Part shown: piece by piece, positions 1-64,000 of the stretch
How the letters are laid out: each line of letters starts with the position of its first letter
Numbering within the stretch: the stretch's first letter is position 1
Source of the DNA: an uncultured Gammaproteobacteria bacterium
Lineage (GTDB): Bacteria; Patescibacteriota; Microgenomatia; Daviesbacterales; UBA10151
DNA: 64,000 nt
Reading direction: 5' to 3'
Assembly: GCA_964393525.1 (NCBI GenBank)
Contig: CAYMTV010000002.1
Coordinates: forward strand, 23,001-87,000
Program-made: the position numbers and the translations under genes
Notes under the pieces: generated by a model
The model's input: the letters and a program-made list of their open reading frames with translations, nothing else
Told to the model about the DNA's origin: nothing
Database searches by the model: none

Positions 1-1970
1 CTTCGTCTGACCTCGTCAATATTGTGGTAGCCAAATTTCAGATTGTATTCTGGGTTTTGCAGTGCATACAACCACCTCATTACATCAACACCGGCTTTAT
101 CTGCCGCTTCGTTAAATTCTATAGCATTGCCTTTGGACTTGTGCATCTCTTCACCCTTTTCATCAACCACATTGGCAAAACCCAAGAGGTTTTTAAAAGG
201 ATAGGTCCGTTTAAGAGCAGTACTCATGGCAATCAGGGAATAAAACCAGTTTTTAAACTGACCGGGAAATCCTTCGGTTACAAAATCCGCCGGAAACCAA
301 CTAGCGGGCATAGTTGAAAAAGGGACAATTCCGGCATCAAGCCAAGGATTTCCAACATCAGGGATTCTGGAAACAATTTCGCCGCAATCCGGACATTTTA
401 TTTTTATCTGATCTATCCAGGGTCTGTGTGGAGAATTGCCTTCAAACTTATCCCAACCTAAAGTTGCTTGAGCCTTCAGCTCATCTTTCCCGCCTAAAAC
501 AGTAAACTTGCCGCATTTATCACATTCCCAGATTGGCAGCGCCAAGCCCCAAAATCTTTTTTTTGAGATCAGCCAGTCATGCATATTCTTAAGCCAGTCC
601 AGTTCCCGATCGTATCCCCATTTTGGCATCCAGTTAATATCTTTTACGACCTCAATCATCTGCTCCCTGTATGTTTTGCCGGAATCATCTTTAATATCCA
701 TTGCAATATACCACTCATCAACAACTCTCCAAACAAGCTCGGTTTTGCACCTCCAGCAGGTTGGATACCTGTGGGTATAATCTTCTGCTTTAAATAAAAA
801 TCCGTGCTTTTCCAAATACTCAATGATTGGTTCTCTTGCCTGCGTCACATTAAGCCCAGTTAGGAAATCAAAACCTTCTTCGTAAATTGCCTCTTCATTA
901 ATGGGTGCTACAACCGGAAGGTTATCTCTTTTGCCCAATGCAAAATCCTCTGTTCCCCCGCCGGTTGCAATATGTACTAAACCCGTACCTTCCTCGGTAG
1001 AAATGGGTAAAGTTAAAGGATCATTGGTAATTACCCTGTGGGTATAATTTTTAAATGCCTCTTTTACTGCGGGAAGATCATCAAACGGCCCGTCATAGGA
1101 AAGACCAATAAGCTCCTTACCTTTGTAGGTCTTAACAACTTTGCCGGAAACTAAATCTTTTTTCTCAAAAACTACCATATACTTATCACCTTCTGATTCC
1201 ACTTCGACATACTTAAAGTTTGGATCGACAGCAACGGCAACATTTGCCGGGATTGTCCAGGGGGTTGTGGTCCAAACCAGAAGATAAGTATCCTTTTTTC
1301 CCTTTACAGGAAGTTTAAAATAAACAGATTTATGGGTTAATTCTTGATATTCTTCAGTCAAAATCTCATGTTGGGAGATGGCTGTACCACAGCGCGGACA
1401 CCAAGGCACAGAATCTCTTCCTTTATATAACCAGCCTTTTTGATGGACGGTTTTTAGATATTTCCATATCCAGTAGTTATTTTCCTCTGAAGAAGTATGA
1501 TAAGAATTATCCCAGTCCATAAAGTAACCAAGTCTTTTTGATTGTTCTGTCTGAATGCCAGAGAATTTTTTTACCCTTTCCTTGCAGAGGTTAATAAATT
1601 TTTCCAAAGAGGCAAATTTATCGCCGGGGACCAGATTCTCAATATCTTTTTTGGTTTTTAAACCCAGCTCTTTTTCGACTTCTACTTCAACCCAGAGACC
1701 CTGTTCGTCAAAACCGTTCTGAAAACGCTGCCTAAACCCGCGCATATTATAAAAACGCTGGAAGACATCCTTGTAGGTTCTACCCCAGGCATGGTGCACA
1801 CCCATGGGGTTATTGGCGGTAATTGGTCCGTCCAAAAAGGAGAATTTATGGTCAGAATCCTGGTTTTTTTCTAAGTACTTCTCAACAATACCCTCCTTGT
1901 ACCAATAATCCAAAAGCTCTATTTCAAGAGCCGGGAAATCCACAGTTGATGAAACGGGCTTAAAACTCAT
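1..1970 (-). CDS. ileS: Isoleucyl-tRNA synthetase, N-terminal ~656 aa. The gene starts at 1970 and continues past the window start. It was missed by the ORF track because it has no stop inside the window.
   Basis: I translated the minus strand by hand: MSFKPVSS...LDGPITANNPMGVHHAWGRTYKD. This is a class I HIGH-region analogue with the IleS-type LDGPP-ANG spacing. The CP1 editing-domain motif WTTTPWTIPANVAVAV is IleS-specific. Zn-finger-like CWRC / CDKCG / CPDCG motifs are present. A KMSKS-region analogue GEEMHKSKGN lies near the window start (about nt 110-135). Confidence 0.75.
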   Translation of the reverse strand, partial: MSFKPVSSTVDFPALEIELLDYWYKEGIVEKYLEKNQDSDHKFSFLDGPITANNPMGVHHAWGRTYKDVFQRFYNMRGFRQRFQNGFDEQGLWVEVEVEKELGLKTKKDIENLVPGDKFASLEKFINLCKERVKKFSGIQTEQSKRLGYFMDWDNSYHTSSEENNYWIWKYLKTVHQKGWLYKGRDSVPWCPRCGTAISQHEILTEEYQELTHKSVYFKLPVKGKKDTYLLVWTTTPWTIPANVAVAVDPNFKYVEVESEGDKYMVVFEKKDLVSGKVVKTYKGKELIGLSYDGPFDDLPAVKEAFKNYTHRVITNDPLTLPISTEEGTGLVHIATGGGTEDFALGKRDNLPVVAPINEEAIYEEGFDFLTGLNVTQAREPIIEYLEKHGFLFKAEDYTHRYPTCWRCKTELVWRVVDEWYIAMDIKDDSGKTYREQMIEVVKDINWMPKWGYDRELDWLKNMHDWLISKKRFWGLALPIWECDKCGKFTVLGGKDELKAQATLGWDKFEGNSPHRPWIDQIKIKCPDCGEIVSRIPDVGNPWLDAGIVPFSTMPASWFPADFVTEGFPGQFKNWFYSLIAMSTALKRTYPFKNLLGFANVVDEKGEEMHKSKGNAIEFNEAADKAGVDVMRWLYALQNPEYNLKFGYHNIDEVRR

Positions 1971-2074
1971 GAGATGTATTGTAGAGGAATTATTTTAGTT
2001 GTTCAATATCAGGCTCTAGGTGAGTTGGTCGGGGATTGGCTATCAAGTCGTTCCATTTCTGCTATCTGCCATAT

Positions 2075-3271
2075 TTATCCTGCGGTTTTGCGAAGAAAGG
2101 CGGGGATCTCTAAATCATCAAAAGGTTCATCCGGCTCTTCGGGTCGTTCTGATATTCTTTTCTCTTCAGTTTCATCAGCAGAAGATGCTTGGGTGGTTGT
2201 AGCAGTTTGCGCAGGAAAAGACGGGTTTTGGGTAATTCCGGACATTATTGGATTTAAGGTTGCAGCACCCATTTGGTTGATTCGGTTAATCCCTGCATAC
2301 TCCCTGAGTCTTTCCCGGGTTTCATCAAACCCTGTGGCAATAACTGAGACTTTAACCATATCTACCAAGTCTTCTTTGATAGTTGCACCAAAGATGATAT
2401 TTGCATCAGGCTCAGCGGCTTGAGCGATAATTTGGGCCGCATCATTAACCTCGCTCATTGAAAGATCCGGACCACCTACAATATTGAACAAAATTCCCTT
2501 AGCTCCTTCAATTGAGATCTCAAGCAACGGTGAAGCAATAGCCATCCTGGCCGCTGTAGCAGCCCTATTTTCTCCTCCAGCCTGACCAATCCCCATCAAA
2601 GCCGAACCCGCATTGCTCATAATGGCTCTAACATCCGCAAAGTCTACGTTAATTAACCCAGGCATAGTAATTAGATCTGAGATTCCCTGGACTCCCTGAC
2701 CCAACACAGAATCTGCCAGCTTAAATGCTTCCTGTAAGGTCATGTTTTTATCAACTACCTCAAGTAACCTCTGGTTTGGAATAACAATTAACGCATCAAC
2801 CTTGTCCTTCAGCCTTTCTATACCTTCTTCGGCCACCAACATTCTTCTTGAGCCCTCAAACATGAAAGGTTTTGTGACAACAGCAACGGTTAAGGCTCCA
2901 AGCTGCTTGGCAACGGTTGCTGCGATGGGCGCGGAACCGGTACCCGTCCCCCCGCCCATTCCGGCAGTAATAAAAACCATGTCCGCATCTTGTAGAACAT
3001 CCTGAAGTTTTTGGGTTGATTCCTCAGCAGCCGCCTGACCGATCTCCCAATTCCCCCCTGAACCTAAACCTTTGGTCAAAGATTCACCTATTTGAACTTT
3101 AGTTGGAGCGGGATTCCCGAGCAATGCCTGGGCATCGGTGTTAACTGAAACAAAATCTACACCTTGGATCTGCTGAAGAGAAATCATTGAAGAAATCGCG
3201 TTTCCACCGCCACCTCCAAGGCCTAGAACCTTAATCTTAGCGAAGCGTTGGACATCTGGTTTAATTAACAT
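2075..3271 (-). CDS. ftsZ: Cell division GTPase FtsZ
   Basis: Tubulin/FtsZ signature GGGTGTG (ITAGMGGGTGTGSAPIAA), N-terminal GLGGGGGNA, and a low-complexity C-terminal tail. TAA stop. Confidence 0.97.
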   Translation of the reverse strand: MLIKPDVQRFAKIKVLGLGGGGGNAISSMISLQQIQGVDFVSVNTDAQALLGNPAPTKVQIGESLTKGLGSGGNWEIGQAAAEESTQKLQDVLQDADMVFITAGMGGGTGTGSAPIAATVAKQLGALTVAVVTKPFMFEGSRRMLVAEEGIERLKDKVDALIVIPNQRLLEVVDKNMTLQEAFKLADSVLGQGVQGISDLITMPGLINVDFADVRAIMSNAGSALMGIGQAGGENRAATAARMAIASPLLEISIEGAKGILFNIVGGPDLSMSEVNDAAQIIAQAAEPDANIIFGATIKEDLVDMVKVSVIATGFDETRERLREYAGINRINQMGAATLNPIMSGITQNPSFPAQTATTTQASSADETEEKRISERPEEPDEPFDDLEIPAFLRKTAG

Positions 3272-3340
3272 TTTGGATTAGGAGAATAGTTTGGGGGCAG
3301 TGTAGCACACCGTTTATTTAAGCGTCAATATAGCTCAAAA

Positions 3341-4633
3341 TTATGGGAGAAATGATTTGATCAGATCGGCCACTTTTTGAGTCACTGCTTTTAAAGGTAA
3401 CCCTTTCCCTAAAACCGGTAAACTCATTTCCGAACTTCCTGCCGATTTTGCGCCGTATAAAATCAGGCCGGCTGCAGTAGCAAAGACAGGAGAATCTATT
3501 TCATCAATTAGACCAAATAAACCATCTGTCTTGCCTATTCTCGAGGGAAACCCTAAAACAAACTTTGACTGTTCTAAAACTCCCACAGTTAGAGCTCCAC
3601 CACCGCAAAGAACCAGCCCCGAAGGAGTTTGGGTTCCAAATCCACTTTTTTTGATTTCTTTTCCGACATATTTAAAAATCTCCTGAATTCGCGGCCGGAT
3701 AATTCCGTCCACAACCGCTTTTCTTGAAACCTTTACATCATCTGGAATTCCTAGTGCGTTTAGGTCCAGTATATCTTCCTCTTTCTTTTTTTTCTCATCC
3801 AGCTTAAGAGGTTCCCTATCTTGAGGCATTGCCAAAACTTTTGGTTTTTCACCTAACTTTTGCTTAATAATCTCCGCCGACTCTAAAGAGACCCGTAGGC
3901 CGACTGCTATGTCTGAAGTTACATGCCGACCTCCCAAAGGAATAACCGAAGAATAAGCAATCGCTCCGTCAACAAAAATCACCACATCAGTTGTTTCACC
4001 ACCTATATCCACAAGGATCACTCCAAGCTCTTTCTCTGTCTCGGTTAAAACCGCCTGTGAAGAAGCAATCCCTGAAAAGACCAGTTCTTCAACATCAACT
4101 CCAACCATACCAACACATTTGGCCAGATTTCTCATTGAGGTTGTGGGACCGGTTACAATGTGGGTATCGGTTTCAAGCCTAACTCCGGTCATACCTATCG
4201 GGTCGGATATGCCCTCCTGGCCATCAACAGTAAAAGTTCTCGGGACAACATGGATAATCTCTCTTGAAGCTGGCAATGCAATTGCCCTGGCTGCTTCATT
4301 GACTCTTAAAACGTCATTTTCTTTTATTTCTCCACCCGGATGTGCAACAGCCACCACTGCATGTTGATTAATGCTTTCTATTTGTGGACCACCTACCGAA
4401 ACAAAGGCCGAAGATATGGAATAACCTGCCATTCTTTCGGCACTATCAACGCTGTCGGTTATGGCCTGAACTGCTGCCTCTATATCTACAATTTGACCTT
4501 TTTTTACACCCTTAGATGATGTTGCTGAAACACCAATCAGGTTTATCCTGTCTTCCTCACTTAAACTACCAATAAGTGTCGCTATTTTTGATGATCCAAC
4601 ATCAATTCCGCAAATAATTTTGTCCTTAGCCAT
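3341..4633 (-). CDS. ftsA: Cell division protein FtsA (actin-like ATPase)
   Basis: N-terminal phosphate-1 motif GIDVGSSKI, actin-fold layout, ~430 aa, immediately upstream of ftsZ in conserved order. Confidence 0.93.
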   Translation of the reverse strand: MAKDKIICGIDVGSSKIATLIGSLSEEDRINLIGVSATSSKGVKKGQIVDIEAAVQAITDSVDSAERMAGYSISSAFVSVGGPQIESINQHAVVAVAHPGGEIKENDVLRVNEAARAIALPASREIIHVVPRTFTVDGQEGISDPIGMTGVRLETDTHIVTGPTTSMRNLAKCVGMVGVDVEELVFSGIASSQAVLTETEKELGVILVDIGGETTDVVIFVDGAIAYSSVIPLGGRHVTSDIAVGLRVSLESAEIIKQKLGEKPKVLAMPQDREPLKLDEKKKKEEDILDLNALGIPDDVKVSRKAVVDGIIRPRIQEIFKYVGKEIKKSGFGTQTPSGLVLCGGGALTVGVLEQSKFVLGFPSRIGKTDGLFGLIDEIDSPVFATAAGLILYGAKSAGSSEMSLPVLGKGLPLKAVTQKVADLIKSFLP

Positions 4634-4768
4634 ATATTTTGGGCTTTTCTGTCAAACCTGAATCTAGTATGGAGTCACGTTACCGAAAAGCCCATTACAT
4701 AACGCGATCTATTAATTGAGTTAAATTTTTTAAGAGTTTCAAGTTGCTTGTATCTAAATTCTTCATTC

Positions 4769-5593
4769 TCAATTCTTTTTCTTGGGGGAGTAAATTACAA
4801 CCGGCTTATCAAAACGTAAGTCGATAAATTCTATCGGCTTTAAATCTATTGTAGCTTTTTGCAAGATTAGTTGTAAAGAGGCTAGTTGGCGGTTTATCTC
4901 TTTAGAAAGCGACAAAACCACATTTTGCTCACCACTAACAAAAAGCATGTCTTCTTTAACTGTTAATGTATTAAATGAAAAGTTTATACTTTTGATTATT
5001 GTTAAAGTTTTGGGGATAATCGAGTTTTCTATTATAAAAGCCTGCTTGCCAAAATTTACCAAATAAACTCTCGGAAGTCCTGCAAATTCAGAGAGCTCAT
5101 TTCCTAAAGATGAGATGATGAATCCGCTTTTATCTACCAAAACGCGACCGCTTTCCGTTGCAATTTCAATATCGAAACGGAAAAGTCCGGCTGTTGAACT
5201 GGCAGCAGAAGCTTCCGGTAAGTCAAGCTCAAGTTTTTTTTCTTTTTCAGTTGCAAATGTAACAATCATCTCAGGAACTCTTTCGTGCAAAGAAATCTCA
5301 AGCTTATCCGGGTAGATTTTTTTGATAGTTAAATTGTCCAAGCAAGAAAATTTTTGTTTGACTTTGGAAATTATTATTGATTCATCAATTAAAATTATAT
5401 TTTTACCCTTAAGATCCAAAAAGCCTTCAATAGAATTAGTGTTTGTACAACGTTTGAGATCACTTTTGAATCTAACCTCACTTACCTTTAACAAGTTTGT
5501 GTTAAAAAAAACAAAAAGTCCGAGAATAAAAAATACAAAAAACAAAAAGTATATTAAAGGCTTATTTGTTAATTTCCTTCTAAGATTTGGCAT
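4769..5593 (-). CDS. ftsQ: Cell division protein FtsQ/DivIB-like (single TM plus POTRA domain)
   Basis: N-terminal TM helix (LIYFLFFVFFILGLFVFF) followed by a POTRA-like segment (VSEVRFKS...KIYPDKLEISLHERVP). Sits between murG and ftsA. TGA stop. Confidence 0.65.
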   Translation of the reverse strand: MPNLRRKLTNKPLIYFLFFVFFILGLFVFFNTNLLKVSEVRFKSDLKRCTNTNSIEGFLDLKGKNIILIDESIIISKVKQKFSCLDNLTIKKIYPDKLEISLHERVPEMIVTFATEKEKKLELDLPEASAASSTAGLFRFDIEIATESGRVLVDKSGFIISSLGNELSEFAGLPRVYLVNFGKQAFIIENSIIPKTLTIIKSINFSFNTLTVKEDMLFVSGEQNVVLSLSKEINRQLASLQLILQKATIDLKPIEFIDLRFDKPVVIYSPKKKN

Positions 5594-6719
5594 AATTTTC
5601 GGAAGTTGTTAGAACAAGCTGGGCAATTCTTTTAGACGCATCCGGGATAACCAATTCTTTTGCAAGTTTGGCCTTTTCTATAAAACTATCAATCTCTTTT
5701 AACATTTCATAAACTGCTTTCAGAATGTGATCTGGATTGACCTTTTCTTGAGGTAGCACCCTGCATAGTCCTTTCTGGCTGAAAAACCTAGCATTTATTT
5801 CCTGCTCATTTCTAAACAAAAAAGGCAGAGGTATTACCAAAGACGGAATTCCAAAATACGCCAGCTCATAAAGAGTATTAATACCTGCTCTGGATATAAC
5901 AAGGCTAACATTTTTAAATATTACGGACATGTCCTTTGAATCAAACCATTTACTGACAAAGTATCTTTCTTTTTTTAAAAGTGAGCTCTTTTTCTCTAAA
6001 AGCTTTTCAAAGAAATTTTGTTTGGAATCGCCTGTTTGGTGTATCACAAAAAATTTATTTGTTAGTTCTTCCAGGATTGATTTAACACTTTTATTGACCA
6101 TATCCGAACCCTGATTTCCACCAGTGATATACAAAATCGGAAGCTTTTGATTTTTTGCTTGTTTAATAAATTCGGTTAATTCTTTTGACAAAGCAATATT
6201 AGGATTTAAAAGGTCTTTTCTAATCGGATTGCCAGTTAATATAAATTTGTAAGTGTCGAGCGGCTTTTCACTTTCAAAAGTAATAGCCACTTTATCTGCA
6301 AAAAAACGACCAATTGAATCTGCCAAACCCGTAATTAAAGTTTGTTCATGGGTAATAATTGGGATGGATAAGATCCAACCGCAAAGTACAACCGGGACAC
6401 TAACATATCCTCCAAAAGAGATAATTATATCCGGTTTTTCTTTTAATAAAATGAAAAAAGATTGCACAAAACCTATCGGAATTCTTAAAAGCGACAAAAT
6501 AGTATAAAAATCCCAAACCCTTCTCAGTCTTCCGGCAATAATCGGAATAAATTTGACTCCAAGTTTTGGGAGCACCTGTGATTCAACAGAAATTGACGGA
6601 TCACCTTCCTGGGTGTACTTTCTTCCAACATAAACAATTTGGATACCAGAAAATTTCTTTAGTTCCTCAATAACTGCCTGTGCCGGAGTAAAATGTGCCC
6701 CGGTAAATATTACCTTCAT
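5580..6719 (-). CDS. murG: UDP-GlcNAc:lipid I N-acetylglucosaminyltransferase MurG (GT28)
   Basis: N-terminal KVIFTGAHFTPAQAV, GGYVSVPVV and ITGGNQGS motifs; GT-B fold; dcw position. Confidence 0.9.
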   Translation of the reverse strand: MKVIFTGAHFTPAQAVIEELKKFSGIQIVYVGRKYTQEGDPSISVESQVLPKLGVKFIPIIAGRLRRVWDFYTILSLLRIPIGFVQSFFILLKEKPDIIISFGGYVSVPVVLCGWILSIPIITHEQTLITGLADSIGRFFADKVAITFESEKPLDTYKFILTGNPIRKDLLNPNIALSKELTEFIKQAKNQKLPILYITGGNQGSDMVNKSVKSILEELTNKFFVIHQTGDSKQNFFEKLLEKKSSLLKKERYFVSKWFDSKDMSVIFKNVSLVISRAGINTLYELAYFGIPSLVIPLPFLFRNEQEINARFFSQKGLCRVLPQEKVNPDHILKAVYEMLKEIDSFIEKAKLAKELVIPDASKRIAQLVLTTSENYAKS

Positions 6720-6744
6720 TATTAAAGTATATCAAAGTCAAACT

Positions 6745-7866
6745 TCAAGGGGCCTTTGCAGATTTTGAGATATTGAATAAAATACCTATTGCCACAAGAT
6801 TTGAAAGTAGAGCCGAACCGCCATAAGAAATAAATGGCAAGGGAACCCCGGTAAGAGGGATTAAAGCTACCATTGCTCCCAAGTTGATTGAAGACTGAAT
6901 TGCCAACCAAAAAGTAATACCAAAGGCCAGCAGTTTCCCAAAATTATCTTCGGCGTTTATTGCTATATAAAAACCGCGGTAAATAATAAAAGCTATCAAT
7001 CCAATCAGGATTAAGCTGCCTATAAAACCAAACTCCTCCCCAACGATTGCAAATATGGAGTCAGTTGTAACTTCGGGGATATATTCAAATTTCTGCCTGG
7101 ATTGACCCAATCCCAACCCAAAGATTCCGCCGCTTCCGATTGCCATAAGAACTTGAGAAATATGGTAGGAGAACCCCTGAGGGTCTGCAAAGGGATCCAA
7201 AAACGCCAATATTCTTTGTTTTCTGTAGGATGATGAAATTACAAAAAGCCAAAAACCGATGAAAGACATGGGTATAAGGGCAATAAAGTAAAATACATTT
7301 GCCCCAGCTACCAAAAACATTGCCAGCGATGTCAGGAAAAACACAATAGTAGTACCTAAATCCTTCTGAAATAACCCTATTATCAGTGAAATCAAAAAAA
7401 CAATTATTGCAAAAGGTAAAGGCCTAGCCCTTTTTTCAAACAAAGTTGCCAAAAAAATAATTGTCGTAAGTTTAATTATCTCGGCAGGTTGAATAGTCAG
7501 ATTGCCTATTTTCAACCACCGGTGGGCACCCCCGGCTGCAGTACCAAATCCGGGGATTAATACCGCAATTAAAAGCAATAAGGATAAAATAAAAATTACA
7601 AAAGCTATTTTCTTAAAGTTGTGGTAATTAAAAAAAGAAAAAAAAGTTAACCCGGTGAGTCCTAAAATAACCCAAATCAATTGCTGTTTAATATAAAAAT
7701 ACTTATCTCCAAAATCTTTATGAGCCTGGATGACTGATGCATCATAAACCATCATGAGTCCAAATCCAACTAAGAATAATATTCCCAAAAGAAGCGGGTA
7801 ATCTAATTTCTTTTCCTGAGTCTTAGTTGAAACCCGTGAGCCGGGTGGAACCTTCATTCTTCTCAT
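6745..7866 (-). CDS. ftsW: SEDS-family peptidoglycan glycosyltransferase FtsW
   Basis: About 10-TM polytopic protein of FtsW/RodA type located between mraY and murG. TGA stop. Confidence 0.88.
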   Translation of the reverse strand: MRRMKVPPGSRVSTKTQEKKLDYPLLLGILFLVGFGLMMVYDASVIQAHKDFGDKYFYIKQQLIWVILGLTGLTFFSFFNYHNFKKIAFVIFILSLLLLIAVLIPGFGTAAGGAHRWLKIGNLTIQPAEIIKLTTIIFLATLFEKRARPLPFAIIVFLISLIIGLFQKDLGTTIVFFLTSLAMFLVAGANVFYFIALIPMSFIGFWLFVISSSYRKQRILAFLDPFADPQGFSYHISQVLMAIGSGGIFGLGLGQSRQKFEYIPEVTTDSIFAIVGEEFGFIGSLILIGLIAFIIYRGFYIAINAEDNFGKLLAFGITFWLAIQSSINLGAMVALIPLTGVPLPFISYGGSALLSNLVAIGILFNISKSAKAP

Positions 7867-7890
7867 TAGAATTTAATGGTAGCAGAAAAA

Positions 7891-8898
7891 TTACTTGGAA
7901 AGGAGAGCCAGCCATAATCCTAAAATTGCGAAAATGCTGCCAGCCAACCAAAACCTCATTACAATTTTTGGTTCTTCCCATCCAATGTATTTAAAATACA
8001 TATGGATCGGTGCAACCTCAAACAACTTTTTTTTGAAAACCTTTTTCCAGAAAATCTGTAAGAAGGAGGAGGCAACAATTATAATATACATACCTCCAAT
8101 AATTCCCAAAGCAATGATTTTTCCGGTAAGTAACCCGACAACCGCTAAAGTTGCTCCAAAGGCAAACCCCCCGGCATCACCCAAAAAAATCCTCGCCGGA
8201 TAAATATTAAAATAGAGATAGGCAAACAGGGAACCTACCCAAATGCCGATAAAAGCGGCTAAATTTAAATCCAAATTCGTCGAAGCAAGAGCCAAAAGTG
8301 CAAACAGACAAATGGTTAAAAGACCAGTTGATAATCCATCTAAACCATCGGAGATATTATATGCATTAGAGAAAGCTACTATTAAAAAAGCTGCTAAGGG
8401 AATATACCAATAGCCTATGATCAGATTACCAATGCCGGATATATAAACATTGTTTAAACCGACAAAATAGTATAACATTGCTCCAATTAGCAGGGCAAAC
8501 AATATCTGAATAGCCAATATCGCTTTTCGGCCAAGACCCAGAAATTTTCCCCTTCTCTTAGTAAAAATCCATCTGATATCATCAACCAGTCCCAATCCTC
8601 CGAATGATAAAAGAGTAAATAGAAGTATTCCTAAATAAGTTGTGTCCGGAGTAACAGTAATTTTTGCATAAGCCATACTAAGTACCGTCAAAATAACTAT
8701 CAGTAAAATACCCCCTCCACTTGGGGTATTTTCATCTCCTTTCATCAAAGCATCATGAATTGGATTCTCGGATGATTTTTTTAAAGGACCTAACTTTTCA
8801 AATTTTCTTTTCAGATAAAAAAGTAAATCTATAAAGGGCACCATAAAAAATGAGGTGATAGCAAAAGATATTAAAACTAAACCTAGTAAATTTACCAT
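7891..8898 (-). CDS. mraY: Phospho-N-acetylmuramoyl-pentapeptide transferase MraY
   Basis: MraY motifs NAYNISDGLDGLSTG, LGDAGGFAFG and APIHMYF; polytopic. Confidence 0.95.
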   Translation of the reverse strand: MVNLLGLVLISFAITSFFMVPFIDLLFYLKRKFEKLGPLKKSSENPIHDALMKGDENTPSGGGILLIVILTVLSMAYAKITVTPDTTYLGILLFTLLSFGGLGLVDDIRWIFTKRRGKFLGLGRKAILAIQILFALLIGAMLYYFVGLNNVYISGIGNLIIGYWYIPLAAFLIVAFSNAYNISDGLDGLSTGLLTICLFALLALASTNLDLNLAAFIGIWVGSLFAYLYFNIYPARIFLGDAGGFAFGATLAVVGLLTGKIIALGIIGGMYIIIVASSFLQIFWKKVFKKKLFEVAPIHMYFKYIGWEEPKIVMRFWLAGSIFAILGLWLALLSK

Positions 8899-10175
8899 TA
8901 AATTTTTTTATGTTTTGAGATCTTTTTTACCACTTCATCAAGTCTTTGATCTAACCCTCCATTAAATAAAACAATATCACCCTTCGCCAAAATACTAAGA
9001 AGTGTATTTACAAGCTGAGGGTTCGTTAAATTAGTTCTTAGCTTCTCCTTTAAAAACCCCAGTTTATTAAGTTCATCTGCTATATACTTGTGAGATTGAC
9101 CCATCAAAAAAACCAGATCAATTTTATCTTTATATAATACTCTGGCTATTTCTCTTTTAATCTTCTCATGCGTTTCCCCCGGTATCAAGTCTCCTAGTAT
9201 CAAGATCCTTCTTCTAGCACTAACAATATTTAATGTTTCAAGAGCATATTCGAAGGATAATAGTTCCTCCTCTTTAGTATTATCGATGATTAAGGAATCA
9301 CTGTATCCGGGACAAAGCTGCATAATATGATCTAATTGATCAATTCCCTCCAGTATTTTTTTAATCTTTATCAAAGGTATATTAAAACTTACCCCAAGTG
9401 AGGCTGCGCCCAAAAGAGCATACAATTGGTGTTTGCCTAAAATTCTCGAATTAACCTCCACCCTTTCAACACCGTAATTTAATTCAAACTTCACTGCATA
9501 ATTTTCGACCCTAATGTTCCCGGCCCAAACCGAACAAGTTTCAGCACCTAAACCGAATGTTAATACTTCAAATGGATATTCCTGGCGAACTCTTTTAGAA
9601 ATAGCCTCATCGCCATTTAAAATAACTACACCGTCTGAGGGTACATTTTTAAAAACTTTTTGGAAAAGCTGAAAGTTTAGATCAGCTTCCTTCCCGTCCT
9701 CGAAGCGGCTTGGGTTGAAATTGGTGACTAGAACTGTTTTTGCTTTTATCAGGCTGGAGTAGTAATCAATAAAATCCTCTGTTTCCTGATATATTCTGTA
9801 AATAAGATTATGCTCTCTAACAGGGGATTTTAAGATATCCGAAATTAATTGTGACTTAGGATCTATTCTAGGATTGTTTTCATTTGACGCTAAATAAGTT
9901 TCGCTAAACTTTGAAATTACAAAAAATGCAGCTTTTGTAGTAAGTTTGCTTGATAAGTTGCCTGCAATTGTAATAAGCCTTGAGGGCGAAATGAGTTTTA
10001 TATACTGCCGGGCAATAAAATTCTTAGCAGTATTAGTTTTATTTCCGAAGGAAAGAGACCGAATGGACTCATTTCCGAAGGAAAGAAGCCGACTTAATAA
10101 ACTTCGACCATTCTTGGTTGAGGAGGCTTCATTTTTAATAAATTCTGATGCTTTTGGATCCAATAAGTTTATCAT
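8898..10175 (-). CDS. Mur ligase family protein, MurF-like, with a divergent ATP-binding loop
   Basis: Central and C-terminal Mur ligase motifs align with E. coli MurF (GKHQLYALLGAASLG ~ GRHNIANALAAAAL; ILILGDLIPGE...LMGQSHKYI ~ VLVVGDMAELG...SVGKQSH). The P-loop is ITIAGNLSSKLTTK instead of TGSSGKTS. The N-terminus carries an in-frame 30-bp tandem duplication (about nt 10043-10102). Confidence 0.6.
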   Translation of the reverse strand: MINLLDPKASEFIKNEASSTKNGRSLLSRLLSFGNESIRSLSFGNKTNTAKNFIARQYIKLISPSRLITIAGNLSSKLTTKAAFFVISKFSETYLASNENNPRIDPKSQLISDILKSPVREHNLIYRIYQETEDFIDYYSSLIKAKTVLVTNFNPSRFEDGKEADLNFQLFQKVFKNVPSDGVVILNGDEAISKRVRQEYPFEVLTFGLGAETCSVWAGNIRVENYAVKFELNYGVERVEVNSRILGKHQLYALLGAASLGVSFNIPLIKIKKILEGIDQLDHIMQLCPGYSDSLIIDNTKEEELLSFEYALETLNIVSARRRILILGDLIPGETHEKIKREIARVLYKDKIDLVFLMGQSHKYIADELNKLGFLKEKLRTNLTNPQLVNTLLSILAKGDIVLFNGGLDQRLDEVVKKISKHKKI

Positions 10176-10179
10176 ACTT

Positions 10180-10794
10180 TTAATACGCCTTAACCTTAAG
10201 TATTGCTGATATTACAACCTGTCCGTATCTTTTTAAATCCTTGAGTTTACTATCAAAAATCTCTCCATCCTCCCAAATTTTGATATTACTGACAATTTCT
10301 TCAAACTGGGGATCTATTAGAAGGCTTCCGCCTAAAGTTGCCTTAAGCGAACTGAACCCCTGAAATTTCTTAAGGTGTTGTTCACTTAAAAAATCGTTTA
10401 ATTTGGATAAACTTACTCCAGAATCCACCTCTATCAGTGCTTCTTCAATCCCTAAACCCCCTCTACCAATCTTCCCTTTAATACCGCTAATCTTAATGGC
10501 ACTGGTTCTGTTTCGTATAACCAAACCTTTCATTCCTTTTTCGGAAATGAGAATTTTGGTTCCATTTCCAAAAACAAACAGTGGAAGTTTTAACTCATAA
10601 CCTGTATTTAAAATATTTATCAATTCTTTTTGGGTTGTCGCAATATAAAATATTTCTGCAGGTCCCCCAAGTTTTGAAAAAGTATGATACTTCAAAAGTT
10701 CGTCAATTTTAATTCTTTCTATCCCAAAGATTTGGATTAAAATATTAATCTTACTTTGGTAATTTGTCTGACTTGGGGGTTTGAGTTTATCCAT
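10180..10794 (-). CDS. MurB-like FAD-binding domain protein (UDP-N-acetylenolpyruvoylglucosamine reductase homolog). It is truncated and lacks the C-terminal substrate-binding domain.
   Basis: FSKLGGPAEIFY ~ MurB TFRIGGPADYF; LPLFVFGNGTKILI ~ IGNGSNLLV; SLKATLGGSLL ~ GIPGTVGGAV. Only ~205 aa versus ~300 for MurB. I moved the start to the MDKLK methionine so it does not overlap murE. Confidence 0.55.
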   Translation of the reverse strand: MDKLKPPSQTNYQSKINILIQIFGIERIKIDELLKYHTFSKLGGPAEIFYIATTQKELINILNTGYELKLPLFVFGNGTKILISEKGMKGLVIRNRTSAIKISGIKGKIGRGGLGIEEALIEVDSGVSLSKLNDFLSEQHLKKFQGFSSLKATLGGSLLIDPQFEEIVSNIKIWEDGEIFDSKLKDLKRYGQVVISAILKVKAY

Positions 10795-10796
10795 AA

Positions 10797-12005
10797 CTAT
10801 TCCAAGGCAATTTTGACTGCCTCTAAATCCGACCAAGGGATCTCTTTTTTTCCATTCAAATTCATGCTTGTTTCGTGTCCTTTGCCAAAAATACCAACCG
10901 TATCTCCTCTATCGGCTAATTTATTGATTGCTAACTCTATCGCTTTTTGTCTGTCCAGCTCAATAAAATAGGTTTTACCAAAAGTTGCCCCAGCTCTTTC
11001 TAGACCTTGTGCAATCTGCTTGTTGATTTGATCAATCAGTCCCCTGGGGTCTTCGGCTGTAACAATGGTAACATCGGAAAGCTTACCCGAGATTTCTCCC
11101 ATCAGTGGTCTTTTTTGTTCATCCCGCAAACCGGCACAACCAAAAACTGAGATCAATTTACCTTTTGTTTTTCTTCTTAAAGCTTTTAGCGCACTTTCCA
11201 ATCCATTCGGTGTATGGGCAAAATCAATTACTATCTTTATTCCTATATTATTTTCAATCTCCTGCATCCTTCCGGCTAGGGATTTAAAGAGGGCAAGAGT
11301 TTGTTTAATTATTTTTGTTTCAATCTTCAAAGTCACTCCAACCGCAGAAGCTGCTAAGGCATTTAGCAAATTAAATTCTCCGGGCAGGGAAAGCTTAAGT
11401 GGAAATTTTATCGGATTAAACTCTGCTGATTTGGATAATCCAAAACTCAAAACTTTACCTCTGGTTTGTCCGGAGAGTCGCTCAAAGTGTTTTTCACTCC
11501 TATTTAATATGGCTGTTTTGACATTTTTGATCAATTTAGCCTTCGCCTTAAAGTAATTTTCAAAAGATTTGTGGTAATCAAGATGCTCGTGGGTAATATT
11601 GGTAATTACGCCAACCTCAAAGTGAATTCCCCAGAATCTATGCTGATCTAAGGCATGGGATGTAGCTTCCAAAACCATATACTTACTTTCCATATTTACT
11701 GCCTGCCCCAGAAACTTTTGTACATCCATCGGACTTGGAGAAGTAACATGGAAGCCGGTATCATAAACTTGATCACCAATAATGGCATTTATTGTTGAAA
11801 CCATGGAAACTTTTTTCCCTGCGGCTTTCAGGATTTGGTAAATCATATTGGTAGTTGTAGTTTTGCCGTCGGTCCCGGTAACCCCGATAACCTTAAGTTT
11901 TCTGGAAGGAAAACCATATCTTAAGTTTGCCAAAATTGCCACCGGCAAGTGCCAAAAAGTATTGATGAATTTTTGCGGCAACAATTTTCTAAGTAAGCTT
12001 ATCAT
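10797..12005 (-). CDS. murE: UDP-MurNAc-tripeptide synthetase MurE-like Mur ligase, lacking the usual N-terminal domain
   Basis: P-loop GVTGTDGKTTTT at residue ~40; MurE-type GKGHE (IFGKGHETSMN) and an EDPRG analogue of the DNPR motif; FAHTPNG. Confidence 0.7.
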   Translation of the reverse strand: MISLLRKLLPQKFINTFWHLPVAILANLRYGFPSRKLKVIGVTGTDGKTTTTNMIYQILKAAGKKVSMVSTINAIIGDQVYDTGFHVTSPSPMDVQKFLGQAVNMESKYMVLEATSHALDQHRFWGIHFEVGVITNITHEHLDYHKSFENYFKAKAKLIKNVKTAILNRSEKHFERLSGQTRGKVLSFGLSKSAEFNPIKFPLKLSLPGEFNLLNALAASAVGVTLKIETKIIKQTLALFKSLAGRMQEIENNIGIKIVIDFAHTPNGLESALKALRRKTKGKLISVFGCAGLRDEQKRPLMGEISGKLSDVTIVTAEDPRGLIDQINKQIAQGLERAGATFGKTYFIELDRQKAIELAINKLADRGDTVGIFGKGHETSMNLNGKKEIPWSDLEAVKIALE

Positions 12006-12047
12006 TGAAGGTAATTATATATTCAAATTCTAATCTTTACAAAAGTA

Positions 12048-12064
12048 CCCACACCGGGTGTGGG
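12048..12064 (-). terminator. Candidate intrinsic terminator or attenuator hairpin between ftsI and murE
   Basis: Near-perfect palindrome cccacaccgggtgtggg. On the minus strand it is followed by a T-rich tract (GTACTTTTGTAAAG). GC-rich stem in an AT-rich genome. Confidence 0.3.
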
Positions 12065-12089
12065 CAGAATGGACACATAGGGATTCATT

Positions 12090-12155
12090 CTGTTGGAGCA
12101 ATTCCGTAATGAGCAAAGCTCTTACTTCATTGCTCTGTTGGAGCAATTCCGTAAT
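12090..12155. repeat. 21-bp direct repeat (ctgttggagcaattccgtaat) present twice. One copy lies inside the ftsI 3' end (12135-12155) and one in the downstream untranslated region (12090-12110).
   Basis: Exact 21-mer seen twice, 45 bp apart. Confidence 0.8.
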
Positions 12156-13911
12156 AGATAAAAAGGTCTCTGGCGATTTCAAAAAAAGTCGGGGCTGCGG
12201 TTTCCGCACCATAAATGGATGAGGTTGGTTGGTCGTAGCGCACCAGCATAACAAATTTAGGATCATCGGCCGGTGCAAACCCGACAAATGAAGCAATGGT
12301 TTTGCTAGGATCATAATGTCCGGCAACCGGAATTTGAGCTGTACCGGTTTTTCCAGCGATTTTATAGCCCATTACATTATGTAGTTTTTTGGCAAATTTT
12401 GCCTCTCCATCATCAACTGCTTTCACCATCATTTCGGTTATTTCTTTTGCTGTTTCAGGATTGATAGGCGTAGAGATTATCCGGGGACTTATGGTATAGA
12501 TGCCTTTTTCGTCCATTATTTTGGAAACTATGTGCGGTTCCAAAAGTTTACCTCCATTGGCAATTGCCCCAACTGCCCTGATAACCTGCATCGCAGTTAC
12601 AGAAATACCCTGACCAAAGGATGCGGTTGCCTGATCGATTTCTTTCCATGTGTCTTTTTCCCTTAAAGGAGGCGAGGTCTCGTCTTCTAAGTCGATACCT
12701 GTTGTATTTCCAAAACCAAAATCTTTAATGTATTTATAGAACTTTTCAATACCAAGCTTTTTAGAAACAAATACCATTCCGGTATTATCTGAATGAACGA
12801 TTACATCGGTCATTATTAAATCAGGCCGGTACTGGTTATTCCAGGTTCGGATGGTAAACCCTCCAATATTAATGGGTCCCTGGCAAATATCACATTTTGT
12901 GTCTTTTTTAATGACCCCCTCATTAATTCCCGCAGCCATTACCAATACCTTAAAAGTTGACCCCGGTTCATACCCGTCTACGGTAATAGGATTTTTTAAG
13001 CTTTCTTCGGGATACTCTGAAGGTTTTTGGGGGTCATAACCAGGGTAGGAAGCCATCGCCAAAATATTGCCGGTTTTTGGTTCTAAAACAACCGCCGAGG
13101 CTCCTTTGGCTCCATATTTTTCTAACCCTTTTTTTATTTTTTCTTCAACGATATATTGAATACTCCTGTCTATATTTAGAATTAAGTTTTTTCCCGATGT
13201 TGGCTTTTTAGAAAGAAATTTACCGATTAAAATGGGCAGTCCCAAGGCATCTTTTTCCTGGATAACTTCGCCTTTTTTGCCCCCTAATTCACCGTTATAG
13301 TATCCTTCAATACCATGATAACCTTTATCATTGCCATATAAATCAGCAGCTACAAACCCCAAAAGATGCGCTGACGATGACCCTTCCGGATAAAGCCTGG
13401 ATGAACTTGCATCAAATCCGATTCCGGTTAAATTTAGATCTTCAATTTTTTTCTTAGTTTCAAGATCTACTTTTTTTACAAGACTTACCCAAGAAAGGTT
13501 TTTTAAAAGTTTGGTGTGAAGTGCCTCTTCCAGATCTTTGATCTGTTTTATTCTAATATCCGGCTCAATTTCTTTACCTTTGTTTTCTTCTTCCCAGAAA
13601 ATTATGGATAATTTTTGAGCATAATCTCTGACAAAAGTTTTAAAATCATCATCTGATATCTTTTTGTCCTTTTTTATAAGTAACGGCTGGGCAAAAACAA
13701 GATAAGAGGGTTTATTGGATGCTAAAACAGAATTGTCCGAAAATAAAATCTTACCCCGCAAGCCGCTCACCTCTTTGGTTGTCACCCTTTGCCCTTCTGC
13801 CCTGGCAGTTAATTCATCCGCCTTTATTATCTGCCAGAAAGCCAGGCGTACAATAATCAGGATCACCAAAAGAAAATAAATGCTCCTAATTATTTTTAAT
13901 CGGTTTTGCAT
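12127..13911 (-). CDS. ftsI: Penicillin-binding protein 2/3 (FtsI-type class B transpeptidase)
   Basis: N-terminal TM; active-site SXXK (STFK), SXN (SDN), KTG (KTGTA); PBP dimerisation region. Confidence 0.9.
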   Translation of the reverse strand: MQNRLKIIRSIYFLLVILIIVRLAFWQIIKADELTARAEGQRVTTKEVSGLRGKILFSDNSVLASNKPSYLVFAQPLLIKKDKKISDDDFKTFVRDYAQKLSIIFWEEENKGKEIEPDIRIKQIKDLEEALHTKLLKNLSWVSLVKKVDLETKKKIEDLNLTGIGFDASSSRLYPEGSSSAHLLGFVAADLYGNDKGYHGIEGYYNGELGGKKGEVIQEKDALGLPILIGKFLSKKPTSGKNLILNIDRSIQYIVEEKIKKGLEKYGAKGASAVVLEPKTGNILAMASYPGYDPQKPSEYPEESLKNPITVDGYEPGSTFKVLVMAAGINEGVIKKDTKCDICQGPINIGGFTIRTWNNQYRPDLIMTDVIVHSDNTGMVFVSKKLGIEKFYKYIKDFGFGNTTGIDLEDETSPPLREKDTWKEIDQATASFGQGISVTAMQVIRAVGAIANGGKLLEPHIVSKIMDEKGIYTISPRIISTPINPETAKEITEMMVKAVDDGEAKFAKKLHNVMGYKIAGKTGTAQIPVAGHYDPSKTIASFVGFAPADDPKFVMLVRYDQPTSSIYGAETAAPTFFEIARDLFIYYGIAPTEQ

Positions 13912-13981
13912 GTATTAAGTATAGGTACTTGGAAGCTTTGGTGACAAATGCATAAAGCAAAGACGAAGGATTAATCCAAGA

Positions 13982-14293
13982 TTAATGATTAAGAGCCAAT
14001 TCCAGCTCTTTTAAAAATTCTATCTTGCTTACTTTAACAAAACCTAATTTCTTCGCTTTATTTTCAATATTAATTAAAGAGGCTTCGTCGGAAATTTTAT
14101 TTTCCAATATCTGATTTTCCAGCTGTAAAGCCTGTTTAGCAATTTCGATCTTACTGATCTCTACTCCGTAAGTAGCAAGTCTGTTCAGTGACCAAATCTC
14201 CAAGATAGCAAGAGGTATAAGAATCAAAAGCATTAAAAAAAATGCTTTCCTTTTGGTAGTAAATGAGCTGTTTAATGATTTTAGAAGTTTCAT
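13982..14293 (-). CDS. ftsL: FtsL-like small bitopic division protein
   Basis: About 100 aa with a single TM (AFFLMLLILIPLAILEIW) followed by a coiled-coil-like segment. Lies between mraZ and ftsI. I chose an internal Met start to avoid overlapping mraZ. Confidence 0.5.
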   Translation of the reverse strand: MKLLKSLNSSFTTKRKAFFLMLLILIPLAILEIWSLNRLATYGVEISKIEIAKQALQLENQILENKISDEASLINIENKAKKLGFVKVSKIEFLKELELALNH

Positions 14294-14679
14294 ACGTTTC
14301 CAGAGATTATTTGCTTCCATTTTTTGGGATTCCACAATTCAAAGTGATCACCCGCACCGATAAAAAGAACTTCCTGAAAGATTTGAGCAAAGATTATCAG
14401 GGAAGGGTCAATAATAAATCTCCCCTGATAATCAAGCTCACATTTTTGGGCTGATCCAAACAACTGGCGGCGCAAAAACCTGCCTTTTTCTTCAATCATC
14501 GGTATCTCAAGCTGTTTTCTTGCCTCCGCCTCCCAATCCTTCAAAGAAAATCCCCAGATACAACCATCCAAACCTTTTGTTAAAATAATTTCACTGCCTG
14601 ATATCTCTTCCCTGAACTTTTTAGGTAAAATTATGCGATTTTTTCCGGAAAAACGCGTCCTGTAAGTGCCCAAAAACAT
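14290..14679 (-). CDS. mraZ: Transcriptional regulator MraZ
   Basis: Two MraZ-type repeats with the DxxGR pattern (FLGTYRTRFSGKNRIILP; LDYQGRFIIDP). First gene of the dcw operon. TGA stop. Confidence 0.85.
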   Translation of the reverse strand: MFLGTYRTRFSGKNRIILPKKFREEISGSEIILTKGLDGCIWGFSLKDWEAEARKQLEIPMIEEKGRFLRRQLFGSAQKCELDYQGRFIIDPSLIIFAQIFQEVLFIGAGDHFELWNPKKWKQIISGNV

Positions 14680-14887
14680 ATTTCTGGGCAGTATTTCAAT
14701 TCTTTTGGATTACAAGGAGGGCAATGACCAGTCCGCCAAAGGCGGATCATTCCGCTTTTAATCCTTACAATCTCAGGATGTCAGGCTGTTCCTAATCACC
14801 CTTTTTCACCATCTATAACCATTTTGCACCATAAAAGAAAGCCCTGTCAAGACGGAAGAAATGCGAACTCAAAAGATATTGAAGCGA

Positions 14888-15757
14888 TTAATTGGAGGCG
14901 CGTAAAACGGCGAAGATTCCGGCTCCGGAAGCCTGGACTTTGAGTAAATTACCGTCAATTTTTGTATTTAGCTCTTCCCACTTATTGTCTGCCTCCACAT
15001 ACCTGTAGATCTTAGCATCCACTCCAGGTTTATCAACAAGCTCAATCATCACATCACCTTTGGGAAATGTCTTTGTGATCGGCAGATTAAATGCATAGAC
15101 ATTTCCAACTACTTGCTTTCCTTCTGGTAGTTTTGGCGAACCGATCAAATCATGAACTAAGCTAAAGGCTACTGTAGCCAACTCTTCCCTCTCAGCTTTT
15201 GTTTCATATTTAAAATGATCCTCACTTGAGGTAATCTTACCTAAGGCTACGTCCGGTTTTTGCAGATGCCAGGTAGTCTTTACAACATAAGCTTTTTTGT
15301 CCTTTTTAAAGCGTAGTATTAAATTACCATTCTCTACCCCTTTGTCAAAGACACAATGCTCATTGCCCGTAGAAAACCCCTGGGAACAAGTCCCAAGTAA
15401 AATTTCCTGTTCATGATCACCTTTGCCTTTTTCCACCTTAACCCAGGTATTTAAGTCTCCCGCCCCACGCTCTATTCCTTCTTCATCCGAATAGGAAATT
15501 TGATAAGAAAAAGCTTCATATTCCGAAATCCGGAAAATATTTAAGTTTATGGCATTTCCGTCTCTTCGAGGAATCAACATGGCATAAGGCCCATCAGGAT
15601 TAAAGGTAAGTTCAATTTCTTCCAAAACTTCCGGACCCTTAGGGGAAAGGAATATTTTCCAGATACCAAACATAGCAGTACCTAAAATTAAGGTTAAAAT
15701 TACAACAAGGATTAAATTTGTGCGGTTTGCGAGGAATGCTTTGAGTTTTTCAATCAT
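14888..15757 (-). CDS. Hypothetical membrane-anchored extracytoplasmic protein
   Basis: N-terminal TM anchor followed by a ~250 aa soluble domain. No family motif recognised. Confidence 0.5.
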   Translation of the reverse strand: MIEKLKAFLANRTNLILVVILTLILGTAMFGIWKIFLSPKGPEVLEEIELTFNPDGPYAMLIPRRDGNAINLNIFRISEYEAFSYQISYSDEEGIERGAGDLNTWVKVEKGKGDHEQEILLGTCSQGFSTGNEHCVFDKGVENGNLILRFKKDKKAYVVKTTWHLQKPDVALGKITSSEDHFKYETKAEREELATVAFSLVHDLIGSPKLPEGKQVVGNVYAFNLPITKTFPKGDVMIELVDKPGVDAKIYRYVEADNKWEELNTKIDGNLLKVQASGAGIFAVLRASN

Positions 15758-15787
15758 GGACAGGTTCTAAAAATAATTGTACTGGTA

Positions 15788-17113
15788 TTAAGAGAGTTTT
15801 TCAAAGAGGTAATTTTTAAGCTGGTGGATCTTTACTCTTTCCTGCTTTGCACTGTCCCTATCCCTAACTGTTATTGCCTCATCGTTTAAAGTATCAAAAT
15901 CTATGGTTATACAAAAAGGTGTCCCAATCTCATCTTGTGAGGCATATCTTTTTCCGATATTCCCCCGGTCATCCCAGGCCACCATTAGATCTTTTTTTAA
16001 ATCTTCATAAATCCCCTTTGCTCTATCAATCAGTTCTTGTTTATTGGCAAGCAGAGGAAAGACGGCAGCCTTAAACGGAGCAAGCTTAGGAGGAAACTTC
16101 AAGAAGACCCTTCCCTCCTCTGTCTCTGTGTAAGAGTTAATCAAAACCACCAAAACCGACCTATCTACACCCCAGGTAGGTTCAATAACATGCGGCCAGA
16201 ACTCTTCATTTGTTTCAGGATCCCTATATTTGGTATTTTGTCCACTGAATTGTTCATGGTTTTTTAAGTCAAAGTCTGTTCTATATGCTAAACCATATAA
16301 CTCGCTTAACCCAAAGGGAAATTCATACTCAAAATCTATGGTTCTTTTTGAATAATGGGCTCTTTCTTCCTCAGGAATTTCATGTTCATGAATTTTTGCA
16401 AGGTCAATCCCCAGATCATCTGATATCCATTTTTCCATTTCTTCTCTCCACACTTCAAAATACTTATTCCACTGCTCATCAGATTTAGGAGGGTTAATAA
16501 AATATTCAATCTCCATTTGCTCAAACTCTCGGGTTCTGAAGATAAAGTTACCAGGAGTAATTTCATTTCTAAAAGCTTTTCCAATTTGGGCAATTCCAAA
16601 AGGGAGTTTAATCCGCGCAGTATCTACGACATTTTTAAAATCCACAAACATGGCTTGGGCAGTTTCCGGCCTGAAATAGGCAATATTAGCTTGCTCTTCT
16701 GCCGGACCGATAAAAGTTTTAAACATCAAGTTGAATTGTTTAGCTTCAGTCCAATTAGCTTTACCTTCATGAGTTTTTTCATGTTCCTTTATCTGCGACT
16801 CATGATCTGCCCGGAATCTTTCATGGCAGATTTTGCATTCAACTAAAGGATCAGAAAAGTTTGCAATATGACCAGAAGCTTCCCAGACTTTGGGATTCAT
16901 GATTAAGGATGCATCAATCCCCACAATATCTTCCCGCTGATGGACGAATTTTTTCCACCATGCTTGCTTGATATTATTTTTAAGTTCAACCCCAACCGGT
17001 CCGAAGTCCCAGGAGTTTGCCAGCCCACCGTATATCTCTGATCCAGGGAAAACGAACCCCCGGCGCTTACATAAAGCTACTATTTTATCCATTAAATCTT
17101 GATTATTATTCAT
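15788..17113 (-). CDS. glyQS: Glycyl-tRNA synthetase (alpha2 dimeric type)
   Basis: N-terminus MNNNQDLMDKIVALCKRRGFVFPGSEIYGGLANSWDFGPVGVELKNN is a typical class II GlyRS. About 440 aa. Confidence 0.93.
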   Translation of the reverse strand: MNNNQDLMDKIVALCKRRGFVFPGSEIYGGLANSWDFGPVGVELKNNIKQAWWKKFVHQREDIVGIDASLIMNPKVWEASGHIANFSDPLVECKICHERFRADHESQIKEHEKTHEGKANWTEAKQFNLMFKTFIGPAEEQANIAYFRPETAQAMFVDFKNVVDTARIKLPFGIAQIGKAFRNEITPGNFIFRTREFEQMEIEYFINPPKSDEQWNKYFEVWREEMEKWISDDLGIDLAKIHEHEIPEEERAHYSKRTIDFEYEFPFGLSELYGLAYRTDFDLKNHEQFSGQNTKYRDPETNEEFWPHVIEPTWGVDRSVLVVLINSYTETEEGRVFLKFPPKLAPFKAAVFPLLANKQELIDRAKGIYEDLKKDLMVAWDDRGNIGKRYASQDEIGTPFCITIDFDTLNDEAITVRDRDSAKQERVKIHQLKNYLFEKLS

Positions 17114-17122
17114 GATCTCTTA

Positions 17123-17271
17123 AAGCGAGCGAAGTCACAAATTACAAAGTATATTGATAATTTTGTCTGCAGTTGCTTGGTACAAAATTATCACTAAGCG
17201 AGACTAGAGATAAAAATTAAATGATTACTTCCTTAACTAGTCGAGTGGTACTTTGTAATGTGACAAGCGAG
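17123..17271. promoter_or_regulatory. Structured recO-glyQS intergenic leader. It has an 18-bp imperfect inverted repeat (17134-17151 / 17249-17264) and three AAGCGAG direct repeats.
   Basis: gtcacaaattacaaagta ... tactttgtaatgtgac. AAGCGAG at 17123, 17196 and 17265. Confidence 0.3.
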
Positions 17272-17272
17272 T

Positions 17273-17911
17273 CTATCTTGCCAATTCTTTTAACACCTTA
17301 ATACTTTTTAAGCTAGACTCAAGTACCTTCTCCAAATAATATCTCAAAATCCGCTCCAAAGCTATAGCTTGCTCTGCATTTATCTCAATCGTTTCTATTT
17401 CCTGCCAGCTGGAAAATTCCAACCTTCGAAGTAAAATTCTTAAATCTGCGTATAGCTGCCTAACCTCCTCAACGTTCCAAAAACCAAGTGTGGACAAAAT
17501 CTTTACTTCAAAAGCCCTGACAAAAATTTGCCTAGGGTTTTTTTCAAGTATCTGCAGTACTGCTACAACTAAATTATACAGCTGGATATTCTTCTGATTC
17601 TCTGGCACTAACCGGTCTACAAGCTCTATTATATGAAAAGATGTGGTAGATAAGGTTAGGTTTTCTTTAAGTTTAGAGAAAGTTTCAATACTTTCCGCTT
17701 CAGTTAAGTTATAGCTTTTGCCTTTGAAAAGATGCAGCTTAACCCGGTTCAAAAGCTCAATATTACCAGCTCTTCTTGAGGTAATCCTTCTTACCCCACG
17801 AGCAATAACGGAAATCTTGCCATATCTATCAGTGAGCACTGTTAATACTCTATCCGCTTCCCCAAAATTTGATCGCTTAAGAATCAACCCCTCGGTTGTT
17901 ACGGCCGGCAT
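17273..17911 (-). CDS. recO: DNA repair protein RecO
   Basis: N-terminal OB fold (TEGLILKRSNFGEADRVLTVLT...GKISVIARGVRR); ~210 aa. Confidence 0.65.
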   Translation of the reverse strand: MPAVTTEGLILKRSNFGEADRVLTVLTDRYGKISVIARGVRRITSRRAGNIELLNRVKLHLFKGKSYNLTEAESIETFSKLKENLTLSTTSFHIIELVDRLVPENQKNIQLYNLVVAVLQILEKNPRQIFVRAFEVKILSTLGFWNVEEVRQLYADLRILLRRLEFSSWQEIETIEINAEQAIALERILRYYLEKVLESSLKSIKVLKELAR

Positions 17912-17952
17912 TGCAAGAAAAGTCTAAATCTAAAATATGATTAATACAAGAT

Positions 17953-19845
17953 CTAGAGAGAGATTGTTAAGTCCAAATCTGATGATAAATTAAATTCTTT
18001 TTTCTTTCCATTAACTTTTACCTCATATGGAAAATCTTTTGTACCCGGTTGTTTTTGGATTAAGATTTTGTACTCTTTTCCGGAGAATCCACCGGGGAGT
18101 TCATACTCAAATTCCAGTTTTCTTGAATTTTGTGGGCGAACTTCGATGAAAGCTTCAAAAACAGTTTTACCAAGTTCTTCCTCTATTGTTGTCACCTTGA
18201 CATCAGATCCCTTGGATTTAATCAGCTTGGAACCTTTTGGAACATAAATCCTGACATAATCCCGATTTCTTTGATTTAGCCAGGAAGTATATTTTTCCGG
18301 ATTCTTATATTCGATAGTCAGTTTATTTACTACTTTATCCTTTTTGGAACTGATGTCTAATTGAACGCTTTGGGTAACATAAATATTAGATTTGCCTCCG
18401 GCAAAATTTGAGTCATTTATATGCAGGTAGTCGCCTACAGGATTTTTGATTTGCCCTGTCCAGTTTAAATCGAAAAGTGCATTTTGGGTTCTACCATCAT
18501 GCATATAAAACATAACGTGCTTGGAGTTAGCAAGTTTAACTCCCGCATTTATAAATTCCGGGAGTTTATCTGTAGCAGACCCTAAAGCTCTTGCTAAAAT
18601 CTGCTGCATTAATGTCCCTAAAATAGCTTTTCTGTCTTCCTGTCCTTTTTCAATAATCTGAGCATAGTTTTCCAATTCATATATTACATTTGGGCAATTA
18701 CACCTTTTATCATAATCCGCCGAATAAGTAGTTCCAAAAACTTCTACCGGACCGGTAATTTTAATTAGTTCTTCCACAACATGGGTATCAATTAAAATAA
18801 TTCCATCCCAAGGTTTTCCTTCCCCCAAAAGATCATACATTCTTTCAAACTCCCTCATTGAAGTAGGTACATCGGGGGACAAATTTGAATCTCTCATTGC
18901 CCAAACAGTCCGGGGTTTTCCCGTTGTTTCAGGCAAATACTTAACAATTGGTTCAGGAGGCCTTATTGGGCAAACTTTGCTAATACAAACTCTCAAAAGT
19001 TTTTCATCCAGTCGGTAAATATCATCAGACTTAGATGAAGAAATTCTTCCTTTATCTAATTTCAAAAAAGCATAAGCAGTCATAAACCCGCCTGTTGCCC
19101 GAAGTTCTTTGTCGTTTTGGAATATTATCAGGTAGTTTTTGGCTGAAGGTTCTCCTAAAGCACTGGGTGCTACTTCCAAGGCAGGTCTGGCTTGAGAAAC
19201 CGCAATATAAGCACCGGTAATAAAATTCTTGGCAGTATCAATCTGCGATCTTATTCTTCTTGAACCCCATTTCTCCGGGTATTTACCTACATCAACCGAC
19301 TTTACTTCCTCGGCGGCTTTCTTAAACTCCGGCTCTACCTTATCAAGCTGTGGAATAACTTTATCCAGGACCTTAACCATTTGGGCAACCTTATCCTTTC
19401 CGGGCTTTGGCTGGCCGTTAAAACCCAACTCATTTTTATAAGGATCAAGCCCTTCGGCCAGAGTACTTACTGCAGTAAGCTCGTAGCCGGCAGCTTTAGC
19501 AAAGTGCTTCGCATCCCAGTAAAAACCCCCAAAGTATGGAATAAATCCACTCCAGATAAGAAATGTCAAAGAGGTATTAAGCCCGTCACTTCCTTTTTTC
19601 ATTTCTTTTAGGTTCTTTCTAATCTCATCCAGATTATCATTTTTGGCGGCGGCCGAAACAGCCCGAGCCGATGCTACGATTGATTTAGCGGAAGAATATG
19701 CTCCTCTTAAAGGCAGGTAAAGTCCAATAAAAAGGATAAGCAAAATCACCAAAAGTCTGATAAAAAATTTTTTAGGACTTCTTCGGGAAGAGTTGGTATA
19801 GGTTCTTCTACTGTTTAAAGCTCTGTTAAGATTGGTAAAGGGCAT
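17953..19845 (-). CDS. DUF4012-like large membrane-anchored protein of unknown function
   Basis: Basic N-terminus plus a TM helix, then a large extracytoplasmic domain containing the NYLIIFQNDKELRATGGFMTAYAFL motif. This matches the QN-x-ELRxTGG signature I associate with the DUF4012 family. Confidence 0.5.
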   Translation of the reverse strand: MPFTNLNRALNSRRTYTNSSRRSPKKFFIRLLVILLILFIGLYLPLRGAYSSAKSIVASARAVSAAAKNDNLDEIRKNLKEMKKGSDGLNTSLTFLIWSGFIPYFGGFYWDAKHFAKAAGYELTAVSTLAEGLDPYKNELGFNGQPKPGKDKVAQMVKVLDKVIPQLDKVEPEFKKAAEEVKSVDVGKYPEKWGSRRIRSQIDTAKNFITGAYIAVSQARPALEVAPSALGEPSAKNYLIIFQNDKELRATGGFMTAYAFLKLDKGRISSSKSDDIYRLDEKLLRVCISKVCPIRPPEPIVKYLPETTGKPRTVWAMRDSNLSPDVPTSMREFERMYDLLGEGKPWDGIILIDTHVVEELIKITGPVEVFGTTYSADYDKRCNCPNVIYELENYAQIIEKGQEDRKAILGTLMQQILARALGSATDKLPEFINAGVKLANSKHVMFYMHDGRTQNALFDLNWTGQIKNPVGDYLHINDSNFAGGKSNIYVTQSVQLDISSKKDKVVNKLTIEYKNPEKYTSWLNQRNRDYVRIYVPKGSKLIKSKGSDVKVTTIEEELGKTVFEAFIEVRPQNSRKLEFEYELPGGFSGKEYKILIQKQPGTKDFPYEVKVNGKKKEFNLSSDLDLTISL

Positions 19846-19879
19846 ACGTCGCTTCGCTCCAATTCAAAAATAACACACC

Positions 19880-19901
19880 CAATTAGATTTCAATCTAATT
19901 G
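19880..19901. promoter_or_regulatory. Perfect 10-bp inverted repeat (caattagatt-tc-aatctaattg), a candidate operator or weak hairpin between the PGT gene and the DUF4012 gene
   Basis: Palindrome read directly. Lies 35 bp upstream of the DUF4012 start codon. Confidence 0.25.
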
Positions 19902-19980
19902 TAAAATTAAAATGCAAAATTTTTGAACGGAGTAAGAAGTTATTATAATTTTAAACTTTAAACTTTCAACTTTCAACTTA

Positions 19981-20634
19981 TTAGACAGCACCCTTACCCA
20001 TAAGTACTGCAGGAATAGTTTTTAAAATTATATAGATATCAAAAAGAATCGATCTTCTTTGAACATATTGGGCATCCATCTCGACTCTTTTATCAAAATT
20101 AATCTCAGATCTGCCCGATACTTGCCAAACTCCTGTCAGGCCAGGTTTGGCAGAAAGGATAATTTTAACAAACTCTTTAGAACTTGGGTATTTTTTCTGC
20201 TGGTCTTCCAGTTCAAACGGGTAATATGCCCTAGGTCCAACAAGTGTCATATCTCCTTCTAAAATATTGATAAACTGAGGAAATTCGTCAACCGAGAACT
20301 TTCTAATAAATTTTCCCACTTTGGTAATTCTCGGATCATCCGGGATTTTATAGCTGTTTTGCTTATATTGTTTTAGAAGTTGGGGGTTTTTATGAAGGAG
20401 CTCTTGGGCTCCCTGAACCATTGAGCGGAATTTATACATCTTAAAAAGCTTTCCGTGTTTACCAACACGCATCGGGGTATCGGCCATGATCGGCCCTTTT
20501 GAATTAATTTTTATGGCAATAGCAGCAAGGAATAATACAGGAGAAAAAATAACTAGCCCTACTACTGACCCCACAATATCCATCAACCTTTTAACTACGT
20601 CATAAAACATATTTTCAAAGTTTAATCTGTTCAA
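19981..20634 (-). CDS. Polyprenyl-phosphate sugar-1-phosphate transferase (small Bac_transf/PglC/WbaP-type initiating phosphoglycosyl transferase)
   Basis: Re-entrant helix followed by a KFRSM motif and DEFPQFINILEGDMTLVGPRA. Confidence 0.85.
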   Translation of the reverse strand: MNRLNFENMFYDVVKRLMDIVGSVVGLVIFSPVLFLAAIAIKINSKGPIMADTPMRVGKHGKLFKMYKFRSMVQGAQELLHKNPQLLKQYKQNSYKIPDDPRITKVGKFIRKFSVDEFPQFINILEGDMTLVGPRAYYPFELEDQQKKYPSSKEFVKIILSAKPGLTGVWQVSGRSEINFDKRVEMDAQYVQRRSILFDIYIILKTIPAVLMGKGAV

Positions 20635-21682
20635 TAAAGTTTAGCAAATTTTTTTTAAAAATTTCTTTGCTGAATTTTTCGGCATTCTCCCGGCATTTTT
20701 CAGGGTTAATACTCAAAGATCTAAATTTGTTAATAGCCATAATTAAACTTCCAACTTCTTGTCTGTTAAAAAATACTCCGGTTTCTCCTTTCTTTACTGT
20801 CTCCAATGCTCCACCTCTTTTAAATGCAATAACCGGCTTACCCATGGCCTGGGCTTCTATCGCAGTTAAACCAAAATCTTCCTCCCCTGTAATAATCAAA
20901 GCTTTGCATCCCGCCAGTAAATTTATCAACAATCTTTCCGATGCACTTTTTATAAATTCAATATTTGAAGTGGCACTCCCTTTTAAGAAATTCAGCTGTG
21001 GACCCTGGCCGACAATAATTAACCTGTCACCTATCTTATTAAACAACCTTACTGCCAAATATATTCTTTTATACCTGTTGAGCCGGGATATTATTAAAAA
21101 GTATCCGCCATCAAAACTTTCATATTTATTGTATTTTTCTAAATCGACAAAAGGATATAAGACTTCACTTTCTTTTTTATAAATTTTTTTGATTCTTTTT
21201 TTTGCGTTTTTTGATCCTGCTAAATAAAAATCCGCCCTGTTTGATGTAATCTGATCATAAACTTTTAAAAAACTGATTAAGGGAGTGAGTAATTTTGAAA
21301 CTTTCTCTCCTGATAACCCCCAAATAAACCTGGGCGGTGTGTGACAGTAACTTATATGGACGGTCTCCGGTTTGGTGATTATAGATTTTGCAAATCTGGT
21401 GGTATGAGAAATAACTAAATCAAACTTAGAAAAATCAAACTGTTCAAATGCAATTGGATAAAGCGGTAAAAGCGGTTTATAAAGACTTCTCCAGCCCGGA
21501 ATGTTTTGCATAAAAGAAGTTACAATTTTTTTCCCGGAGAAGTTTTCGGCTATGAACTTATTTTTTTCATCATAAACGGCAGTAAAAATTGGAGCATCCG
21601 GAAAGACTTCTGAGATTGCCAGCAAAACTTTTTCAGCTCCACCCCACTGGACTAAATCATCATGCACCAAAGCTATGCGCAT
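20615..21682 (-). CDS. GT4-family (GT-B) glycosyltransferase
   Basis: EX7E region EDFGLTAIEAQAMGKPVIAF; two-domain GT-B layout. Confidence 0.85.
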   Translation of the reverse strand: MRIALVHDDLVQWGGAEKVLLAISEVFPDAPIFTAVYDEKNKFIAENFSGKKIVTSFMQNIPGWRSLYKPLLPLYPIAFEQFDFSKFDLVISHTTRFAKSIITKPETVHISYCHTPPRFIWGLSGEKVSKLLTPLISFLKVYDQITSNRADFYLAGSKNAKKRIKKIYKKESEVLYPFVDLEKYNKYESFDGGYFLIISRLNRYKRIYLAVRLFNKIGDRLIIVGQGPQLNFLKGSATSNIEFIKSASERLLINLLAGCKALIITGEEDFGLTAIEAQAMGKPVIAFKRGGALETVKKGETGVFFNRQEVGSLIMAINKFRSLSINPEKCRENAEKFSKEIFKKNLLNFIEQIKL

Positions 21683-21699
21683 GATATCATTCTACCATT

Positions 21700-22632
21700 A
21701 TGAGCGACTACCATACCCCAGTTATGTTAAGTGAAGTTTTGGAGTATTTAGAAGTGCAAAAAGACCAGTGGTATATAGACTGTAATTTGGGGGGTGGAGG
21801 ACATACTGAAGGGATTTTAAAAAAAGGTGGGAAAGTTTTGGGGATAGATTTAGATCCTGATGCAATTTTAGAAGTGGTAAAAAACCATGATTTAACTAGA
21901 CAATATTCTCACGATCGTGAACTTTTTGTCTCAGAGGATTTGATTATAATCCAAGATAATTTTAAAAATATTTCTGATATCGTTGCTGTTACTCAAGAAG
22001 CAATCTCTAAACCAATTCGAATTCGTGGAATTTTATTTGATTTAGGCGTTTCTACCCATCAATTAGAGGAAGCGGAAAGAGGTTTTAGTTTTAACTTGGA
22101 TGCTCCATTGGACATGCGGATGGATAAATCCTTTACTATTTCGGCAAAGGATCTAGTAAACGGGCTTCATGAAAAAGAGTTGGCGGAGCTTTTTTGGAAA
22201 CTGGGTGAAGAAAATTTTTCAAGACCTATTGCTAAAAAGATAATTGAGTATCGAAAAACAAAATTGATTGAAACTACTAATGAGCTGGCAAATATTATTT
22301 TATCTGTCAGAAGGAGGAGCCCTTCAGATAGAACCCATCCTGCAACCAGAGTTTTCCAGGCCCTAAGAATTGCAGTAAATGATGAGTTAAACTCGCTTAG
22401 GGAAGCTTTACCCAAGGCTTTTGAGGTCTTGGAAAAAGGTGGCAGACTAGTTGTAATTAGTTTCCACTCTTTGGAAGATAGAATTGTTAAAAATTACTTC
22501 CGTGACTGGGAAATGGAGAAGAAAGCCAAAGTCCTTACTGATAAACCAATGGAACCAACTGAAGATGAAGTTTCCCAAAACCCCAGGGCAAGATCAGGTA
22601 AGTTAAGAGCTATTGAAAAAGTTTCCATTTAA
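21700..22632 (+). CDS. rsmH: 16S rRNA m4C1402 methyltransferase RsmH (MraW)
   Basis: MSDYHTPVMLSEVLEYL...DCNLGGGGHTEGIL (SAM-binding GGGGH); C-terminal FHSLEDRIVK motif. Confidence 0.93.
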   Translation: MSDYHTPVMLSEVLEYLEVQKDQWYIDCNLGGGGHTEGILKKGGKVLGIDLDPDAILEVVKNHDLTRQYSHDRELFVSEDLIIIQDNFKNISDIVAVTQEAISKPIRIRGILFDLGVSTHQLEEAERGFSFNLDAPLDMRMDKSFTISAKDLVNGLHEKELAELFWKLGEENFSRPIAKKIIEYRKTKLIETTNELANIILSVRRRSPSDRTHPATRVFQALRIAVNDELNSLREALPKAFEVLEKGGRLVVISFHSLEDRIVKNYFRDWEMEKKAKVLTDKPMEPTEDEVSQNPRARSGKLRAIEKVSI

Positions 22633-22652
22633 TGTTGGAATACAAATCCTAA

Positions 22653-23075
22653 ATGGTTAATGAGATATTACAATACGGCAAGAAAATTACCGGAGATTGG
22701 AATTTTTCTTTTTCTGGAAGGGAAAGATTAGCTTCTCTGGTAATCTTAATGCCAACTGGAATTGCAGATTTATCACTCAGATCCATGCAAAGTGGCCCCG
22801 AGTTTGTTACAAGTTTTGGACATGATATTATAACGGGTTTTGCTAGTTACCATTTATTTAAATTTATGGGCATAAACCCTAAAAGTAAATCCTATAATGC
22901 GGTAATGGGGTTTATTATGCCTTCAACTTATGAAATATCACAAGGTTTAGGTTTATGGAAAGGTACATTTGATTGGAATGATTTCCTGGCTTATGGAGCG
23001 GGTGTAGCCATAGGAGTCGGGATAGACTTAACTTTACATAGAGCGGGTCATACTCAATTTCAGTTAGAAGCGTAG
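22653..23075 (+). CDS. Hypothetical protein (140 aa)
   Basis: Open frame with genome-typical composition directly downstream of rsmH. No TM or recognisable motif. Its 3' end overlaps a convergent GT4 gene. Confidence 0.3.
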   Translation: MVNEILQYGKKITGDWNFSFSGRERLASLVILMPTGIADLSLRSMQSGPEFVTSFGHDIITGFASYHLFKFMGINPKSKSYNAVMGFIMPSTYEISQGLGLWKGTFDWNDFLAYGAGVAIGVGIDLTLHRAGHTQFQLEA

Positions 23076-24229
23076 ATTTTTAAAGTTTTTCCTGCTAAAT
23101 CTTTCCAATTGAATTGCTTATACCTTTTTTGTCCTTTCTTAATTAATTCACTCCTTACTGTTTCACTATTTAATACATCCATTATTTTTTGCTCCATGTC
23201 ACTAGATTCCTCGCGGAGTTTATCTCGAGCGAAGCCGAGAGACTCGGAATGACGAGGAAGGAGAGGATCAAAATACAAAGCAGCATTTCCGCCAATTTCC
23301 GGAAGCGAACCCTTATCTGAAGAAACCACAGGGCATTTGCATGCCATTGCTTCAAGAAGTGGGATACCGAACCCTTCTTCAAATGACGGCATTACAAAAC
23401 ACTTGGCGCTTTTGTATAAACAGATCAAATCCTTATCATCAATATACCCAGTGTAAATAATATCTTTTTGTTTGAACTCCTTTTTAATCCTTTCCCAAAA
23501 ATAATGGTCACTACCAGATAAAACTAATTGTAGATATTGGTAATTGTTTCTTAAATTTAAAAAGGTTTTTATTAACCCTTCCACATTTTTATGCGGATGG
23601 GCATTCCCAACATAAAAGATGAACGGTGGTTTAATTTGATATTTTTTTAAAGCTTTCCCAATTTCACTTTCTGTACAACAAGTCGCGGCCGCGATTAGTT
23701 GTTCTTCAACCCCCTCATAAGTTACTGCTATTTTATCTTGGTTAACATCCCATTTGTTTATTATTTGTTGTTTGACAAAATTAGATGGAACAATAACTTT
23801 TTGAGACTTCTTTAAGGCTGAGTTAAATACTTTTTTATAGCCCCATTGCTTTAATTTATAAACTAAAGGGTTTAAGGTCGTAGCTCTCCTCATCTGGAAA
23901 TGCTCATGGATTAGGTCGTGAATTGTAACAACAAATTTACCTCTGTATAAAATTGGAACATTAAAATGTGGGAAATGAACTAAATCTAATTTATATTTAT
24001 TTAAAAGGATTGGGAATTTAATTTGTTCTGATACTCCATACCATTTAAAATTGGCTAAAACTTTATGAAACTTCTTGTTATGATAGTCTAGTCTATAATA
24101 CTCGGGATGTGCTAAAAAAATATAATACTCATTTTTAGTATCTAACTTTTGTAAATTAAAAACTAAATTTCTGATGTATCTTCCAACTCCGGATTGCGAC
24201 CATAACCTGGCATCAATTCCTATGCGCAT
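23060..24229 (-). CDS. GT4-family glycosyltransferase
   Basis: FEEGFGIPLLEAMACKCPVVSSDKGSLPEIGGNAALYFDP. Carries an unusual GC-rich palindromic segment near its 3' end. Confidence 0.85.
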   Translation of the reverse strand: MRIGIDARLWSQSGVGRYIRNLVFNLQKLDTKNEYYIFLAHPEYYRLDYHNKKFHKVLANFKWYGVSEQIKFPILLNKYKLDLVHFPHFNVPILYRGKFVVTIHDLIHEHFQMRRATTLNPLVYKLKQWGYKKVFNSALKKSQKVIVPSNFVKQQIINKWDVNQDKIAVTYEGVEEQLIAAATCCTESEIGKALKKYQIKPPFIFYVGNAHPHKNVEGLIKTFLNLRNNYQYLQLVLSGSDHYFWERIKKEFKQKDIIYTGYIDDKDLICLYKSAKCFVMPSFEEGFGIPLLEAMACKCPVVSSDKGSLPEIGGNAALYFDPLLPRHSESLGFARDKLREESSDMEQKIMDVLNSETVRSELIKKGQKRYKQFNWKDLAGKTLKIYASN

Positions 24230-25102
24230 TTAAACCACCATTTTCCTTCTTGCCTGCCACTCTCTTAAATTGATCCCAAGATATACCAGCCAGTTTATAA
24301 AGAAAGGGTATTTTTTTTCGTAATGCTTTTTATAAAAAGTCCTCATTGACTCATAAAAAGACTCAAACGCCTTAAGTTTTGTTTGTTTATCAGCCTGGGC
24401 TATATCCTGAGAATGTTTCTTAAGTCCTGAAGATACTCCTTTTTGGTGGATTACTTCCACAGAAGGTTCGTAAATAATTTTATAACCCGACTTTTTGATC
24501 CGAAAACAAAGATCAATATCTTCAGCATACAAAAAATAATCCTCATCAAATGACCCAACCTGATCCAAAACCGATTTTCTGGTAAAGAAGAAAGCTCCAG
24601 CTATACTGTCTACTTCATGAGTTTTAGTCATATCTTTATAAGTTAAATGATAAAGGCTATCGTTTTGAAAAAAGTGATAAAGAAATGAGGCCCAAGGAGT
24701 AGGAAAACCGCGGTGAGCCGTAAGATCAATACTCCCATTTCCCAAAACAATTTTGCAAGTTGCAGCACCGATTTTTACATCCGAATTCATTAGCCCAATC
24801 ATCTTAGACAAAACACCCTTTTGAATTTTCGTGTCGGGGTTTAGAAGAAGAACATATTCGGTTTTAACAGCCCTGAGTGCCAAATTATTGGCTTTACCGA
24901 AACCCAAATTCAGGCGGTTTACAATAAAAGCTACGTCATTAAATTTTTCCTTAGCCTTTTTTATACTGTCATCGGTTGAGGCATTATCGACAACATAAGT
25001 GAAAATATCTGCCTCATCCGAAACTTTTTCTATCGACTCAAGGCATTCGAGTAAATAATCACCCGAATTAAAATTAACAATAATAATAGAAAGTTCAGCC
25101 AT
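24230..25102 (-). CDS. GT2-family (GT-A) glycosyltransferase
   Basis: LSIIIVNFNSGDYL...VVDNASTDDS; DxD-type YAEDIDL. Confidence 0.85.
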   Translation of the reverse strand: MAELSIIIVNFNSGDYLLECLESIEKVSDEADIFTYVVDNASTDDSIKKAKEKFNDVAFIVNRLNLGFGKANNLALRAVKTEYVLLLNPDTKIQKGVLSKMIGLMNSDVKIGAATCKIVLGNGSIDLTAHRGFPTPWASFLYHFFQNDSLYHLTYKDMTKTHEVDSIAGAFFFTRKSVLDQVGSFDEDYFLYAEDIDLCFRIKKSGYKIIYEPSVEVIHQKGVSSGLKKHSQDIAQADKQTKLKAFESFYESMRTFYKKHYEKKYPFFINWLVYLGINLREWQARRKMVV

Positions 25103-26282
25103 GACTTACCTCAATATAGACTCCGTTCAATTTTTGGCTTATCGGTCCCCAATCATATTTTTGACTCACCATTTTTTTGGCATTTTCGGCAAGCTTGTCC
25201 CTTCTTGCTTTGTCTCTTAAAAGCTCCACAGTTGCATCGGCAATTTCCTTGTAACCGTCTCTGATTAATACTTCTTTACCGTCTTCCGCCTCAGTCCCTC
25301 CTATGCCGATCGAGGTTGTTATAACCGGAAGACCGGAGGCAAAAGCCTCAAAATTTTTATATCTGGTGCCCCCCGAGCCATAGATCGGAGCCACCAGCAC
25401 GGTTGCCATCTGGTAGGCTTCCCTGACATCCTCAACTTCATCAACCCTGACATCTTTGCCAGAGAATTTCGAGAAAAAATTTTGGGCGTCTTTTCCGATA
25501 ATCCAAAGTTTGGCATCTGAAACTTCTTTTTTTACCCTTGGCCAAATCCGGTTATAAAGTATTTCAACAGCTTCCCGATTTTGTAACCAGGTGAAGTTGC
25601 CTAGATATAGGATAACGGGTATTTTTGGTTTATCAACTAACTTCTTGGCAAAACTCTCGCTGTCTACGCCGTTTGGGACAATATCAACATCAAGTGAGGG
25701 AATCTGTGATTGCATGATTTTTTTATCTTCATCTGACATGGCAACTACTTTGGCAGCCTGTTTCCAATATCTTGATTCCCAATATTTCATTTTGGCTACG
25801 TCAATATACAAAAGAGGTTTCAATATGGGTATCTTAAAATTATCAACATAATGCTGGTAAACTCTATACTCAATAGTTTGATCAACTAAAACGATTGGAA
25901 TATTAGTTTTTGGGATATGGGGCATTACATAAAAAGTTTCAGCATGGATAAGACCGAATTTTTCTACCGCTAATTTTTTTTCAATAGCTCTTCTCTCACC
26001 GGTTGCCCAATTTCTGATCACCAAAAATGGATAGAAGCTAAATCCGGTGGTTAAAATATTAGTGAGTGTCCAGGGTTTCTCTGGACGCCGAAAAACTTGA
26101 ACTTCTTTACAGAATTTTTCAAGCTCAGGTATATAATTTCTCTCGTGATCTTTCTTAACCAGGCAAAATAGGGTTATCTCATGACCCAGCTCTGATATTC
26201 TTTTAATCAGGTTGTATGAGCGGGTCTGGCCTCCCGTCACCAGAGGATAAGGTAAGTAAGGCGTTAACATTAAAATCTTCAT
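25095..26282 (-). CDS. GT4-family glycosyltransferase
   Basis: EAFASGLPVITTSIGIGGTEAEDGKEVL; GT-B fold. Confidence 0.85.
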   Translation of the reverse strand: MKILMLTPYLPYPLVTGGQTRSYNLIKRISELGHEITLFCLVKKDHERNYIPELEKFCKEVQVFRRPEKPWTLTNILTTGFSFYPFLVIRNWATGERRAIEKKLAVEKFGLIHAETFYVMPHIPKTNIPIVLVDQTIEYRVYQHYVDNFKIPILKPLLYIDVAKMKYWESRYWKQAAKVVAMSDEDKKIMQSQIPSLDVDIVPNGVDSESFAKKLVDKPKIPVILYLGNFTWLQNREAVEILYNRIWPRVKKEVSDAKLWIIGKDAQNFFSKFSGKDVRVDEVEDVREAYQMATVLVAPIYGSGGTRYKNFEAFASGLPVITTSIGIGGTEAEDGKEVLIRDGYKEIADATVELLRDKARRDKLAENAKKMVSQKYDWGPISQKLNGVYIEVSHG

Positions 26283-27421
26283 TGTTGTAATAATTTAAAC
26301 AGTCTTTTTTTTAATAAATTTGACTCATTTAATACCAATATGCCTATTCCAATGTTAATCCAAAAACTTTTAAATAGTACTGTCTCCCCGGTGCCCCAAC
26401 TTCCGGTGCTTAAAAAATTGTAATAATTTACAACCATCATAAACCCAATCAAATAAATCAACACCCACGATGAAGTTTTTAAATTTAAAAATGGCAAAAA
26501 CATATATAACCAAGTGTAATACCATAGTTGCCCGCCTTTAATTTGCAAGTATATAAATATTGCTAAACATAAAAATTTAAAAAAGATAGATCTTAAATTT
26601 TCTTTTAGAAAGATTGCTGGCAACGCCAGGAAACTTATATATTTTACTAGAACGGAAGCCAAAAATGAAAGCCAGCCCAAAATTGGGCGCTTTTTGGATA
26701 AAGCAAACATTGCTAAAAAAAAGAGACTAATCATTATTAAATCATTGTGTGAATTCATAAGTAGTTCTATTATCAAAAGAGGATTCAAAAACCACAAGGC
26801 AAAAACTTTTTTTTCTTGAGTAAGTTTGTAAAGAACTACACCAGATAAAAAGAAAACTAAAGCATTCAAAAGTTTTATTCCAAAAAAATTTAAAATAATT
26901 CTGCTTCCTGAAAATAAAATCGTCGGAATTAGGTAATAGAATAAAGATATCGGTCCGTATTGATAAGTACTGTCTACATTACGCGTAAAGCTTAATGCAA
27001 AATCTTCTTCTATAAATTCTATAGGAAGTACTGTAAATGGATTTACATGATACTGCCAAACCATCTTAGAATAAAACATATAGGAGAAAATATCATGAGA
27101 CAAAAAGGGATAGGAAAAAGAAAAAATTAAGGTGGTAATTGCAAACACTAGGAGTAATTTTTTTAAACTAAACTGTTTTGAAAATTTCGTTAAAAAGATT
27201 AATTGTAGAACAAAAAGTATAAAAGCTAAACTTATAAAGATGGGTGCCAAAAATTCCCTATTGGTATTTCCAAAATCCCTCAAGTTATGCAGGAAATTTA
27301 ACTGCTCGCGGGTTTGAGAAAGTGTCAATATTAAACCAAAATCCACCCAAAAATATGAAAATATAAAAAAGCCAGTCGTAGAAAGAATGAGTGCTGCCAA
27401 AAAAAGGTTGGGCTTACTCAT
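26279..27421 (-). CDS. Polytopic membrane protein, DUF2029/GT87-like (polyprenol-phosphate-dependent mannosyltransferase-like GT-C)
   Basis: About 10 TM helices. First-loop motif LSHDIFSYMFYSKMV resembles the S-x-D-x-x-x-Y signature of GT87/DUF2029. Confidence 0.5.
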   Translation of the reverse strand: MSKPNLFLAALILSTTGFFIFSYFWVDFGLILTLSQTREQLNFLHNLRDFGNTNREFLAPIFISLAFILFVLQLIFLTKFSKQFSLKKLLLVFAITTLIFSFSYPFLSHDIFSYMFYSKMVWQYHVNPFTVLPIEFIEEDFALSFTRNVDSTYQYGPISLFYYLIPTILFSGSRIILNFFGIKLLNALVFFLSGVVLYKLTQEKKVFALWFLNPLLIIELLMNSHNDLIMISLFFLAMFALSKKRPILGWLSFLASVLVKYISFLALPAIFLKENLRSIFFKFLCLAIFIYLQIKGGQLWYYTWLYMFLPFLNLKTSSWVLIYLIGFMMVVNYYNFLSTGSWGTGETVLFKSFWINIGIGILVLNESNLLKKRLFKLLQQ

Positions 27422-27426
27422 GACGC

Positions 27427-28929
27427 TTAGGGAGGCTCTTGCCTTTCCTCAGGTTTATATTTTTGATAGTAATCGGGCTGCTCTTTTGTTAAATCAATAA
27501 TCACAAACTTAGGATTTTGTTCAATAACCGTAAATTTTTTCATTAGCCAGTTTGTTTTGGCGTCGTAATTAACAGAGATATAGTAATTTACGCCGAACCT
27601 GTTTTTTAAATCGTCAATCGGGAAAGCCACCACCGGCCAGCCCGGTCTGTTGACATGATAAAGGAAGGATGTATCTCCCTGATAAGGTGCCACGACTACA
27701 GCATCTTTTGGTAAAATCTTATCCGCGTACTCGCCGGCGATCACTATTGAGTTGTTATTAATTTGATAAAGTCCCTTTACTTCATACCATCCAAAATATA
27801 AAGTTAAAACCAAAAACAGTAAGGCCAGAGGAATGGTCCAAATTCTTGGCAGAAACTGTGGTATTCCACCAATTAATGTCGTAAAACCTCTGGCTGTAAA
27901 TATAACCAGAGCCGGAACAATTAGAGTCTGATAATAATCGTGGGTTACATTCCCTGTTGCAAAAACTATTAAGTATATAAATGATGCTAAAGCCAAAAGG
28001 TGCAAAAGCCACCCTTCTTTTACCTCAGGTTTTTTCAGAAGTCCCAGAAAAAACAGGAATGAACCGGTAACTGTTAAAATCTCTCGGCCAAAACGGTCAC
28101 CTAAAATCCATCTAAAAAATGCCGGACGAAATCTTATTCCATTCCCATTGAGTAACCAGTTTGAAGCAGGTATTCCCTCCGGATGCTGACTTATCCAAAA
28201 TCTCCAGGCAATAAACGGGATTATTGAAGGAATAAACCAAAGAGCATATCTTGATGGAATTGGAAACAATCTTCCCTCCTTTTTATAGTAAACATATATC
28301 AGAGGGAGGAGATAAAAAATGGCAGTCGGTTTTGTCAAAAATGCCAAGGTTGTAAATATTACTGCCCCAAGATAAAGCTTCATTTTATCCTCTCGGATCC
28401 AACGGTCCGTGAAGTAAAACATACCGAGGCAAAAGAATACTAAAGAAGGTTCAGGTAAGACTACCCGGGAGAAAAAAATGTTAAAAGGTAAAAGTCCAAA
28501 AAGAAAAGCCGAAAGCATGGCTGTGGCTCTCCCAAAATACCTTTTTGCAATCAAATAAACAAAAATTAGCGAGCCCAGAGAAAACAGCACCGATGTCAGC
28601 CTGGCAAATCTTATATCAACACCACCGTTTAAAAGGTATGCAAAATAAACCAGGCTGTTATATATTGGAAATTCAACCAGCCGGAAGCGTTCGGTGTTTG
28701 GGTTGGGATTTTCCGCAACCCCTGACATATCATCATACCTTGGTAAAAAAGGATTAAAGCCTTCCTTTAAGAAATTTCTTGATACCGCTGCGGTGTCTGC
28801 TTGTCTCCAGGCGTGCCAGTCAGCGACAGCACTTTCAATCTTATATAACCTGACTGCAAATGCCAAGATGACTATTAGAATCAACCAGAAATATTCAGAT
28901 TTAAGAACTTTAAAAATATAAGTAATCAT
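27427..28929 (-). CDS. GT-C fold glycosyltransferase, ArnT/PMT (GT39/GT83)-like
   Basis: Polytopic. First periplasmic loop DWHAWRQADTAAVSRNF matches the acidic DE/RxxD loop of ArnT/PMT_2. C-terminal soluble domain ~90 aa. Confidence 0.6.
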   Translation of the reverse strand: MITYIFKVLKSEYFWLILIVILAFAVRLYKIESAVADWHAWRQADTAAVSRNFLKEGFNPFLPRYDDMSGVAENPNPNTERFRLVEFPIYNSLVYFAYLLNGGVDIRFARLTSVLFSLGSLIFVYLIAKRYFGRATAMLSAFLFGLLPFNIFFSRVVLPEPSLVFFCLGMFYFTDRWIREDKMKLYLGAVIFTTLAFLTKPTAIFYLLPLIYVYYKKEGRLFPIPSRYALWFIPSIIPFIAWRFWISQHPEGIPASNWLLNGNGIRFRPAFFRWILGDRFGREILTVTGSFLFFLGLLKKPEVKEGWLLHLLALASFIYLIVFATGNVTHDYYQTLIVPALVIFTARGFTTLIGGIPQFLPRIWTIPLALLFLVLTLYFGWYEVKGLYQINNNSIVIAGEYADKILPKDAVVVAPYQGDTSFLYHVNRPGWPVVAFPIDDLKNRFGVNYYISVNYDAKTNWLMKKFTVIEQNPKFVIIDLTKEQPDYYQKYKPEERQEPP

Positions 28930-30362
28930 TCTGCATCTTTAAAATTTCTTATCACAGCCCAAGATACTCCCAGAATAAACCACAAAATACTGGCAACTTT
29001 TGAAGCCTCCAAAACATCTATAAATATACCTGTTAAAAGTACAGCAATCAAAGAACAAAGCGCACCTATGGTAAATGATTTTTCAAAGCTGATATTTTGT
29101 CTTATAAATTTAACCATACTCTTTATTATGAAAATAAATATTAGAGCTAATGCAAGTGTTCCCAAAATTCCTACTTCTCCTAAGGAGCGCAAAAAGTCAT
29201 TATCTGTGGCAATCGTGATTGAAGAGTAACCAGTTCCAAGGAATGGATTTTTATAAAACGCCCGCAGCGCCCTTGGCCACTCTACATCAAACCTAATACC
29301 AAAGGAGCGGGAAACTTCAAGTTCGGTGTAGTTTATGGGTTCTCCCGGGGCAATATCTGCCGGAACTGAAGATATCGTGGCACCGCTTTCTGTAGCTCCT
29401 TGAATTGACTCCCGCAAAATCGCAGCTTTTGAGCTTTCAGACAATTTTCTTAAGTTTGGCGGAGGACCGGCAGGTACATACTTTGGCCCTCCTCCTCCAA
29501 GTAAATTAACTGTTATTGTCGCAACCAGTCTGTGACGCAAATCAGGGACTGCTGCAACCATCCCTAAAGCCAAAATTATAAGCACCCCAACAAGAATTTT
29601 TTTCTGATTTAACCAAAGGCTTAAAGAAAGGGCTATGAGTGTTGCAACAAAAGATACCCTGGCAGCTGTAAGTCCCAGCAGTGCAAAACTCAAGATGCTT
29701 CCCAAAAAAATTGCCAGCTTGCTTTTGAAATTTTTATAGACAAAAAACAAACTTGCGGTAAATGAAAGAACAATTGACAAAAACACCGCCAAATCATAAT
29801 GGCCGGCAAATGTTGAGTTTACCCTGGCCTCGGGGGATAAAAGTAAAATCAGTCCTTTAGAAAACTCCCTGTTGGTGGTTGAAATTACAGGAAACTTTAG
29901 CCACTCCTGACCGAATCCATAAACTACTACTATTAATCCAACAATAAGTCCTGCCTTTAAGATTGTTTTTACCTGAGATAAAGATGTAATGGTGGTCGAA
30001 GCTACGACAAAAAACGTCATATACTCGATCCTTCTTAGCCAATGCAAAACTCCCAAATGCGGCGTAATTGAGTGAGTAATCAGCAGTGCAGAAATAATGG
30101 ATAAACCTCCTATTATCCAAAAAAGAATAAATGCCTGATAAATTGGCTGTTTTAAATACTCAAAAATCTTAAATTGCTTTTTGTAGACCCAAAACAGCGC
30201 AACTGCGGCAAACAGGATGTCCTCAATTCTTATCGCTACATAAGTTTTTGGGATATTTAAAAGGGGGAATTTAGGGTAGAGGGGGATAAAAATCATCAGC
30301 GCAAGCAGAAGCTTAAAAAGAGCTTTGTCGGACTTTAGAAAATTTGCAATTTTTTTAAACAT
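28926..30362 (-). CDS. O-antigen ligase / Wzy-type polymerase family membrane protein
   Basis: 12+ TM helices with a large periplasmic loop. DNDFLRSLGEVGILG resembles the Wzy_C HNxxLxxxxExGxxG motif. Confidence 0.6.
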   Translation of the reverse strand: MFKKIANFLKSDKALFKLLLALMIFIPLYPKFPLLNIPKTYVAIRIEDILFAAVALFWVYKKQFKIFEYLKQPIYQAFILFWIIGGLSIISALLITHSITPHLGVLHWLRRIEYMTFFVVASTTITSLSQVKTILKAGLIVGLIVVVYGFGQEWLKFPVISTTNREFSKGLILLLSPEARVNSTFAGHYDLAVFLSIVLSFTASLFFVYKNFKSKLAIFLGSILSFALLGLTAARVSFVATLIALSLSLWLNQKKILVGVLIILALGMVAAVPDLRHRLVATITVNLLGGGGPKYVPAGPPPNLRKLSESSKAAILRESIQGATESGATISSVPADIAPGEPINYTELEVSRSFGIRFDVEWPRALRAFYKNPFLGTGYSSITIATDNDFLRSLGEVGILGTLALALIFIFIIKSMVKFIRQNISFEKSFTIGALCSLIAVLLTGIFIDVLEASKVASILWFILGVSWAVIRNFKDAE

Positions 30363-31233
30363 TTAAAAGAACCTTTCCATAAATCAAAGCTTTTTCTTTT
30401 TTCCCGGTTAATAAGAAAGCAATTGCCCGTAAAATGATTGCAGCGTAAACAAATATTCTTACGAAAAAACCTGCGATCAATCCAAAATTTTCGTTATAAA
30501 ATCTTATCAGGCCCTGAAATTCTCCCTTCCATTGGGAGAGTCTTGGGTTTTTAGAGCTTGCTCCGCTGATGTGTTTTATCCTTACTTTAGGATTGATCAT
30601 TATTCTGTAACCTACTTTCTTTGCCCTGAAACACAAATCAACATCTTCAAAATACATAAAGTAGTTTTCATTAAAGTAGCCTATCCGATCGAGTATTTTT
30701 TTTCTTGCAAACATAAATGTTCCTCCAACCCAATCAACATCTTTGGCTTTTTGGTAATACTCATTATCAACCCTGTGGAAATTAGGAAAATTTTTAAAGT
30801 CTAAATTAAAAAGCCATGTAAAAAGGGCTACCCCAAAGGGTAAATCCCCACCGTTGGAATCAAGCCCCCCTTTTTGGTCTAACAATATACAACTGCTAAT
30901 TGCACAATCTGGATTAGCATCCATAAATTTAACCATCTCCTGTACTTCAATGCTTCCAAATTCCGTATCCGGATTTAATATTAATACATAATCATCGGTG
31001 ATTTTTTTTAAAATTTTGTTTTGACCTTTTGCAAAGCCAAGGTTTTCCCGGCTTTCTATTAATCCGACATCAGAGAATTCTTTCTTTAACATCTCAACGC
31101 TTCCATCGGAAGAGTTATTATCCAAAACCCAAATATTTAGCTTTTGTGATATTTGCTGTTTTTTTAACTGCTTTAGGCAATTTTTCAAAAAATCTTTGGT
31201 ATTAAACTCGACAATCGATACTCCAACCGGCAT
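30355..31233 (-). CDS. GT2-family glycosyltransferase
   Basis: VSIVEFNTKDFL...VLDNNSSDGS; FEDVDLCFR. Confidence 0.8.
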   Translation of the reverse strand: MPVGVSIVEFNTKDFLKNCLKQLKKQQISQKLNIWVLDNNSSDGSVEMLKKEFSDVGLIESRENLGFAKGQNKILKKITDDYVLILNPDTEFGSIEVQEMVKFMDANPDCAISSCILLDQKGGLDSNGGDLPFGVALFTWLFNLDFKNFPNFHRVDNEYYQKAKDVDWVGGTFMFARKKILDRIGYFNENYFMYFEDVDLCFRAKKVGYRIMINPKVRIKHISGASSKNPRLSQWKGEFQGLIRFYNENFGLIAGFFVRIFVYAAIILRAIAFLLTGKKEKALIYGKVLLNV

Positions 31234-31802
31234 TAATATTCCCTCCAGGATTTAATAAACAATTTATAGAGGGCTATCCCTGTCATCCAAATTCCAACAT
31301 AAACAATTATCCTGGCAAAGGGAGAAGAGGGGTAATATCTTAAGGTTGTTTTTGAATTGTAAAATACTCCGTCTATGTGGATAGTATCGCTGTAAAAACT
31401 GTGAGGAATATGTTGGAGATCATTTAAAACTTTTATGTCAAGTCCGCCGACAAAAATAGAATCTCTTAGTGGATACGTATATTCCTCAAGGAAAGTGGTT
31501 TTTAGCTGGTCTCTGATATAAGTATAAGCGTATTCTGGCGGATGATTTAACTTAATAGCAGGAATAAAGAAAGGCCAAAAATTACTTAACTGGTAGTGTC
31601 TTTTATAAAGACTAGTTATTTCTTCGCGCCTCCAAAAAGAATAATAGGCTGAAACATTTGGAATTTGGATAGTATCACCCTCCTCATTTGACTTTAAAGA
31701 ATCCGGTATAGGAGGAAAATTATCAATTGAAGTGGGTCCTGGATATAAGATATAGATGAAACCAACAATAAATATCAGCCTTAATATGATTTTTCTTACC
31801 AT
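31233..31802 (-). CDS. Hypothetical membrane-anchored protein
   Basis: N-terminal TM (IILRLIFIVGFIYILY) and ~160 aa extracytoplasmic region. No recognised motif. Confidence 0.4.
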   Translation of the reverse strand: MVRKIILRLIFIVGFIYILYPGPTSIDNFPPIPDSLKSNEEGDTIQIPNVSAYYSFWRREEITSLYKRHYQLSNFWPFFIPAIKLNHPPEYAYTYIRDQLKTTFLEEYTYPLRDSIFVGGLDIKVLNDLQHIPHSFYSDTIHIDGVFYNSKTTLRYYPSSPFARIIVYVGIWMTGIALYKLFIKSWREY

Positions 31803-31874
31803 TATTGAAAAAGTCTAGCTCTTCCCAATTTATAATTAGGATTTTTACTTTTGCGTGGCAAAAGAAGAATCCAA

Positions 31875-32525
31875 CTATTGGAATAGACGAGCTCTACCTA
31901 GTTTATAAGTAGGATTCTTATTATTTCTTTCACCAATCACTTTCGCCGGGACTCCACCAACTATCTTAAAGTTTTCTACATCTTTTGTGACAACCGCTCC
32001 TGCGCCAACAACTGCACCTTTGCCAATTTTAACTCCGGGCAAAATTATCACTTTGGGGCCGATAAAAACATAATCACCAATTTCAACCGGAGCGGTTATC
32101 GGATGAAAATCTTCCGAGTGGATATCGTGCTCGGAATTATAAATCATTACATCTGAGGCAATATCAACATAGTTACCAATTGTCAATTTATCTCTTCCAT
32201 CCAAAAAAGCATTCTGTCCGATAATGCTTCCCTCACCAATTGAGATATTTGAAGGGTAAAAAAATTGCGTTCCCATGTGAATGTGAGCACCCTTTCCAAT
32301 TTGGACTCCATCCAGTGTGTAAAATATCCACCTAGCCCAAAAAATTGGTATAAATCCAATAAGTCTTAAGATAAACAGCTCAATATCCAAAAGATAGTTA
32401 TAAAACCTGTTAAAAACCTTGATAATGGCCTGACTAAACTTTAACTCTTTTCCTCCTTTGTCTTTGAAGACAATTTTTGGAATAAAGTTATTGAAGCTTA
32501 ACGATACGTTTTCCGAAAAAAACAT
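31875..32525 (-). CDS. Left-handed beta-helix (hexapeptide repeat) sugar O-/N-acetyltransferase
   Basis: Tandem hexapeptide repeats (IGKGAHIHMGTQ...IGEGSIIGQNAFL...IGNYVDIASDVMI...IGDYVFIGPKVIILPGVKIGKGAVVGAGAVV). Confidence 0.8.
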   Translation of the reverse strand: MFFSENVSLSFNNFIPKIVFKDKGGKELKFSQAIIKVFNRFYNYLLDIELFILRLIGFIPIFWARWIFYTLDGVQIGKGAHIHMGTQFFYPSNISIGEGSIIGQNAFLDGRDKLTIGNYVDIASDVMIYNSEHDIHSEDFHPITAPVEIGDYVFIGPKVIILPGVKIGKGAVVGAGAVVTKDVENFKIVGGVPAKVIGERNNKNPTYKLGRARLFQ

Positions 32526-32565
32526 TATATATAGTTTACCCCTCTAACCAATTATAAGGCAAGGA

Positions 32566-33453
32566 TCATGGAAGATTCTTGAATTTATTTAATATTTCCT
32601 CATCGCTTAAAACCATTTCTTTTTTTTCTTTAGCTCGGGCTTCTGAGATTTTTGGATATTTATTTAATGCGCTAATAAAAGTAAGCCAGTAACTAGGGTT
32701 TAAAAACAGTTTTCTTAAAAGGGCTATCAGATGTTTATTTATCATATTTTTACTGGTGATATTTTTCCAGATAAACAAAAGCTGATTTCTTTGAGCTATT
32801 TTTGAGATATACTCTTTCGAAAAATTCTGCGCTATAACTCCCGGATGCCTGTAATGTTCAACTTGGGCTTTAGGTTCCCAAAGGTTAATATATCCTCTTT
32901 TAACAGCCCGATAGCCCAAATCTACATCTTCCTCATAAAACGGATTAAATACTTCATCCAGTCCACCTAATTTTTCCCATAAATCCTTCCGAAATATTCC
33001 ACTGCCACCGGAAGACCAAAGTGTTTCATGGGTTTCTAGCTTTTCTCCATGTTCCGCTTGAAAGTGCCAGAAGAATCCATCTGTAAAACGTGCCCATGAC
33101 CAATTTCCCTCGGTATTGCAGCTAACCGAGAAGACTTTTGGGTTGTCAAAATGGTTAATAACTTCATTTAAACAATCTTTCTTGGGTACTGCATCTGTAT
33201 TGAGAAGAAATACAAAATCTGCCCTAGCATTTTTTACTCCTACATTTACCGTGGAAGCAAACCCTTCATTCTTATTTTTTTGTATGAGTTTAATTTGAGG
33301 ATATCTAGTTTGCAAAAAATTAACACTATCATCTGTTGATTTATCATCAACAACAATTACCTCATCCACTCCTTCAACCTCTAAAACCTGTGGCAAGTTT
33401 TTTTCAAGCTTATCCTTCCCATTCCAGTTTGGGATTACTATTGATGCATTCAT
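32566..33453 (-). CDS. GT2-family glycosyltransferase
   Basis: ASIVIPNWNGKDKL...VVDDKSTDDS; YEEDVDLGYR. Confidence 0.8.
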   Translation of the reverse strand: MNASIVIPNWNGKDKLEKNLPQVLEVEGVDEVIVVDDKSTDDSVNFLQTRYPQIKLIQKNKNEGFASTVNVGVKNARADFVFLLNTDAVPKKDCLNEVINHFDNPKVFSVSCNTEGNWSWARFTDGFFWHFQAEHGEKLETHETLWSSGGSGIFRKDLWEKLGGLDEVFNPFYEEDVDLGYRAVKRGYINLWEPKAQVEHYRHPGVIAQNFSKEYISKIAQRNQLLFIWKNITSKNMINKHLIALLRKLFLNPSYWLTFISALNKYPKISEARAKEKKEMVLSDEEILNKFKNLP

Positions 33454-34565
33454 ACTGACTTAAGCACTTGAATTACCTCCTTGGCCATTTTTTTGAAAGA
33501 GAACTTTTTCGCCCTTTCTAAACCTAACTTTGATAATTTATCTCTAAGTTTTTTATCCGTTGATATGGTTCGGATTGCCTGCTCTATTTGGTCTGCCGAG
33601 TCGGGATTTACCAGTAGACCAGCGTTTCCAATAACCTCAGGCAGGGATGAAACGTTAGATGCAATGACCGGAGTTCCACAGGCCATAGCTTCAATAACAG
33701 GTATTCCAAAACCCTCCCATAAAGAAGGCAATATGAAAGCTTCTGCGCCATTTATTAAGTAAGGCATCTTGCTGTCTGGGACAAAGCCTGTAAAAACAAC
33801 CTTTTCTTCTATCCCGAGCTCTTTTGGCCTACTTAAAATTTCATCATACATCCAACCTTCTTTCCCATCTCCTTTGGCTTTGCCTACTATTACCAGTTTT
33901 AAGTTCTCAATATTCTTGAAAGACTCTATCAATTTTATAATATTTTTTTTTGGTTGGACTGTCCCTATGAAAATAATATACTTTCCCTCAATTCCATAGC
34001 TTCTCTTAACTTGATTAACCTCATCTGAATCATTAATTGGCATATAAATTGAATTGTCATATCCTGGGTAAGCCACGGTTATCTTTTCCTTGGGAATTTT
34101 GTAGTTTTTTAGTAAGTCTTTTTTTGTAGAATTTGAAATTGTAATTATGTGTGATGAATTTAATATAGAATATTTCGTCCAGTTTATGAGCTTATACAAA
34201 TCTTTTTTTTGAAAAGTTTGCGGAAAATGTAAAAAAGCCAGATCAAAAATTGTGCAAACTCTCTTAATATTCGTTATGTTAGGGATATAATGCGTAGGTG
34301 AAAAGAAAACATGAGGTTTATTCTTAGTAAACTTAATTTTTAAGGGTAAGGCGAGTCTGGTCCAGAAAAATTTTGGTTTTAGAACTTCATACTTAAACCC
34401 TTCTCTTGGAGCAGGCATGTCTAAAACGGGTTTATCCGGCAAAAACACCGTATAATCGTTTTCCAAATCATTCGCCTCAAAGGTTCGAATTAGTTCATAA
34501 GCTATTTGGCCTGATCCAAGCCTTTGAGAAACATTTGCTTCATATCCATCGACCCAAATATTCAT
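33450..34565 (-). CDS. GT4-family glycosyltransferase
   Basis: WEGFGIPVIEAMACGTPVIASNVSSLPEVIGNAGLLVNP. Confidence 0.85.
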   Translation of the reverse strand: MNIWVDGYEANVSQRLGSGQIAYELIRTFEANDLENDYTVFLPDKPVLDMPAPREGFKYEVLKPKFFWTRLALPLKIKFTKNKPHVFFSPTHYIPNITNIKRVCTIFDLAFLHFPQTFQKKDLYKLINWTKYSILNSSHIITISNSTKKDLLKNYKIPKEKITVAYPGYDNSIYMPINDSDEVNQVKRSYGIEGKYIIFIGTVQPKKNIIKLIESFKNIENLKLVIVGKAKGDGKEGWMYDEILSRPKELGIEEKVVFTGFVPDSKMPYLINGAEAFILPSLWEGFGIPVIEAMACGTPVIASNVSSLPEVIGNAGLLVNPDSADQIEQAIRTISTDKKLRDKLSKLGLERAKKFSFKKMAKEVIQVLKSV

Positions 34566-35566
34566 TTTATTAAACTCCTGTACAAGCTGGCAGTTTCTTC
34601 AGCGCATTTTTCCCAACTAAAGAACTTAGCACGTTCCTCCCCTTTTTTTATTACAAAATCTTTTTCGCTTATAGCCTCTTCTATTCCTTTTTTAATTTGG
34701 CTCAGATCTGTGGGATCTACAATTATTGCCGCGTCTCCCGCAATCTCAGGCATTGATGAAACATTGGAGGTAACCACCGGACATCTGCAAGCCATTGCTT
34801 CAATTATTGGCAAACCAAAACCTTCATATAAAGTTGTATAGACTAAGCAATCGGCAGAAGAATATAATAGTGGCGTGTCATCTGCCGGAATGTAGGGTAA
34901 ATCTTCACCCATTATCACTAAATTATAACCATCAGATGCTTGTTTGATCCTTCTTAAATTTTTTCTTTCTCCGATTCCCCCTATTGCTAAAATAAAATGT
35001 TCCGGTAAGCTATATTTTTTCTTAAACTCAAAAACTTTGCGCTCGGGTTGAGGTTTATATATCTCTGAGACCCCCTCATAGATTATTACAATCTTTTCCC
35101 CAGGAATATTGGAAACTGACATTAAATCTTTTTTAGTACTTTCTGAAACTGCTATTACCATATCGATTTCTTTTTCTACTATTTTTAACCTTGTTTTATG
35201 AACTTCGGAAATTTTGGGATGAGACCAGTTTGGGAATTTTATTGGTACAAGGTCGTGATAGGTTGTTACTTTTTTTGCTTTGGTTTTTGGTTGAGTTCAT
35301 TCGGAGCTGTGGAAAATATCATTATTGCCAACAAATGATCCTATTGGAAATTTGCGGTATTTGTTAAACAGAATTTCAAGCAGTGTCGGCGGCATTGGAA
35401 ATTTTGCCACATTTTTAAGACTTCCTTTGTATGGCTTTCGGAGGGACGAATAAAAGAATTTCATTTGAAAATCCCTAATCCTTGACAGTTGTTCTGCAAG
35501 TTTATCGGTGTATACACCTACTCCCCCGCCATGGGCACTTTGTGAGATGTCAAATCCTACTACCAT
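34562..35566 (-). pseudogene. GT4-family glycosyltransferase interrupted by one in-frame TGA (at 35297-35299). The N-terminal fragment is 35297-35566 and the C-terminal fragment 34562-35161, in the same frame.
   Basis: Reading through the TGA by hand gives a continuous GT4 protein: ...NNDIFHSSE*TQPKTKAKKVTTYHDLVPIKFPNWSHPKISEV...EGFGLPIIEAMACRCPVVTSNVSSMPEIAGDAAIIVDP. There is no frameshift, only this single stop. Confidence 0.55.
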
Positions 35567-35587
35567 ATTGTTAATTGTATCAAAGCG

Positions 35588-37432
35588 TTAGACTATTGGC
35601 TTAATATGCATTGGATCTGCCAAAAAAATTGATGTTAAATGCCAAATGTATAGCAAAATAAAAAACCCAACTAATACATTTCTTAATCTTTTGGGAAGCT
35701 TCATTAAAACAATTGCAAAAATAGCCCCAAGTATAATATGTATGGCAGGATACAAAATCACACTGAAAAACATACTATCAAACAACTTTGCCGGATTTAA
35801 CCTTAAGAAAGCTGCTGCCTGAAAAGAGGGAAAATCCTGATTTACAAATATTATTTTTAGTGGCTTTTCAAAAGCGATTCCTATAAATCTTAATGCATCA
35901 ATGGCAAACCCAAAGTAATAAATATTTGATAACTGAATATACCGTAAAGATTGAATTACAGGATCCAACCCAAATGACAACGGTATAAACCAAACAGTAA
36001 ATCTCCTAAATTTAATTGTAATCAAGATTATCGTTAATAGACTTGTTAAAAACAGAATTATTTTAAAAAGAATAGGAAAAGGAAGCTGTGGTCCAAAGAA
36101 AACTGTCCACCCATATAAGTTAAAAGACCTAAAAATTAGTCCAAATGAGGCAAAAGCAAACATTACACCCAAAAACCATAACAAAAATCTTTTTTTAATA
36201 ACCGCATAAGCAAAAGTTAACACCAAAATCAAAATAAAAATAAAATTATAATCTTCGGTATTTTTCTGTTGGAGTTTTAGAGGCAGTCTCCGGTCCAGGA
36301 AATTGCTTTTATCAGGCAAAAAATAATCACTAAAGGATATATTCTGCTCATAGTTTATGAATTCTTTATGAAAAATGCTTTTACGAAGATTTGGATTTAG
36401 TTCCCAAACAGCCTCATTAAGTTGAATTTTTGCCGTCTTTGGAAAGTCCTGAAAAATTCCTTTATACTCATCATAAAATTTTGATAAGGTAACTGCTTTT
36501 AAATTACTGATTTCCTTTAATGATTCAAGCTGTTTTGCATATTCACCTATATAGCCTACACTTTCAATTCCTGTTTCCAAACCCACTGTTATTTGACCTA
36601 TTTTATTTTCACAACTTAAATAAGAATTAACCAGTCGCAAGAAGTAACCTGTATCCTTGCCTTGTCTTATATAATCATTTGCCTGGAGAGAGTAATTTGA
36701 AAACTTGGGTCCATCCCCATAAGCTAAAAAAGAATCTCTTTGCGCCCATTGAAGAATTACAACGTCTTGCTTGACCTTCAAGTTACTGACAGGAGTCAAG
36801 ATGTTTGCTCTAGATGGATAGTATGGCACTCCCCACCACTGCCCCCAGACACCGTAATTATCGGTTGTCTTCTGATCGGCTACAATCATAGCCGCTTTAA
36901 TACCAAACTTTTCTTTTAAATAATTAAGGGAATACGAATCTATCCACCAGGCCCCGACAGATTTCGGAAAATATCCAAACTTATCTTTAAACTCTCTAAA
37001 TAACTCATCAATTAACTTCTTTCTTTCCGATTGCGTATAACCGGAAAGAAAAACAGCCTGCGGATAAAACCAGGCAACATCCTGCGGATAAATCACCCGC
37101 CCTTTTTCCGCCAAGTTTTTTGAAATTTCAAGAAAGACCCCTATTTCCTGTTTGTTGTTAAAAGTTTTGATTTTTGACAAAAGGGCTGCATCATTTAGCG
37201 TATCATATTGAACAAGCCAGGTTGCTTGGAAGTTGTATTTACTAATTAAATCGTACTGATCACTAATCGGTTTGAGGCTTTTATCAGTCCAGAGATCCCT
37301 CCCCCTAACCGGATTTACCAAGGTAAGGTATCTGTTAGGGCAACTAATATTTTCTTGTGCTTTAACAGTCGAAGAATTGACTAAAAGGACTACAGTAATA
37401 AATATTGTGAGAAGTTTATTGCGCTTTTGCAT
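35588..37432 (-). CDS. Hypothetical protein: signal peptide, ~380 aa extracytoplasmic domain, then a C-terminal 6-8 TM domain
   Basis: The N-terminus MQKRNKLLTIFITVVLLVNSSTVKAQE looks like a signal peptide. The Trp/Tyr-rich extracellular domain (GVWGQWWGVPYYP) suggests carbohydrate binding or processing. Hydrophobic C-terminal third. Confidence 0.45.
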   Translation of the reverse strand: MQKRNKLLTIFITVVLLVNSSTVKAQENISCPNRYLTLVNPVRGRDLWTDKSLKPISDQYDLISKYNFQATWLVQYDTLNDAALLSKIKTFNNKQEIGVFLEISKNLAEKGRVIYPQDVAWFYPQAVFLSGYTQSERKKLIDELFREFKDKFGYFPKSVGAWWIDSYSLNYLKEKFGIKAAMIVADQKTTDNYGVWGQWWGVPYYPSRANILTPVSNLKVKQDVVILQWAQRDSFLAYGDGPKFSNYSLQANDYIRQGKDTGYFLRLVNSYLSCENKIGQITVGLETGIESVGYIGEYAKQLESLKEISNLKAVTLSKFYDEYKGIFQDFPKTAKIQLNEAVWELNPNLRKSIFHKEFINYEQNISFSDYFLPDKSNFLDRRLPLKLQQKNTEDYNFIFILILVLTFAYAVIKKRFLLWFLGVMFAFASFGLIFRSFNLYGWTVFFGPQLPFPILFKIILFLTSLLTIILITIKFRRFTVWFIPLSFGLDPVIQSLRYIQLSNIYYFGFAIDALRFIGIAFEKPLKIIFVNQDFPSFQAAAFLRLNPAKLFDSMFFSVILYPAIHIILGAIFAIVLMKLPKRLRNVLVGFFILLYIWHLTSIFLADPMHIKPIV

Positions 37433-38822
37433 ATTGATGAATAAAACCTACTCCCCTAAAGTCATAAGTTTCTATTTTTTTGTATCCTAGAGATTGAAGC
37501 TGTTTTTCCAATAATCTTTCAGGGTCTGTAATACCTGCTAAATACTCAAATAAGTAAATTGGATTTTTACTCATATTGATTATTTTTAAATCTTGCAGAG
37601 TTTGAGCTGGAATTCTTTCTAACCCGGGGGTAGCAATCTTAGGATCTGTCTGGTAGTAGATTACGGGTGCTGGAATTTCATTATTCTCAAATATAATTAA
37701 GGAGTTGGAATTTGCTTGCTGATTGATAAATTTAACAGCTCCTTTCCAATCCTCCCGATGAAACTTAGGGTTTAAAAGATACATCAGGCTGAAAAATGAC
37801 TGCATAACAATTAAAGCTACAAGCGCAATAATTCTAAGCTTGCCTCCCAGCCTTTCCAGACCAATTGAAACCAATAGATAAAATGCCGGAAGTATAAAAA
37901 TAAACCTGAAATAAGAAAACACCGGAACAAAAAAAGATATTAAAAAGGCCAAAAGCGGAGGCACTATTAACCACAAAAAAATGTAATCCAACTCCAAGAT
38001 CTTTTTCCTTACCTTTCCTAAAATCAACAAATAATTTATAGAGACAAACACGGAAACTAAAGCGTACAAAAACATGTTATCAAAAGACACTTTGCCAATT
38101 AAACTTTTAACCCAAAGAAGTCCGATTTCTTTTATTCGAACCCCGCCAACCACTTCTTTCCAACCTGTCAAAGAACTTGCGGTAGTAATTCCTTGGGAAA
38201 ACTGGTCTCGAAAAACCAAAATCCAGGGACTATAGATAATTAAACTTATTAAAAAAGCCTTTTGAACCTTTTGTATTTTTTGTTTTTCATGGAGCAAAAG
38301 ATAAATGATTTGAGCAGGGAACAAAAAGTAAGCTACATAATCTGAGTAAAAGACTAGGGCTGAGGATAAAATATATCCTGTTAAAAATTTCAAATCATTT
38401 TTTTTTAATAACTTGATAAAAAAATATGAAGAAAGGGATACTGCAAATGCGGCCAAGGAATAAGGCCTAGCCTCCTGGGAGTAATAAATATGCAGCGGGG
38501 CAATGGCCAAAAGCATACTCGAGAATATTCCAACTTTCTTAGAGAATTCTTTTCCACTCAGGTAAGTTATATATACTGTAGCTACCCCAAAAAAGACGGG
38601 GAGCAATCTTATAATGACTTCTGAGTTATTAAGACGCACCCAAACCCAAAGTAATGCAAACCATAAAGGCGGATGAAAATCTCCTAATGGATATTTTGTA
38701 ACAAAATCCCAAAAATTAAATCTTTGAGCATAAACCACATTTATTGCCTCATCAAACCATAAACTTTGATTTAAACTAATAACTCTGATGAAAAAAGCAA
38801 ATATTAGTATTAGAAAAATCAT
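37416..38822 (-). CDS. GT-C fold glycosyltransferase (PMT_2/ArnT-like)
   Basis: Polytopic with first-loop motif SLWFDEAINVVYA (the DE motif of GT39/GT83-type GT-C enzymes); C-terminal soluble domain. Confidence 0.6.
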   Translation of the reverse strand: MIFLILIFAFFIRVISLNQSLWFDEAINVVYAQRFNFWDFVTKYPLGDFHPPLWFALLWVWVRLNNSEVIIRLLPVFFGVATVYITYLSGKEFSKKVGIFSSMLLAIAPLHIYYSQEARPYSLAAFAVSLSSYFFIKLLKKNDLKFLTGYILSSALVFYSDYVAYFLFPAQIIYLLLHEKQKIQKVQKAFLISLIIYSPWILVFRDQFSQGITTASSLTGWKEVVGGVRIKEIGLLWVKSLIGKVSFDNMFLYALVSVFVSINYLLILGKVRKKILELDYIFLWLIVPPLLAFLISFFVPVFSYFRFIFILPAFYLLVSIGLERLGGKLRIIALVALIVMQSFFSLMYLLNPKFHREDWKGAVKFINQQANSNSLIIFENNEIPAPVIYYQTDPKIATPGLERIPAQTLQDLKIINMSKNPIYLFEYLAGITDPERLLEKQLQSLGYKKIETYDFRGVGFIHQYAKAQ

Positions 38823-38823
38823 A

Positions 38824-39975
38824 CTAAGAAATATAATAACCTCTGGAAAAAAACATTAATAGAATAAAAAGAAGTACTGGAGAGATTATGAAGTAAATTA
38901 ATTTAAATATTTTATTCTCTATTAAGCCTATGGTAATAAAAATGGGGAATAAAACAATCGTGTATCTTGGAAGGCCTGAAAAAGTACCACTTAATACCGG
39001 AATTAAAAATGCAACTAGCGAGTATATCAGGTAAGAAGTTTTTATTTTTTTCTTCCAAGCAACAACAAGCATGCAGATAACAAAGACAAAAACAGATATC
39101 TCAAGCATAGCAATCCACCACTCAAGTTGAGTTGCAGGTAAATAAAAAAATATTTTCAAATATCTAAATATGGTTTGGAAAGGAAAGACTATTGTATCAA
39201 GTGATCTGCTGTTTCCCTGCGCACCATGGGCATAGAGAAAATTTAAAAAATCTCCCCATTTAAAATATGAATATAGAGAAAAACCTATTAAACCAAAAGG
39301 CACTAAAAGAATACTGAAAAATTTATACATATTTTTTCTCATTTTAAGTAATTCATATAAAATTGCAGGGAAAATGGAGATTCCAACAAGCCTTGTACTT
39401 GTAAGTAGCATTCCAGCAAGACCTGCAAAAAACCAGTTACCTTTTTCTATAAAATAGAACACAACAAGTACTAGCATCAAAAATAGACTTTCAGAATAAA
39501 TTGAACCAAAGAAAAATGACGTCGGAAATAGAGCCATTGAAACTGTTGCTATTTTGGCAGCTTTTTCTGAATACTCCTTTTTAACTAATTTATAAAAAAA
39601 TATTAGCGCTAAGAAGAAAAATAAATTTGCCAGAATTAAACCGCTTAAAAATTGGACTTCGCTATATGCAATCTTATCTCCCAGTAACCCCGATAGAAAA
39701 TTTATTAAGATAGGGAACGAAGGAAAAAAACGACCATCAGTTGTATAGCCATTTCCTGCAATAGAAAGATAATGCACCCCATCAAAATTAGCCCATGGGT
39801 ATACTAAGTAAGATTTAATAAAAGAGTCACTACTTACAAAGTTTAAGACATTGGTAAAATCACTATTTGCCCTATATTGAATATTTTGGCTAAAAATTAA
39901 TGGGATAAAAAGAATTATTCTCCAAATAAGAAAAAATACTAAAACAAATTTGAAATCCTTCATGGATAACTTCAA
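38824..39975 (-). CDS. GT-C mannosyltransferase-like membrane protein (PIG-V / Mannosyltransf_2-like)
   Basis: YPWANFDGVHYLSIAGNGYT resembles the W-D-x-x-H-[FY]-x-x-I-A-x-x-G-Y signature of the PIG-V/GT76 family. About 10 TM helices. Confidence 0.55.
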   Translation of the reverse strand: MKLSMKDFKFVLVFFLIWRIILFIPLIFSQNIQYRANSDFTNVLNFVSSDSFIKSYLVYPWANFDGVHYLSIAGNGYTTDGRFFPSFPILINFLSGLLGDKIAYSEVQFLSGLILANLFFFLALIFFYKLVKKEYSEKAAKIATVSMALFPTSFFFGSIYSESLFLMLVLVVFYFIEKGNWFFAGLAGMLLTSTRLVGISIFPAILYELLKMRKNMYKFFSILLVPFGLIGFSLYSYFKWGDFLNFLYAHGAQGNSRSLDTIVFPFQTIFRYLKIFFYLPATQLEWWIAMLEISVFVFVICMLVVAWKKKIKTSYLIYSLVAFLIPVLSGTFSGLPRYTIVLFPIFITIGLIENKIFKLIYFIISPVLLFILLMFFSRGYYIS

Positions 39976-39976
39976 T

Positions 39977-41671
39977 TCATTCTTTTAATTCCACCTGATA
40001 TAAATTGCATACTTCAAAGCATCCTTTTTGTACCTCGGTTACCTTAAAATTTTTAAATATATCATTGTAGGAAACATGTAGATAACCTTCATTCCCAATT
40101 CCATACCTTGAGAGGTAAAGAGGATATCCTGCCTTAATTTTTTGCTCGTAAAGCGAAACTAAAGATGGGTAATTATATTGACCCCAGACTTTCTCTTTAT
40201 CCAGGTAAAATTCCTGATTAATAGATAAAGGCAGCAGACTATATTTTCCATTAGAAAAAAAGTCTATATAGTAAGGAGGTGCTGCTGATATTACAAACGG
40301 CTTTTTACCGAAATCTTTTTGATTATTGAAAAAATCATTTAGATTTCTAACTGAGATATAATTCCAGGGGGTTTCGCTGTATTTTAAATTCAGTACGATC
40401 TGATTTTTAAGCCTAATGATATTTGTTGCAAAATAAAAAATAGCTACTATGCTAAATACAAGGTAAATTAAATACCTAATCTTATGTTTTTTAACTAAGG
40501 TAAACAAAATCACAAAAAATAATCCAAATCCAGCAGTTAAGCTTGGGATAACATGATAAATATATCTGGCATCGACCGAATAAAAAGTTGATATAAAAAA
40601 AACTACACTAAATATAAAAAGGAGTAAAGCAAGGCTTATAAATCTGTAGTCTTTTTTAAACATCCCTAAAATTAATCCTAAAAGACCCAGCTTACCTACA
40701 AACGCGGGAACTATTGGAGTAAAATCCCACAAAAACCTCATTGAACTTCCATTAAGCGCACCCCAATAAGCAGTGAGATTGTCTTTAAAATAGGCTAGAG
40801 AAAACCAGGCATTTCTGGCTGTGGAAGAAGTTTGTATAGCAGATTCATTTAATTGATGATTTGGAATAATCAGTGCAAGCAAACGTAGAAGGTTAGCAAA
40901 AAGGTTTACTCCTTTAATCAAATATTCATACAAAGAAAGTAGTCCCACAAAGATAAATAAAGAGCCAAAAAAAATGCCATAAGTTTTCACTTTTAAAGAT
41001 CTCTTTTTAATTTCAAACCAAATTTTTAAACTATATAAAAAAGCTGATATGAATACCAAAGGGATACTGGCATATTTGGTTGCATAAAACCCGACAGTTA
41101 CAAAAGCAAAAATTATTAAAGTTTTTGCTGATACCTTGGAGGTAAGTAAAAAGAGTGAGAGGTTAAACAAAAATAAAAACAGTGTTTCTGCCATTGCCAG
41201 ATTAGGAAACCAATATATAAAGTAATTTGAAACGTATAAAAATAAACCAAACCCCAGGATAAAAGGATTTTTACTAATTTTTTTCAAAAACAGATAAAAA
41301 AGAAAAAGTGCTCCTAAACTTAAAGCTATGTTAATAAAATAGAATACCCTTGGGTCTTCTCGGTTTATAAGAAGTATTGGTAAAAGGCTCACCGAATATA
41401 GCGGAGGAACCCTGGGATTTATCTTTCTGTCTTCTCTTTGAAGGTACATCCCCTTCCCTTCTAAAAAGTTTATTGCCGGATTTATATAATGAAGGGTATC
41501 GGGGTATGGTTCTAAATTGGAAATCAAGTTTCTTTCTGAAAAAGGATTTTTTAAAAGTAACAATCCTAACAAAAACAGACTTCCTATAAATATTATTAGT
41601 GGATATCTTCTTGTAAAAAAATCTTTATACATACTACAATAGTGTGTACAATTTAATGCAAAAACTATCAA
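39977..41671 (-). CDS. GT-C-like polytopic membrane protein with a C-terminal soluble domain
   Basis: About 11 TM helices; first loop EPYPDTLHYINPAINFLEGKG (acidic/aromatic loop). C-terminal ~130 aa is soluble. The true start is possibly the internal Met at ~41632. Confidence 0.45.
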   Translation of the reverse strand: MIVFALNCTHYCSMYKDFFTRRYPLIIFIGSLFLLGLLLLKNPFSERNLISNLEPYPDTLHYINPAINFLEGKGMYLQREDRKINPRVPPLYSVSLLPILLINREDPRVFYFINIALSLGALFLFYLFLKKISKNPFILGFGLFLYVSNYFIYWFPNLAMAETLFLFLFNLSLFLLTSKVSAKTLIIFAFVTVGFYATKYASIPLVFISAFLYSLKIWFEIKKRSLKVKTYGIFFGSLFIFVGLLSLYEYLIKGVNLFANLLRLLALIIPNHQLNESAIQTSSTARNAWFSLAYFKDNLTAYWGALNGSSMRFLWDFTPIVPAFVGKLGLLGLILGMFKKDYRFISLALLLFIFSVVFFISTFYSVDARYIYHVIPSLTAGFGLFFVILFTLVKKHKIRYLIYLVFSIVAIFYFATNIIRLKNQIVLNLKYSETPWNYISVRNLNDFFNNQKDFGKKPFVISAAPPYYIDFFSNGKYSLLPLSINQEFYLDKEKVWGQYNYPSLVSLYEQKIKAGYPLYLSRYGIGNEGYLHVSYNDIFKNFKVTEVQKGCFEVCNLYQVELKE

Positions 41672-42381
41672 TTATTATACCTGTTTATAACGAAGAAATG
41701 TTGATTGGCAAAACAATCAGTTCTGTAGCCTCTGCAGATTCTCTTAATATGGTTAAAGAAATTATAGTGGTTGATGATGGCTCGGTTGATAAGACCAAAG
41801 AGGTAACAGAATCATCGATAAAAGATCATAAAAAAGAGAAGTCTTTAATATTCAAAACAATCTTCAGGCCGGAAAATTCCGGTAAAGGCGCCAGTGTTAA
41901 AGAGGGTATACTTGCATCCACCGGAGACATCATCATAATCCAAGATGCTGATTTAGAGTACAATCCGGAAGATTACCCATTACTTCTGGAACCCTTCATA
42001 AGAAATCAGGCCGATGTGGTTTATGGATCAAGATTCATCTCTAATAGACCACACCGCGTTTTATATTTTTGGCATTATGTAATCAATATGGCTTTAACAA
42101 CTTTTTCCAATATGTTAACCAACTTAAACTTAACCGATATGGAAACAGGTTATAAAGCCTTTAAAGGGGAGCTTATTCGGAAAATTTCCAAGGATTTGGA
42201 GAGTAAAAGGTTTGGCTTTGAACCTGAAGTTACGGCAAGATTGGCAAAAATTAAAGGCATTAAGTTCTTTGAAGTTGGAATTTCTTATAGTGGTAGAACT
42301 TACGAGGAGGGTAAAAAAATTGGTTGGGTGGATGGGATGAGGGCCATATGGGAGATAATTAAATTCAATTTGTTTGCTTAA
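41644..42381 (+). CDS. Polyprenol-phosphate glycosyltransferase (GT2, DPM1/GtrB/ArnC-like)
   Basis: LSIIIPVYNEE...VVDDGSVDKT; DADLEYNPED (DxD motif); ~240 aa soluble GT-A of the Dpm1 type. Confidence 0.8.
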   Translation: MYNLMQKLSIIIPVYNEEMLIGKTISSVASADSLNMVKEIIVVDDGSVDKTKEVTESSIKDHKKEKSLIFKTIFRPENSGKGASVKEGILASTGDIIIIQDADLEYNPEDYPLLLEPFIRNQADVVYGSRFISNRPHRVLYFWHYVINMALTTFSNMLTNLNLTDMETGYKAFKGELIRKISKDLESKRFGFEPEVTARLAKIKGIKFFEVGISYSGRTYEEGKKIGWVDGMRAIWEIIKFNLFA

Positions 42382-44153
42382 CTATCCTTAAAAACTTCAA
42401 CCAGCAAAAACTCTTCATCATTAAAAAGTACTTTTACTTGTGAATTTTTCATTATCCACTGGCTGATTAATGTAGCTTTATCTTCATATAAATGACCTTT
42501 ATTAAGCTTAAAGAATTTGACATTTTTATTGTTTAAAAGTTGCCAAAAAACTTCCGGGTCATTTTTTTCAATTGCAGTAAAAAGCTGATTTTCGTATTCT
42601 TCATATTCTCTAGGAATATACCCGCTATACCCATTCACCATTAGGCATTTATGTTTGATGGAAGCCAGCTGAAATTGAGTTCGATAGGTGAGGTTCTCTA
42701 TAACATTATTAGGGGTAATGAACCTTGACATTGGGTACTCTAAAAGTACATGCCCTCCGGCTGCGCAACTTTGCTCGATTGTTTTATAAACTGTAGGATA
42801 GAACTCTTTTTTTCCAGTCAGCTTGTTAACCGGAGCAATTTCCATTAAAAATAGACTCGCAAAAACAGCCACCAATATTAACCCTTTCTTGCTTTTAATT
42901 CCCAGTTTTTTTATTCTGCGAAGCAGAAGTAACTTGTTCATTCCCAGTAAAGCAAAGTAATTTAACCCTAAAAATAAAAGCCACATCCATCTGGCGTTTG
43001 CACGGATAGGCTCAACAAGGGGAACAAACTTTAGGATTAAATAATATGGAAGCGGGATAACTAAATAAGTGCCGTTGACGCTTAATCTCGGTCCTAATGA
43101 AAATAAAAACCCAACGATAATCAGAATAATAAAATAAAAGTTATAAAACGATAAATTAAAACTTAGGGATGAAGCTTTTTTCTCTTTGGTAATATTCAGC
43201 ATGCCCAGTAAGGCTAGAGAGAGTAAAATCACCCCGGGAAAAGCTCCTGATTCGCCAACCGTATGTCTGTTAAAACTATTCCATAAACTCATTATTTTGG
43301 AGGTTGAAGCAATACTGTTAAAGTGGGTCGTAAACAAATAATCAGTTAAATGGGCAGAATATGTAATATACTCACTTGGATCACGGACAATTCCATAATA
43401 CTTCTTTATCTCAATATACTTTAGTAGAAAGGGGCCTGAAAAAACGATAAAGGTAATTAAAACGAGAGCTCCATGAATAAAAATTTTCCAAATTCCTTTT
43501 CTCTGCAAATATTGGCTTACTATCCTAAGCGTATACCAAATACTTACAGCAATTAGCATAAATACACAAATGTATACGCTTGATAGAAATTCAAGCGAAA
43601 TCATTAAACCAATGATTAAAGCATTTTTTATGGAGAATTTTTCTTTAAACAAAAAATATAAGCCAAATAAAAATGGCCACAGGTTAATAATCTGAAAATG
43701 ATTGAACTCCATAAAAAAGTAGGGAGAGAATGCTGTTATTAGTGTTCCGAAAAAGACTAAAAGCCTATCAGAAAAAAATACTCTCCAAAGTAACCAACTT
43801 GCCCAAATATTTAAAAAGATTGTCGTAATAAACACTAAATTAAAAACTAATATTTGGTTTGATGAAAAAAGGTTAAAGATAAACCCTAAGGCTGATGCTG
43901 GCAAAAGCAGGTCAGAAAATAACATGGTTCCCTCTAAAGGATAGAAAATATTTGAATTAAAGAAACTACTAAATTGGAGTTTGCTTACATGATCGATGTT
44001 TTGATAGATTATCCAAACCATTAAAGGATAATCCAACCAATCTATTAGATTAGTACTAATATTAAATAGCAATGATCGAAATATAATGGCTGTTAAAACT
44101 ATAAGTAACAAAATGATCGAAATAATTCTCAAATGTTTTTTTAAGTAAAGCAT
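42378..44153 (-). CDS. Large polytopic membrane protein with a C-terminal soluble domain. It is a paralog of 47798-49579. Putative GT-C/YfhO-like.
   Basis: 591 aa. The N-terminal loop DWLDYPLMVWIIYQNIDH...YPLEG parallels SWYDELFIIWIYQNNTRH...YPFKY in the 47798 paralog. About 12 TM helices followed by a ~150 aa soluble tail. Confidence 0.4.
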   Translation of the reverse strand: MLYLKKHLRIISIILLLIVLTAIIFRSLLFNISTNLIDWLDYPLMVWIIYQNIDHVSKLQFSSFFNSNIFYPLEGTMLFSDLLLPASALGFIFNLFSSNQILVFNLVFITTIFLNIWASWLLWRVFFSDRLLVFFGTLITAFSPYFFMEFNHFQIINLWPFLFGLYFLFKEKFSIKNALIIGLMISLEFLSSVYICVFMLIAVSIWYTLRIVSQYLQRKGIWKIFIHGALVLITFIVFSGPFLLKYIEIKKYYGIVRDPSEYITYSAHLTDYLFTTHFNSIASTSKIMSLWNSFNRHTVGESGAFPGVILLSLALLGMLNITKEKKASSLSFNLSFYNFYFIILIIVGFLFSLGPRLSVNGTYLVIPLPYYLILKFVPLVEPIRANARWMWLLFLGLNYFALLGMNKLLLLRRIKKLGIKSKKGLILVAVFASLFLMEIAPVNKLTGKKEFYPTVYKTIEQSCAAGGHVLLEYPMSRFITPNNVIENLTYRTQFQLASIKHKCLMVNGYSGYIPREYEEYENQLFTAIEKNDPEVFWQLLNNKNVKFFKLNKGHLYEDKATLISQWIMKNSQVKVLFNDEEFLLVEVFKDS

Positions 44154-44196
44154 CTTAATCTATTCTATTCTATACCCATATCCCTTTTAAGAAAAT

Positions 44197-45225
44197 ATGT
44201 ATAATATAAAATTTATGAAGGATATTTCTTTAGCTATCATTGGACTGGGATATTGGGGACCAAATTATGCAAGGGTCATTAGTCAACTTGAAGATGTGAA
44301 GTTGAAATGGTGTTGTGATATTAATAAATTGGCGCTTTCCAAATTTTCCAAATTCTATCCACAAGTTCAAATCACAGATAATATTGAAACACTCGTCAAT
44401 GACAAAGAATTAGACGCGGTAATAATTGTTACCCCTGCTCAAAATCATTTTGAAATTGCCAAAAAACTCCTCTTAGGCGGTAAGGATATTATAGTAGAGA
44501 AACCCTTAACCAATAACCTGGATGAGTCAAAACAGCTGGTAAAGCTGGCGGCAGAAAAGAAGAAAATTATAATGGTCGATCACACTTTTGTATTTAACAC
44601 GGCCATAAAAAAACTTAAGGAATTAATCGCTGATGGCGAGCTGGGTAAGATTTATTACATTTACGGCAATTATAATGCCCTGGGTCCTATCAGAAGAGAT
44701 GTTTCGGCTATGTGGGACTTACCCCACTTTATATATGTAGTAAACTTCCTACTTGGGAGTATCCCACTTTGGGTTTCTGCCTCCGGAAAGGATTATTTGC
44801 AAAAAGGTATGGAAGATGTGGTTTTTTTAAACTTTGAATATCCTGGTAATGTTTTATTTAACCTCAACTGTTCCTGGATTGACCCGGTAAAAGTAAGGAG
44901 ACTGGTAATTGTTGGAGAAAGAAGGATGGTAGTATTTGATGATATGGAGCCAGAAGAAAAAATTAAAATCTATGATAAAGGGGTTGAGATTTCATCTGAT
45001 CCCAACTTTGCTAATTTGCAACTAGTTGTCAGAAATGGTAATACAGTAATTCCTAAACTTGAACTAAAAGAACCCTTAAAAGAAGTTGTTTTAGAGTTCA
45101 TAAAATCAATTAAACTACGCTCTAGTAATTTTTCAAATGGATTAGATGGCTTAAATTTGGTACAAGTTTTGAAAAGTGCCCAGCAGTCACTTAATAAAGG
45201 TGGAAAAAGAATATCAATTAGATGA
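44197..45225 (+). CDS. Gfo/Idh/MocA-family NAD(P)-dependent sugar-nucleotide oxidoreductase (WbpB/GnnA-like)
   Basis: Rossmann N-terminus ISLAIIGLGYWGPNYARVI; EKPL motif (IIVEKPLTNN). Confidence 0.8.
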   Translation: MYNIKFMKDISLAIIGLGYWGPNYARVISQLEDVKLKWCCDINKLALSKFSKFYPQVQITDNIETLVNDKELDAVIIVTPAQNHFEIAKKLLLGGKDIIVEKPLTNNLDESKQLVKLAAEKKKIIMVDHTFVFNTAIKKLKELIADGELGKIYYIYGNYNALGPIRRDVSAMWDLPHFIYVVNFLLGSIPLWVSASGKDYLQKGMEDVVFLNFEYPGNVLFNLNCSWIDPVKVRRLVIVGERRMVVFDDMEPEEKIKIYDKGVEISSDPNFANLQLVVRNGNTVIPKLELKEPLKEVVLEFIKSIKLRSSNFSNGLDGLNLVQVLKSAQQSLNKGGKRISIR

Positions 45226-45902
45226 GTAAGAAAATTTTTAAAAATGTTATTTTGGGGAAAAATGTCACTTTAGAAGATGGAGTCGTGATTGGCCTTCCTC
45301 CATTTGGAAAAAAAGATGGAGAAATAAAAACAATTATCGGTGATAATGCTTTTATCCGTGCCAATACAGTAATTTATGGCGGTGTAAAAATTGGGAATAA
45401 TTTTCAAACTGGACCTGGGGTTTTAATTAGGGAAAACAACATAATAGGGAACAATGTTGTTGTCTGGCATAGTGCGACTTTAAACCCCAATAATAAGATT
45501 GGCGAAAACTGCCGAATTCATGCTGGTTGTTTTTTAGAAATGACCACTTTGGGTAAAAATGTTTTTTTAGGTCCTAATGTGACTTTTACCGATGATCCTC
45601 ATCCAATAATTCCGATTGATTACAGAGGGTGTTGGGGAGGAGCTATAGTTGGTGATGGGGCTGTGATTGGTGGCGGGGCAACTATACTTCCGCATGTGGT
45701 AATTGGTAAACAAGCAGTTGTCGGAGCAGGGTCCGTTGTAGTTGAAAATATACCAGATAAAAAGATTGCTGTTGGAAACCCAGCTCATGTAATTTACGAC
45801 GTTGAAGATGTAATTTGTAAACGGCCGGGTAAAGTCCATTTTCCATATAAGCGAAGCTTGAAATTTTCGCTACGCTCAAATTTTAAAGGCAGAAAAGTAT
45901 GA
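45222..45902 (+). CDS. Hexapeptide-repeat N-acetyltransferase (WbpD-like)
   Basis: Left-handed beta-helix repeats (IGDNAFIRANTVIYGGVKIGNN...IGENCRIHAGCFL...VGDGAVIGGGATILPHVVIGKQAVVGAGSVV). Confidence 0.75.
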   Translation: MSKKIFKNVILGKNVTLEDGVVIGLPPFGKKDGEIKTIIGDNAFIRANTVIYGGVKIGNNFQTGPGVLIRENNIIGNNVVVWHSATLNPNNKIGENCRIHAGCFLEMTTLGKNVFLGPNVTFTDDPHPIIPIDYRGCWGGAIVGDGAVIGGGATILPHVVIGKQAVVGAGSVVVENIPDKKIAVGNPAHVIYDVEDVICKRPGKVHFPYKRSLKFSLRSNFKGRKV

Positions 45903-47065
45903 AAAGTATTCCCCTGGTTGATTTAAAAGCTCAGTATAAAACAATCAAACCAAAGATACATTTAGCGATTAAGAAGGTACTCGATTCATCTTATTTTATA
46001 TTGGGTGATGAAGTTTGGGATTTTGAAAAGAAATTCGCCGAGTATTCTGAAGTAAAATATGCCATTGGTGTAGCCTCGGGGTTAGATGCTTTGGAATTAG
46101 GAATGAGAGCATTAGGGATAGGTGTTGGTGATGAAGTTATAACACCTGCCAACAGTTTTATTGCCTCTAGCTCTGCTATATCTTTTACAGGTGCAACACC
46201 AATATTAGTTGATTGTGAAGAAAACACCTTCAATATAGACCCAGCCAGAATTGAAGAAAAGATAACCAAAAAGACAAAAGCTATTATGCCAGTTCATCTT
46301 TATGGAAGGCCTGCAGATATGGACCAAACTCTAAAGATTGCAAAGAAACATAACTTAATGGTTATTGAAGACGCTTGCCAGGCCCATGGTGCAAGATATA
46401 AAGGAAAACGGGTTGGTTCATTCGGAAATTTTGGAGCTTTTTCTTTTTATCCGGGAAAAAATCTGGGCGCTTATGGAGATGGAGGAATTATTACTACAAA
46501 CAATAAAACGCTTGCCGATACTGTAGCCAAAATGCGCAACTATGGCCAGGCTCAAAAGTACCATCATGATTATCTTGCCTGGAATAGCAGGCTTGATACA
46601 ATCCAAGCCGCAATACTTTTGATTAAATTAAAAAAACTTGATAAATGGAATGGCGGGAGGCGGGAAATTGCTCAAGAATATAACAGGTTACTAAAGAATC
46701 TGCCCATTATTGTACCCGAGATTCCAAAAAACATCGATCATATCTTCCACCTTTATGTAATAAGAACCAAAAATCGTGATGATTTGGCAAAGTATTTAAA
46801 CCAAAAAGGTATCGCAACCGGTTTACATTATCCTATCCCGATCCATTTGCAAAAAGCCTATCAAGACTTAGGTTATAAAAAAGGTGATTTTCCGGTTAGT
46901 GAAAAGCTGGCTGAGGAAATTCTTACCTTGCCAATTTATCCTGAACTTAAAGATTCGGAAGTTGAATATATTGCCATAAGTATAAGACAGTTTTTTAAAT
47001 TTACTAGTTCTTTAAACCCAGTTTTAACAAAAACAGGGGGCGCGCCATTTTCCACCAGTCGATAA
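45899..47065 (+). CDS. DegT/DnrJ/EryC1/StrS-family PLP-dependent sugar aminotransferase (WbpE/GnnB-like)
   Basis: IPLVDLKAQYKTIKPKI...; AIGVASGLDALELG; SFYPGKNLGAYGDGG (Lys-containing PLP region). Confidence 0.85.
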   Translation: MKSIPLVDLKAQYKTIKPKIHLAIKKVLDSSYFILGDEVWDFEKKFAEYSEVKYAIGVASGLDALELGMRALGIGVGDEVITPANSFIASSSAISFTGATPILVDCEENTFNIDPARIEEKITKKTKAIMPVHLYGRPADMDQTLKIAKKHNLMVIEDACQAHGARYKGKRVGSFGNFGAFSFYPGKNLGAYGDGGIITTNNKTLADTVAKMRNYGQAQKYHHDYLAWNSRLDTIQAAILLIKLKKLDKWNGGRREIAQEYNRLLKNLPIIVPEIPKNIDHIFHLYVIRTKNRDDLAKYLNQKGIATGLHYPIPIHLQKAYQDLGYKKGDFPVSEKLAEEILTLPIYPELKDSEVEYIAISIRQFFKFTSSLNPVLTKTGGAPFSTSR

Positions 47066-47753
47066 CAGGCCTTATTTTTGAATATTTTCTAATACCGGGC
47101 AGATAATCTTTTGATACCGGAACCTCCAGTACTTTATATCCTAGCGTCAACACTTTGTAATGAAGGTAAGTTTCTAACTCATATCTGTCAAGCCAATCCT
47201 GAAAGACATTGATTCTTTTATCTTTAAATAACGATAATTTATATGCCCTGAAACCATTTGATGAATCTGTTGATTTAAATCCCGTTAAAAGATAAACCAT
47301 AAATGTAAATCCTTTAATTAATGTCTTCCTTAATAACGGCAAATTTTTAAAGGATCCTCCTGCCAAAAATCTTGAACCTTGGACATAGTCGAAATTTTCT
47401 TTCAAAATAGGCTTCAAAAGAACTGGTATCTCTAAAGGATTATCTTTTCCATTACCGGCCATAATAACGCAGACATCAAACCGATTTTTTAAACCATAAT
47501 TAATGACTCTTCTAATTGCAGCTCCTACTCCTATATTTTTTGGGCTATTTAATAGCAGGACATTTTTTAGTTTTGATCTTTTTAAAAAATTCTTAATTAT
47601 CTTTTTTGTGTCATCCGTAGATCCATCGTTAACAAACAGTACTTTTACATGAATTTTAAGCTTAAGATTTTCAATTCTGGAGAACAGGTCAGTTATGTTT
47701 TGGGATTCATTATAAAATACAATCCCAATAACGATTTTGGTCTTTATTCTCAT
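47004..47753 (-). CDS. GT2-family glycosyltransferase, Dpm1-like (second polyprenol-phosphate sugar synthase candidate)
   Basis: KIVIGIVFYNESQNI...VNDGSTDDT; ~250 aa soluble GT-A. Confidence 0.7.
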   Translation of the reverse strand: MRIKTKIVIGIVFYNESQNITDLFSRIENLKLKIHVKVLFVNDGSTDDTKKIIKNFLKRSKLKNVLLLNSPKNIGVGAAIRRVINYGLKNRFDVCVIMAGNGKDNPLEIPVLLKPILKENFDYVQGSRFLAGGSFKNLPLLRKTLIKGFTFMVYLLTGFKSTDSSNGFRAYKLSLFKDKRINVFQDWLDRYELETYLHYKVLTLGYKVLEVPVSKDYLPGIRKYSKIRPVIDWWKMARPLFLLKLGLKN

Positions 47754-47797
47754 GATATAATCCGAGTGCAGCTAAATTCTAAGCTTTTGTTTCTTAA

Positions 47798-49579
47798 ATG
47801 ATTAAACAATTAGCAGCTATTATATTAGTCCTTTTTCTAATTTTAAACTCCTGGAGAAATATTATCACCAATATTAATACCCATCTGCCTAGCTGGTACG
47901 ATGAACTGTTTATAATCTGGATTTACCAAAACAATACCCGCCATTTCTCAGAGTTTGATTTTGCAAATATCTATGAAACAAATGCCCTTTACCCATTCAA
48001 ATATACGCTATCTTTTGCAGAACATATGTATTTTCCCTCCTTACTTGTATTGGTTATAAATTTTTTTACCAAAAGTCCCATTGCTCAATACAATATCTTA
48101 CTAGTACTAAATCACATCTTAATATTTTTATCTTCCCTCCTGTTTTTTAATAGAATCTTTAAAAACTTCTCTGCAGCTTTATTATCGGCATTCTACACCA
48201 GCTATTCGCCATACTTTTTTGTCCAGCTGGGCCATTTTCAGATGGTATTCTTTTGGCCGCTTTTTTTTAGTTTGTATTCTCTTTCCAGTTATTTCGAGAA
48301 AAGGAGAGTCGTACTACTTTTAGCCAGTGGTGTTTTTGCCGGTTTTCAATTTTTATCTTCAGTTTACTTAGGAGTAATTGGGCTGACCATTATTTCTTTA
48401 TGGTTTTTGATTGAGCTAATTACAAAACTTAAAATTTCCTCATTTATATACCTTAAAGAATATTTCCAGACCTTAAAAGAATTTTTCGTAAAATATCTGA
48501 TTTTTTTGTTAACATTTTTTTTAATTTCATTTATTTCAATATACGGATACATACTGGTCAGTAATGAGTATGATATTAAAAGAGAATACGAAGAGTTTCT
48601 AATTTACTCTGCCGATTTGCTTGATTATTTATTTCCTCCAAGAAATCAAAACTCGCTCCTTTATACCTCTGACCTTTTTACTAACTTACAAAATTATAAC
48701 CGGCATATAGAAGGTGAATTTGCCGCCTTTCCCGGAATAATAGCAATGTTTTTTGCGATATATATGATACTGCCAAAAATCAATATCAAGAAAAAAGTCT
48801 TAATTTTCCAGTTTTTATTAGATCAAAGAACCATCTTCTCTGTTGTCTTAATTATGATTGGAGTCATCTTTTCGTTGGGACCAAGACTATTTATAAATGG
48901 CGTATTTTCTGACCTAATCCTTCCGTACGCTGCGGTTTTAAAATCATTTCCCGCATTTGGAATAATAAGGGTACTAGCCAGGTGGTATTTTTTAGTAGTA
49001 CTTGGATTTTCAATATTATTTGGTTTAGGGTATATAACACTGCAGAAAAGACTCTTCAAATTTTACAATCCTGCAAAAAAATTATTTCCTATTCTAATCT
49101 TTTTATTGCTTACAGCTGAGTTTTATTCACTACAACCTTTTGGAAGCATTTATAAAGATTGGTCTGATAATTCATATGAATTTGTAAAAAGGGATATTTG
49201 TAAGAAACAAGGAAGTGTACTTTTAGAGTACCCTTTCCATTATAGAAATTTAGACGCGGATCTCATCAAAGATGTAAATTATATGGCTCAAATTCTTCTA
49301 AACTCAACTCAACATAGATGCAGAATTTTAAGTGGATATTATGGATTTGAGCCACCAAAATATATTAAAATCCGGGATGAATTTGGTAATGGTTTTGACA
49401 AAAAAGACATAAAAATTATAGATGACTTAAATATAGACTATGTTAAATTTAATAACTATGCCATTACAAAGGAAGAAAAAAACTTTATTGAAAAAAATAA
49501 CTTGCTGGCGGGTTTTAAAAAAGTTTATGAGGATAAAAATACTACGATATTAAAAGTTGGACTAAATGGAACTAATTAA
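47798..49579 (+). CDS. Large polytopic membrane protein, paralog of 42378-44153 (putative GT-C/YfhO-like)
   Basis: 593 aa with the same architecture and conserved N-terminal loop as the 42378 gene. Confidence 0.4.
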   Translation: MIKQLAAIILVLFLILNSWRNIITNINTHLPSWYDELFIIWIYQNNTRHFSEFDFANIYETNALYPFKYTLSFAEHMYFPSLLVLVINFFTKSPIAQYNILLVLNHILIFLSSLLFFNRIFKNFSAALLSAFYTSYSPYFFVQLGHFQMVFFWPLFFSLYSLSSYFEKRRVVLLLASGVFAGFQFLSSVYLGVIGLTIISLWFLIELITKLKISSFIYLKEYFQTLKEFFVKYLIFLLTFFLISFISIYGYILVSNEYDIKREYEEFLIYSADLLDYLFPPRNQNSLLYTSDLFTNLQNYNRHIEGEFAAFPGIIAMFFAIYMILPKINIKKKVLIFQFLLDQRTIFSVVLIMIGVIFSLGPRLFINGVFSDLILPYAAVLKSFPAFGIIRVLARWYFLVVLGFSILFGLGYITLQKRLFKFYNPAKKLFPILIFLLLTAEFYSLQPFGSIYKDWSDNSYEFVKRDICKKQGSVLLEYPFHYRNLDADLIKDVNYMAQILLNSTQHRCRILSGYYGFEPPKYIKIRDEFGNGFDKKDIKIIDDLNIDYVKFNNYAITKEEKNFIEKNNLLAGFKKVYEDKNTTILKVGLNGTN

Positions 49580-49584
49580 GACAG

Positions 49585-51159
49585 CTATATCGCTGAAAGT
49601 AGCCTTAAAAAATTATTTTTGAATGCCTCAAGCGAATAACTCTCATCAATCTTTTTAAAAATATTTTCCCAGTCAAGTTTCTGATTCTCACTGTTTTGGA
49701 AATAAATTGTATTGCTTACTAACTCCTCAATTTTTTTGAAAAGATTTTTTTCTTTACTCAGCCCAACTTTACTGATAAGCTCAGGCAAACCTCCTCCATT
49801 AAATAAGACTGGGATACACTTAGCGCTTAATGCTTCAATTGGGGCAATCCCAAAGTGCTCAAACCTAACCGGATGCAAACCTTCATCTTCCCCAAAACCT
49901 GTAGCATGCCAATAGATTTTTGACTTTAAATAAATTTCTTCAACTTCTTGCCTTGAGGCATTAAGGTGAAAAAAGACCGGATATCCTTTTGATTTTTCTT
50001 TAAGGTACCTGAAGAATTCGATACTCGTCGGCTCATCGCCTAGCCCTCCCACTAGATGCAGCTCCCAATTTTGCGTGTTTTTGTTACAAAGTTTTTTAAA
50101 TGCTTCAATTAAAATCTCCTGTTTTTTGCCATGACCCAGCGTAAAAAATCTCCCAACCGAACAAATCCAGTTATTTTTCTTAAACTTACCTACCGGATAT
50201 TTTTTAAAAAGCAGATCAACAGGGGGGGCTATCACCTTGGGATCCTTATTCCAATATTTTCTAATCCATCTCAAGGCAAAGTAGGAATAGGTAATAATTG
50301 CTTGATAAGTATTTACCCTTTCAGCAAGATTAACAAAAAGACCAGCTCGGAATCTAGTAATAATTCTTTGTCTAAAATCAGTATACAAAAACTTAGGCAG
50401 TCCGGTTAAGTAAATTTTGGGATAAAAAAGATAGACTTTCTCATCTTCGATATTATGATATCCCTGTAGGTTTTGAAAATCTAAGTTTAGATAAGCAGTC
50501 AAAGATTTTGGCATAAATTTAACTGTAAATTCAAGTGAATTAGTTCCATGGTTTACCAGGACAATTTTATCTATAAGTTGAGCATTATCAAAAGATATTT
50601 TTATATTTTCCAAAAAGCTTTTATAAAAGTTTGTCAAATGAATCTTAAAGGAGGCTTCCTGGATTTTGTTCGGGCTTAAATTTGACAGGGCAAACTTATT
50701 TTTATCTCCCAGCAGGAAAACTGGCTTTGAAGTAATTACAGCAGGTGCTTCAATCTGGCTTAAGAATTCTACAGGTTTAATTAGGCGGGAAAGGATCGGT
50801 AGGAGGAATTTGGTAAATATAAGACCCTTAAGGTTATTATAAAGAGTTGTTGGGAAGTTAACATAGTAAATATTTTTTTTGGCAAAACCGATTGAATAAT
50901 CAAGGAATGAAATATTAATAAATAAGTCTGCATCTTTAACCAATTTCTTCAAAGCAATCTCGTCATTCCAAACTTGCTTGAATTCAATATCTTTGATGTC
51001 AACCCTCAGTTTTTCATAAATAACCTCTTTTGGTACTTCCTTTCCGGAAATAAAAAGAACTTCGTAGCCTTTATCTTTTAAAATCCTGGCTAAATTACAA
51101 GCAACAACCTCTCCGCCTCCTAATGAATGTAACCATTTATCGTAGATTACTGCTTTCAT
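49585..51159 (-). CDS. GT4-family glycosyltransferase with an extended (524 aa) architecture
   Basis: EHFGIAPIEALSAKCIPVLFNGGGLPELI; large inserted/N-terminal region. Confidence 0.75.
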   Translation of the reverse strand: MKAVIYDKWLHSLGGGEVVACNLARILKDKGYEVLFISGKEVPKEVIYEKLRVDIKDIEFKQVWNDEIALKKLVKDADLFINISFLDYSIGFAKKNIYYVNFPTTLYNNLKGLIFTKFLLPILSRLIKPVEFLSQIEAPAVITSKPVFLLGDKNKFALSNLSPNKIQEASFKIHLTNFYKSFLENIKISFDNAQLIDKIVLVNHGTNSLEFTVKFMPKSLTAYLNLDFQNLQGYHNIEDEKVYLFYPKIYLTGLPKFLYTDFRQRIITRFRAGLFVNLAERVNTYQAIITYSYFALRWIRKYWNKDPKVIAPPVDLLFKKYPVGKFKKNNWICSVGRFFTLGHGKKQEILIEAFKKLCNKNTQNWELHLVGGLGDEPTSIEFFRYLKEKSKGYPVFFHLNASRQEVEEIYLKSKIYWHATGFGEDEGLHPVRFEHFGIAPIEALSAKCIPVLFNGGGLPELISKVGLSKEKNLFKKIEELVSNTIYFQNSENQKLDWENIFKKIDESYSLEAFKNNFLRLLSAI

Positions 51160-52577
51160 AGAAGATACCAGTCTCCTTTTAGCAGTCTTAAATAGTTTTC
51201 TTTGACAGCTTCTTTATTTCTTGTCCGGCTTCGTCTAATTTTTTCTGCCAGAAGAAACGGTGAATAAACAATAAAGAATACCAATGCTTTAACCATCTGA
51301 ATCCGCCTGAGAAAGTTGGTCTCCCCGCTTTCATTTTTTTTAGATTTTATCCTATAAATAAGGGTTCTGAACCTGAACAAAATCAGAAATAGAGTTAAAA
51401 TGCTGTCTAAACACAGGGAAAAATAGGCTGAGAGAAAAATTTTAAAAGGGAAATTATAATACAAATGAAGCAACCTGCCTTTCTCAACATGGTAGATAAA
51501 AAAAGGAGACCACTCTTTACTAAACAGCGCATGGTGGTGCCTGACTATTGCTTTAGGAGTGTAAACTGATTTAAAGCCGGCAAACCTCGCTCTTTCTGAA
51601 ATTTCAACATCCTCATAGTACATAAAAAAAGATTCGTCCAAATACCCAATTTTATCAAGGATTTTTTTTCTATAAAGCACCGCAGCCCCGCATGCTGCAT
51701 AAACCTCCTTTTCTTTGTCGTATTGATTTAAATCATACTCATGAAACTGTCTATTGCCGCTGACAATTGCACCAATATCCCTTCCGTAGCCATCTTGAAA
51801 AACCATAATTCCTGCATTCTGGATTTTACTTAGTGATTTCTCTGAAATCCTGCGGTTTTTGACTTTAGCGGTTAATTTATACTCAACATCGTCACCGTTT
51901 CTCACAACCTTTGATACTTTTAACCCCCCATTATTAAAGGTAATGATTTTACTTAAATCAATCTGGTCTTTAAGCTTAATTTCCTTTGAATTGAATGATA
52001 TGTTAAACTCAACTACATCATCTAGAAAGGGCTCAAAAGGCAGTTCAATTTCAAAAGAGTTGTCTTTTTTCGAGATAGGTAAATAATATAACCTTGAGTC
52101 AGTACTTTCATACAATTTTGATTTTGACAACCAGGCAAATACAGGTATGAGTTTTGGATTTATCTGGAACCTAACATTAATAAACTTTGGATAAAGGAAT
52201 ATTTTTGAATTAACTGCAAAAATTTTTTCATCGAGAGTTGCTGTTTTTACCAATTGTTTTAGCCAATTTTTCTCAACAACACAATCATTATTTAAGAGTG
52301 CAACATATTCTCCTTTGGCGCTTTTTATGCCAATATTGTTCCCTTTTGAAAAACCTAAGTTTTTGTCTAGATTTATCAGCTTAATATTTTTATGATCCTT
52401 GGCCATTTTAGATAAGATTTCTCGGCTTTTATCTTTCGAATTATTATCAACAACTATAATTTCCAACTTTTCTTTTGGATAATTTAGTTTTAAAAGTGAG
52501 CCAACTACCCCATCAATAACCTTTTCACCAAAGTAATTCAAAACTATTACCGAACAAAAAGGAGTTGATTGTTTCAT
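51156..52577 (-). CDS. GT2-family glycosyltransferase (473 aa, with an extra inserted domain and a C-terminal amphipathic/TM tail)
   Basis: CSVIVLNYFGEKV...VVDNNSKDKS; YYEDVEISER. Confidence 0.75.
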   Translation of the reverse strand: MKQSTPFCSVIVLNYFGEKVIDGVVGSLLKLNYPKEKLEIIVVDNNSKDKSREILSKMAKDHKNIKLINLDKNLGFSKGNNIGIKSAKGEYVALLNNDCVVEKNWLKQLVKTATLDEKIFAVNSKIFLYPKFINVRFQINPKLIPVFAWLSKSKLYESTDSRLYYLPISKKDNSFEIELPFEPFLDDVVEFNISFNSKEIKLKDQIDLSKIITFNNGGLKVSKVVRNGDDVEYKLTAKVKNRRISEKSLSKIQNAGIMVFQDGYGRDIGAIVSGNRQFHEYDLNQYDKEKEVYAACGAAVLYRKKILDKIGYLDESFFMYYEDVEISERARFAGFKSVYTPKAIVRHHHALFSKEWSPFFIYHVEKGRLLHLYYNFPFKIFLSAYFSLCLDSILTLFLILFRFRTLIYRIKSKKNESGETNFLRRIQMVKALVFFIVYSPFLLAEKIRRSRTRNKEAVKENYLRLLKGDWYLL

Positions 52578-52670
52578 CTTTTAATTAGTTTCCAATCTGA
52601 GTATAACTTTTGGCTTGTTACAAATTCAACTGGATTCTTGTTGAATATTAGAAAATGACATATCATTGTT

Positions 52671-53456
52671 TTGATGTTGAGACTTTTTTCAACTCCCTTT
52701 ATATCTTTTCGGTACTTACTCTCCCAGCTTACCTTAAGAGAAATTAAAGCTCGCTACAAACAGTCCATTCTGGGATACGCCTGGGTTTTGTTAAATCCGC
52801 TCATACAGCTTTTAGTATATTCTTTTGTATTTTCTATAGTTTTTAAATTCCCGATGGAGAACACCCCATACTCAATCTTTTTATTCATAGGACTTTTGCC
52901 TTGGATATACTTACATACATCACTTTCACAAGCTGCACTGGTTTTAGTTGATAACTCAGATCTTTTGAAAAAAGTCTATTTTCCAAGAGAAATACTGCCT
53001 TACTCTGTGATACTTGCTAAAAGTATTGATCTATTTTTTGCATCAATGCTTTTGATTGCATTTATGTTTTTTTATAAGCTCCCATTTTATCCCAGCATGT
53101 TTATGATAGTTCCAGTTTTTTTAATCCAGGTTATTTTGATGGGTGGTCTAGCACTTTTTTTGTCCGCAGCTAATTTATTCTACAGAGACATCCAGTATTT
53201 AACTAATCTTATACTTTTGATGTGGATGTATTTAACGCCTGTGGTTTACCCATTATCTTTAGTGCCAAAGGATTTCCTTTGGGTTTATAGTCTAAACCCA
53301 ATGGTTGGGATTATCGAGGGTTATAGAGCCGCAATTTTTAATCGACCCCCGGATTATCCTACTATTGTCTGGTCAGTTTTAATATCTTTGATTATATTTA
53401 TCTTTGGTTTTTGGGGATTTAAAAAAAGTGAAAAAGTTTTTGCAGATATTGTCTAA
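52671..53456 (+). CDS. wzm: ABC-2 type polysaccharide export permease (Wzm/TagG-like)
   Basis: LTLREIKARYKQSILGYAWVLLNPLIQLLVYSFVF is the canonical Wzm N-terminus; 6 TM helices. Confidence 0.85.
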   Translation: MMLRLFSTPFISFRYLLSQLTLREIKARYKQSILGYAWVLLNPLIQLLVYSFVFSIVFKFPMENTPYSIFLFIGLLPWIYLHTSLSQAALVLVDNSDLLKKVYFPREILPYSVILAKSIDLFFASMLLIAFMFFYKLPFYPSMFMIVPVFLIQVILMGGLALFLSAANLFYRDIQYLTNLILLMWMYLTPVVYPLSLVPKDFLWVYSLNPMVGIIEGYRAAIFNRPPDYPTIVWSVLISLIIFIFGFWGFKKSEKVFADIV

Positions 53457-53459
53457 ATT

Positions 53460-54194
53460 ATGGATGAAATAGTCATTAAATTAAAAGACATTGTAAAAGA
53501 GTTCTATCTGCAAGATGATAGAACTTTTAAAGAATTCCTGCCTAATCTTCTTTTAGGCAAACCCTGGGCTAGGAAACTTACAGCTTTAGACAATATTTCT
53601 TTTGAGATTGCTCAAGGAGAAACCGTTGGGATTATTGGTAAAAACGGCGCAGGAAAATCTACTTTACTCAAGCTCATTGCAGGTGTGACTACCCCGACAA
53701 AAGGAAGCATTAAAGTAGCTTATAAAGTAGCTCCCTTGATTGAGGTGGGAGCGGGTTTCCACCATGAGCTGACGGGTTTTGAGAATATTTTCTTAAATGC
53801 TGCAATTTTAGGGATGAGTAAGAAAGAAATTGAAGCGATTGTAGGTAAAATAATCGAGTTTAGTGAACTTTCAGATTTTATTCATACTCCTGTTAAAAGA
53901 TATTCAACCGGTATGTACATGCGTTTAGGTTTTGCGGTTGCAATACACGTTAATGCACCAATTTTACTTATTGATGAAGTTTTGGCAGTAGGTGATGCAA
54001 TTTTTCAAAAAAAATGTATAAATGTTTTAAAAAAAATAAAACAGGATAAAGACAAAACAATTGTTTTTGTCAGCCACAATGAAGGGGCTGTAAAAAGTTT
54101 TTGTGAGCGGGTAATACTTTTAGATCATGGAGAGATAGTCAAAGACGGAAATCCGGAAGAAACTTTTAAAAAATACCACGAAATTTCAAGATGA
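53460..54194 (+). CDS. wzt: ABC transporter ATP-binding protein (Wzt/TagH-like). It has no C-terminal carbohydrate-binding domain.
   Basis: Walker A GKNGAGKST; Walker B ILLIDEVLAVGD; ABC signature region YSTGMYMRL; H-loop SHN. Confidence 0.88.
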   Translation: MDEIVIKLKDIVKEFYLQDDRTFKEFLPNLLLGKPWARKLTALDNISFEIAQGETVGIIGKNGAGKSTLLKLIAGVTTPTKGSIKVAYKVAPLIEVGAGFHHELTGFENIFLNAAILGMSKKEIEAIVGKIIEFSELSDFIHTPVKRYSTGMYMRLGFAVAIHVNAPILLIDEVLAVGDAIFQKKCINVLKKIKQDKDKTIVFVSHNEGAVKSFCERVILLDHGEIVKDGNPEETFKKYHEISR

Positions 54195-54195
54195 A

Positions 54196-55065
54196 ATGGA
54201 AACTCAAATTATTAAACTTTACGTTTTGGCAGGTTTGAAAAAAATTTTAAGACCAATTGGTTCGGTACCCTTAGCTAGAAATCTTTATCCTATCTTAAGC
54301 GAATTCCTTAAAAACCACGGGGAAGTAATTGTTAATATTAAAGATCTTTGGAATTTTAAGATGTATTTAAATGTAACTGATGTAGGGCTAAGCCATATGT
54401 TACTCCTAAACGGGGAATATGAGAAACATGAAACCATACTACTTAAAAACTTAATTAAAAAGGGAGATGTTTTCTTAGATGTTGGAGCTAATTTTGGTTA
54501 TTATACCCTGCTGGCCTCAAAGTTGGTAGGTAAAACAGGAAAAGTTTTTTCTTTTGAACCGGACCCTTATAATTTTTCCATCCTGCAAAGAAATATTAAA
54601 ATAAACAACTGCGCTAATGTTTTATGCGTTAATAAAGCTGTTGGAGAAAGAGATGAAAAAATTTATTTCTACATAGATGCCGATAATCTTGGTCGGCACA
54701 ATATTATCTCAAATTGGAGTAACCATAAATTAAGTGTTGATAAAATCAGTTTAGATAATTTCTTTCAAAAAGGCATTAGGGTGGATCTTGTAAAAATTGA
54801 TATTGAAGGAGTGGAGGAACTTGCGATTTCAGGAATGAAAAAAATTATCCAGACTAACAAGCAAATCAAACTATTAATTGAATTTTTCCCGGAAAGGATA
54901 AGGCAAAATAAATTAAACCCAAATAATTTAAACAAACTTATTAACTCGTTTGGCTTCTCTATTTATGAAGTCAGACAATCAGGAATAACAAAAACTTCCT
55001 TTAATGAAGTTCTCAAAAGGACACGGGGAAAAGGCGAATTAATGAATATATTGCTGAAGATGTAA
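54196..55065 (+). CDS. FkbM-family SAM-dependent methyltransferase (candidate glycan chain-terminating modifier)
   Basis: DVGANFGYYTLLAS...FSFEPDPYNF is typical of the Methyltransf_21/FkbM family. Immediately downstream of wzm-wzt. Confidence 0.8.
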   Translation: METQIIKLYVLAGLKKILRPIGSVPLARNLYPILSEFLKNHGEVIVNIKDLWNFKMYLNVTDVGLSHMLLLNGEYEKHETILLKNLIKKGDVFLDVGANFGYYTLLASKLVGKTGKVFSFEPDPYNFSILQRNIKINNCANVLCVNKAVGERDEKIYFYIDADNLGRHNIISNWSNHKLSVDKISLDNFFQKGIRVDLVKIDIEGVEELAISGMKKIIQTNKQIKLLIEFFPERIRQNKLNPNNLNKLINSFGFSIYEVRQSGITKTSFNEVLKRTRGKGELMNILLKM

Positions 55066-55066
55066 T

Positions 55067-57247
55067 TTAGTCATCTTTTAGAAAACGGTAAGTTTTAAAA
55101 CCCGAGTATATTAAACACAAAATTAAACTGGCAAGCAGTATTAAAAGTGGTAGTTTTGGTATATCCCAATAGATTAGGTATTTAAACCACCAAAAATCAG
55201 GGGTTCTTTCATAAACTTGAGTATGCATCTCCCAAAATCTCCAGGGATCAGTAATGCTTTCTCCGTATGTATTATATTTAACACCCATCATAGCAGGACC
55301 CAAGGAAGAGACATAAGGGAAATCAAAAGTTTCTTTATTGACATCATTACCGTCAATAGCAAAAGAGATTAAACTAAAAATTTGAGGGACATATTTTTTT
55401 GGTTGGGTATTTTTATTTTCGTATTTCGAAGGGTCATCTCTGTATTGGTTTAACTCACTGGACTGGCTCATTGGGGATATAGTTTCAAAACTTACTGTCA
55501 GCCAATTATCTTTATTTTTAAGCAGGTTCCCGGGAATATTTAGATCAATCAGTTTCCTTTCTGCAGGCAGAAACTTTTCACTTTCAAGTATAACATTATC
55601 ATTTAATGATACTTTGATTATTGCTGAATTTGAGGCTTCCTCAATTGGATGGTTAATTAGACCCAGTGAAATTTTTTTGACAGGAAACCTAGTACGGTCA
55701 TCAAATAAGATGTCTCCTTTTCTCTCAATTACCCTCCATCTTTCATTCCCCACCAGGAATGGGAAATCTATCCCGTCATGGAAACGGACATTATAAAGCC
55801 CATGGTCAATAATTTGAGGAAGCGCTTGAAAAAGTTTAACTAGTTCTCTTGAGAGCATAATAACCGGCGAATATCTGGGAATGAAATTGCTATAAGTAAA
55901 ATTTGTAAATTCAGTCGAGTTTACATAGAACTTTTCCTGAAGATCATGGTATTTAATTTGATATGGCATTAAAATACCTAACATATTAATATAAAAGCCT
56001 ATTAATAATAGCGGGAAAAAGATGAATAACTTCTGGGGTTTAGACAGCTTAACAAAAATCCAACTAACTATTAAAATCCCAAAAGGTATTAAAGGGCTAA
56101 GGTACCTTGGCCCCCAACTGGATTCCCCATGCCAAATCGCGGCCACCCCCCTTTGAGCATCAAAGGTACGTTGGGATGCAAAAAATATAATGGTTATTAT
56201 TGAAAGAATTAGAAATACCAAAGTTTCCGGATAAATTACTTTTTTTATTCTATGCCAGAAAAAGATAGTTACTAAAAGGATTGGTGAGTATAGAAAAATA
56301 CTCCTTCCAGGGGAAAATAATTGACCATATATCCCTTCAAAAAAAACTGGTTTTGGTATATCTAAAAAAGGCGCTACTCCTCTGCCTGCTATGTTTAATG
56401 GATTTGCTAAGTTTTGGGTTGTACCTGAGCGAAGATTTTCAAACCAGAGATAAATGATAAGAAGTGGTAAAGTTCCCAGGAAAAAGATTAGCAAATTGCT
56501 TAGCAAAAATTTTATCTTTAAACTGCCTATGAATTTTTTAGGTGATGTGAAGATAAGGCGAAGTTTCGACAAAATCAGGATATAAATACCAAGTGGTATA
56601 ACTGCAAGTAAAAATGTCTGGTTATAAGTAATACTTACCATCCCAAAAGAGGCCCCGGCAAATATTAAAAACAACTTTTTTTTAGTTTGAAAATATTTTT
56701 TTATAAGGAAAAATGCTAACACTAAAAAAGCTGTAAACATCATATGAGGGAAGGAATATTTAGCGTATGGAAGTAGATTGGTTGTAAACAACCCTGCAAA
56801 ACTTATTAATAATGCCTGTTTTTTGGATAATCCCAATTCTAAAAGATACAAAAATATGGTTACTCCTAAAACAGCAGCAAAAAATCCATTAGTAAATGAT
56901 GCTGTTAAAAGTATTAACCAGTCATTTTCTAAGGGAAAATGCACCGGAGGGGATATGTTATAGATCTTATAGACCATATCGGTTATAGCAACAGCCGGTA
57001 AATACGCTAAGGAATATCCTAAACCTGTAGGGCTGTAGGTTTTGCCGTCTCCAGCTACATAAGTACTCATATGGATGTTCTCCCGTATGTTGTAGCCATA
57101 CTCGGGTGCTGTGGGTTCCCCTTTGTAATAAATATTTCTGGCAACAGCTAAATACTGAAAACCATCCTGGGAGTCAATCACCCCGGAGGATAAAATTAAA
57201 AAAGTTGCCAGTAAACTAAAGAAATAGTAAGTGATGAATTTTTTCAT
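55067..57247 (-). CDS. GT-C fold membrane glycosyltransferase-like protein (726 aa), tandem paralog 1
   Basis: First loop SGVIDSQDGFQYLAVARNIYYKGEP (acidic GT-C loop); ~12 TM helices; ~300 aa extracytoplasmic C-terminal domain plus a terminal TM. Confidence 0.5.
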   Translation of the reverse strand: MKKFITYYFFSLLATFLILSSGVIDSQDGFQYLAVARNIYYKGEPTAPEYGYNIRENIHMSTYVAGDGKTYSPTGLGYSLAYLPAVAITDMVYKIYNISPPVHFPLENDWLILLTASFTNGFFAAVLGVTIFLYLLELGLSKKQALLISFAGLFTTNLLPYAKYSFPHMMFTAFLVLAFFLIKKYFQTKKKLFLIFAGASFGMVSITYNQTFLLAVIPLGIYILILSKLRLIFTSPKKFIGSLKIKFLLSNLLIFFLGTLPLLIIYLWFENLRSGTTQNLANPLNIAGRGVAPFLDIPKPVFFEGIYGQLFSPGRSIFLYSPILLVTIFFWHRIKKVIYPETLVFLILSIITIIFFASQRTFDAQRGVAAIWHGESSWGPRYLSPLIPFGILIVSWIFVKLSKPQKLFIFFPLLLIGFYINMLGILMPYQIKYHDLQEKFYVNSTEFTNFTYSNFIPRYSPVIMLSRELVKLFQALPQIIDHGLYNVRFHDGIDFPFLVGNERWRVIERKGDILFDDRTRFPVKKISLGLINHPIEEASNSAIIKVSLNDNVILESEKFLPAERKLIDLNIPGNLLKNKDNWLTVSFETISPMSQSSELNQYRDDPSKYENKNTQPKKYVPQIFSLISFAIDGNDVNKETFDFPYVSSLGPAMMGVKYNTYGESITDPWRFWEMHTQVYERTPDFWWFKYLIYWDIPKLPLLILLASLILCLIYSGFKTYRFLKDD
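56612..56976. repeat. 365-bp near-identical segment (1 mismatch), copy 1. Its partner lies at 58732-59096, offset 2120 bp.
   Basis: I compared the two stretches directly. They are identical except g/a at 56923 vs 59043. They encode the identical ~121 aa segment (KIYNISPPVHFPLENDW...ITYNQTF) of the two GT-C paralogs. Confidence 0.9.
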
Positions 57248-59379
57248 GATTTTAAAGCAAACAATATCTTCAGAGTCTTATTACCGGAGTATATTAAACT
57301 CAAAATTAAAGTAGCAAGTAATATTAAAAGTGGTAGTTTTGGTATATCCCAATAGATTAGGTATTTAAACCACCAAAAATCAGGGGTTCTTTCATAAACT
57401 TGAGTATGTAATTCCCAAAATCTCCACGGGTCAGTAATGCTTTCTCCGTATGTATTATATTTATATCCCATCGCCGTACCTAAGGAAGAAACATAAGGAA
57501 AATCCAGGCTTTCTAAATTGATAGGGGTATCATTAATTGAAAAAGCTATTAACCCTAAGATTTGCTTATGGTTTTTTATAACAGTTTGGTCTTTATAGTT
57601 TACATTAATCACAAGTTTATTATCCTTATCTTTTAAAAGTGATTGTTTAACCGGTAAAACAAAAATATTTCTTTCCTTTGCCTCAAGGGTTAACGGCTGA
57701 TCCGATAATGACTGACCATTAAGAGAGATATTTACTATCGCTTGGGAACCTGACTCCGTAATCGGATGATTTATAAGTCCGAAGGTTAATTTTTTAACCG
57801 TGTCCTTTTTAAAATTATCAAATGATATATAACCTGTTCCTTCAATTACCCTCCATCTCTCCGGTCCAACCGGAAATGAAAAATCTATACCGTCATAGAA
57901 TTTAGCATTATATTTACCATGGTCGATAGTTTGCGGGATGGATTGCGGAAGGGCTCTTAACTTTTTTGACATCTGTATTATAGGCGAAAACCTGGGGATA
58001 AAATTGCTGTAAGTATGGGTGGTAAACTCTGTAGCATTGACAAAAAAATTAGGTTGTAAATCATGGTATTTAATCTGGTAAGGCATAACCACTCCAAGCA
58101 TATTAATATAAAAACCTAAAATCAGAAGCGGAAGGAAAATAAATAGTTTCTGATACCTGGATAGATTTTTAAAAATGCTACCGATTATCAATACCCCAAA
58201 AGGCAAAAGAGGTATTAAATATCTGGGACCCCAGCTCGATTCACCATGCCAGAGTCCGGCAATTCCCTGATCAGGGCCGCCCACACTATACTGAGTAGCA
58301 TAAAAAAGTACATAAATTGCTGATATGGCAATGAAAACCAGAGTCTCGTTTAAAGCTATTTTTTTGATCTTGTTCCAGAATAAGATAATTAGTAGAAAGA
58401 TCGGGGAATATATAAAGATACTCCTCCCGGAAGAGAATAATTGACCATACAACCCTTCAAAAAAGATTATCTTAGGAAGTCGTTGTAAGGGGATTGCCGT
58501 CCTGCTTGCCAGAACAAAAGGGTTTGCCAGGTTTTCAGTCCCCCCTGCCCTTAGATTTTCAAACCAGAAATAGACTACTAAAAGAGGTAAAAATCCAAGC
58601 GTAAAAATAAGCAGATTTTTTAATAAATGGTTTTTCCGAAAGCCCGTTAAGAAGTCTGTTACTGATGAAAGGCTAAATTTAGGTTTTGATAACAAAAGAA
58701 AATATAACCCTAAAGGGATTGCAGAAAGTATAAATGTCTGGTTATAAGTAATACTTACCATCCCAAAAGAGGCCCCGGCAAATATTAAAAACAACTTTTT
58801 TTTAGTTTGAAAATATTTTTTTATAAGGAAAAATGCTAACACTAAAAAAGCTGTAAACATCATATGAGGGAAGGAATATTTAGCGTATGGAAGTAGATTG
58901 GTTGTAAACAACCCTGCAAAACTTATTAATAATGCCTGTTTTTTGGATAATCCCAATTCTAAAAGATACAAAAATATGGTTACTCCTAAAACAGCAGCAA
59001 AAAATCCATTAGTAAATGATGCTGTTAAAAGTATTAACCAGTCATTTTCTAAAGGAAAATGCACCGGAGGGGATATGTTATAGATCTTATAGACCAGGTC
59101 AGTTACCGCCACAGCTGGCAACATCGCTAAGGAAAAACCTAATCCAGTAGGACTATAGGTATTGCCATCTTTTCCTAAATAAGTACTTAGGTGTACGTTC
59201 TCCCTCCTATTATATTCATATACTGGTGCAGTTGGCTTCCCTTTGTAATAAATATTTCTGGCAACAGCCAAATACTGAAAACCATCCTGTGAATCAATAA
59301 CCCCGGAAGAAAGAAGAGAAAAAGTAGCTAATAGGAAGAAGAAAAAATATATCAGGAGCTTTTTCACGACTTTTTCCAT
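57244..59379 (-). CDS. GT-C fold membrane glycosyltransferase-like protein (711 aa), tandem paralog 2
   Basis: Same architecture as 55067-57247. The N-terminal 210 aa and C-terminal ~55 aa are near-identical to the neighbour; the central extracytoplasmic domain has diverged. Confidence 0.5.
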   Translation of the reverse strand: MEKVVKKLLIYFFFFLLATFSLLSSGVIDSQDGFQYLAVARNIYYKGKPTAPVYEYNRRENVHLSTYLGKDGNTYSPTGLGFSLAMLPAVAVTDLVYKIYNISPPVHFPLENDWLILLTASFTNGFFAAVLGVTIFLYLLELGLSKKQALLISFAGLFTTNLLPYAKYSFPHMMFTAFLVLAFFLIKKYFQTKKKLFLIFAGASFGMVSITYNQTFILSAIPLGLYFLLLSKPKFSLSSVTDFLTGFRKNHLLKNLLIFTLGFLPLLVVYFWFENLRAGGTENLANPFVLASRTAIPLQRLPKIIFFEGLYGQLFSSGRSIFIYSPIFLLIILFWNKIKKIALNETLVFIAISAIYVLFYATQYSVGGPDQGIAGLWHGESSWGPRYLIPLLPFGVLIIGSIFKNLSRYQKLFIFLPLLILGFYINMLGVVMPYQIKYHDLQPNFFVNATEFTTHTYSNFIPRFSPIIQMSKKLRALPQSIPQTIDHGKYNAKFYDGIDFSFPVGPERWRVIEGTGYISFDNFKKDTVKKLTFGLINHPITESGSQAIVNISLNGQSLSDQPLTLEAKERNIFVLPVKQSLLKDKDNKLVINVNYKDQTVIKNHKQILGLIAFSINDTPINLESLDFPYVSSLGTAMGYKYNTYGESITDPWRFWELHTQVYERTPDFWWFKYLIYWDIPKLPLLILLATLILSLIYSGNKTLKILFALKS
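58732..59096. repeat. 365-bp near-identical segment, copy 2 (partner of 56612-56976)
   Basis: See copy 1. Confidence 0.9.
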
Positions 59380-60899
59380 GATAGCATTAACTTTGCAAGC
59401 TTTATATCATAAATCTTAAGTCTGAATCCAAGACCTGCGAAAATTACCGTATAGATTATTCCGCTTAAAATAAATTCAAACCAATTCTTGGGTGAAAAAT
59501 GAATTAACCTTATTAGTATGAAAAACGCCAGGGAAAAGATAAAAATTTTTAGGTAAAACTGATACGGTATCTTAAAATCCACAAACTTTTTAATTATAGA
59601 AGTGAATACAATACAAAGCCCGAATCCAGCGAAAGTACTGGTAATAGCTGCACCAATAACCCCAAATTGCCAAATTAAGATTATGTTTAAGCAAATATTT
59701 ATAACTGCCACAATTGTTAATACACGCAACCTTTCTTTAACCTTTCCAATCCCTAATGTAATAATCCCTGTAATTGAAGAAGTCAACACGCCAATATAAG
59801 CTAAAGAAAATATCGACAGGGAGATTTCTAAAAAATCCAGCCATTTTAGACCAAAAATCAAAGCTATTGTAGAGGATGGAAACATAATAACAAACAATGA
59901 AAAATAGACACCGATAAAGGGGATAATTTCGTAAACTTTACTTATTAGGTACCTTAACTTTTTTTTCTCTCCCTCGTAAAGGTGTGAAACCAAGGGAAAG
60001 AGGATGCTGTTTAATGGCGAAAACAATACGAGGGGGATTGAGGCAATTGGAACAACAACATTATAAATTCCTACCTCCTTAACCCCTTTAAGTAACGTTA
60101 AAAGAAAAATATCTGATGACACAAGCAATGAATAAATAAAAGTGGTTAAAAAAGCCGGTAAGGCGTATTTGTATATCGATATAAATATTTGATGGTCCCA
60201 AGACAGGTTATTGGCTGATAATATCCGGTGTCTAGTCCAAAGCAAATACAAAAAAACGACAGTTATAATTGAATACCCAAAAATCCAGGACAGGGCATAA
60301 AAGATGGGCGCATTTAGGTCTACTGCCAGAAAAGTCAAAGAGAAAAATAAAACTAAAACTGACCTTAAGACAATTATTAGTGAGTAGTATTTTGGTTTTT
60401 GCAGTCCGGTAAAAATCTGTAGAATACTATTTAAGATGCTGTTAATTATTAAAAACACACAGAAAACATAAATTAGATACTCGCTTCCAGAAACTTTAAA
60501 ATAGTTCTTAGCTAAAAATGGCGCCAGTATTATCAAAATAAGGGAAATTATCATCGAGACTGCAAATTGGATAATTTGGCCATATGTATAGGCATTCCAG
60601 ACTTTTTTATACTTTTTTGACTTAAAGTATTTGGGGATAAAGTAAACAATAGCTTCCCCAAAACCCAAATCCGCGTGGACAGAAATTATGCTAAAAAAAC
60701 CAAATACCGCATAAAACAAACCGTAATCTTCAACCGACAGTGACCTAGAATATAACACCCTGATAAAATAGGCCAACACTGCCCCTAAAAAGCTTAGAAC
60801 TAGAACTATTACACTCCCCCTAATAACATTTTCTGAAAAAGACATATTGCCAAGTATAACTAACTTAAACACTTTTTGTACATTAATTATTTTCCACAA
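59364..60899 (-). CDS. wzx: Wzx-like polysaccharide/oligosaccharide flippase (MOP superfamily)
   Basis: About 14 TM helices with a Polysacc_synt-type N-terminus (IRGSVIVLVLSFLGAVLAYFIRVLYSRSLSVEDYGLFYAVFGF). The true start is probably the internal Met (MSFSEN) near 60845. Confidence 0.7.
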   Translation of the reverse strand: MWKIINVQKVFKLVILGNMSFSENVIRGSVIVLVLSFLGAVLAYFIRVLYSRSLSVEDYGLFYAVFGFFSIISVHADLGFGEAIVYFIPKYFKSKKYKKVWNAYTYGQIIQFAVSMIISLILIILAPFLAKNYFKVSGSEYLIYVFCVFLIINSILNSILQIFTGLQKPKYYSLIIVLRSVLVLFFSLTFLAVDLNAPIFYALSWIFGYSIITVVFLYLLWTRHRILSANNLSWDHQIFISIYKYALPAFLTTFIYSLLVSSDIFLLTLLKGVKEVGIYNVVVPIASIPLVLFSPLNSILFPLVSHLYEGEKKKLRYLISKVYEIIPFIGVYFSLFVIMFPSSTIALIFGLKWLDFLEISLSIFSLAYIGVLTSSITGIITLGIGKVKERLRVLTIVAVINICLNIILIWQFGVIGAAITSTFAGFGLCIVFTSIIKKFVDFKIPYQFYLKIFIFSLAFFILIRLIHFSPKNWFEFILSGIIYTVIFAGLGFRLKIYDIKLAKLMLSWKKS

Positions 60900-60918
60900 T
60901 TTGATATGATTTTCAACA

Positions 60919-61770
60919 ATGTTTCTTAAGCAAGCTGTAGCTATTGCCTTAATTACCTATTATCCAAAATGGTACGTAGGTAAATTAAAAAAAATCTCTA
61001 ATACCGATAAAGTCAGGGGCGATTTGGCATTGGAATTTATCCAAAAAGCAATTAATTTGGGTTATCAAGTCGTTGCAGTAGATGGTCACAGTTCTAAAAG
61101 CTTTCTAAAACAGTTAAACCAGTTTTCAGAGCTTAAAATTATTAAACGACGTGGCCATAAACGATCCCCTGCCAAAAGACAGGCTTTTAAAGCAGCTTCA
61201 AACCTTTCAGAAGTTAAAGTAATTATTGCTACTGAGGCTGAGAAAGTTTCTTTAATTGACTTTCTTGAAGTCTTAGTAAAACCGGTCCTTGAAGAAAAAG
61301 TAGATATAGTTGTTCCAAAAAGGCAGGATGACTTATTTAGGGAAACTTATCCGGATTACATGTACGAATCAGAGATGGAAGGGAATAAGCTCTGCAATGA
61401 GCAACTTAAGCTTAGTGGAATTCTTCCCAAAGATGCAAATGAATTAGATTTATTTTTTGGACCAAGGGTATTTAAAAATGATAAAAAAGTTTTAGCACTT
61501 TTTTTAAGGAAATTTCTTTTCTCTAAAGAGCATTTTTTAGGTGAATATTTTGATCCTGAGGAACTTGCCAATACTCAATTTTCCCCAGTAATTATAGCTT
61601 TAAAAAAAGGCTTTAAGGTAAAAAGTGTTACTGTGCCTTTTTCTTACCCAAAGGTACAAAAGGAAAACGAAAGCATAGGCGCCAGAGAAGCTTTTGAGGG
61701 AAAAAGGGGATCTCAAAGAATGGGACTTTTACTAGAATTGATGCATTTATTGAATTACTTAAAGAAATGA
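60919..61770 (+). CDS. Hypothetical protein with an alternating beta/alpha (Rossmann-like) pattern, possibly an NDP-sugar-transferase-like fold
   Basis: 283 aa with no TM. Contains VVAVDGHSS and VDIVVP hydrophobic beta-strand-like segments. No confident family motif. Confidence 0.35.
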   Translation: MFLKQAVAIALITYYPKWYVGKLKKISNTDKVRGDLALEFIQKAINLGYQVVAVDGHSSKSFLKQLNQFSELKIIKRRGHKRSPAKRQAFKAASNLSEVKVIIATEAEKVSLIDFLEVLVKPVLEEKVDIVVPKRQDDLFRETYPDYMYESEMEGNKLCNEQLKLSGILPKDANELDLFFGPRVFKNDKKVLALFLRKFLFSKEHFLGEYFDPEELANTQFSPVIIALKKGFKVKSVTVPFSYPKVQKENESIGAREAFEGKRGSQRMGLLLELMHLLNYLKK

Positions 61771-61828
61771 ACCCAAAATGCCATTTGTTCACAATTGTGA
61801 ATTTTTGGTACAGGTTTAGATTTCAAAT

Positions 61829-63049
61829 TTAAGATTTGTTTTCTATATCTTTAAACTCAGGTGTCAGAAAAACTCTTGCCTCTATTTCATCAGCAATTCT
61901 TTCAGAAGCTTTGCCATCTGGTTTATATCTTTCCATTCTTCTTTGCAGCAATCTTTTATAATCATCATCCAAAAGGACACCATTTAGCACATTTCTCATA
62001 TCTTCTAAATTAGTAATAAGTGGACTAGTTTTATCCTCAATAACTGGCACCCAAAGTCCTTCCATAGCTGGATGTTCTCTGAGAATTTGTGGTATAACTA
62101 CACTTCCAACAGGCACTTGCCAAGCAGCAGCCTGTAATGCGATGGTTGATCTCTCCTGAAATAAGGCACTTGAGGCTGCTATTACTAGGTTAGCATCTGA
62201 TACTAAATCTGAGGTTGCATAAATTAGTCGCCTGGAAAAAGGACTTAATAATTCTTGGTAAACTCTAATATTTTCTTTGTCAGCAGGGTGAAATCTCACT
62301 GCCAACATCCAATCCAATAATTCTAAATCTCTTAACCCAGAAAGAAAAACTTTAAAAGATTCTACTGTCCCTTTTCCAACTTGCCCAAACCAGGTGATTA
62401 AATCAACGTTTTTTGGCACTCCTAACTTATTCCTAATCTCTTCCCAAATCTTGGTTTTATCTGCATTTGCGATACTATCAAAAGCCGGCTGGCCTAGAGC
62501 CAATACTCTATCAGAAGTTATTGGATAACCTTCAAGCTTTAAAAGTTCAGCTTCCTTTGCCTGCTCATTCATGACAAATAAAATTCCGGGAGCGGCGTTT
62601 GGATTAGTTCTGATTTTTTCACCCAGAGAATCTATATATGCAGCCGGATAATCCTCAACTGCAAAGGTTGGGATACCTCTTTCCCTGCCAAATGCGTTTA
62701 AAGTAGCATCAAAATCAGGGTTAGAAGACATGCCGGTAATCATTGCATCTGGCTTCAATCTTTCTACTCTGGACAAAGGATTAACTGACCTTGAGCTATT
62801 AAATCCTGCAGAACGAAAAATACCTTCAGCTCTTCCTCTTAACAGCCCATAGACTTCCCAACCTCTTCTATTTAGTTCCAACGCAACTGGCAGGATAGCG
62901 TTAGATTGACCAGTATCCATAGCTCCAACAACTGCTATCTTAGGCTCTCTTTCCTTATTATTTGGAGCAGAAATTAAAAGTAATTTTGATTCCTGAAAAC
63001 CTGGGTCGAAAAAGCCAAAAAATTCTGGTGACAAATTAATTCTACTCAT
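61829..63049 (-). CDS. GT-B-like protein resembling the TagB/TagF (Glyphos_transf) polyol-phosphate transferase / capsule family
   Basis: C-terminal RFHP followed by TSDLVSDANLVIAASSALFQERSTIALQAAAWQVPV resembles the TagF HP motif plus D..L...D.LITDYSS..fD...L.KPVI. N-terminal Rossmann-like KIAVVGAMDTG. Confidence 0.4.
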   Translation of the reverse strand: MSRINLSPEFFGFFDPGFQESKLLLISAPNNKEREPKIAVVGAMDTGQSNAILPVALELNRRGWEVYGLLRGRAEGIFRSAGFNSSRSVNPLSRVERLKPDAMITGMSSNPDFDATLNAFGRERGIPTFAVEDYPAAYIDSLGEKIRTNPNAAPGILFVMNEQAKEAELLKLEGYPITSDRVLALGQPAFDSIANADKTKIWEEIRNKLGVPKNVDLITWFGQVGKGTVESFKVFLSGLRDLELLDWMLAVRFHPADKENIRVYQELLSPFSRRLIYATSDLVSDANLVIAASSALFQERSTIALQAAAWQVPVGSVVIPQILREHPAMEGLWVPVIEDKTSPLITNLEDMRNVLNGVLLDDDYKRLLQRRMERYKPDGKASERIADEIEARVFLTPEFKDIENKS

Positions 63050-63067
63050 AAATTCTATATTATAAGT

Positions 63068-64000
63068 TCAAGCATATGTGGTGGAAGCCTCACTTTTTTG
63101 GAGAACGTTAAATAAATCCTCAACTTTAGTTTGTTTCTTTTTTGTCCCTCTTTTATATTTATTTAGGCGCTTTTTATAGATTTTATTGTCTGGCAGGATT
63201 ATATTAAATAGCCCCGCATCGATCATATGTTCTGCCTCCTCATCGGTAAAAAGCCTCTCGGTCATCTTTTCCTTATCTCTTGCACCAACAATTTTTAAAC
63301 CAATTTTTTTACCATTGCTATACCTTTTAATAAGTTCACTGGCTAATTCATAAATATTATACTTAGGCATCTTTAAAACAAATATCTCGCTCCCTAGCAT
63401 CTTTGATGTAGCCAAAAATACCAAATGAACCGCTTCCTGAATGCTCATGAAGTACCTTTCCATATTTTTATCAGTCACTAGTACTGGCCCGCCTTTTTTT
63501 ATCTGCTCCATCCAAAGTGGCAAAACCGAGCCTCTCGAGTTTATTACATTTCCAAATCTGACAACAGCAAATTTAATTTCAGGGTTGCCAGAATAATTGG
63601 GGGCAGAAACTACCATTCTTTCCATCATCAGCTTGGTAATTCCCATAAAAGTATTCGGATAGACTGCTTTGTCGGTCGAGATTGCTACCATTTTTTCTAC
63701 CCTGTGGTCGATCGATAAGTCAATGACGTTTTGGGTGCCAACAACATTAGTTTTTATTGCCTCAAAAGGATTGTCTTCGCAAAAAGGGACATGTTTTAAA
63801 GCTGCAGCATGAAAGACGATGTCAATATTATTAAACGCCCTGTCTAAACGATCCTTATCTCGGATATCACCGATTAGAAATCGCAGAATTTTTAAGTTTT
63901 TTGCAAGCTGGGAAAATTCCTGACGAAGGTAAAATTGTTTAGTCTCATCCCTTGAGAAAATTCTAATTTGTTTTGGGTTGAATTTAAGAAGTTGTCTCAC
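63068..64000 (-). CDS. UDP-GlcNAc 4,6-dehydratase family (PseB/FlaA1/CapD/PglF-like), C-terminal ~310 aa. The gene continues beyond the window end.
   Basis: IRIFSRDETKQ...IGDIRD...DIVFHAAALKHVPFCEDNPFEAIKTNVVGTQNV...STDKAVYPNTFMGITK is close to PseB-type extended SDR dehydratases. Confidence 0.8.
   Translation of the reverse strand: MRQLLKFNPKQIRIFSRDETKQFYLRQEFSQLAKNLKILRFLIGDIRDKDRLDRAFNNIDIVFHAAALKHVPFCEDNPFEAIKTNVVGTQNVIDLSIDHRVEKMVAISTDKAVYPNTFMGITKLMMERMVVSAPNYSGNPEIKFAVVRFGNVINSRGSVLPLWMEQIKKGGPVLVTDKNMERYFMSIQEAVHLVFLATSKMLGSEIFVLKMPKYNIYELASELIKRYSNGKKIGLKIVGARDKEKMTERLFTDEEAEHMIDAGLFNIILPDNKIYKKRLNKYKRGTKKKQTKVEDLFNVLQKSEASTTYA

Follow-up and report, generated by a model that had tools for sequence, protein, structure and literature searches.

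A domain-minimised Mur module with a probable MurF pseudoenzyme in the dcw operon of a Daviesbacteria-like bacterium

The dcw cluster and its conservation among relatives

The window, a 64-kb (64,000-nucleotide) stretch of DNA, is from a Daviesbacteria-like member of the Microgenomates (CPR/Patescibacteria) and carries on its reverse strand a dcw operon in the order FtsI-MurE-MurB'-MurF'-MraY. The upstream neighbour, ftsI (12127..13911), encodes a class B PBP with intact SXXK, SXN and KTG motifs. It is followed by murE (10797..12005), whose 402-aa product consists of the central and C-terminal domains only, by murB' (10180..10794; 204 aa), limited to FAD-binding domains 1 and 2, and by murF' (8898..10175; 425 aa), an orthologue of MurF without domain 1. 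Homologues back the ATG at 10794 as the start of murB'; an alternative TTG at 10836 would give 218 aa. The murB'/murF' junction measures 4 nt (10176..10179) and is the site of an intact murA in 43 of 72 relatives. Downstream of murF' lies mraY (7891..8898), with its catalytic DD, NxxDGxDG and His motifs intact and its ATG overlapping the murF' stop codon (TAATG), and further along are ftsW (6745-7866) and murG (5580-6719), each with intact conserved motifs. The motifs of these membrane-step enzymes (FtsI, MraY, MurG and FtsW) were intact in all lineages compared.

The MurB'-MurF block was found between FtsI and MraY in all 72 related Daviesbacteria-like species, preceded by MurE in 71 of them, and the gene sizes and junctions of the module are the same across the 72. 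An earlier note on this DNA had proposed a remodelled peptidoglycan precursor pathway. This proposal stands, mostly at the level of the lineage, MurB' and MurF being short in 72/72 species and MurE in 71/72; the domain-minimised Mur module is mostly a lineage architecture and not the decay of a single genome. The note had also held that the same variants in close relatives with demonstrated peptidoglycan would speak against it; the variants do occur in the 72 species, whose peptidoglycan is putative.

Mis-assembly, a frameshift or mis-delimited ORFs could in principle have produced the apparent truncations, since the source is a metagenome-assembled genome and the starts of MurE and MurB' are each ambiguous by 14-24 codons. 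Assembly error is unlikely, however, because an independent Logan assembly of the same sample yields identical proteins. The consistency of the module over 72 species, ORFs that are maximal and abutting with no room for the missing domains, and AlphaFold2 models with confident, compact truncated folds further argue against an artefact, an explanation that is effectively refuted and to which we give almost no weight. For MurE, the note had allowed that an adjacent mis-delimited ORF might encode the missing domain. The MurE ORF is maximal and lies just 121 nt from ftsI, so that no such ORF could do so. All five of the note's descriptive claims on the cluster were borne out, with the small corrections given below.

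The three short Mur proteins

MurE scored 367.6 bits against TIGR01085 (cut-off 257.3), with a match beginning at about profile position 89, and its best PDB match was Thermotoga maritima MurE (4bub, residues 90-476); an alignment that starts at residue 90 agrees with the absence of the N-terminal UDP-binding domain. All motifs are present, namely GVTGTDGKTTT (the P-loop), LEATSH, THEHLDYH, KAKAKL, FNLLNALAA, DFAHTP, EDPR and GKGHE, and in 67 orthologues they vary only conservatively, with GKGHE invariant. With every motif in place and a score well above the cut-off, the description of this MurE as degenerate has to be dropped, and MurE lacking domain 1 is predicted to be catalytically competent. 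Domain-1-less MurE is common among CPR bacteria and accounts for 87 of the best 150 cluster representatives; records of short MurE carry the names Levybacteria and Microgenomates group, and apparently also Eisenbacteria and Saccharibacteria. In other lineages the CPR short MurE adjoins full-length MurC and MurA, or MurB and MurD. The window protein is a normal CPR-type MurE without UDP-binding domain 1.

MurB' gave Pfam matches to FAD_binding_4 only and scored 67 bits against the NCBIfam MurB profile (cut-off 259), covering positions 14-136 of 303. Its AlphaFold2 model (pLDDT 90.8) best matched S. aureus MurB (1hsk; TM 0.72 on the query, 0.50 on the target). In the alignment, the substrate-binding domain 3 is lost, and with it the Ser of GSxFKNP and the C-terminal Glu; the NAGAxG loop and the loop carrying the YRxS Arg are deleted, and GSN is replaced by GTK. 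No member of the MurB' family has the MurB catalytic Arg, Ser or Glu. MurB' is thus probably not a reductase. The FAD-binding domains were said to be kept, which is true of the fold, but two of the three FAD-contact motifs are changed in the window protein. In L086 the gene order is MurE-MurB-MurF-MraY with a full-length MurB of 322 aa, which has a CPR-specific hairpin insertion in common with MurB'; MurB' is the positional orthologue of a CPR full-length MurB.

In 43 of the 72 species murA lies directly downstream of murB', with catalytic K22, Asp115, R120, D305 and R397 intact. Of 42 species with an adjacent murA, 40, 37 and 35 retain the MurB' FAD motifs GGxA, GxGS and PG[ST]xGG, respectively; of 29 species without one, only 11, 11 and 4 do so. 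This comparison is uncorrected for phylogeny and largely tracks one deep split. In the clade of the window, whose cluster has no murA, these motifs are eroding. MurB' and MurF' might still be enzymes that work through non-canonical residues or with a partner, for example with MurB' reducing an enolpyruvyl product held by MurA. The intact murA next to murB', the retention of FAD motifs in the species that have it, and the complete set of ligase motifs in the short MurF of most species would fit such a scheme. We nevertheless consider it improbable for this genome, where murA is absent from both cluster and window, the FAD motifs of MurB' are altered, the catalytic MurB residues are missing as in the whole family, and the P-loop Lys, both Mg ligands and the equivalent of the carbamylated Lys are gone from MurF'.

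By sequence profile and fold, MurF is the family closest to MurF'. MurF' scored 91.8 bits against TIGR01143 (cut-off 288.6), whereas typical family members reach E = 1.4e-88; its AlphaFold2 fold is MurF-like (4qf5, TM 0.73). The family profile matched E. coli MurF (1gg4) over residues 99-446 (E = 4.6e-50). MurF' shares with MurF the operon slot between murE and mraY and the fold of the central and C-terminal domains; UDP-binding domain 1 is absent across the entire lineage. The non-canonical P-loop GNLSSKLTT (9936..9962, reverse strand; residues 72-80), which the note had pointed out, differs from the family GSVGKTT by G75S, K76S and T77K, while G[ST]VGKT is present in 58 of 72 MurF orthologues. 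Further catalytic positions are lost within 9663..9797 of the same strand: the Mg ligands Glu and His are replaced by Arg127 and Arg157, and the Lys equivalent to the carbamylated Lys of Mur ligases by Phe171. The DDxYN motif is also gone. MurF' keeps one of nine key catalytic positions, the worst count among the 72 species, and 61 of 84 family columns conserved at 90% or more, again the lowest of all species. This loss is restricted to the ATP-binding half: 10 of 35 conserved positions are kept in residues 26-175 against 77 of 97 in residues 176-425 (Fisher p = 1.5e-7), the second half of the central domain and the C-terminal domain being conserved. In most relatives the MurF at this position, likewise without domain 1, looks active; MurF' is its positional orthologue, and with its ATP-binding and catalytic residues gone it is a probable pseudoenzyme.

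The 30-bp tandem duplication noted earlier in MurF' (10032..10091, reverse strand; residues 29-48, RLLSFGNESI / RSLSFGNKTN) is real and in frame, but only partial: cores of 22 nt at 10041-10062 and 10071-10092 are 91% identical with a period of 30 nt, and Tandem Repeats Finder did not score it. It lies inside an N-terminal insertion found in no homologue, which AlphaFold2 modelled as disordered (pLDDT < 50 for residues 15-44).

Pathway genes and the fate of MurB' and MurF'

No murC, murD, murA, second Mur ligase or separate MurB C-domain was found in the 64-kb window, using Pfam scans of all ORFs of at least 120 aa and tblastn with CPR MurA (no match), MurC, MurD and MurB-C; ddl was likewise not found in the window by the Pfam scans. 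The absence of murC, murD and ddl from the cluster, correctly stated in the note, is uninformative by itself. The presence of murA was associated with MurF integrity among the species (Fisher p = 0.027, uncorrected for phylogeny and largely reflecting one deep split).

Canonical murB and murF, with murA, murC, murD and ddl, could reside elsewhere in the genome, leaving the operon MurB' and MurF' functionless, under relaxed selection and on their way to being lost. Erosion like that of MurF' is seen on several separate branches, and other Microgenomates have several MurF forms and positions, suggesting gene turnover. MurF' also diverges faster than its neighbours: its mean identity to orthologues is 36%, whereas the others average 55% among themselves, giving a ratio of 0.66 (0.85-1.02 for the other dcw proteins). 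If all of these genes exist elsewhere, MurB' and MurF' would be redundant paralogue-like leftovers and not selected scaffolds. Against this stands the constancy of MurB', which measures 185-219 aa in 72/72 species and 56 database clusters, with 55% mean column identity and invariant family-specific KGK, GIEEA and DSG motifs. The C-terminal 60% of MurF' retains 79% of family-conserved positions, and its ORF (35% GC) stays open over all 425 codons, uninterrupted by stops or frameshifts, in both independent assemblies. In addition, there is no second murB or murF copy in the 64-kb window or, in the 72 genomes, in the 8 kb flanking the cluster on each side. We regard such redundancy as possible but unlikely.

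A further alternative is that the stem peptide is built or edited on a lipid-linked or other non-nucleotide intermediate, as MurT acts on lipid II. The UDP-sugar or substrate-binding module is exactly what MurE, MurF' and MurB' have all lost, MurT, likewise without domain 1, is among the structural and sequence matches, and the cluster is without murC or murD. However, short MurE and MurF stand beside full-length MurC, MurD, MurA and MurB in sister lineages, which implies an ordinary UDP-linked pathway. MurE and MurF, not MurT, are the closest families by a wide margin, a Pfam scan found no GatD-like gene near the cluster, and MraY is well conserved. This alternative appears doubtful. A non-canonical stem peptide, suggested in the earlier note, may be made, but it is unsupported here.

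We favour the view, with a probability of roughly 0.55, that peptidoglycan is still made, with MurB' and MurF' as non-catalytic partners and the missing chemistry supplied from elsewhere. The preserved active sites of MraY, MurG, FtsW and FtsI suggest that peptidoglycan is still assembled at the membrane. Among the three short proteins, MurE would be the sole working enzyme. An active MurE would still require its substrate to be synthesised, a point against a pathway based purely on salvage. The formation of UDP-MurNAc and the addition of D-Ala-D-Ala may rely on genes located elsewhere in the genome or on host-derived precursors. MurB' and MurF', whose loss of catalysis we infer from sequence, may be retained to serve the Mur/MraY machinery as partners that act as scaffolds or bind ligands. 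Translational coupling to mraY, whose start codon overlaps the murF' stop codon, could also partly explain why the murF' ORF persists. The partial decay proposed earlier would thus apply to the ATP site of MurF' and to the catalytic residues and eroding FAD motifs of MurB', but not to MurE.

Comparison with known systems

The window MurE shares its catalytic motifs with T. maritima MurE (4BUB) and passes the curated MurE cut-off, but lacks the approximately 90 N-terminal residues (domain 1) present in all solved MurE structures and has EDPR in place of DNPR as specificity motif. It has the same domain-1-less form as the short MurE of Levybacteria and other CPR. MurB' resembles type II MurB (S. 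aureus 1HSK) in its N-terminal 80 residues and two-FAD-domain fold, and differs from it by the losses described above and, in the clade of the window, by the loss of PG[ST]xGG. MurF' in turn departs from E. coli MurF (1GG4) in its ATP-binding and catalytic residues.

MurE-MurF chimeras and Mur multi-enzyme complexes (B. pertussis 8F5D; PMC10214165) provide a precedent for complexes, and a scaffold role is plausible because adjacent Mur proteins associate physically in them. Both halves of these complexes are active enzymes, unlike the putative partners MurB' and MurF'. The plant PAP11/MurE-like chains (8W9Z chain N, 8R5O chain Q) were also among the PDB matches. MurT, the Mur-ligase relative in the MurT/GatD lipid II amidotransferase, is by nature without domain 1 and acts on a substrate that is not UDP-linked; it has a DUF1727 C-terminal domain and needs GatD, whereas the C-terminal domain of MurF' is Mur_ligase_C and its similarity to MurT is far weaker than that to MurF. 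For a dead ligase the precedent is PAP11, a subunit of the plastid-encoded RNA polymerase in which the Mur-ligase fold survives in a structural role without catalysis. The comparison implies no evolutionary connection. PAP11 is eukaryotic, MurE-derived and part of a transcription complex, whereas MurF', probably dead as a ligase, stays in a cell-wall operon.

The operon, its source organism and its relatives

The dcw operon runs on the minus strand from mraZ (14290-14679) through a small FtsL-like ORF to ftsI (12127-13911), murE (10797-12005, 402 aa), a MurB-like gene that we call murB' (10180-10794, 204 aa), a MurF-like gene, murF' (8898-10175, 425 aa), mraY (7891-8898), ftsW (6745-7866) and murG (5580-6719), and ends with ftsQ, ftsA and ftsZ (2075-3271). 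Genes for GlyRS, RecO and a DUF4012 protein lie upstream. Between the GlyRS gene and mraZ there is also a 289-aa protein (14888-15757, minus strand), conserved in most related loci, that has a membrane anchor at its N-terminus and matches no Pfam family. Downstream of ftsZ, an isoleucyl-tRNA synthetase ORF (1-2074, minus strand; more than 660 aa visible) is truncated by the start of the window. MraW/RsmH is encoded on the opposite strand about 7 kb from the operon (21700-22632, plus strand), and in 41 related loci the place between mraZ and the FtsL-like ORF is taken by a presumed mraW of about 304 aa. The rest of the window (17273-64000) is occupied by a very large envelope-glycan cluster with more than 15 glycosyltransferases, PMT-like and PIG-V-like mannosyltransferases, Wzy-like and Wzx-like proteins, an ABC-2 exporter and a DegT aminotransferase, together with ORFs of 380-726 aa that have no Pfam match (26279-27421, 35588-37432, 39977-41671, 42378-44153, 47798-49579, 55067-57247 and 57244-59379).

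The closest relatives are known from metagenome-assembled genomes, many of them titled Candidatus Daviesbacteria and others Microgenomates, Patescibacteria or other labels. Given these titles and the FtsZ identity of 67-88% between the window and its nearest relatives, the source organism is, on sequence grounds, a Daviesbacteria-like member of the CPR. Many related genomes (L002-L004, L008, L011 and others in our set of loci) bear the record title "uncultured Gammaproteobacteria bacterium"; the dcw operons that they carry clearly belong to the Daviesbacteria/CPR type, and the records are likely mislabelled. A scan of species-representative genomes yielded 72 related loci (L002-L073, one per species). 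In all 72, a MurB' of about 194 aa and a MurF of about 398 aa lie between FtsI and MraY, and in 71 a MurE of about 400 aa precedes them; the synteny around murF' extends over 72 species. The exception for MurE is L002 (CAYMIA010000011.1, about 1871-6549), where FtsI, MurB', an opposite-strand ORF of 323 aa and MurF follow one another in a cluster without MurE. In 43 of these 72 species (e.g. L003, L005 and L007, at about 6600-7900), murB' and murF are separated by an intact murA. The encoded MurA (419 aa) keeps K22, R120, D305 and R397 and has Asp at the position of the fosfomycin-target Cys115. In the window (10176-10179) and 29 other loci murA is absent from this place, and its presence tracks a deep split within the lineage. 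The enzymes of the membrane steps keep their motifs in the window as well as in all the lineages with an eroded MurF (see below), including SXXK, SXN and KTG of FtsI, the DD, NxxDGxDG and His motifs of MraY, and those of FtsW and MurG.

A short MurE with intact catalytic motifs

An earlier note on this DNA had grouped MurE with MurB' and MurF' as degenerate. This does not hold for MurE, since it scores 367.6 bits against TIGR01085 (curated cut-off 257.3) and its P-loop, Glu, DH..H, Lys, N..N, DxAHTP and GKGHE motifs are all present, with only conservative variation of the catalytic motifs across 67 orthologues. The same note was right that the N-terminal UDP-binding domain of Mur ligases (domain 1) is missing from MurE, the alignments to T. 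maritima MurE (4bub) and to the MurE profile beginning at about residue 90 and at position 89, respectively. The possibility, allowed for there, that the missing domains lie in mis-delimited neighbouring ORFs fails, because the ORFs abut: murB' and murF' are 4 nt apart, murF' and mraY overlap in TAATG, and only 121 nt precede murE. A separate MurE or MurF domain 1, or a separate MurB C-terminal substrate-binding domain (domain 3, MurB_C), was sought by tblastn without a hit, and no stand-alone MurB_C occurs in the window or the 72 loci. A second, independently made assembly of the sample gives proteins identical to these. The reported lack of murC and murD in the cluster extends to the whole 64 kb, as does that of murA and of any extra Mur ligase; ddl is likewise missing from Pfam scans of window ORFs of at least 120 aa, which were its sole coverage.

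The specificity motif of MurE (VTAEDPRG, at residues ~318-324) reads EDPR in the window and V/E-DPR across the lineage. It differs from the meso-DAP motif DNPR and is nearest to the DDPR of T. maritima MurE, an enzyme that adds L- or D-lysine.

Loss of domain 1 reaches well beyond this lineage. Among the best 150 representatives of MurE clusters at 50% identity, domain 1 is absent in 87 (median length 429 aa) and present in 44, and the names attached to the short forms include Levybacteria, the Microgenomates group and other Patescibacteria. In those lineages, the short MurE has as neighbours MurA and a full-length MurC that scores 401 bits and so passes its cut-off. In L086, one of the other CPR loci with a short MurE that we used for comparison, the order is FtsI-MurE (392 aa)-MurB (322 aa, full length, with MurB_C)-MurF (373 aa, also short)-MraY-MurD-FtsW. 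Since they sit beside full-length MurC, MurA, MurB and MurD, domain-1-less MurE and MurF are, by gene content, nothing unusual in this part of the tree and belong to pathways that are canonical in other respects. The joint loss of all UDP-binding modules makes it attractive to suppose that these enzymes act on non-UDP substrates, an idea that is weakened by the full-length Mur partners of short MurE and MurF in sister lineages. Three Levybacteria-like loci (L082, L084 and L085) carry a gene for an NTP_transferase of 246-253 aa after murA, with GlmS next in some; it could be GlmU-like, or MurU-like (MurNAc-1-P uridylyltransferase), which would bear on precursor salvage. Two comparison loci encode differently built MurF-like ligases (L083, 8330-9664, 444 aa; L084, 14751-16376, 541 aa) with only the M and C domains by Pfam and in varying operon positions, which suggests that the D-Ala-D-Ala-adding enzyme has turned over within Microgenomates.

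MurB' and MurF' in the window and across the lineage

The truncation of MurB' claimed earlier was borne out. The MurB profile match covers only the first 40% of the model, and the scores fall below the curated cut-offs (67.4 against 259 and 30.2 against 144.5; models TIGR00179 and NF010480). The AlphaFold2 model (pLDDT 90.8) keeps the FAD-domain fold, and its best structural match is to the two FAD domains only of MurB enzymes (1hsk; TM 0.72 by query, 0.50 by target). When aligned with canonical MurB and the full-length CPR MurB of L086, MurB' terminates where domain 2 meets domain 3, so that the GSxFKNP Ser and the C-terminal Glu are missing, and the YRxS Arg is removed by an 11-residue deletion; thus all three residues that define catalysis are lost. 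The NAGAxG loop is missing as well. A hairpin insertion common to both proteins indicates that MurB' is a truncated orthologue of the L086 MurB. The members of its MurB-like family in the protein database are exclusively 185-219 aa long.

The KGK hairpin, GIEEA and DSG are conserved in inspected representatives of both murA groups, and the MurB' alignment A2 shows no or almost no variation at K106-G107-K108, at S125-G126 and over most of GIEEA. From this pattern we infer that MurB' has a conserved function other than classical MurB catalysis. The flavin-site motifs follow murA, in counts that ignore kinship: GGxA is found in 40/42 species with adjacent murA vs 11/29 without it, GxGS in 37/42 vs 11/29, and PG[ST]xGG in 35/42 vs 4/29. 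Of GGxA, GxGSN and PG[ST]xGG, the window MurB' keeps GGxA only. Any flavin-dependent role of MurB' thus appears to be tied to MurA and to be decaying in the window's clade.

The short MurF of the lineage is, by profile comparison, clearly a MurF. Its profile matches residues 99-446 of E. coli MurF (E = 4.6e-50), and members typically reach E = 1.4e-88 on TIGR01143. Domain 1 is absent, and in most species GSVGKTT, LEMG.E, AHSE, EKGK, DDTYN and GEMRELG are kept. The window MurF' scores 91.8 bits on the same model (cut-off 288.6) and keeps one of nine key positions, the next worst species keeping three, with the substitutions G75S, K76S, E127R, H157R, K171F, D299N and Y301K. GNLSSKLTT stands at 9936-9962 where the P-loop is expected, as the earlier note had seen, and the residues of the ATP site are lost (the GxxGK[TS] P-loop, the Glu and His Mg ligands and the equivalent of the carbamylated Lys). 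The N-terminal duplication described in that note is also real, if partial: a 22-nt core occurs twice with a 30-nt period (10041-10062 and 10071-10092), giving RLLSFGNESI / RSLSFGNKTN in frame. This 30-bp repeat was picked up by a seed-based repeat finder but not by Tandem Repeats Finder, and sits within an N-terminal insertion that is seen in no homologue and lies in the stretch of MurF' (residues 1-44) that is disordered in the AlphaFold2 model.

Of the 84 alignment columns with a conservation of 90% or more in the family, MurF' keeps 61, against 82-100% in the other species (median 96%), and its mean identity to orthologues is 36% vs 55% among the others; the corresponding ratios for the neighbouring dcw proteins are 0.85-1.02. 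Because the nearest relative of MurF' is only about 40% identical, synonymous sites are saturated. The main rival explanation to a retained, non-catalytic role of MurB' and MurF' (see below) is that canonical copies exist elsewhere in the genome and that murB' and murF' are simply decaying in the operon. Decay would fit the lost ATP site, but the losses in MurF' are domain-specific, with 10/35 highly conserved positions retained in residues 26-175 and 77/97 in residues 176-425 (p = 1.5e-7), and MurB' is conserved across the whole order; both make a decaying leftover less likely. MurF' is still predicted to fold as a two-domain MurF, its top Foldseek matches being MurF (4qf5, TM 0.73). A neighbour-joining tree of seven dcw proteins places milder erosion of MurF on a number of distinct branches, among them L011 (CAYOOO01), the sister of the window; the ATP site has been lost repeatedly, and most extremely in the window genome. 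The anomalies which the earlier note described are mostly a conserved peculiarity of CPR or Daviesbacteria; the extreme loss of the MurF' ATP site is what belongs to the window. Acceleration of MurB' and MurF' is only weakly correlated across species (Spearman 0.37, p = 0.008), a value confounded by sampling and phylogeny. We also considered a MurT-type identity for MurF'. Pfam assigns Mur_ligase_C and not DUF1727, the operon has no GATase gene, and the NCBIfam MurT model matches weakly and in only 7 of 23 members of the MurF' family.

Possible roles of the minimised proteins

The profiles and alignments show three domain-minimised proteins in this lineage, MurB', MurE and the short MurF, alongside intact lipid-linked and periplasmic steps. 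In the window, MurE is intact, MurB' is without the MurB catalytic residues and MurF' is without an ATP site; loss of activity in the latter two is read from sequence alone. Peptidoglycan is probably still made. MurB' and MurF' may well persist through a non-catalytic role, by binding the precursor or its peptide or by scaffolding MurE and MraY, while the lost chemistry would be supplied by genes elsewhere in the genome or by salvage. On a bolder reading, with a probability of only about 0.15, the window's clade would have given up de novo synthesis of UDP-MurNAc-pentapeptide, with murA gone and the MurB' flavin site and the MurF' ATP site lost. Inactive MurB' and MurF' would then remain, as scaffolds or by binding ligands, in a MurE/MraY complex at the membrane which finishes or re-uses peptidoglycan precursors taken from the host. 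In a related variant for the sister clade, the domain-3-less MurB' may reduce the enolpyruvyl intermediate before the adjacent MurA has released it.

Few bacterial pathways are as conserved as the synthesis of peptidoglycan precursors, and to our knowledge every solved MurB, MurE and MurF has the domains that are absent here. It is truly unusual that MurB' is catalytically stripped, that its FAD motifs go with murA and that the ATP site of MurF has died more than once. Throughout a CPR lineage, MurB is retained with neither its substrate domain nor its catalytic residues, and the MurF ATP site is repeatedly lost, with transpeptidase, flippase/polymerase and MraY intact. Such a pattern could reflect modes of UDP-sugar recognition that have gone unnoticed, pseudoenzymes as members of Mur complexes, or a reliance of episymbionts on host-derived wall precursors. 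The last possibility touches on what hosts have to supply to CPR bacteria, and specific genes can now be examined for it. Full-text literature searches on Daviesbacteria, Microgenomates, Patescibacteria or CPR with Mur terms brought up no description of the truncated MurB', MurE and MurF' forms; of two surveys of dcw and Mur genes, one leaves out CPR by its own statement (PMC8871954), and Patescibacteria are nowhere mentioned in the other (PMC10214165). Automatic pipelines label these proteins MurB and MurF, so that metabolic reconstructions in which the peptidoglycan pathway of such genomes counts as "complete" may be wrong.

The plant MurE-like protein PAP11, which is among the PDB matches, is a Mur-ligase fold without catalysis. 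The physical association of Mur enzymes, on which a scaffolding role for MurB' and MurF' would build, is documented (PMC10214165).

Follow-up and report, generated by a model that had tools for sequence, protein, structure and literature searches.

A large surface-glycan locus in a Daviesbacteria-like CPR bacterium that probably directs synthesis of a core cell-envelope glycopolymer

[quoted passage not shown] In Gram-positive S-layer glycan clusters a WbaP-type phosphoglycosyltransferase (PGT) is found together with Wzm/Wzt and a Wzy_C O-OTase (WsaB/WsfB); these clusters also feature a methyl cap and even include a TagF-like gene (PMC2943079). In mycobacterial arabinogalactan, export by Wzm/Wzt is followed by arabinosylation by GT-C enzymes (PMC13649706). 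For CPR bacteria a Gram-positive-like envelope has been proposed and pili have been reported; the DUF4012 family is enriched in both CPR and Gram-positive bacteria (PMC6744442).

Here we analyzed a stretch of 64,000 nucleotides (the window). An earlier note had read most of it as a single large locus for surface glycans, in which many GT-C enzymes and two Dpm1-like synthases accompany an ABC exporter, a Wzx-type (MOP) flippase and a Wzy-like protein. Family searches (Pfam, NCBIfam) of positions 19981-64000 reproduced almost every one of its gene calls. Its statement that almost every gene is glycan-related also holds, since 34 of the 38 ORFs in the locus fall in this class, far above chance. 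The ORFs are tightly packed, with overlaps, and the locus spans about 46 kb, from 17953 to past the window end at 64000. The host is a Daviesbacteria-like Microgenomates (CPR) bacterium, a groundwater-type monoderm with peptidoglycan and a tiny genome. The reduced genome assumed in the note agrees with its Ca. Daviesbacteria/Microgenomates relatives, which have single contigs of about 1.1 Mb. The full peptidoglycan gene set lies in the same window (MurG, FtsW, MraY, Mur ligases, class B PBP), and the suggestion of a peptidoglycan-substitute surface glycan is therefore rejected.

We propose the DUF4012 gene (17953-19845, minus strand; Pfam 84.5 bits) as the left boundary of the locus. It encodes a membrane-anchored protein of 630 aa with one TM helix, and the PGT gene lies directly upstream of it in 27/27 related contigs, an adjacency that is also seen in an EPS cluster of B. 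longum (PMC5412050). The initiating PGT that had been recognized at 19981-20634 (minus strand) is a small polyprenyl-phosphate enzyme of the WbaP/PglC type with the catalytic domain only (Bac_transf, 203.8 bits); it matches the C-terminal region of EPS_sugtrans/WbaP in NCBIfam. It is the only PGT of the locus. The dcw cluster does not directly abut the locus as had been stated: mraZ ends at 14679, 5.3 kb from the PGT, and four genes lie between them (one unknown, a class II aaRS, recO and the DUF4012 gene). The 16S rRNA methyltransferase gene rsmH (MraW; 21700-22632, plus strand; Methyltransf_5, 319 bits) is a non-glycan gene inside the locus; its position is canonical in most relatives (mraZ-rsmH-ftsI), and its relocation is confined to the window and L059/L067. 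A small ORF at 22653-23075 (plus strand) is weakly VanZ-like (20 bits, under the cut-off).

The counts of about six GT4 and six GT2 enzymes proved correct. The GT4 genes, all on the minus strand, lie at 20615-21682 (Glycos_transf_1, 79.4 bits; 55% identity to a collinear orthologue in the related locus L035), 23060-24229 (with orthologues in relatives), 25095-26282 (about 70% identical in relatives), 33450-34565 (Glycos_transf_1, 137 bits), 34562-35566 and from 49585. The gene at 34562-35566 (334 aa) has one in-frame TGA (35297-35299) and is either a pseudogene or the result of a sequencing error; its orthologue in L035 is intact (337 aa). The supposed 199-aa GT4 is the C-terminal part of this interrupted gene. 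Clear GT2 genes are found by family search on the minus strand at 24230-25102 (present in some relatives only), 30355-31233 and 32566-33453 (both window-specific by comparison with relatives), 47004 and 51156, and on the plus strand at 41644; an ORF at 60919-61770 (plus strand) is a weak addition, with 20.7 bits against a gathering score of 23.3. The GT2 (473 aa, two C-terminal TM helices) and GT4 (524 aa) encoded at 49585-52577 (minus strand) form a pair of conserved ABC-exporter partners, found in 11-14 related loci and 67-71% identical in L037.

The family search also found the two expected hexapeptide acetyltransferases, one of them at 31875-32525 (minus strand; 64% identical orthologue). 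The predicted sugar-nucleotide trio at 44197-47065 (plus strand) contains the anticipated families, namely a UDP-GlcNAc 3-dehydrogenase-like GFO/IDH protein, a hexapeptide N-acetyltransferase and a DegT aminotransferase, and its product may be a 2,3-diacetamido sugar. At the right end, the TagF-like and PseB-like assignments are both sustained. The former is a member of the glycerophosphotransferase family (61829-63049, minus strand; Glyphos_transf, 24.5 bits, cut-off 22.1) and shows no conservation in relatives; the latter is a PseB/FnlA-like UDP-GlcNAc 4,6-dehydratase gene cut by the window end (63068-64000, minus strand; Polysacc_synt_2, 317 bits; NCBIfam PseB, 291 bits).

Searches against PDB and NCBIfam support both Dpm1-like polyprenyl-phosphate sugar synthases. 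The predicted Dpm1/ArnC/GtrB-like GT2 at 41644-42381 (plus strand) matched Dol-P-Man synthase 5mlz over residues 4-240 (phmmer, E 6.6e-17), ArnC (2e-12) and GtrB (6e-8); its best NCBIfam matches are AglJ, ArnC, PgfS and PpgS, and it is 71% identical in L035. The second, at 47004-47753 (minus strand; best NCBIfam match PpgS, E 3.4e-13), is 28% identical to the first. Each of them adjoins a GT-C paralogue. In non-CPR relatives a homologue of the 41644-42381 GT2 directly precedes a distant homologue of the 700-aa GT-C proteins described below.

The earlier note had listed at least eight GT-C-like polytopic proteins. The assignment stands for all of them, while the number has to be corrected to nine because the region 55067-59379 holds two ORFs. 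All candidates span the membrane repeatedly (predicted TM helices, 7-10) and have an acidic motif directly after TM1, and each is independently backed by a match to a family or a structure or by a profile comparison. The candidate at 26279-27421 (minus strand, 7 TM) is MptA/MptB-like (GT87-like; NCBIfam MptA, E 1.5e-9; MptB, 35.3 bits, cut-off 40) and is a window-specific insertion. Two PMT_2 proteins are encoded on the minus strand: one at 27427-28929 (ArnT/PMT-like; PMT_2, 54.6 bits; PMT, 32.7 bits), which is kept in relatives, and one at 37416-38822 (PMT_2, 56.2 bits), which has a WFDE motif after TM1 and is also Agl23-like (NCBIfam, E 3e-12). The protein at 38824-39975 (minus strand) belongs to a PIG-V/GT76-like mannosyltransferase family (Mannosyl_trans2, 38 bits, cut-off 22.4). 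Its neighbour at 39977-41671 (minus strand, 564 aa, 10 TM) represents a small CPR-centred family with only 400 clusters among 1.84 billion representatives. With hhalign this family aligned to that of the 711-aa GT-C protein with a probability of 94.2% (E 1.1e-7, 318 columns), and the alignment pairs D58 with D32 and R369-Y370 with R386-Y387. The protein at 42378-44153 (minus strand) has an AftA-like fold (DUF6311-type family), and 47798-49579 (plus strand) is its paralogue (31% identity, E 5e-70). The two tandem paralogues at 55067-59379 (minus strand; 726 and 711 aa, 67% identical) combine an ArnT-like membrane domain, a CBM-like beta-sandwich and a C-terminal TM helix. A 614-aa protein at 35588-37432 (minus strand), missing from the earlier list, is a conserved locus member; it has a signal peptide, 6-7 TM helices at its C-terminus and, outside the cytoplasm, a DUF3863-like domain. 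DUF3863 is matched by 12 of the 21 members of this Daviesbacteria-wide family (best E 5e-5), and a fusion to a PMT_2 domain occurs in one of them.

The export genes were likewise confirmed. Wzm, Wzt and an FkbM methyltransferase (100.7 bits) are encoded at 52671-55065 (plus strand); FkbM is missing from this position in some relatives. Wzt (244 aa) best matches TagH (216.8 bits) and the galactan Wzt (181 bits) and has no C-terminal carbohydrate-binding domain. The missing domain is the one that would recognize a methyl cap. The Wzx-like protein at 59364-60899 (minus strand) is a MOP-family flippase (Polysacc_synt, 77.5 bits). Its gene overlaps GT-C genes on the same strand (overlaps of 16 nt and 4 nt), and flippase and 700-aa GT-C genes are apparently co-transcribed, as judged from this arrangement. 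Its best NCBIfam match is SpoVB and one orthologue has a MurJ Pfam match, so a role as lipid II flippase is possible. The O-antigen ligase/Wzy-like protein at 28926-30362 (minus strand; 10 TM, large loop) scored 28.5 bits with Wzy_C, below the Pfam cut-off of 31.7, and gave no match in a PDB sequence search; its L035 orthologue carries a precomputed Wzy_C match, and it may be a polymerase, a ligase or an O-oligosaccharyltransferase. Conserved beside it is a protein of 189 aa that has TM helices at both termini (31233-31802, minus strand) and no family match in Pfam or NCBIfam; L035 has a 181-aa orthologue in the corresponding place (40% identity). The 189-aa protein is a possible co-polymerase. 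In the window we found no LCP ligase, no GtrA-type flippase and no protein of the Wzz family.

Comparison with relatives indicated joint inheritance of the locus and the dcw cluster. The order dcw-aaRS-recO-DUF4012-PGT is kept in 19-27 independent metagenome contigs, as is the block WzyC-PMT_2-GT4s-PGT-DUF4012-recO-aaRS-mraZ-ftsI, down to 34% identity in DUF4012; the PGT and one GT4 hold about 70% identity across related contigs. Such conservation is typical of a core wall polymer and not of a hypervariable O-antigen. A core of GT4-524, GT2-473, Wzm, Wzt, a 700-aa GT-C and the MOP protein occurs in at least 14 Microgenomates loci, and 24 of the 38 ORFs are collinear with L035 and L037 (40-74% amino-acid identity).

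Together, these results favor, with a probability of about 0.6, a locus for biosynthesis of a core cell-envelope glycopolymer. From the family and fold assignments we infer a pathway that would bring together a chain exported by the ABC system, a lipid-linked unit flipped by the MOP protein and GT-C enzymes that act outside the membrane on sugars supplied by two Dol-P-Man-synthase-like enzymes. UDP-sugars would be tailored by the trio and by the PseB-like dehydratase. The PGT, GT4, GT2 and acetyltransferase enzymes of a 19-gene minus-strand array (41671 to 23060, plus 21682 to 19981) would build an undecaprenyl-diphosphate-linked oligosaccharide, which the MOP flippase would take outward and the Wzy_C protein polymerize or ligate. 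A second chain would be made by GT2-473 and GT4-524, exported by Wzm/Wzt and, in this genome, O-methylated by FkbM. The two Dol-P-Man-synthase/ArnC-like GT2 enzymes would load polyprenyl phosphate with sugars, and the nine GT-C enzymes could elongate, branch or join the chains with lipid-linked sugars or the flipped oligosaccharide as donors. The two 700-aa GT-C proteins, whose genes overlap the flippase gene and which carry a CBM-like domain, are the best candidates for joining or decorating, comparable to WpsJ/GacL of Gram-positive wall polysaccharides.

The right half of the locus (41644-64000) splits into nine or more transcription units, with genes on either strand, so that its modules may act on different products. 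Other points against the favored pathway are the Wzy_C score below the cut-off, the lack of an LCP ligase, a GtrA-type flippase and a Wzz-family protein in the window, the missing carbohydrate-binding domain of Wzt, the variable position of FkbM, the SpoVB and MurJ matches of the MOP protein and its orthologue, and the stop codon in one GT4 gene. A glycan island of three or four independent pathways without a common product (a Wzx/Wzy-type heteropolysaccharide, an ABC-exported polymer and GtrB/GT-C decoration of, for example, teichoic acids) would also account for the window-specific insertions (the trio, GT2 and GT-C at 44197-49579, three GT2 genes, the MptB-like GT-C and FkbM), the TagH-like Wzt and the TagF-like gene. 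We consider this rather doubtful, since order and content are kept as one block in relatives at 34-70% identity, there is one PGT only, and the MOP gene, which overlaps GT-C genes on the same strand, stays linked to the 700-aa GT-C and adjoins Wzm/Wzt in 14 or more loci.

S-layers have been reported on CPR cells. With pili also attributed to them, with all the families of the S-layer glycan clusters (PMC2943079) present in the window and with several GT-C proteins similar to PMT/PMT_2, the locus might serve protein O-glycosylation of S-layer, pilin or other secreted proteins. Wzm/Wzt and/or the MOP protein would then export a lipid-linked glycan, Wzy_C would be the O-oligosaccharyltransferase and PMT_2-type GT-C enzymes would add sugars directly to proteins. 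This is unlikely: genes for S-layer proteins or pilins are absent from the window, known protein-glycosylation systems use far fewer than nine GT-C enzymes, and the CBM-like domain on the 700-aa GT-C proteins suggests a glycan acceptor. Furthermore, true protein O-mannosyltransferases carry MIR domains, and the PMT_2 proteins gave no Pfam match except PMT/PMT_2, with no MIR domain detected.

The MptA/MptB-like and PIG-V-like GT-C proteins, the two that are AftA-like by fold and the Dol-P-Man-synthase-like GT2 enzymes would fit a membrane-anchored lipoglycan such as mycobacterial lipomannan/lipoarabinomannan, elongated outside by GT-C enzymes from polyprenyl-phosphate sugars. However, no PimA/PimB-type or phosphatidylinositol-related genes were recognized, the PGT and Wzy_C indicate undecaprenyl-diphosphate-linked assembly, and the MptB-like gene has no orthologue in any related locus fetched, which makes this explanation quite improbable. 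An artefact, either a chimeric assembly or transporters mistaken for GT-C enzymes, is extremely improbable, because independent assemblies produced in several studies are collinear with the locus, all sampled window proteins lie on one 93,397-bp NCBI contig, and structural and family matches favor GT-C and gave no support to the transporter reading.

A core envelope glycopolymer would also have precedents, and the claim that no characterized system has this gene complement was overstated. The lactococcal and streptococcal rhamnose-rich wall polysaccharide loci follow the same logic; the logic of Gram-positive S-layer glycan clusters and of mycobacterial arabinogalactan is alike. Parts and logic alike have counterparts in Gram-positive and mycobacterial walls, while the arrangement and the product are uncharacterized. 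What is unusual against these known systems is the density of GT-C enzymes and their CPR-restricted subfamilies.

The window contains 60 ORFs of at least 100 aa, and its largest functional block is the glycan locus at 19981-64000. By our own count 34 of the 38 ORFs in this locus are glycan-related; rsmH is unrelated and three ORFs have no assigned function. Nearly all gene calls of an earlier note on this DNA were reproduced by Pfam and NCBIfam, and its observation of a surface-glycan locus was confirmed with corrections. The first of the glycan genes, starting at 19981, encodes the single PGT (Bac_transf). The other glycosyltransferases comprise six GT4, six clear GT2 and one weak GT2 proteins; there are also two hexapeptide acetyltransferases, Wzm, Wzt, an FkbM methyltransferase, a MOP (Polysacc_synt) flippase, a Wzy_C-like protein, a TagF-like protein and a truncated PseB-like dehydratase. 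A three-gene operon (44197-47065) codes for a UDP-GlcNAc-3-dehydrogenase-like protein, an acetyltransferase and a DegT aminotransferase. The plus-strand rsmH and a weak VanZ-like ORF sit embedded within the locus. Two calls had to be modified: the stretch 55067-59379 is indeed of the GT-C type, but is composed of two ORFs, which are 67% identical, and not of a single gene; a 199-aa protein is a GT4 as proposed, but only part of a 334-aa gene with one in-frame TGA. In total the locus contains nine GT-C ORFs plus one Wzy_C protein.

The interrupted GT4 gene (34562-35566, minus strand) carries its TGA at 35297-35299 in the context HSSE*TQP; the orthologue in L035, a related locus from another assembly, is intact. 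Either the gene has become a pseudogene, or the stop is a sequencing error or a variant of this strain. Recoding of TGA was rejected because this codon is a normal stop in the window, where it terminates 20 of 53 ordinary ORFs.

The dcw cluster (2075-14679, minus strand) encodes FtsZ, FtsA, an FtsQ-like protein, MurG, FtsW, MraY, Mur ligases, a short MurB-like ORF, a class B PBP, a small ORF with one TM helix and MraZ. The MurB-like ORF (10180-10836, minus strand; 218 aa) has a single weak FAD_binding_4 match and shares 40 nt with the Mur ligase gene that comes next; it may be truncated, or its start may be misassigned. The region from 1 to about 1990, which looks free of ORFs, is the 5' part of a partial isoleucyl-tRNA synthetase gene (ileS, minus strand) running off the edge. 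Between the dcw cluster and the PGT gene are genes for a one-TM protein without assigned function, a class II aminoacyl-tRNA synthetase, RecO and a DUF4012 protein. Scans for tRNAs and Rfam families found no match in the window, and a promoter/terminator scan remained at chance level (69 versus 66.7 expected; 17 versus 16.9 expected). The G+C content is 0.31-0.35 at 38001-62000, the right half of the locus, compared with 0.35-0.45 in the dcw region; low G+C is often seen in surface-polysaccharide loci.

All nine GT-C ORFs have 7-10 TM helices according to hydropathy prediction; the AF2 models show 11-13 membrane helices. Each carries an acidic motif of the modified DXD type right after TM1, in the first extracytoplasmic loop (WFDE, IDSQDG, IDWLDYP, SWYDE, EPYPD, NFDG, ADW..QAD, WVDFG); D32, D41 and D58 are invariant in the profiles A1 (the 700-aa family, i.e. 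the tandem pair in 55067-59379), A2 and A5 (the 564-aa protein, 39977-41671), respectively. Three ORFs exceed Pfam thresholds, two of the PMT_2 family starting at 27427 and 37416 and a PIG-V-type Mannosyl_trans2 starting at 38824. Sequence searches of the PDB, with single proteins and with profiles, gave no match for the GT-C families, for a conserved 614-aa protein of the locus or for the Wzy_C-like protein; here only fold comparison and profile-profile comparison were successful. As a set, the ORFs show structural or profile similarity to solved GT-C enzymes such as ArnT, PglB/AglB, PMT or AftA. The family of the 564-aa protein is small (400 clusters among 1.84 billion representatives). A 39-sequence profile of it aligned with the 700-aa family in hhalign with 94.2% probability (E 1.1e-7), and the two families match at the loop-1 aspartates and at an Arg-Tyr motif; this alignment supersedes a shallower first one, which had reached only 56%. 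The DUF6311-like family of 42378-44153 gave an insignificant hhalign result against the 700-aa family and a weak one (25%) against the 564-aa family. The ORF at 26279-27421 (minus strand) has nothing but a sub-threshold MptA/MptB match (E 1.5e-9; 35.3 versus 40 bits) and is the weakest GT-C assignment of the nine. On this evidence the outcome that the earlier note had named as fatal to its claim, namely that the candidates are transporters, does not hold.

Two small Dpm1-like GT2 proteins are candidates for the donor synthases. The one at 41644-42381 (plus strand) aligned over its whole length with the solved Dol-P-Man synthase from Pyrococcus (E 6.6e-17 in the PDB), followed by ArnC and GtrB. 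For both this protein and that at 47004-47753 (minus strand) the top NCBIfam matches were polyprenyl-phosphate sugar transferases (AglJ, ArnC, PgfS, PpgS). Each adjoins one of two AftA-like GT-C paralogues (42378-44153 and 47798-49579), and the resulting pairs, 41644-44153 and 47004-49579, flank the amino-sugar operon. A homolog of the GT2 at 41644-42381, with 41-44% identity, directly precedes a distant homolog of the 700-aa GT-C in four non-CPR genomes. A predicted GT-A enzyme for a polyprenyl-phosphate sugar, with DPMS, ArnC and GtrB as best matches, is hence encoded beside a GT-C enzyme in an arrangement of the Gtr/GacIJKL type. The neighboring Dpm1-like genes indirectly back the idea that the GT-C enzymes would use lipid-phosphate-linked donors. 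GtrB and ArnC carry C-terminal TM helices; none were predicted for the two small GT2 proteins. No ORF of the window matched a GtrA-type flippase, and the single Wzx-family protein is encoded away from the GT2 genes.

An ABC exporter is encoded by adjacent genes for a permease (ABC2_membrane, 62.9 bits) and an ATPase (ABC_tran, 83.2 bits), whose top NCBIfam matches, TagH and the galactan Wzt, lie below the equivalog cut-offs. Wzt (53460-54194, plus strand; 244 aa) consists of the nucleotide-binding domain alone and lacks the C-terminal carbohydrate-binding domain, a cap-reading domain that is expected only in cap-dependent Wzt subtypes. The FkbM gene (54196-55065, plus strand) lies directly downstream of Wzt on the same strand with a gap of 1 nt. 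Since Wzt has no such domain, the methylation by FkbM is probably not a Wzt-read export cap. The MOP flippase is recognized by Polysacc_synt (77.5 bits) and Polysacc_synt_3 (61.5 bits), with SpoVB as best NCBIfam match. Its gene is overlapped on the same strand by the 700-aa GT-C genes, which also encode a CBM-like domain; by analogy this would fit a WpsJ/GacL-like role of the pair on a glycan acceptor. The Wzy_C-like protein scores under the Pfam gathering cut-off, and an orthologue is annotated as Wzy_C; ligases and O-OTases carry such a domain too (PMC2943079). No ORF of the locus matched a Wzz family, and the sole candidate for a Wzz/PCP co-polymerase is a 189-aa protein with two TM helices and no assigned family. 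An LCP ligase was likewise not found within the window.

Three locus proteins have hundreds of relatives, of which the named ones belong to Ca. Daviesbacteria, Woesebacteria, Levybacteria or Pacebacteria. The closest loci come from Daviesbacteria/Microgenomates MAGs with single contigs of 1.10-1.13 Mb; the sampled proteins of the window were all placed on one NCBI contig of 93,397 bp. Microgenomates-type loci (L004, L009, L011-L016, L018, L020 and L022) also occur in public MAG records titled 'uncultured Gammaproteobacteria bacterium'; on these TPA assemblies the title looks like a placeholder or a mislabel. A core of GT4-524 and GT2-473 (the pair at 49585-52577, minus strand), Wzm, Wzt, the 700-aa GT-C and the MOP flippase recurs at 14 or more loci. 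L037 and L035, which overlap and come from a single population, are collinear with the window from 60899 to 19981. Their order is Wzx, two GT-C, Wzt, Wzm, GT2, GT4, an AftA-like GT-C, a Dpm1-like GT2, a 549-aa and a 362-aa protein and PMT_2, followed by two extra proteins, a 613-aa protein, two GT4, an acetyltransferase, a 181-aa protein, Wzy_C, PMT_2, three GT4 and the PGT; for 24 of the 38 ORFs there is a collinear orthologue in these loci, with 40-74% identity. In a metagenome scan seeded with DUF4012, all 27 contigs have the PGT immediately upstream, and 19 have recO-aaRS-mraZ-rsmH-ftsI downstream, at DUF4012 identities as low as 34%. From the collinearity and the DUF4012/PGT/dcw order across contigs it follows that the glycan locus is genuine and has been passed on vertically, and that it is physically linked with the dcw cluster over a broad clade. 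Contrary to the earlier note, the two do not directly abut, since 5.3 kb separate them, but the linkage itself is conserved.

Specific to the window are FkbM at its position, the module at 44197-49579, three GT2 genes and the MptB-like GT-C. The latter (26279-27421) has no orthologue in about 100 related loci compared and was apparently inserted between PMT_2 and GT4 in this window alone. The rsmH gene (21700-22632, plus strand) is inverted between two GT4 genes and missing from its canonical site between mraZ (14290-14679) and ftsL/ftsI. Most relatives have kept mraZ-rsmH-ftsI; the relocation is common only to the two closest loci, L059 and L067.

The DUF4012 gene (17953-19845, minus strand) invariably comes right after the PGT gene and has the same neighbor in an EPS cluster of Bifidobacterium longum (PMC5412050), which suggests an unrecognized accessory role in PGT-initiated glycan assembly. 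DUF4012 is enriched in CPR and Gram-positive bacteria (PMC6744442) and has been linked to the EPS cluster (PMC5412050). The conserved 614-aa protein (35588-37432, minus strand) has a signal peptide and an extracytoplasmic domain of about 360 aa with weak similarity to DUF3863; its C-terminal part contains 6-7 TM helices. The family extends throughout Daviesbacteria, and one of its proteins (P0327, 1064 aa) has a PMT_2 domain fused to its N-terminus. Since the PMT_2 part of P0327 is not similar to the neighboring PMT_2 gene of the window, the fusion only loosely suggests that the functions are linked.

Family membership, fold, topology, gene order and conservation are established; the pathway steps that we infer beyond these would most economically form two lipid-linked assembly lines meeting outside the membrane. 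In the first, an oligosaccharide initiated by the PGT would be flipped by the MOP protein and handled by the Wzy_C protein. In the second, a chain made by the conserved GT2/GT4 pair would be exported by Wzm/Wzt. The GT-C enzymes would then elongate, branch or join the chains with polyprenyl-phosphate sugars from the two Dpm1-like enzymes as donors. The earlier suggestion of a peptidoglycan substitute is rejected because peptidoglycan genes are present in the window. A hypervariable O-antigen-like structure is disfavored by the strong conservation of the left half of the locus (about 70% identity for the PGT and one GT4), which argues for a core wall polymer as the predicted product.

CPR bacteria are uncultivated, ultra-small and thought to be host-attached, and to our knowledge their surface chemistry is essentially unknown. 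A tentative reading, to which we assign a probability of about 0.3, is that Daviesbacteria, and more widely Microgenomates, make the principal polymer of their envelope mostly outside the membrane, as a conserved, branched heteroglycan that some nine GT-C enzymes assemble on an ABC-exported backbone and that is genetically coupled to the division/wall cluster: a CPR counterpart of mycobacterial arabinogalactan. Its synthesis would employ subfamilies that are almost confined to CPR genomes, namely the 700-aa CBM-bearing and 564-aa GT-C subfamilies together with the DUF3863-TM protein. If the proposal holds, the locus would take up about 4% of a genome of about 1.1 Mb, and its polymer would be central to the episymbiotic lifestyle. 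Since each gene of the locus, starting from the dcw cluster, is conserved in many Daviesbacteria-like genomes, it is a testable candidate for the main envelope glycopolymer of the lineage, and it supplies uncharacterized GT-C subfamilies with confident fold assignments for biochemistry. What sets the system apart is an unusually GT-C-rich, dcw-linked and clade-conserved envelope glycan locus with CPR-centered GT-C subfamilies; in the literature on CPR/Daviesbacteria GT-C or mannosyltransferase loci we found no paper describing it. Every component and the overall assembly logic have precedents in Gram-positive wall polysaccharides and mycobacteria, so no concept is overturned. The interpretation of the earlier note is partly supported: it survives as an envelope-glycan locus with GT-C enzymes, but not in its statement that no characterized system has such a gene complement.

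Four known systems can be compared with the locus. The Gtr/Arn systems (GtrA/GtrB/GtrC; ArnC/ArnT) resemble it in the two adjacent pairs of a Dpm1/ArnC/GtrB-like GT2 and a GT-C, and the aminotransferase/acetyltransferase operon between the pairs recalls ArnB/ArnC/ArnT. They differ in their small GtrA-type flippase and in the C-terminal TM helices of their GT2 proteins.

The arabinogalactan/LAM genes of mycobacteria are clustered. Their machinery (Wzm/Wzt Rv3783/Rv3781, AftA-D, EmbA-C, MptA/B, Ppm1) is a close system, in which Wzm/Wzt export the galactan, to which AftA/B/C and EmbA/B then add arabinose (PMC13649706); GlfT, DprE and Emb genes, however, are absent here. The S-layer glycan (slg) clusters of Geobacillus stearothermophilus and Paenibacillus alvei unite a WbaP-type PGT, Wzm/Wzt, capping by a methyltransferase and a Wzy_C O-OTase, and also share a TagF-like gene and tight overlapping ORFs with our locus (PMC2943079). 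They are far smaller and have at most one GT-C-type step, and the locus has no rml genes nearby and no recognized S-layer structural gene in the 64 kb.

The Rha-CWPS loci of Lactococcus and Streptococcus (cwps, gac, rgp; 'dual-chain', four-component) combine an ABC-exported rhamnan backbone with a Wzx-family flippase, a GT-A of the GacI/WpsA type, which charges undecaprenyl phosphate with a sugar, and the GT-C enzymes GacL, WpsJ and WpsI, which decorate, polymerize or join chains outside the membrane (PMC9574508). The organisms, too, are monoderms with peptidoglycan. In contrast, no rmlABCD (the RmlA-D families were sought among the window ORFs), no RgpA/B/F homologs and no GacJ-like activator were recognized here, the GT-C subfamilies are unrelated in sequence, nine GT-C enzymes stand against one to three, and the host is a CPR bacterium. 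The locus thus works like a Rha-CWPS locus yet is not one; it shares its logic with the Rha-CWPS, S-layer and arabinogalactan systems and is a member of none of them.

What the first reader, a model, noticed from the sequence alone, without database searches (positions are those of the whole stretch)
34562..35566. GT4 glycosyltransferase gene interrupted by a single in-frame TGA
The N-terminal (35297-35566) and C-terminal (34562-35161) GT4 fragments are in the same frame, separated only by TGA at 35297-35299. Read-through gives an uninterrupted, well-formed GT4: ...IFHSSE[*]TQPK...VTTYHDLVP.... TGA is a bona fide stop elsewhere in the window (mraZ, ftsQ, ftsW, ftsI), so genome-wide UGA recoding is unlikely. 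The options are a recent nonsense pseudogene, a sequencing error, or programmed read-through / phase variation of a surface-glycan enzyme.
Basis: seen in the sequence. Interest (0 to 1): 0.5.

Follow-up and report, generated by a model that had tools for sequence, protein, structure and literature searches.

The report
Glycosyltransferase gene broken by one stop codon
A conserved sugar-transferase gene of a Daviesbacteria-like genome carries a single premature stop where every relative, including a near-identical contig from the same population, has tryptophan; this is an ordinary fresh knock-out allele or an assembly miscall, not special decoding.

Summary
The minus-strand ORF 35566..34562 is a full-length GT4 glycosyltransferase with one in-frame TGA at codon 90 (35299..35297).

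- **Normal code.** TGA is an ordinary terminator here: 19 of 50 long ORFs end in it.
- **Ancestral codon is Trp.** All 67 closest homologs have Trp at this position and Asp just before it. Five syntenic Daviesbacteria/Microgenomates orthologs are single ORFs reading GAT/GAC-TGG.
- **An intact allele exists.** Contig L082 (Logan assembly of run SRR12113384) is identical to the window over about 950 nt. At this site it reads GAT TGG (Asp-Trp) where the window reads GAA TGA. It also has Ile, not Asn, at codon 82.
- **The differences are clustered.** Three or four differences lie within 29 nt, and each is an A on the window's coding strand. Elsewhere there are only 2 isolated SNPs in about 14 kb compared.
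- **No recoding signal.** There is no hairpin downstream of the TGA, no Rfam match, no repeat tract and no Cys at the site in homologs.

Conclusion: TGG became TGA, either as a very recent strain-level null allele or as a local consensus error in the MAG. Only the reads can separate these. Programmed read-through, selenocysteine, code change and phase variation are not supported. Interest is low.

The parts
34562..35566 (-). GT4 (GT-B, retaining-type) glycosyltransferase gene: 334 sense positions, one internal TGA, and a terminal TGA at 34564..34562 that overlaps the next gene's ATG (ATGA).
   Evidence: Full-length match to about 338-aa homologs; Pfam PF13439 and PF00534 above cut-off; AlphaFold model pLDDT 93.5; best PDB matches are MshA, BshA, PimA and sucrose-phosphate synthase.
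35297..35299 (-). Premature stop, codon 90 (TGA). The ancestral codon is TGG (Trp). The difference from L082 is at 35297 (window A, L082 G on the coding strand).
   Evidence: Trp in 67/67 homologs; TGG in L001-L005; L082 reads TGG.
35300..35302 (-). Codon 89 is GAA (Glu) where the family has invariant Asp. L082 reads GAT. The difference is at 35300 (window A, L082 T).
35321..35326 (-). Codons 81-82 are AAT AAT (Asn-Asn). L082 reads xGT ATT (x-Ile). The family has V/L/I/M at codon 82 in 67/67 and is variable at codon 81. Differences are at 35322 (A vs T) and 35325 (A vs G; this one abuts the adapter in L082).
35297..35566 (-). N-terminal fragment ORF (89 aa), deposited at NCBI as a separate protein. 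It ends just after predicted strand 84-88, so it holds only about half of the N-terminal Rossmann domain.
34562..35161 (-). C-terminal fragment ORF (199 aa, starting at Met136), essentially the donor-binding C-terminal domain. Its start is an internal Met of the full-length protein.
33450..34565 (-). Downstream paralogous GT4 (371 aa), intact, start overlapping the broken gene's stop (ATGA). Same neighbour as in the orthologous loci.
35588..37432 (-). Upstream 614-aa membrane protein with no family match, syntenic with the GT4 in relatives. It is followed by a 21-nt gap before the GT4 start.

Best explanation
A conserved Trp codon (TGG, codon 90) of an otherwise intact GT4 glycosyltransferase gene reads TGA in this genome. 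The gene sits in an operon-like surface-glycan cluster.

I take the change to be a real and very recent loss-of-function allele. It would have arisen in one clustered mutational event that also changed codons 89, 82 and probably 81. It coexists in the sampled population with the intact Asp-Trp allele.

Translation stops after 89 residues, half-way through the N-terminal Rossmann domain, so no active enzyme is made. At most, a trace of full-length protein could arise from ordinary near-cognate reading of UGA by tRNA-Trp.

**Shown:** the stop, its Trp ancestry, the intact allele in a near-identical contig, the clustering of the differences, and the absence of recoding signals.

**Inferred:** that the window's allele is real rather than a consensus error, and that it is non-functional.
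For: - **The stop is real in this sequence.** There is a single internal stop in a 334-codon ORF.
- **TGA is a normal terminator.** 19 of 50 long ORFs end in it, and no other gene is joined through a TGA.
- **The ancestral codon is Trp.** Trp in 67/67 homologs at codon 90, Asp in 67/67 at codon 89, V/L/I/M in 67/67 at codon 82.
- **Orthologs are whole.** Five loci with the same gene order (PMT_2 - 614-aa membrane protein - GT4 - GT4 - GT2) carry an uninterrupted ortholog reading GAT/GAC-TGG.
- **An intact allele exists nearby.** L082 (SRR12113384) is identical to the window over about 950 nt but reads ATT...GAT TGG.
- **The patch is an outlier.** About 14.0 kb of aligned Logan contig from four runs (about 10.5 kb of unique window sequence) shows only 2 other, isolated, differences. 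Three or four differences in 29 nt therefore cannot be ordinary strain divergence (my Poisson estimate: P about 1e-8).
- **No decay elsewhere in the gene.**
  - The N- and C-terminal parts are equally similar to the family (0.614 vs 0.611).
  - All 52 columns invariant across the alignment, window included, are by definition kept.
  - The window departs from 9 of 132 near-invariant columns; the homologs average 4.5, with a maximum of 12.
- **The source is otherwise clean.** It is a 93-kb NCBI MAG contig with long intact ORFs.
Against: - All four differences are non-synonymous and all are A on the window's coding strand (36% A gives about 0.02 by chance). Three hit family-invariant positions. 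A compact patch like this is also what a local consensus or error-correction artefact would look like.
- Only one contig (L082) covers the site. It ends in a Nextera adapter 25 nt upstream, so no allele frequencies are known.
- The 89-aa fragment is recorded from the NCBI contig alone, so no independent assembly confirms the TGA allele.
Confidence: 0.55

Rival explanations
1. Assembly or consensus artefact. The organism really carries GAT TGG (an intact gene), and the MAG's 3-4 A calls in this 29-nt patch are a local error from mis-correction, a low-coverage path or a chimeric bubble resolution.
For: - The only independent sequence over the site has the intact, family-consistent allele.
- The differences are tightly clustered, all towards A, all non-synonymous, against about 1.4e-4 differences per nt elsewhere.
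- The rest of the gene is undecayed.
- The TGA allele is recorded only from the NCBI MAG.
Against: - The window otherwise looks accurate: 50 long ORFs, no other broken genes found among the adjacent pairs I checked, and 100% identity to Logan contigs elsewhere.
- Short-read assemblers normally emit paths supported by real k-mers.
- Adapter-adjacent sequence in Logan contigs is not generically wrong (L084 matches perfectly from the first base after the adapter). That supports L082, but it does not show that the MAG is wrong.
Confidence: 0.35
2. Programmed or functionally relevant UGA read-through as Trp, or a strain moving towards UGA=Trp, so that the gene still yields useful full-length enzyme.
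For: - The ancestral residue is Trp. From general knowledge (not tested here), wild-type tRNA-Trp is the usual near-cognate reader of UGA in bacteria, so any leaked product would carry the right residue at codon 90.
Against: - No relative has a stop here (0/67 and 0/5).
- The 91 nt around and downstream of the TGA fold no better than shuffles (-4 kcal/mol, z = +0.61), and there is no Rfam hit.
- TGA terminates 19/50 ORFs, including this gene and its neighbour, at the same ends as their orthologs.
- Any leaked product would still carry E89 and N82 at invariant positions.
- The abstract of PMC13462651 lists UGA-to-Trp reassignment in Bacillota, Pseudomonadota and Verrucomicrobiota, and newly Actinomycetota. 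It does not list Patescibacteria.
Confidence: 0.03
3. Selenocysteine codon: the UGA is decoded as Sec through a bacterial SECIS element.
For: Only that the codon is UGA.
Against: - Homologs have Trp, never Cys or Sec.
- There is no hairpin immediately downstream and no Rfam match.
- There is no tRNA of any kind in the window.
- Retaining GT4 enzymes are not redox enzymes (general knowledge).
Confidence: 0.005
4. Phase variation, or a functional split gene. Either the stop is a reversible switch of a surface-glycan enzyme, or the two halves act as separate subunits as in Alg13/Alg14.
For: - The gene lies in a surface-glycan cluster, and two alleles (on and off) exist in one population.
Against: - There is no repeat tract or invertible element. 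The change is a set of base substitutions, the frame is unchanged, and the A7 run 25 nt downstream is identical in both alleles.
- The break falls inside the N-terminal domain after strand 84-88, not between domains.
- The first possible restart is 45 codons downstream.
- No relative is split.
Confidence: 0.02

Closest known systems
Nonsense-mutated (TGG to TGA) pseudogene or segregating null allele of a surface-polysaccharide glycosyltransferase
   Same: A single G-to-A transition at the third base of a Trp codon truncates an otherwise intact gene. Intact and broken alleles occur in near-identical genomes. The gene is one of many glycosyltransferases in a glycan cluster.
   Different: The stop comes with 2-3 further substitutions within 29 nt, all to A on the coding strand. 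A simple point mutation does not explain that, and an artefact remains possible.
Retaining GT4 / GT-B glycosyltransferases (MshA, BshA, PimA, sucrose-phosphate synthase)
   Same: Pfam Glyco_transf_4 plus Glycos_transf_1. Predicted two-Rossmann GT-B fold with TM about 0.78 to MshA 3c4q and SPS 6kih. E-x7-E motif (E248...E256).
   Different: Only about 18-20% identity to solved structures. No NCBIfam equivalog reaches its cut-off, so donor and acceptor are unknown. The ORF is interrupted here.
UGA-recoding lineages: code 25 in Gracilibacteria/Absconditabacteria, code 4 in Mycoplasmatales and others
   Same: An in-frame UGA at a conserved Trp position in a Patescibacteria-type genome.
   Different: It is a single case. 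TGA ends 38% of the long ORFs here, and orthologs in the same clade use TGG. The organism uses the standard code.

Membership tests
GT4 glycosyltransferase (GT-B fold) | Pfam Glyco_transf_4 (N-terminal domain) and Glycos_transf_1 (C-terminal domain) above gathering scores | tested here: met
   PF13439 50.3 bits (cut-off 28.5), residues 14-166; PF00534 74.7 bits (cut-off 26.4), residues 151-302.
GT4 glycosyltransferase (GT-B fold) | Two Rossmann-like domains matching solved GT4 enzymes | tested here: met
   (pLDDT 93.5, pTM 0.91). (MshA 3c4q E = 1e-17, TMq 0.79; BshA, PimA, WaaG also matched).
GT4 glycosyltransferase (GT-B fold) | E-x7-E motif in the C-terminal domain | tested here: met
   The sequence YEGFGLPIIEAMA has E248 and E256. 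E248, G249, F250 and G251 are invariant in the 68-sequence alignment.
GT4 glycosyltransferase (GT-B fold) | Uninterrupted reading frame, i.e. a functional gene | tested here: not met
   TGA at codon 90. An intact allele exists in L082.
Bacterial selenoprotein gene | UGA aligned with Cys or Sec in homologs | tested here: not met
   Trp in 67/67 homologs.
Bacterial selenoprotein gene | SECIS hairpin immediately 3' of the UGA | tested here: not met
   MFE -4 kcal/mol, z = +0.61, with no hairpin near the UGA; no Rfam hit at E <= 1.
Bacterial selenoprotein gene | selA, selB, selC and selD present in the genome | not testable with these tools
   Only 64 kb of the genome is available, and it holds no tRNA.
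Genome-wide UGA reassignment (code 4 or 25) | TGA not used as a terminator, and many in-frame TGAs at conserved Trp or Gly positions | tested here: not met
   19/50 long ORFs end in TGA, and this is the only TGA-joined pair; the neighbouring GT4 ends at its TGA exactly where orthologs end.
Programmed stop-codon read-through | The stop is conserved in relatives, with a stimulatory context or structure | tested here: not met
   no relative has a stop; no structure.
Phase-variable contingency gene | A simple-sequence repeat or invertible segment that toggles the frame | tested here: not met
   the alleles differ by substitutions only, and there is no repeat at the site.
Diversity-generating retroelement target (considered because all the differences involve adenines) | A template-repeat copy of the variable region nearby | tested here: not met
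   no copy longer than 14 nt of 35200-35450 anywhere in the 64-kb window.
Diversity-generating retroelement target (considered because all the differences involve adenines) | A reverse transcriptase gene in the neighbourhood | not tested
   Only about 25 of the 50 long ORFs were scanned against Pfam or NCBIfam. None of those was a reverse transcriptase.

The most novel reading that the evidence does not exclude
The off allele is real and arose in one burst of three or four substitutions to adenine within 29 nt, for example one error-prone or lesion-bypass synthesis tract. It is kept alongside the intact allele in a Daviesbacteria population because loss of this glycosyltransferase changes the surface glycan, for instance under phage or host-attachment selection. 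Leaky UGA-to-Trp decoding might leave a trace of activity.
Probability: 0.1. Interest if true: 0.3.

Novelty: already known. Interest (0 to 1): 0.1.

Why it matters
It matters little beyond annotation. The two deposited proteins (89 aa and 199 aa) should be treated as one disrupted GT4 gene or as a miscalled site. They are not evidence of recoding in Microgenomates/Daviesbacteria.

If reads confirm both alleles, this would be a small documented case of on/off polymorphism of a surface-glycan enzyme within an uncultivated CPR population. That would be mildly useful for studies of strain-level glycan variation.

The case also shows that cheap cross-checks against independent read-based assemblies can resolve apparent in-frame stops in MAGs.

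Tried and rejected
- **Genome-wide recoding.** Rejected from the stop-codon census.
- **Selenocysteine or read-through signal.** Folding of the 91 nt around the TGA and an Rfam scan of 34000-36200 at E <= 1 both found nothing.
- **DGR-like or templated mutation**, considered because every difference is an A in the window.
  - There is no repeat of the region.
  - An 11-mer (TCCGAATGAAC) that covers both changed bases recurs at about 46416-46426, and a 7-nt inverted match lies about 85 nt downstream. Both are within chance expectation for 128 kb of AT-rich sequence, so I dropped them.
- **Recombination import of a decayed N-terminal segment.** The N and C parts are equally similar to the family, so this is not supported.
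- **Search for more copies of the site.**
  - Two scans of JGI metagenome contigs found nothing.
  - The genome-contig scan returned only orthologs of at most 63% identity.
  - Exact look-ups of the 89-aa fragment and the 614-aa neighbour returned no contig DNA.
  - A protein search with the N-terminal 88 aa found only the NCBI entry itself and two hits of 64-68% identity.
  - A paper search for the run accession found nothing.
- **Other same-frame adjacent ORF pairs** (24230-25102 with 23060-24229; 52671-53456 with 53460-54194). I checked them as possible further broken genes. They are distinct genes: GT2 and GT4, and ABC-2 permease and ABC ATPase.

Full report
**1. The observation**

On the minus strand, 35566..34562 translates as 334 codons plus a terminal TGA. 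There is exactly one internal stop, at codon 90...NNDIFHSSE*TQPKTKAKKVTTYHDLVP.... The TGA occupies 35299..35297.

The mechanical ORF list gives an 89-aa ORF (35297-35566) and a 199-aa ORF (34562-35161). No start codon lies in frame between the TGA and Met136.

The window has 35.7% G+C. Of its 50 long ORFs, 23 end in TAA, 19 in TGA and 8 in TAG. Several TGA stops sit in ATGA overlaps, including the end of this gene. No other pair of long ORFs is bridged by a single TGA.

**2. What the gene is**

- **Family.** With X at codon 90, the read-through product passes the Pfam cut-offs for Glyco_transf_4 (residues 14-166, spanning the stop) and Glycos_transf_1.
- **Homologs.** It matches thousands of proteins. 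The best are 57-65% identical over 99-100% of its length and mostly 331-354 aa long. Those that carry a name are Candidatus Daviesbacteria or Patescibacteria glycosyltransferases.
- **Specific function.** No NCBIfam equivalog reaches its cut-off, so donor and acceptor are unknown.
- **Fold.** With the 68-sequence alignment, AlphaFold gives a confident GT-B fold (pLDDT 93.5, pTM 0.91). Its best PDB matches are the retaining GT4 enzymes MshA, sucrose-phosphate synthase, GlgM, BshA, PimA and WaaG.
- **Position of the stop.** It falls right after predicted strand 84-88 (DIFHS), in the middle of the N-terminal Rossmann domain. The 89-aa product cannot be a functional enzyme. The 199-aa ORF is essentially the C-terminal domain alone, starting at an internal Met.

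**3. The surroundings**

The gene lies in a tightly packed minus-strand run. In order of transcription it reads:

1. PMT_2-family transferase (37416-38822)
2. 614-aa membrane protein with no family match (35588-37432)
3. this GT4
4. a second GT4 (33450-34565, ATGA overlap)
5. GT2 (32566-33453)
6. hexapeptide acetyltransferase (31875-32525)
7. a 189-aa protein with no family match (31233-31802)
8. GT2-like (30355-31233)

A PIG-V-like mannosyltransferase (38824-39975) lies just upstream of the run. More GT4 and GT2 genes and a Bac_transf priming transferase lie at 20-25 kb. This is a surface-glycan biosynthesis region with many partly redundant transferases.

**4. What relatives have at the site**

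In the alignment of 67 close homologs, the column of the stop is Trp in 67/67. The preceding column is Asp in 67/67, where the window has Glu. Codon 82 is V/L/I/M in 67/67, where the window has Asn.

Five genome loci (L001-L005: three labelled Daviesbacteria, one Microgenomates, and L003, whose record is labelled 'uncultured Gammaproteobacteria') hold an uninterrupted ortholog reading GAT/GAC-TGG. It runs a further 250-253 codons to its stop. L002, L004 and L005 keep the neighbouring membrane protein, PMT_2 and second GT4, and L001, L004 and L005 also keep the GT2. L001 keeps all but the membrane protein; L003 keeps only PMT_2.

No relative is split. The ancestral codon is therefore TGG, and the stop is one G-to-A transition away.

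**5. The same organism elsewhere**

The window's proteins are on record from one NCBI contig of 93,397 bp. There the two fragments were deposited as separate proteins.

Logan assemblies of four sequencing runs (SRR12113383, SRR12113384, SRR12113424, SRR12113430) contain the same organism. Eight contigs are involved, giving 14.0 kb of alignment and about 10.5 kb of unique window sequence. Outside the GT4 site they differ from the window at only two isolated positions, 31034 and 4750.

One contig, L082 (SRR12113384, 1000 nt), covers the site. It is identical to the window from 35296 down to 34344. Upstream of that it reads ...GT ATT GAT ATT TTC CAC AGC TCC GAT TGG ACT..., against the window's ...AT AAT GAT ATT TTC CAC AGC TCC GAA TGA ACT.... 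L082 then ends in a Nextera adapter.

L082 therefore encodes Ile82, Asp89 and Trp90, exactly the family consensus at all three conserved positions. Random read errors would not restore three conserved residues, so the L082 allele is genuine and ancestral.

A control supports this. L084, from the same run, also begins with adapter yet matches the window perfectly from the first genomic base. Adapter-adjacent sequence is therefore not generically unreliable.

**6. Reading the cluster**

There are three differences, or four if the one abutting the adapter is counted, within 29 nt. The background is about 1.4e-4 differences per nt. By my Poisson estimate from the counts, this has P of about 1e-8, so ordinary strain divergence does not explain it.

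All the differences are A on the window's coding strand. With 36% A in the gene, that is about 0.02 by chance. All are non-synonymous.

The rest of the gene shows no decay:

- The N- and C-terminal parts are equally similar to the family (0.614 vs 0.611).
- All 52 columns invariant across the alignment, window included, are by definition kept.
- The window departs from 9 of 132 near-invariant columns. Homologs average 4.5 (sd 2.3, maximum 12). Three of the window's nine lie at or beside the stop (codons 76, 89, 90), and the Asn at codon 82 is a further departure from the family.

So the patch is one event. It is either a single clustered mutation that created a very recent null allele, or a local error in the MAG consensus.

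I found no template for it. There is no repeat of the region in the window, and the short matches I did find are within chance. I also found no evidence of an imported decayed segment.

Without reads the two cannot be separated. I lean slightly to a real allele (0.55 against 0.35). The window is otherwise clean, and assemblers usually emit paths supported by reads. The artefact reading remains serious, because the only independent sequence over the site is intact.

**7. Recoding hypotheses**

- **Selenocysteine.** Homologs have Trp, not Cys. The 91 nt around and downstream of the TGA fold at -4 kcal/mol, no better than shuffles (z = +0.61), with no hairpin near the UGA. No Rfam family matches 34000-36200 even at E <= 1.
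- **Code change.** It is excluded by the normal use of TGA as a stop. As background, the abstract of PMC13462651 (found) lists UGA-to-Trp reassignment in Bacillota, Pseudomonadota, Verrucomicrobiota and Actinomycetota. From my own knowledge, UGA-to-Gly occurs in Gracilibacteria/Absconditabacteria, not in Microgenomates.
- **Programmed read-through.** No relative has a stop and there is no stimulatory structure.
- **Phase variation.** The alleles differ by substitutions. The frame is unchanged and the nearby A7 run is identical in both.
- **Split enzyme.** The break is inside a domain, 45 codons are orphaned, and no relative is split.
- **What remains.** From general knowledge, UGA is the leakiest stop and tRNA-Trp is its usual near-cognate reader. 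A trace of full-length protein is conceivable. It would still carry E89 and N82 at invariant positions.

**8. Likely consequences (inferred)**

If the allele is real, the strain lacks this transferase. Its surface glycan would probably lack one sugar addition. Because the gene's natural stop overlaps the next GT4's start (ATGA), premature termination 245 codons upstream may also lower translational coupling into that gene.

**9. Verdict**

This is an ordinary TGG-to-TGA nonsense allele of a conserved GT4 gene, or a miscall of it, with an intact allele documented in the same population. It is not a new kind of feature. Interest is low.

Noticed in passing
window 34784-34786 (codon 261, AGA) on the minus strand: Arg replaces a Gly that is conserved in at least 90% of homologs, in the EAMACG.PV motif of the C-terminal domain. 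L082 is identical here, so both the broken and the intact allele carry it. It is a lineage-specific change of unknown effect.
   Followed up: partly
window 55091-55280 and 57274-57463: A 190-nt stretch is 92.6% identical between the two adjacent genes 55067-57247 (726 aa) and 57244-59379 (711 aa). They look like tandem paralogs, and neither has any Pfam match.
   Followed up: partly
L082:1-18 and L084:1-19: Logan contigs of run SRR12113384 begin with the Nextera mosaic-end adapter (AGATGTGTATAAGAGACAG). This is untrimmed adapter in a public assembly. In L082 it supplies an in-frame TAA, which is why the gene caller reported only the 199-aa ORF.
   Followed up: yes
window 31034 and 4750: These are the only other differences between the window and about 14 kb of Logan contigs from four runs (L084 C vs window T; L088 A vs window C, both as read on the minus strand). 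The sampled population is nearly clonal.
   Followed up: partly
window 35588-37432: A 614-aa multi-pass membrane protein has no Pfam or NCBIfam match but is 48-50% identical and syntenic (next to the GT4) in three related genomes. It is a conserved uncharacterised component of this glycan cluster.
   Followed up: partly
window 20000-41700: An unusually long run of glycan-biosynthesis genes lies downstream of the cell-division and mur genes at 1-12 kb. It holds at least four GT4, four GT2 or GT2-like, a Bac_transf priming transferase, a PMT_2, a PIG-V-like mannosyltransferase and a WcaF-like acetyltransferase.
   Followed up: partly
window 10180-10836 and 10797-12005: A MurB-like ORF (FAD_binding_4) is only 218 aa long, starts with TTG and overlaps the preceding Mur ligase gene by 40 nt. 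I did not examine whether it is a short form or has a mis-set start.
   Followed up: no
window 1-64000: ARAGORN finds no tRNA or tmRNA gene anywhere in the 64 kb.
   Followed up: no
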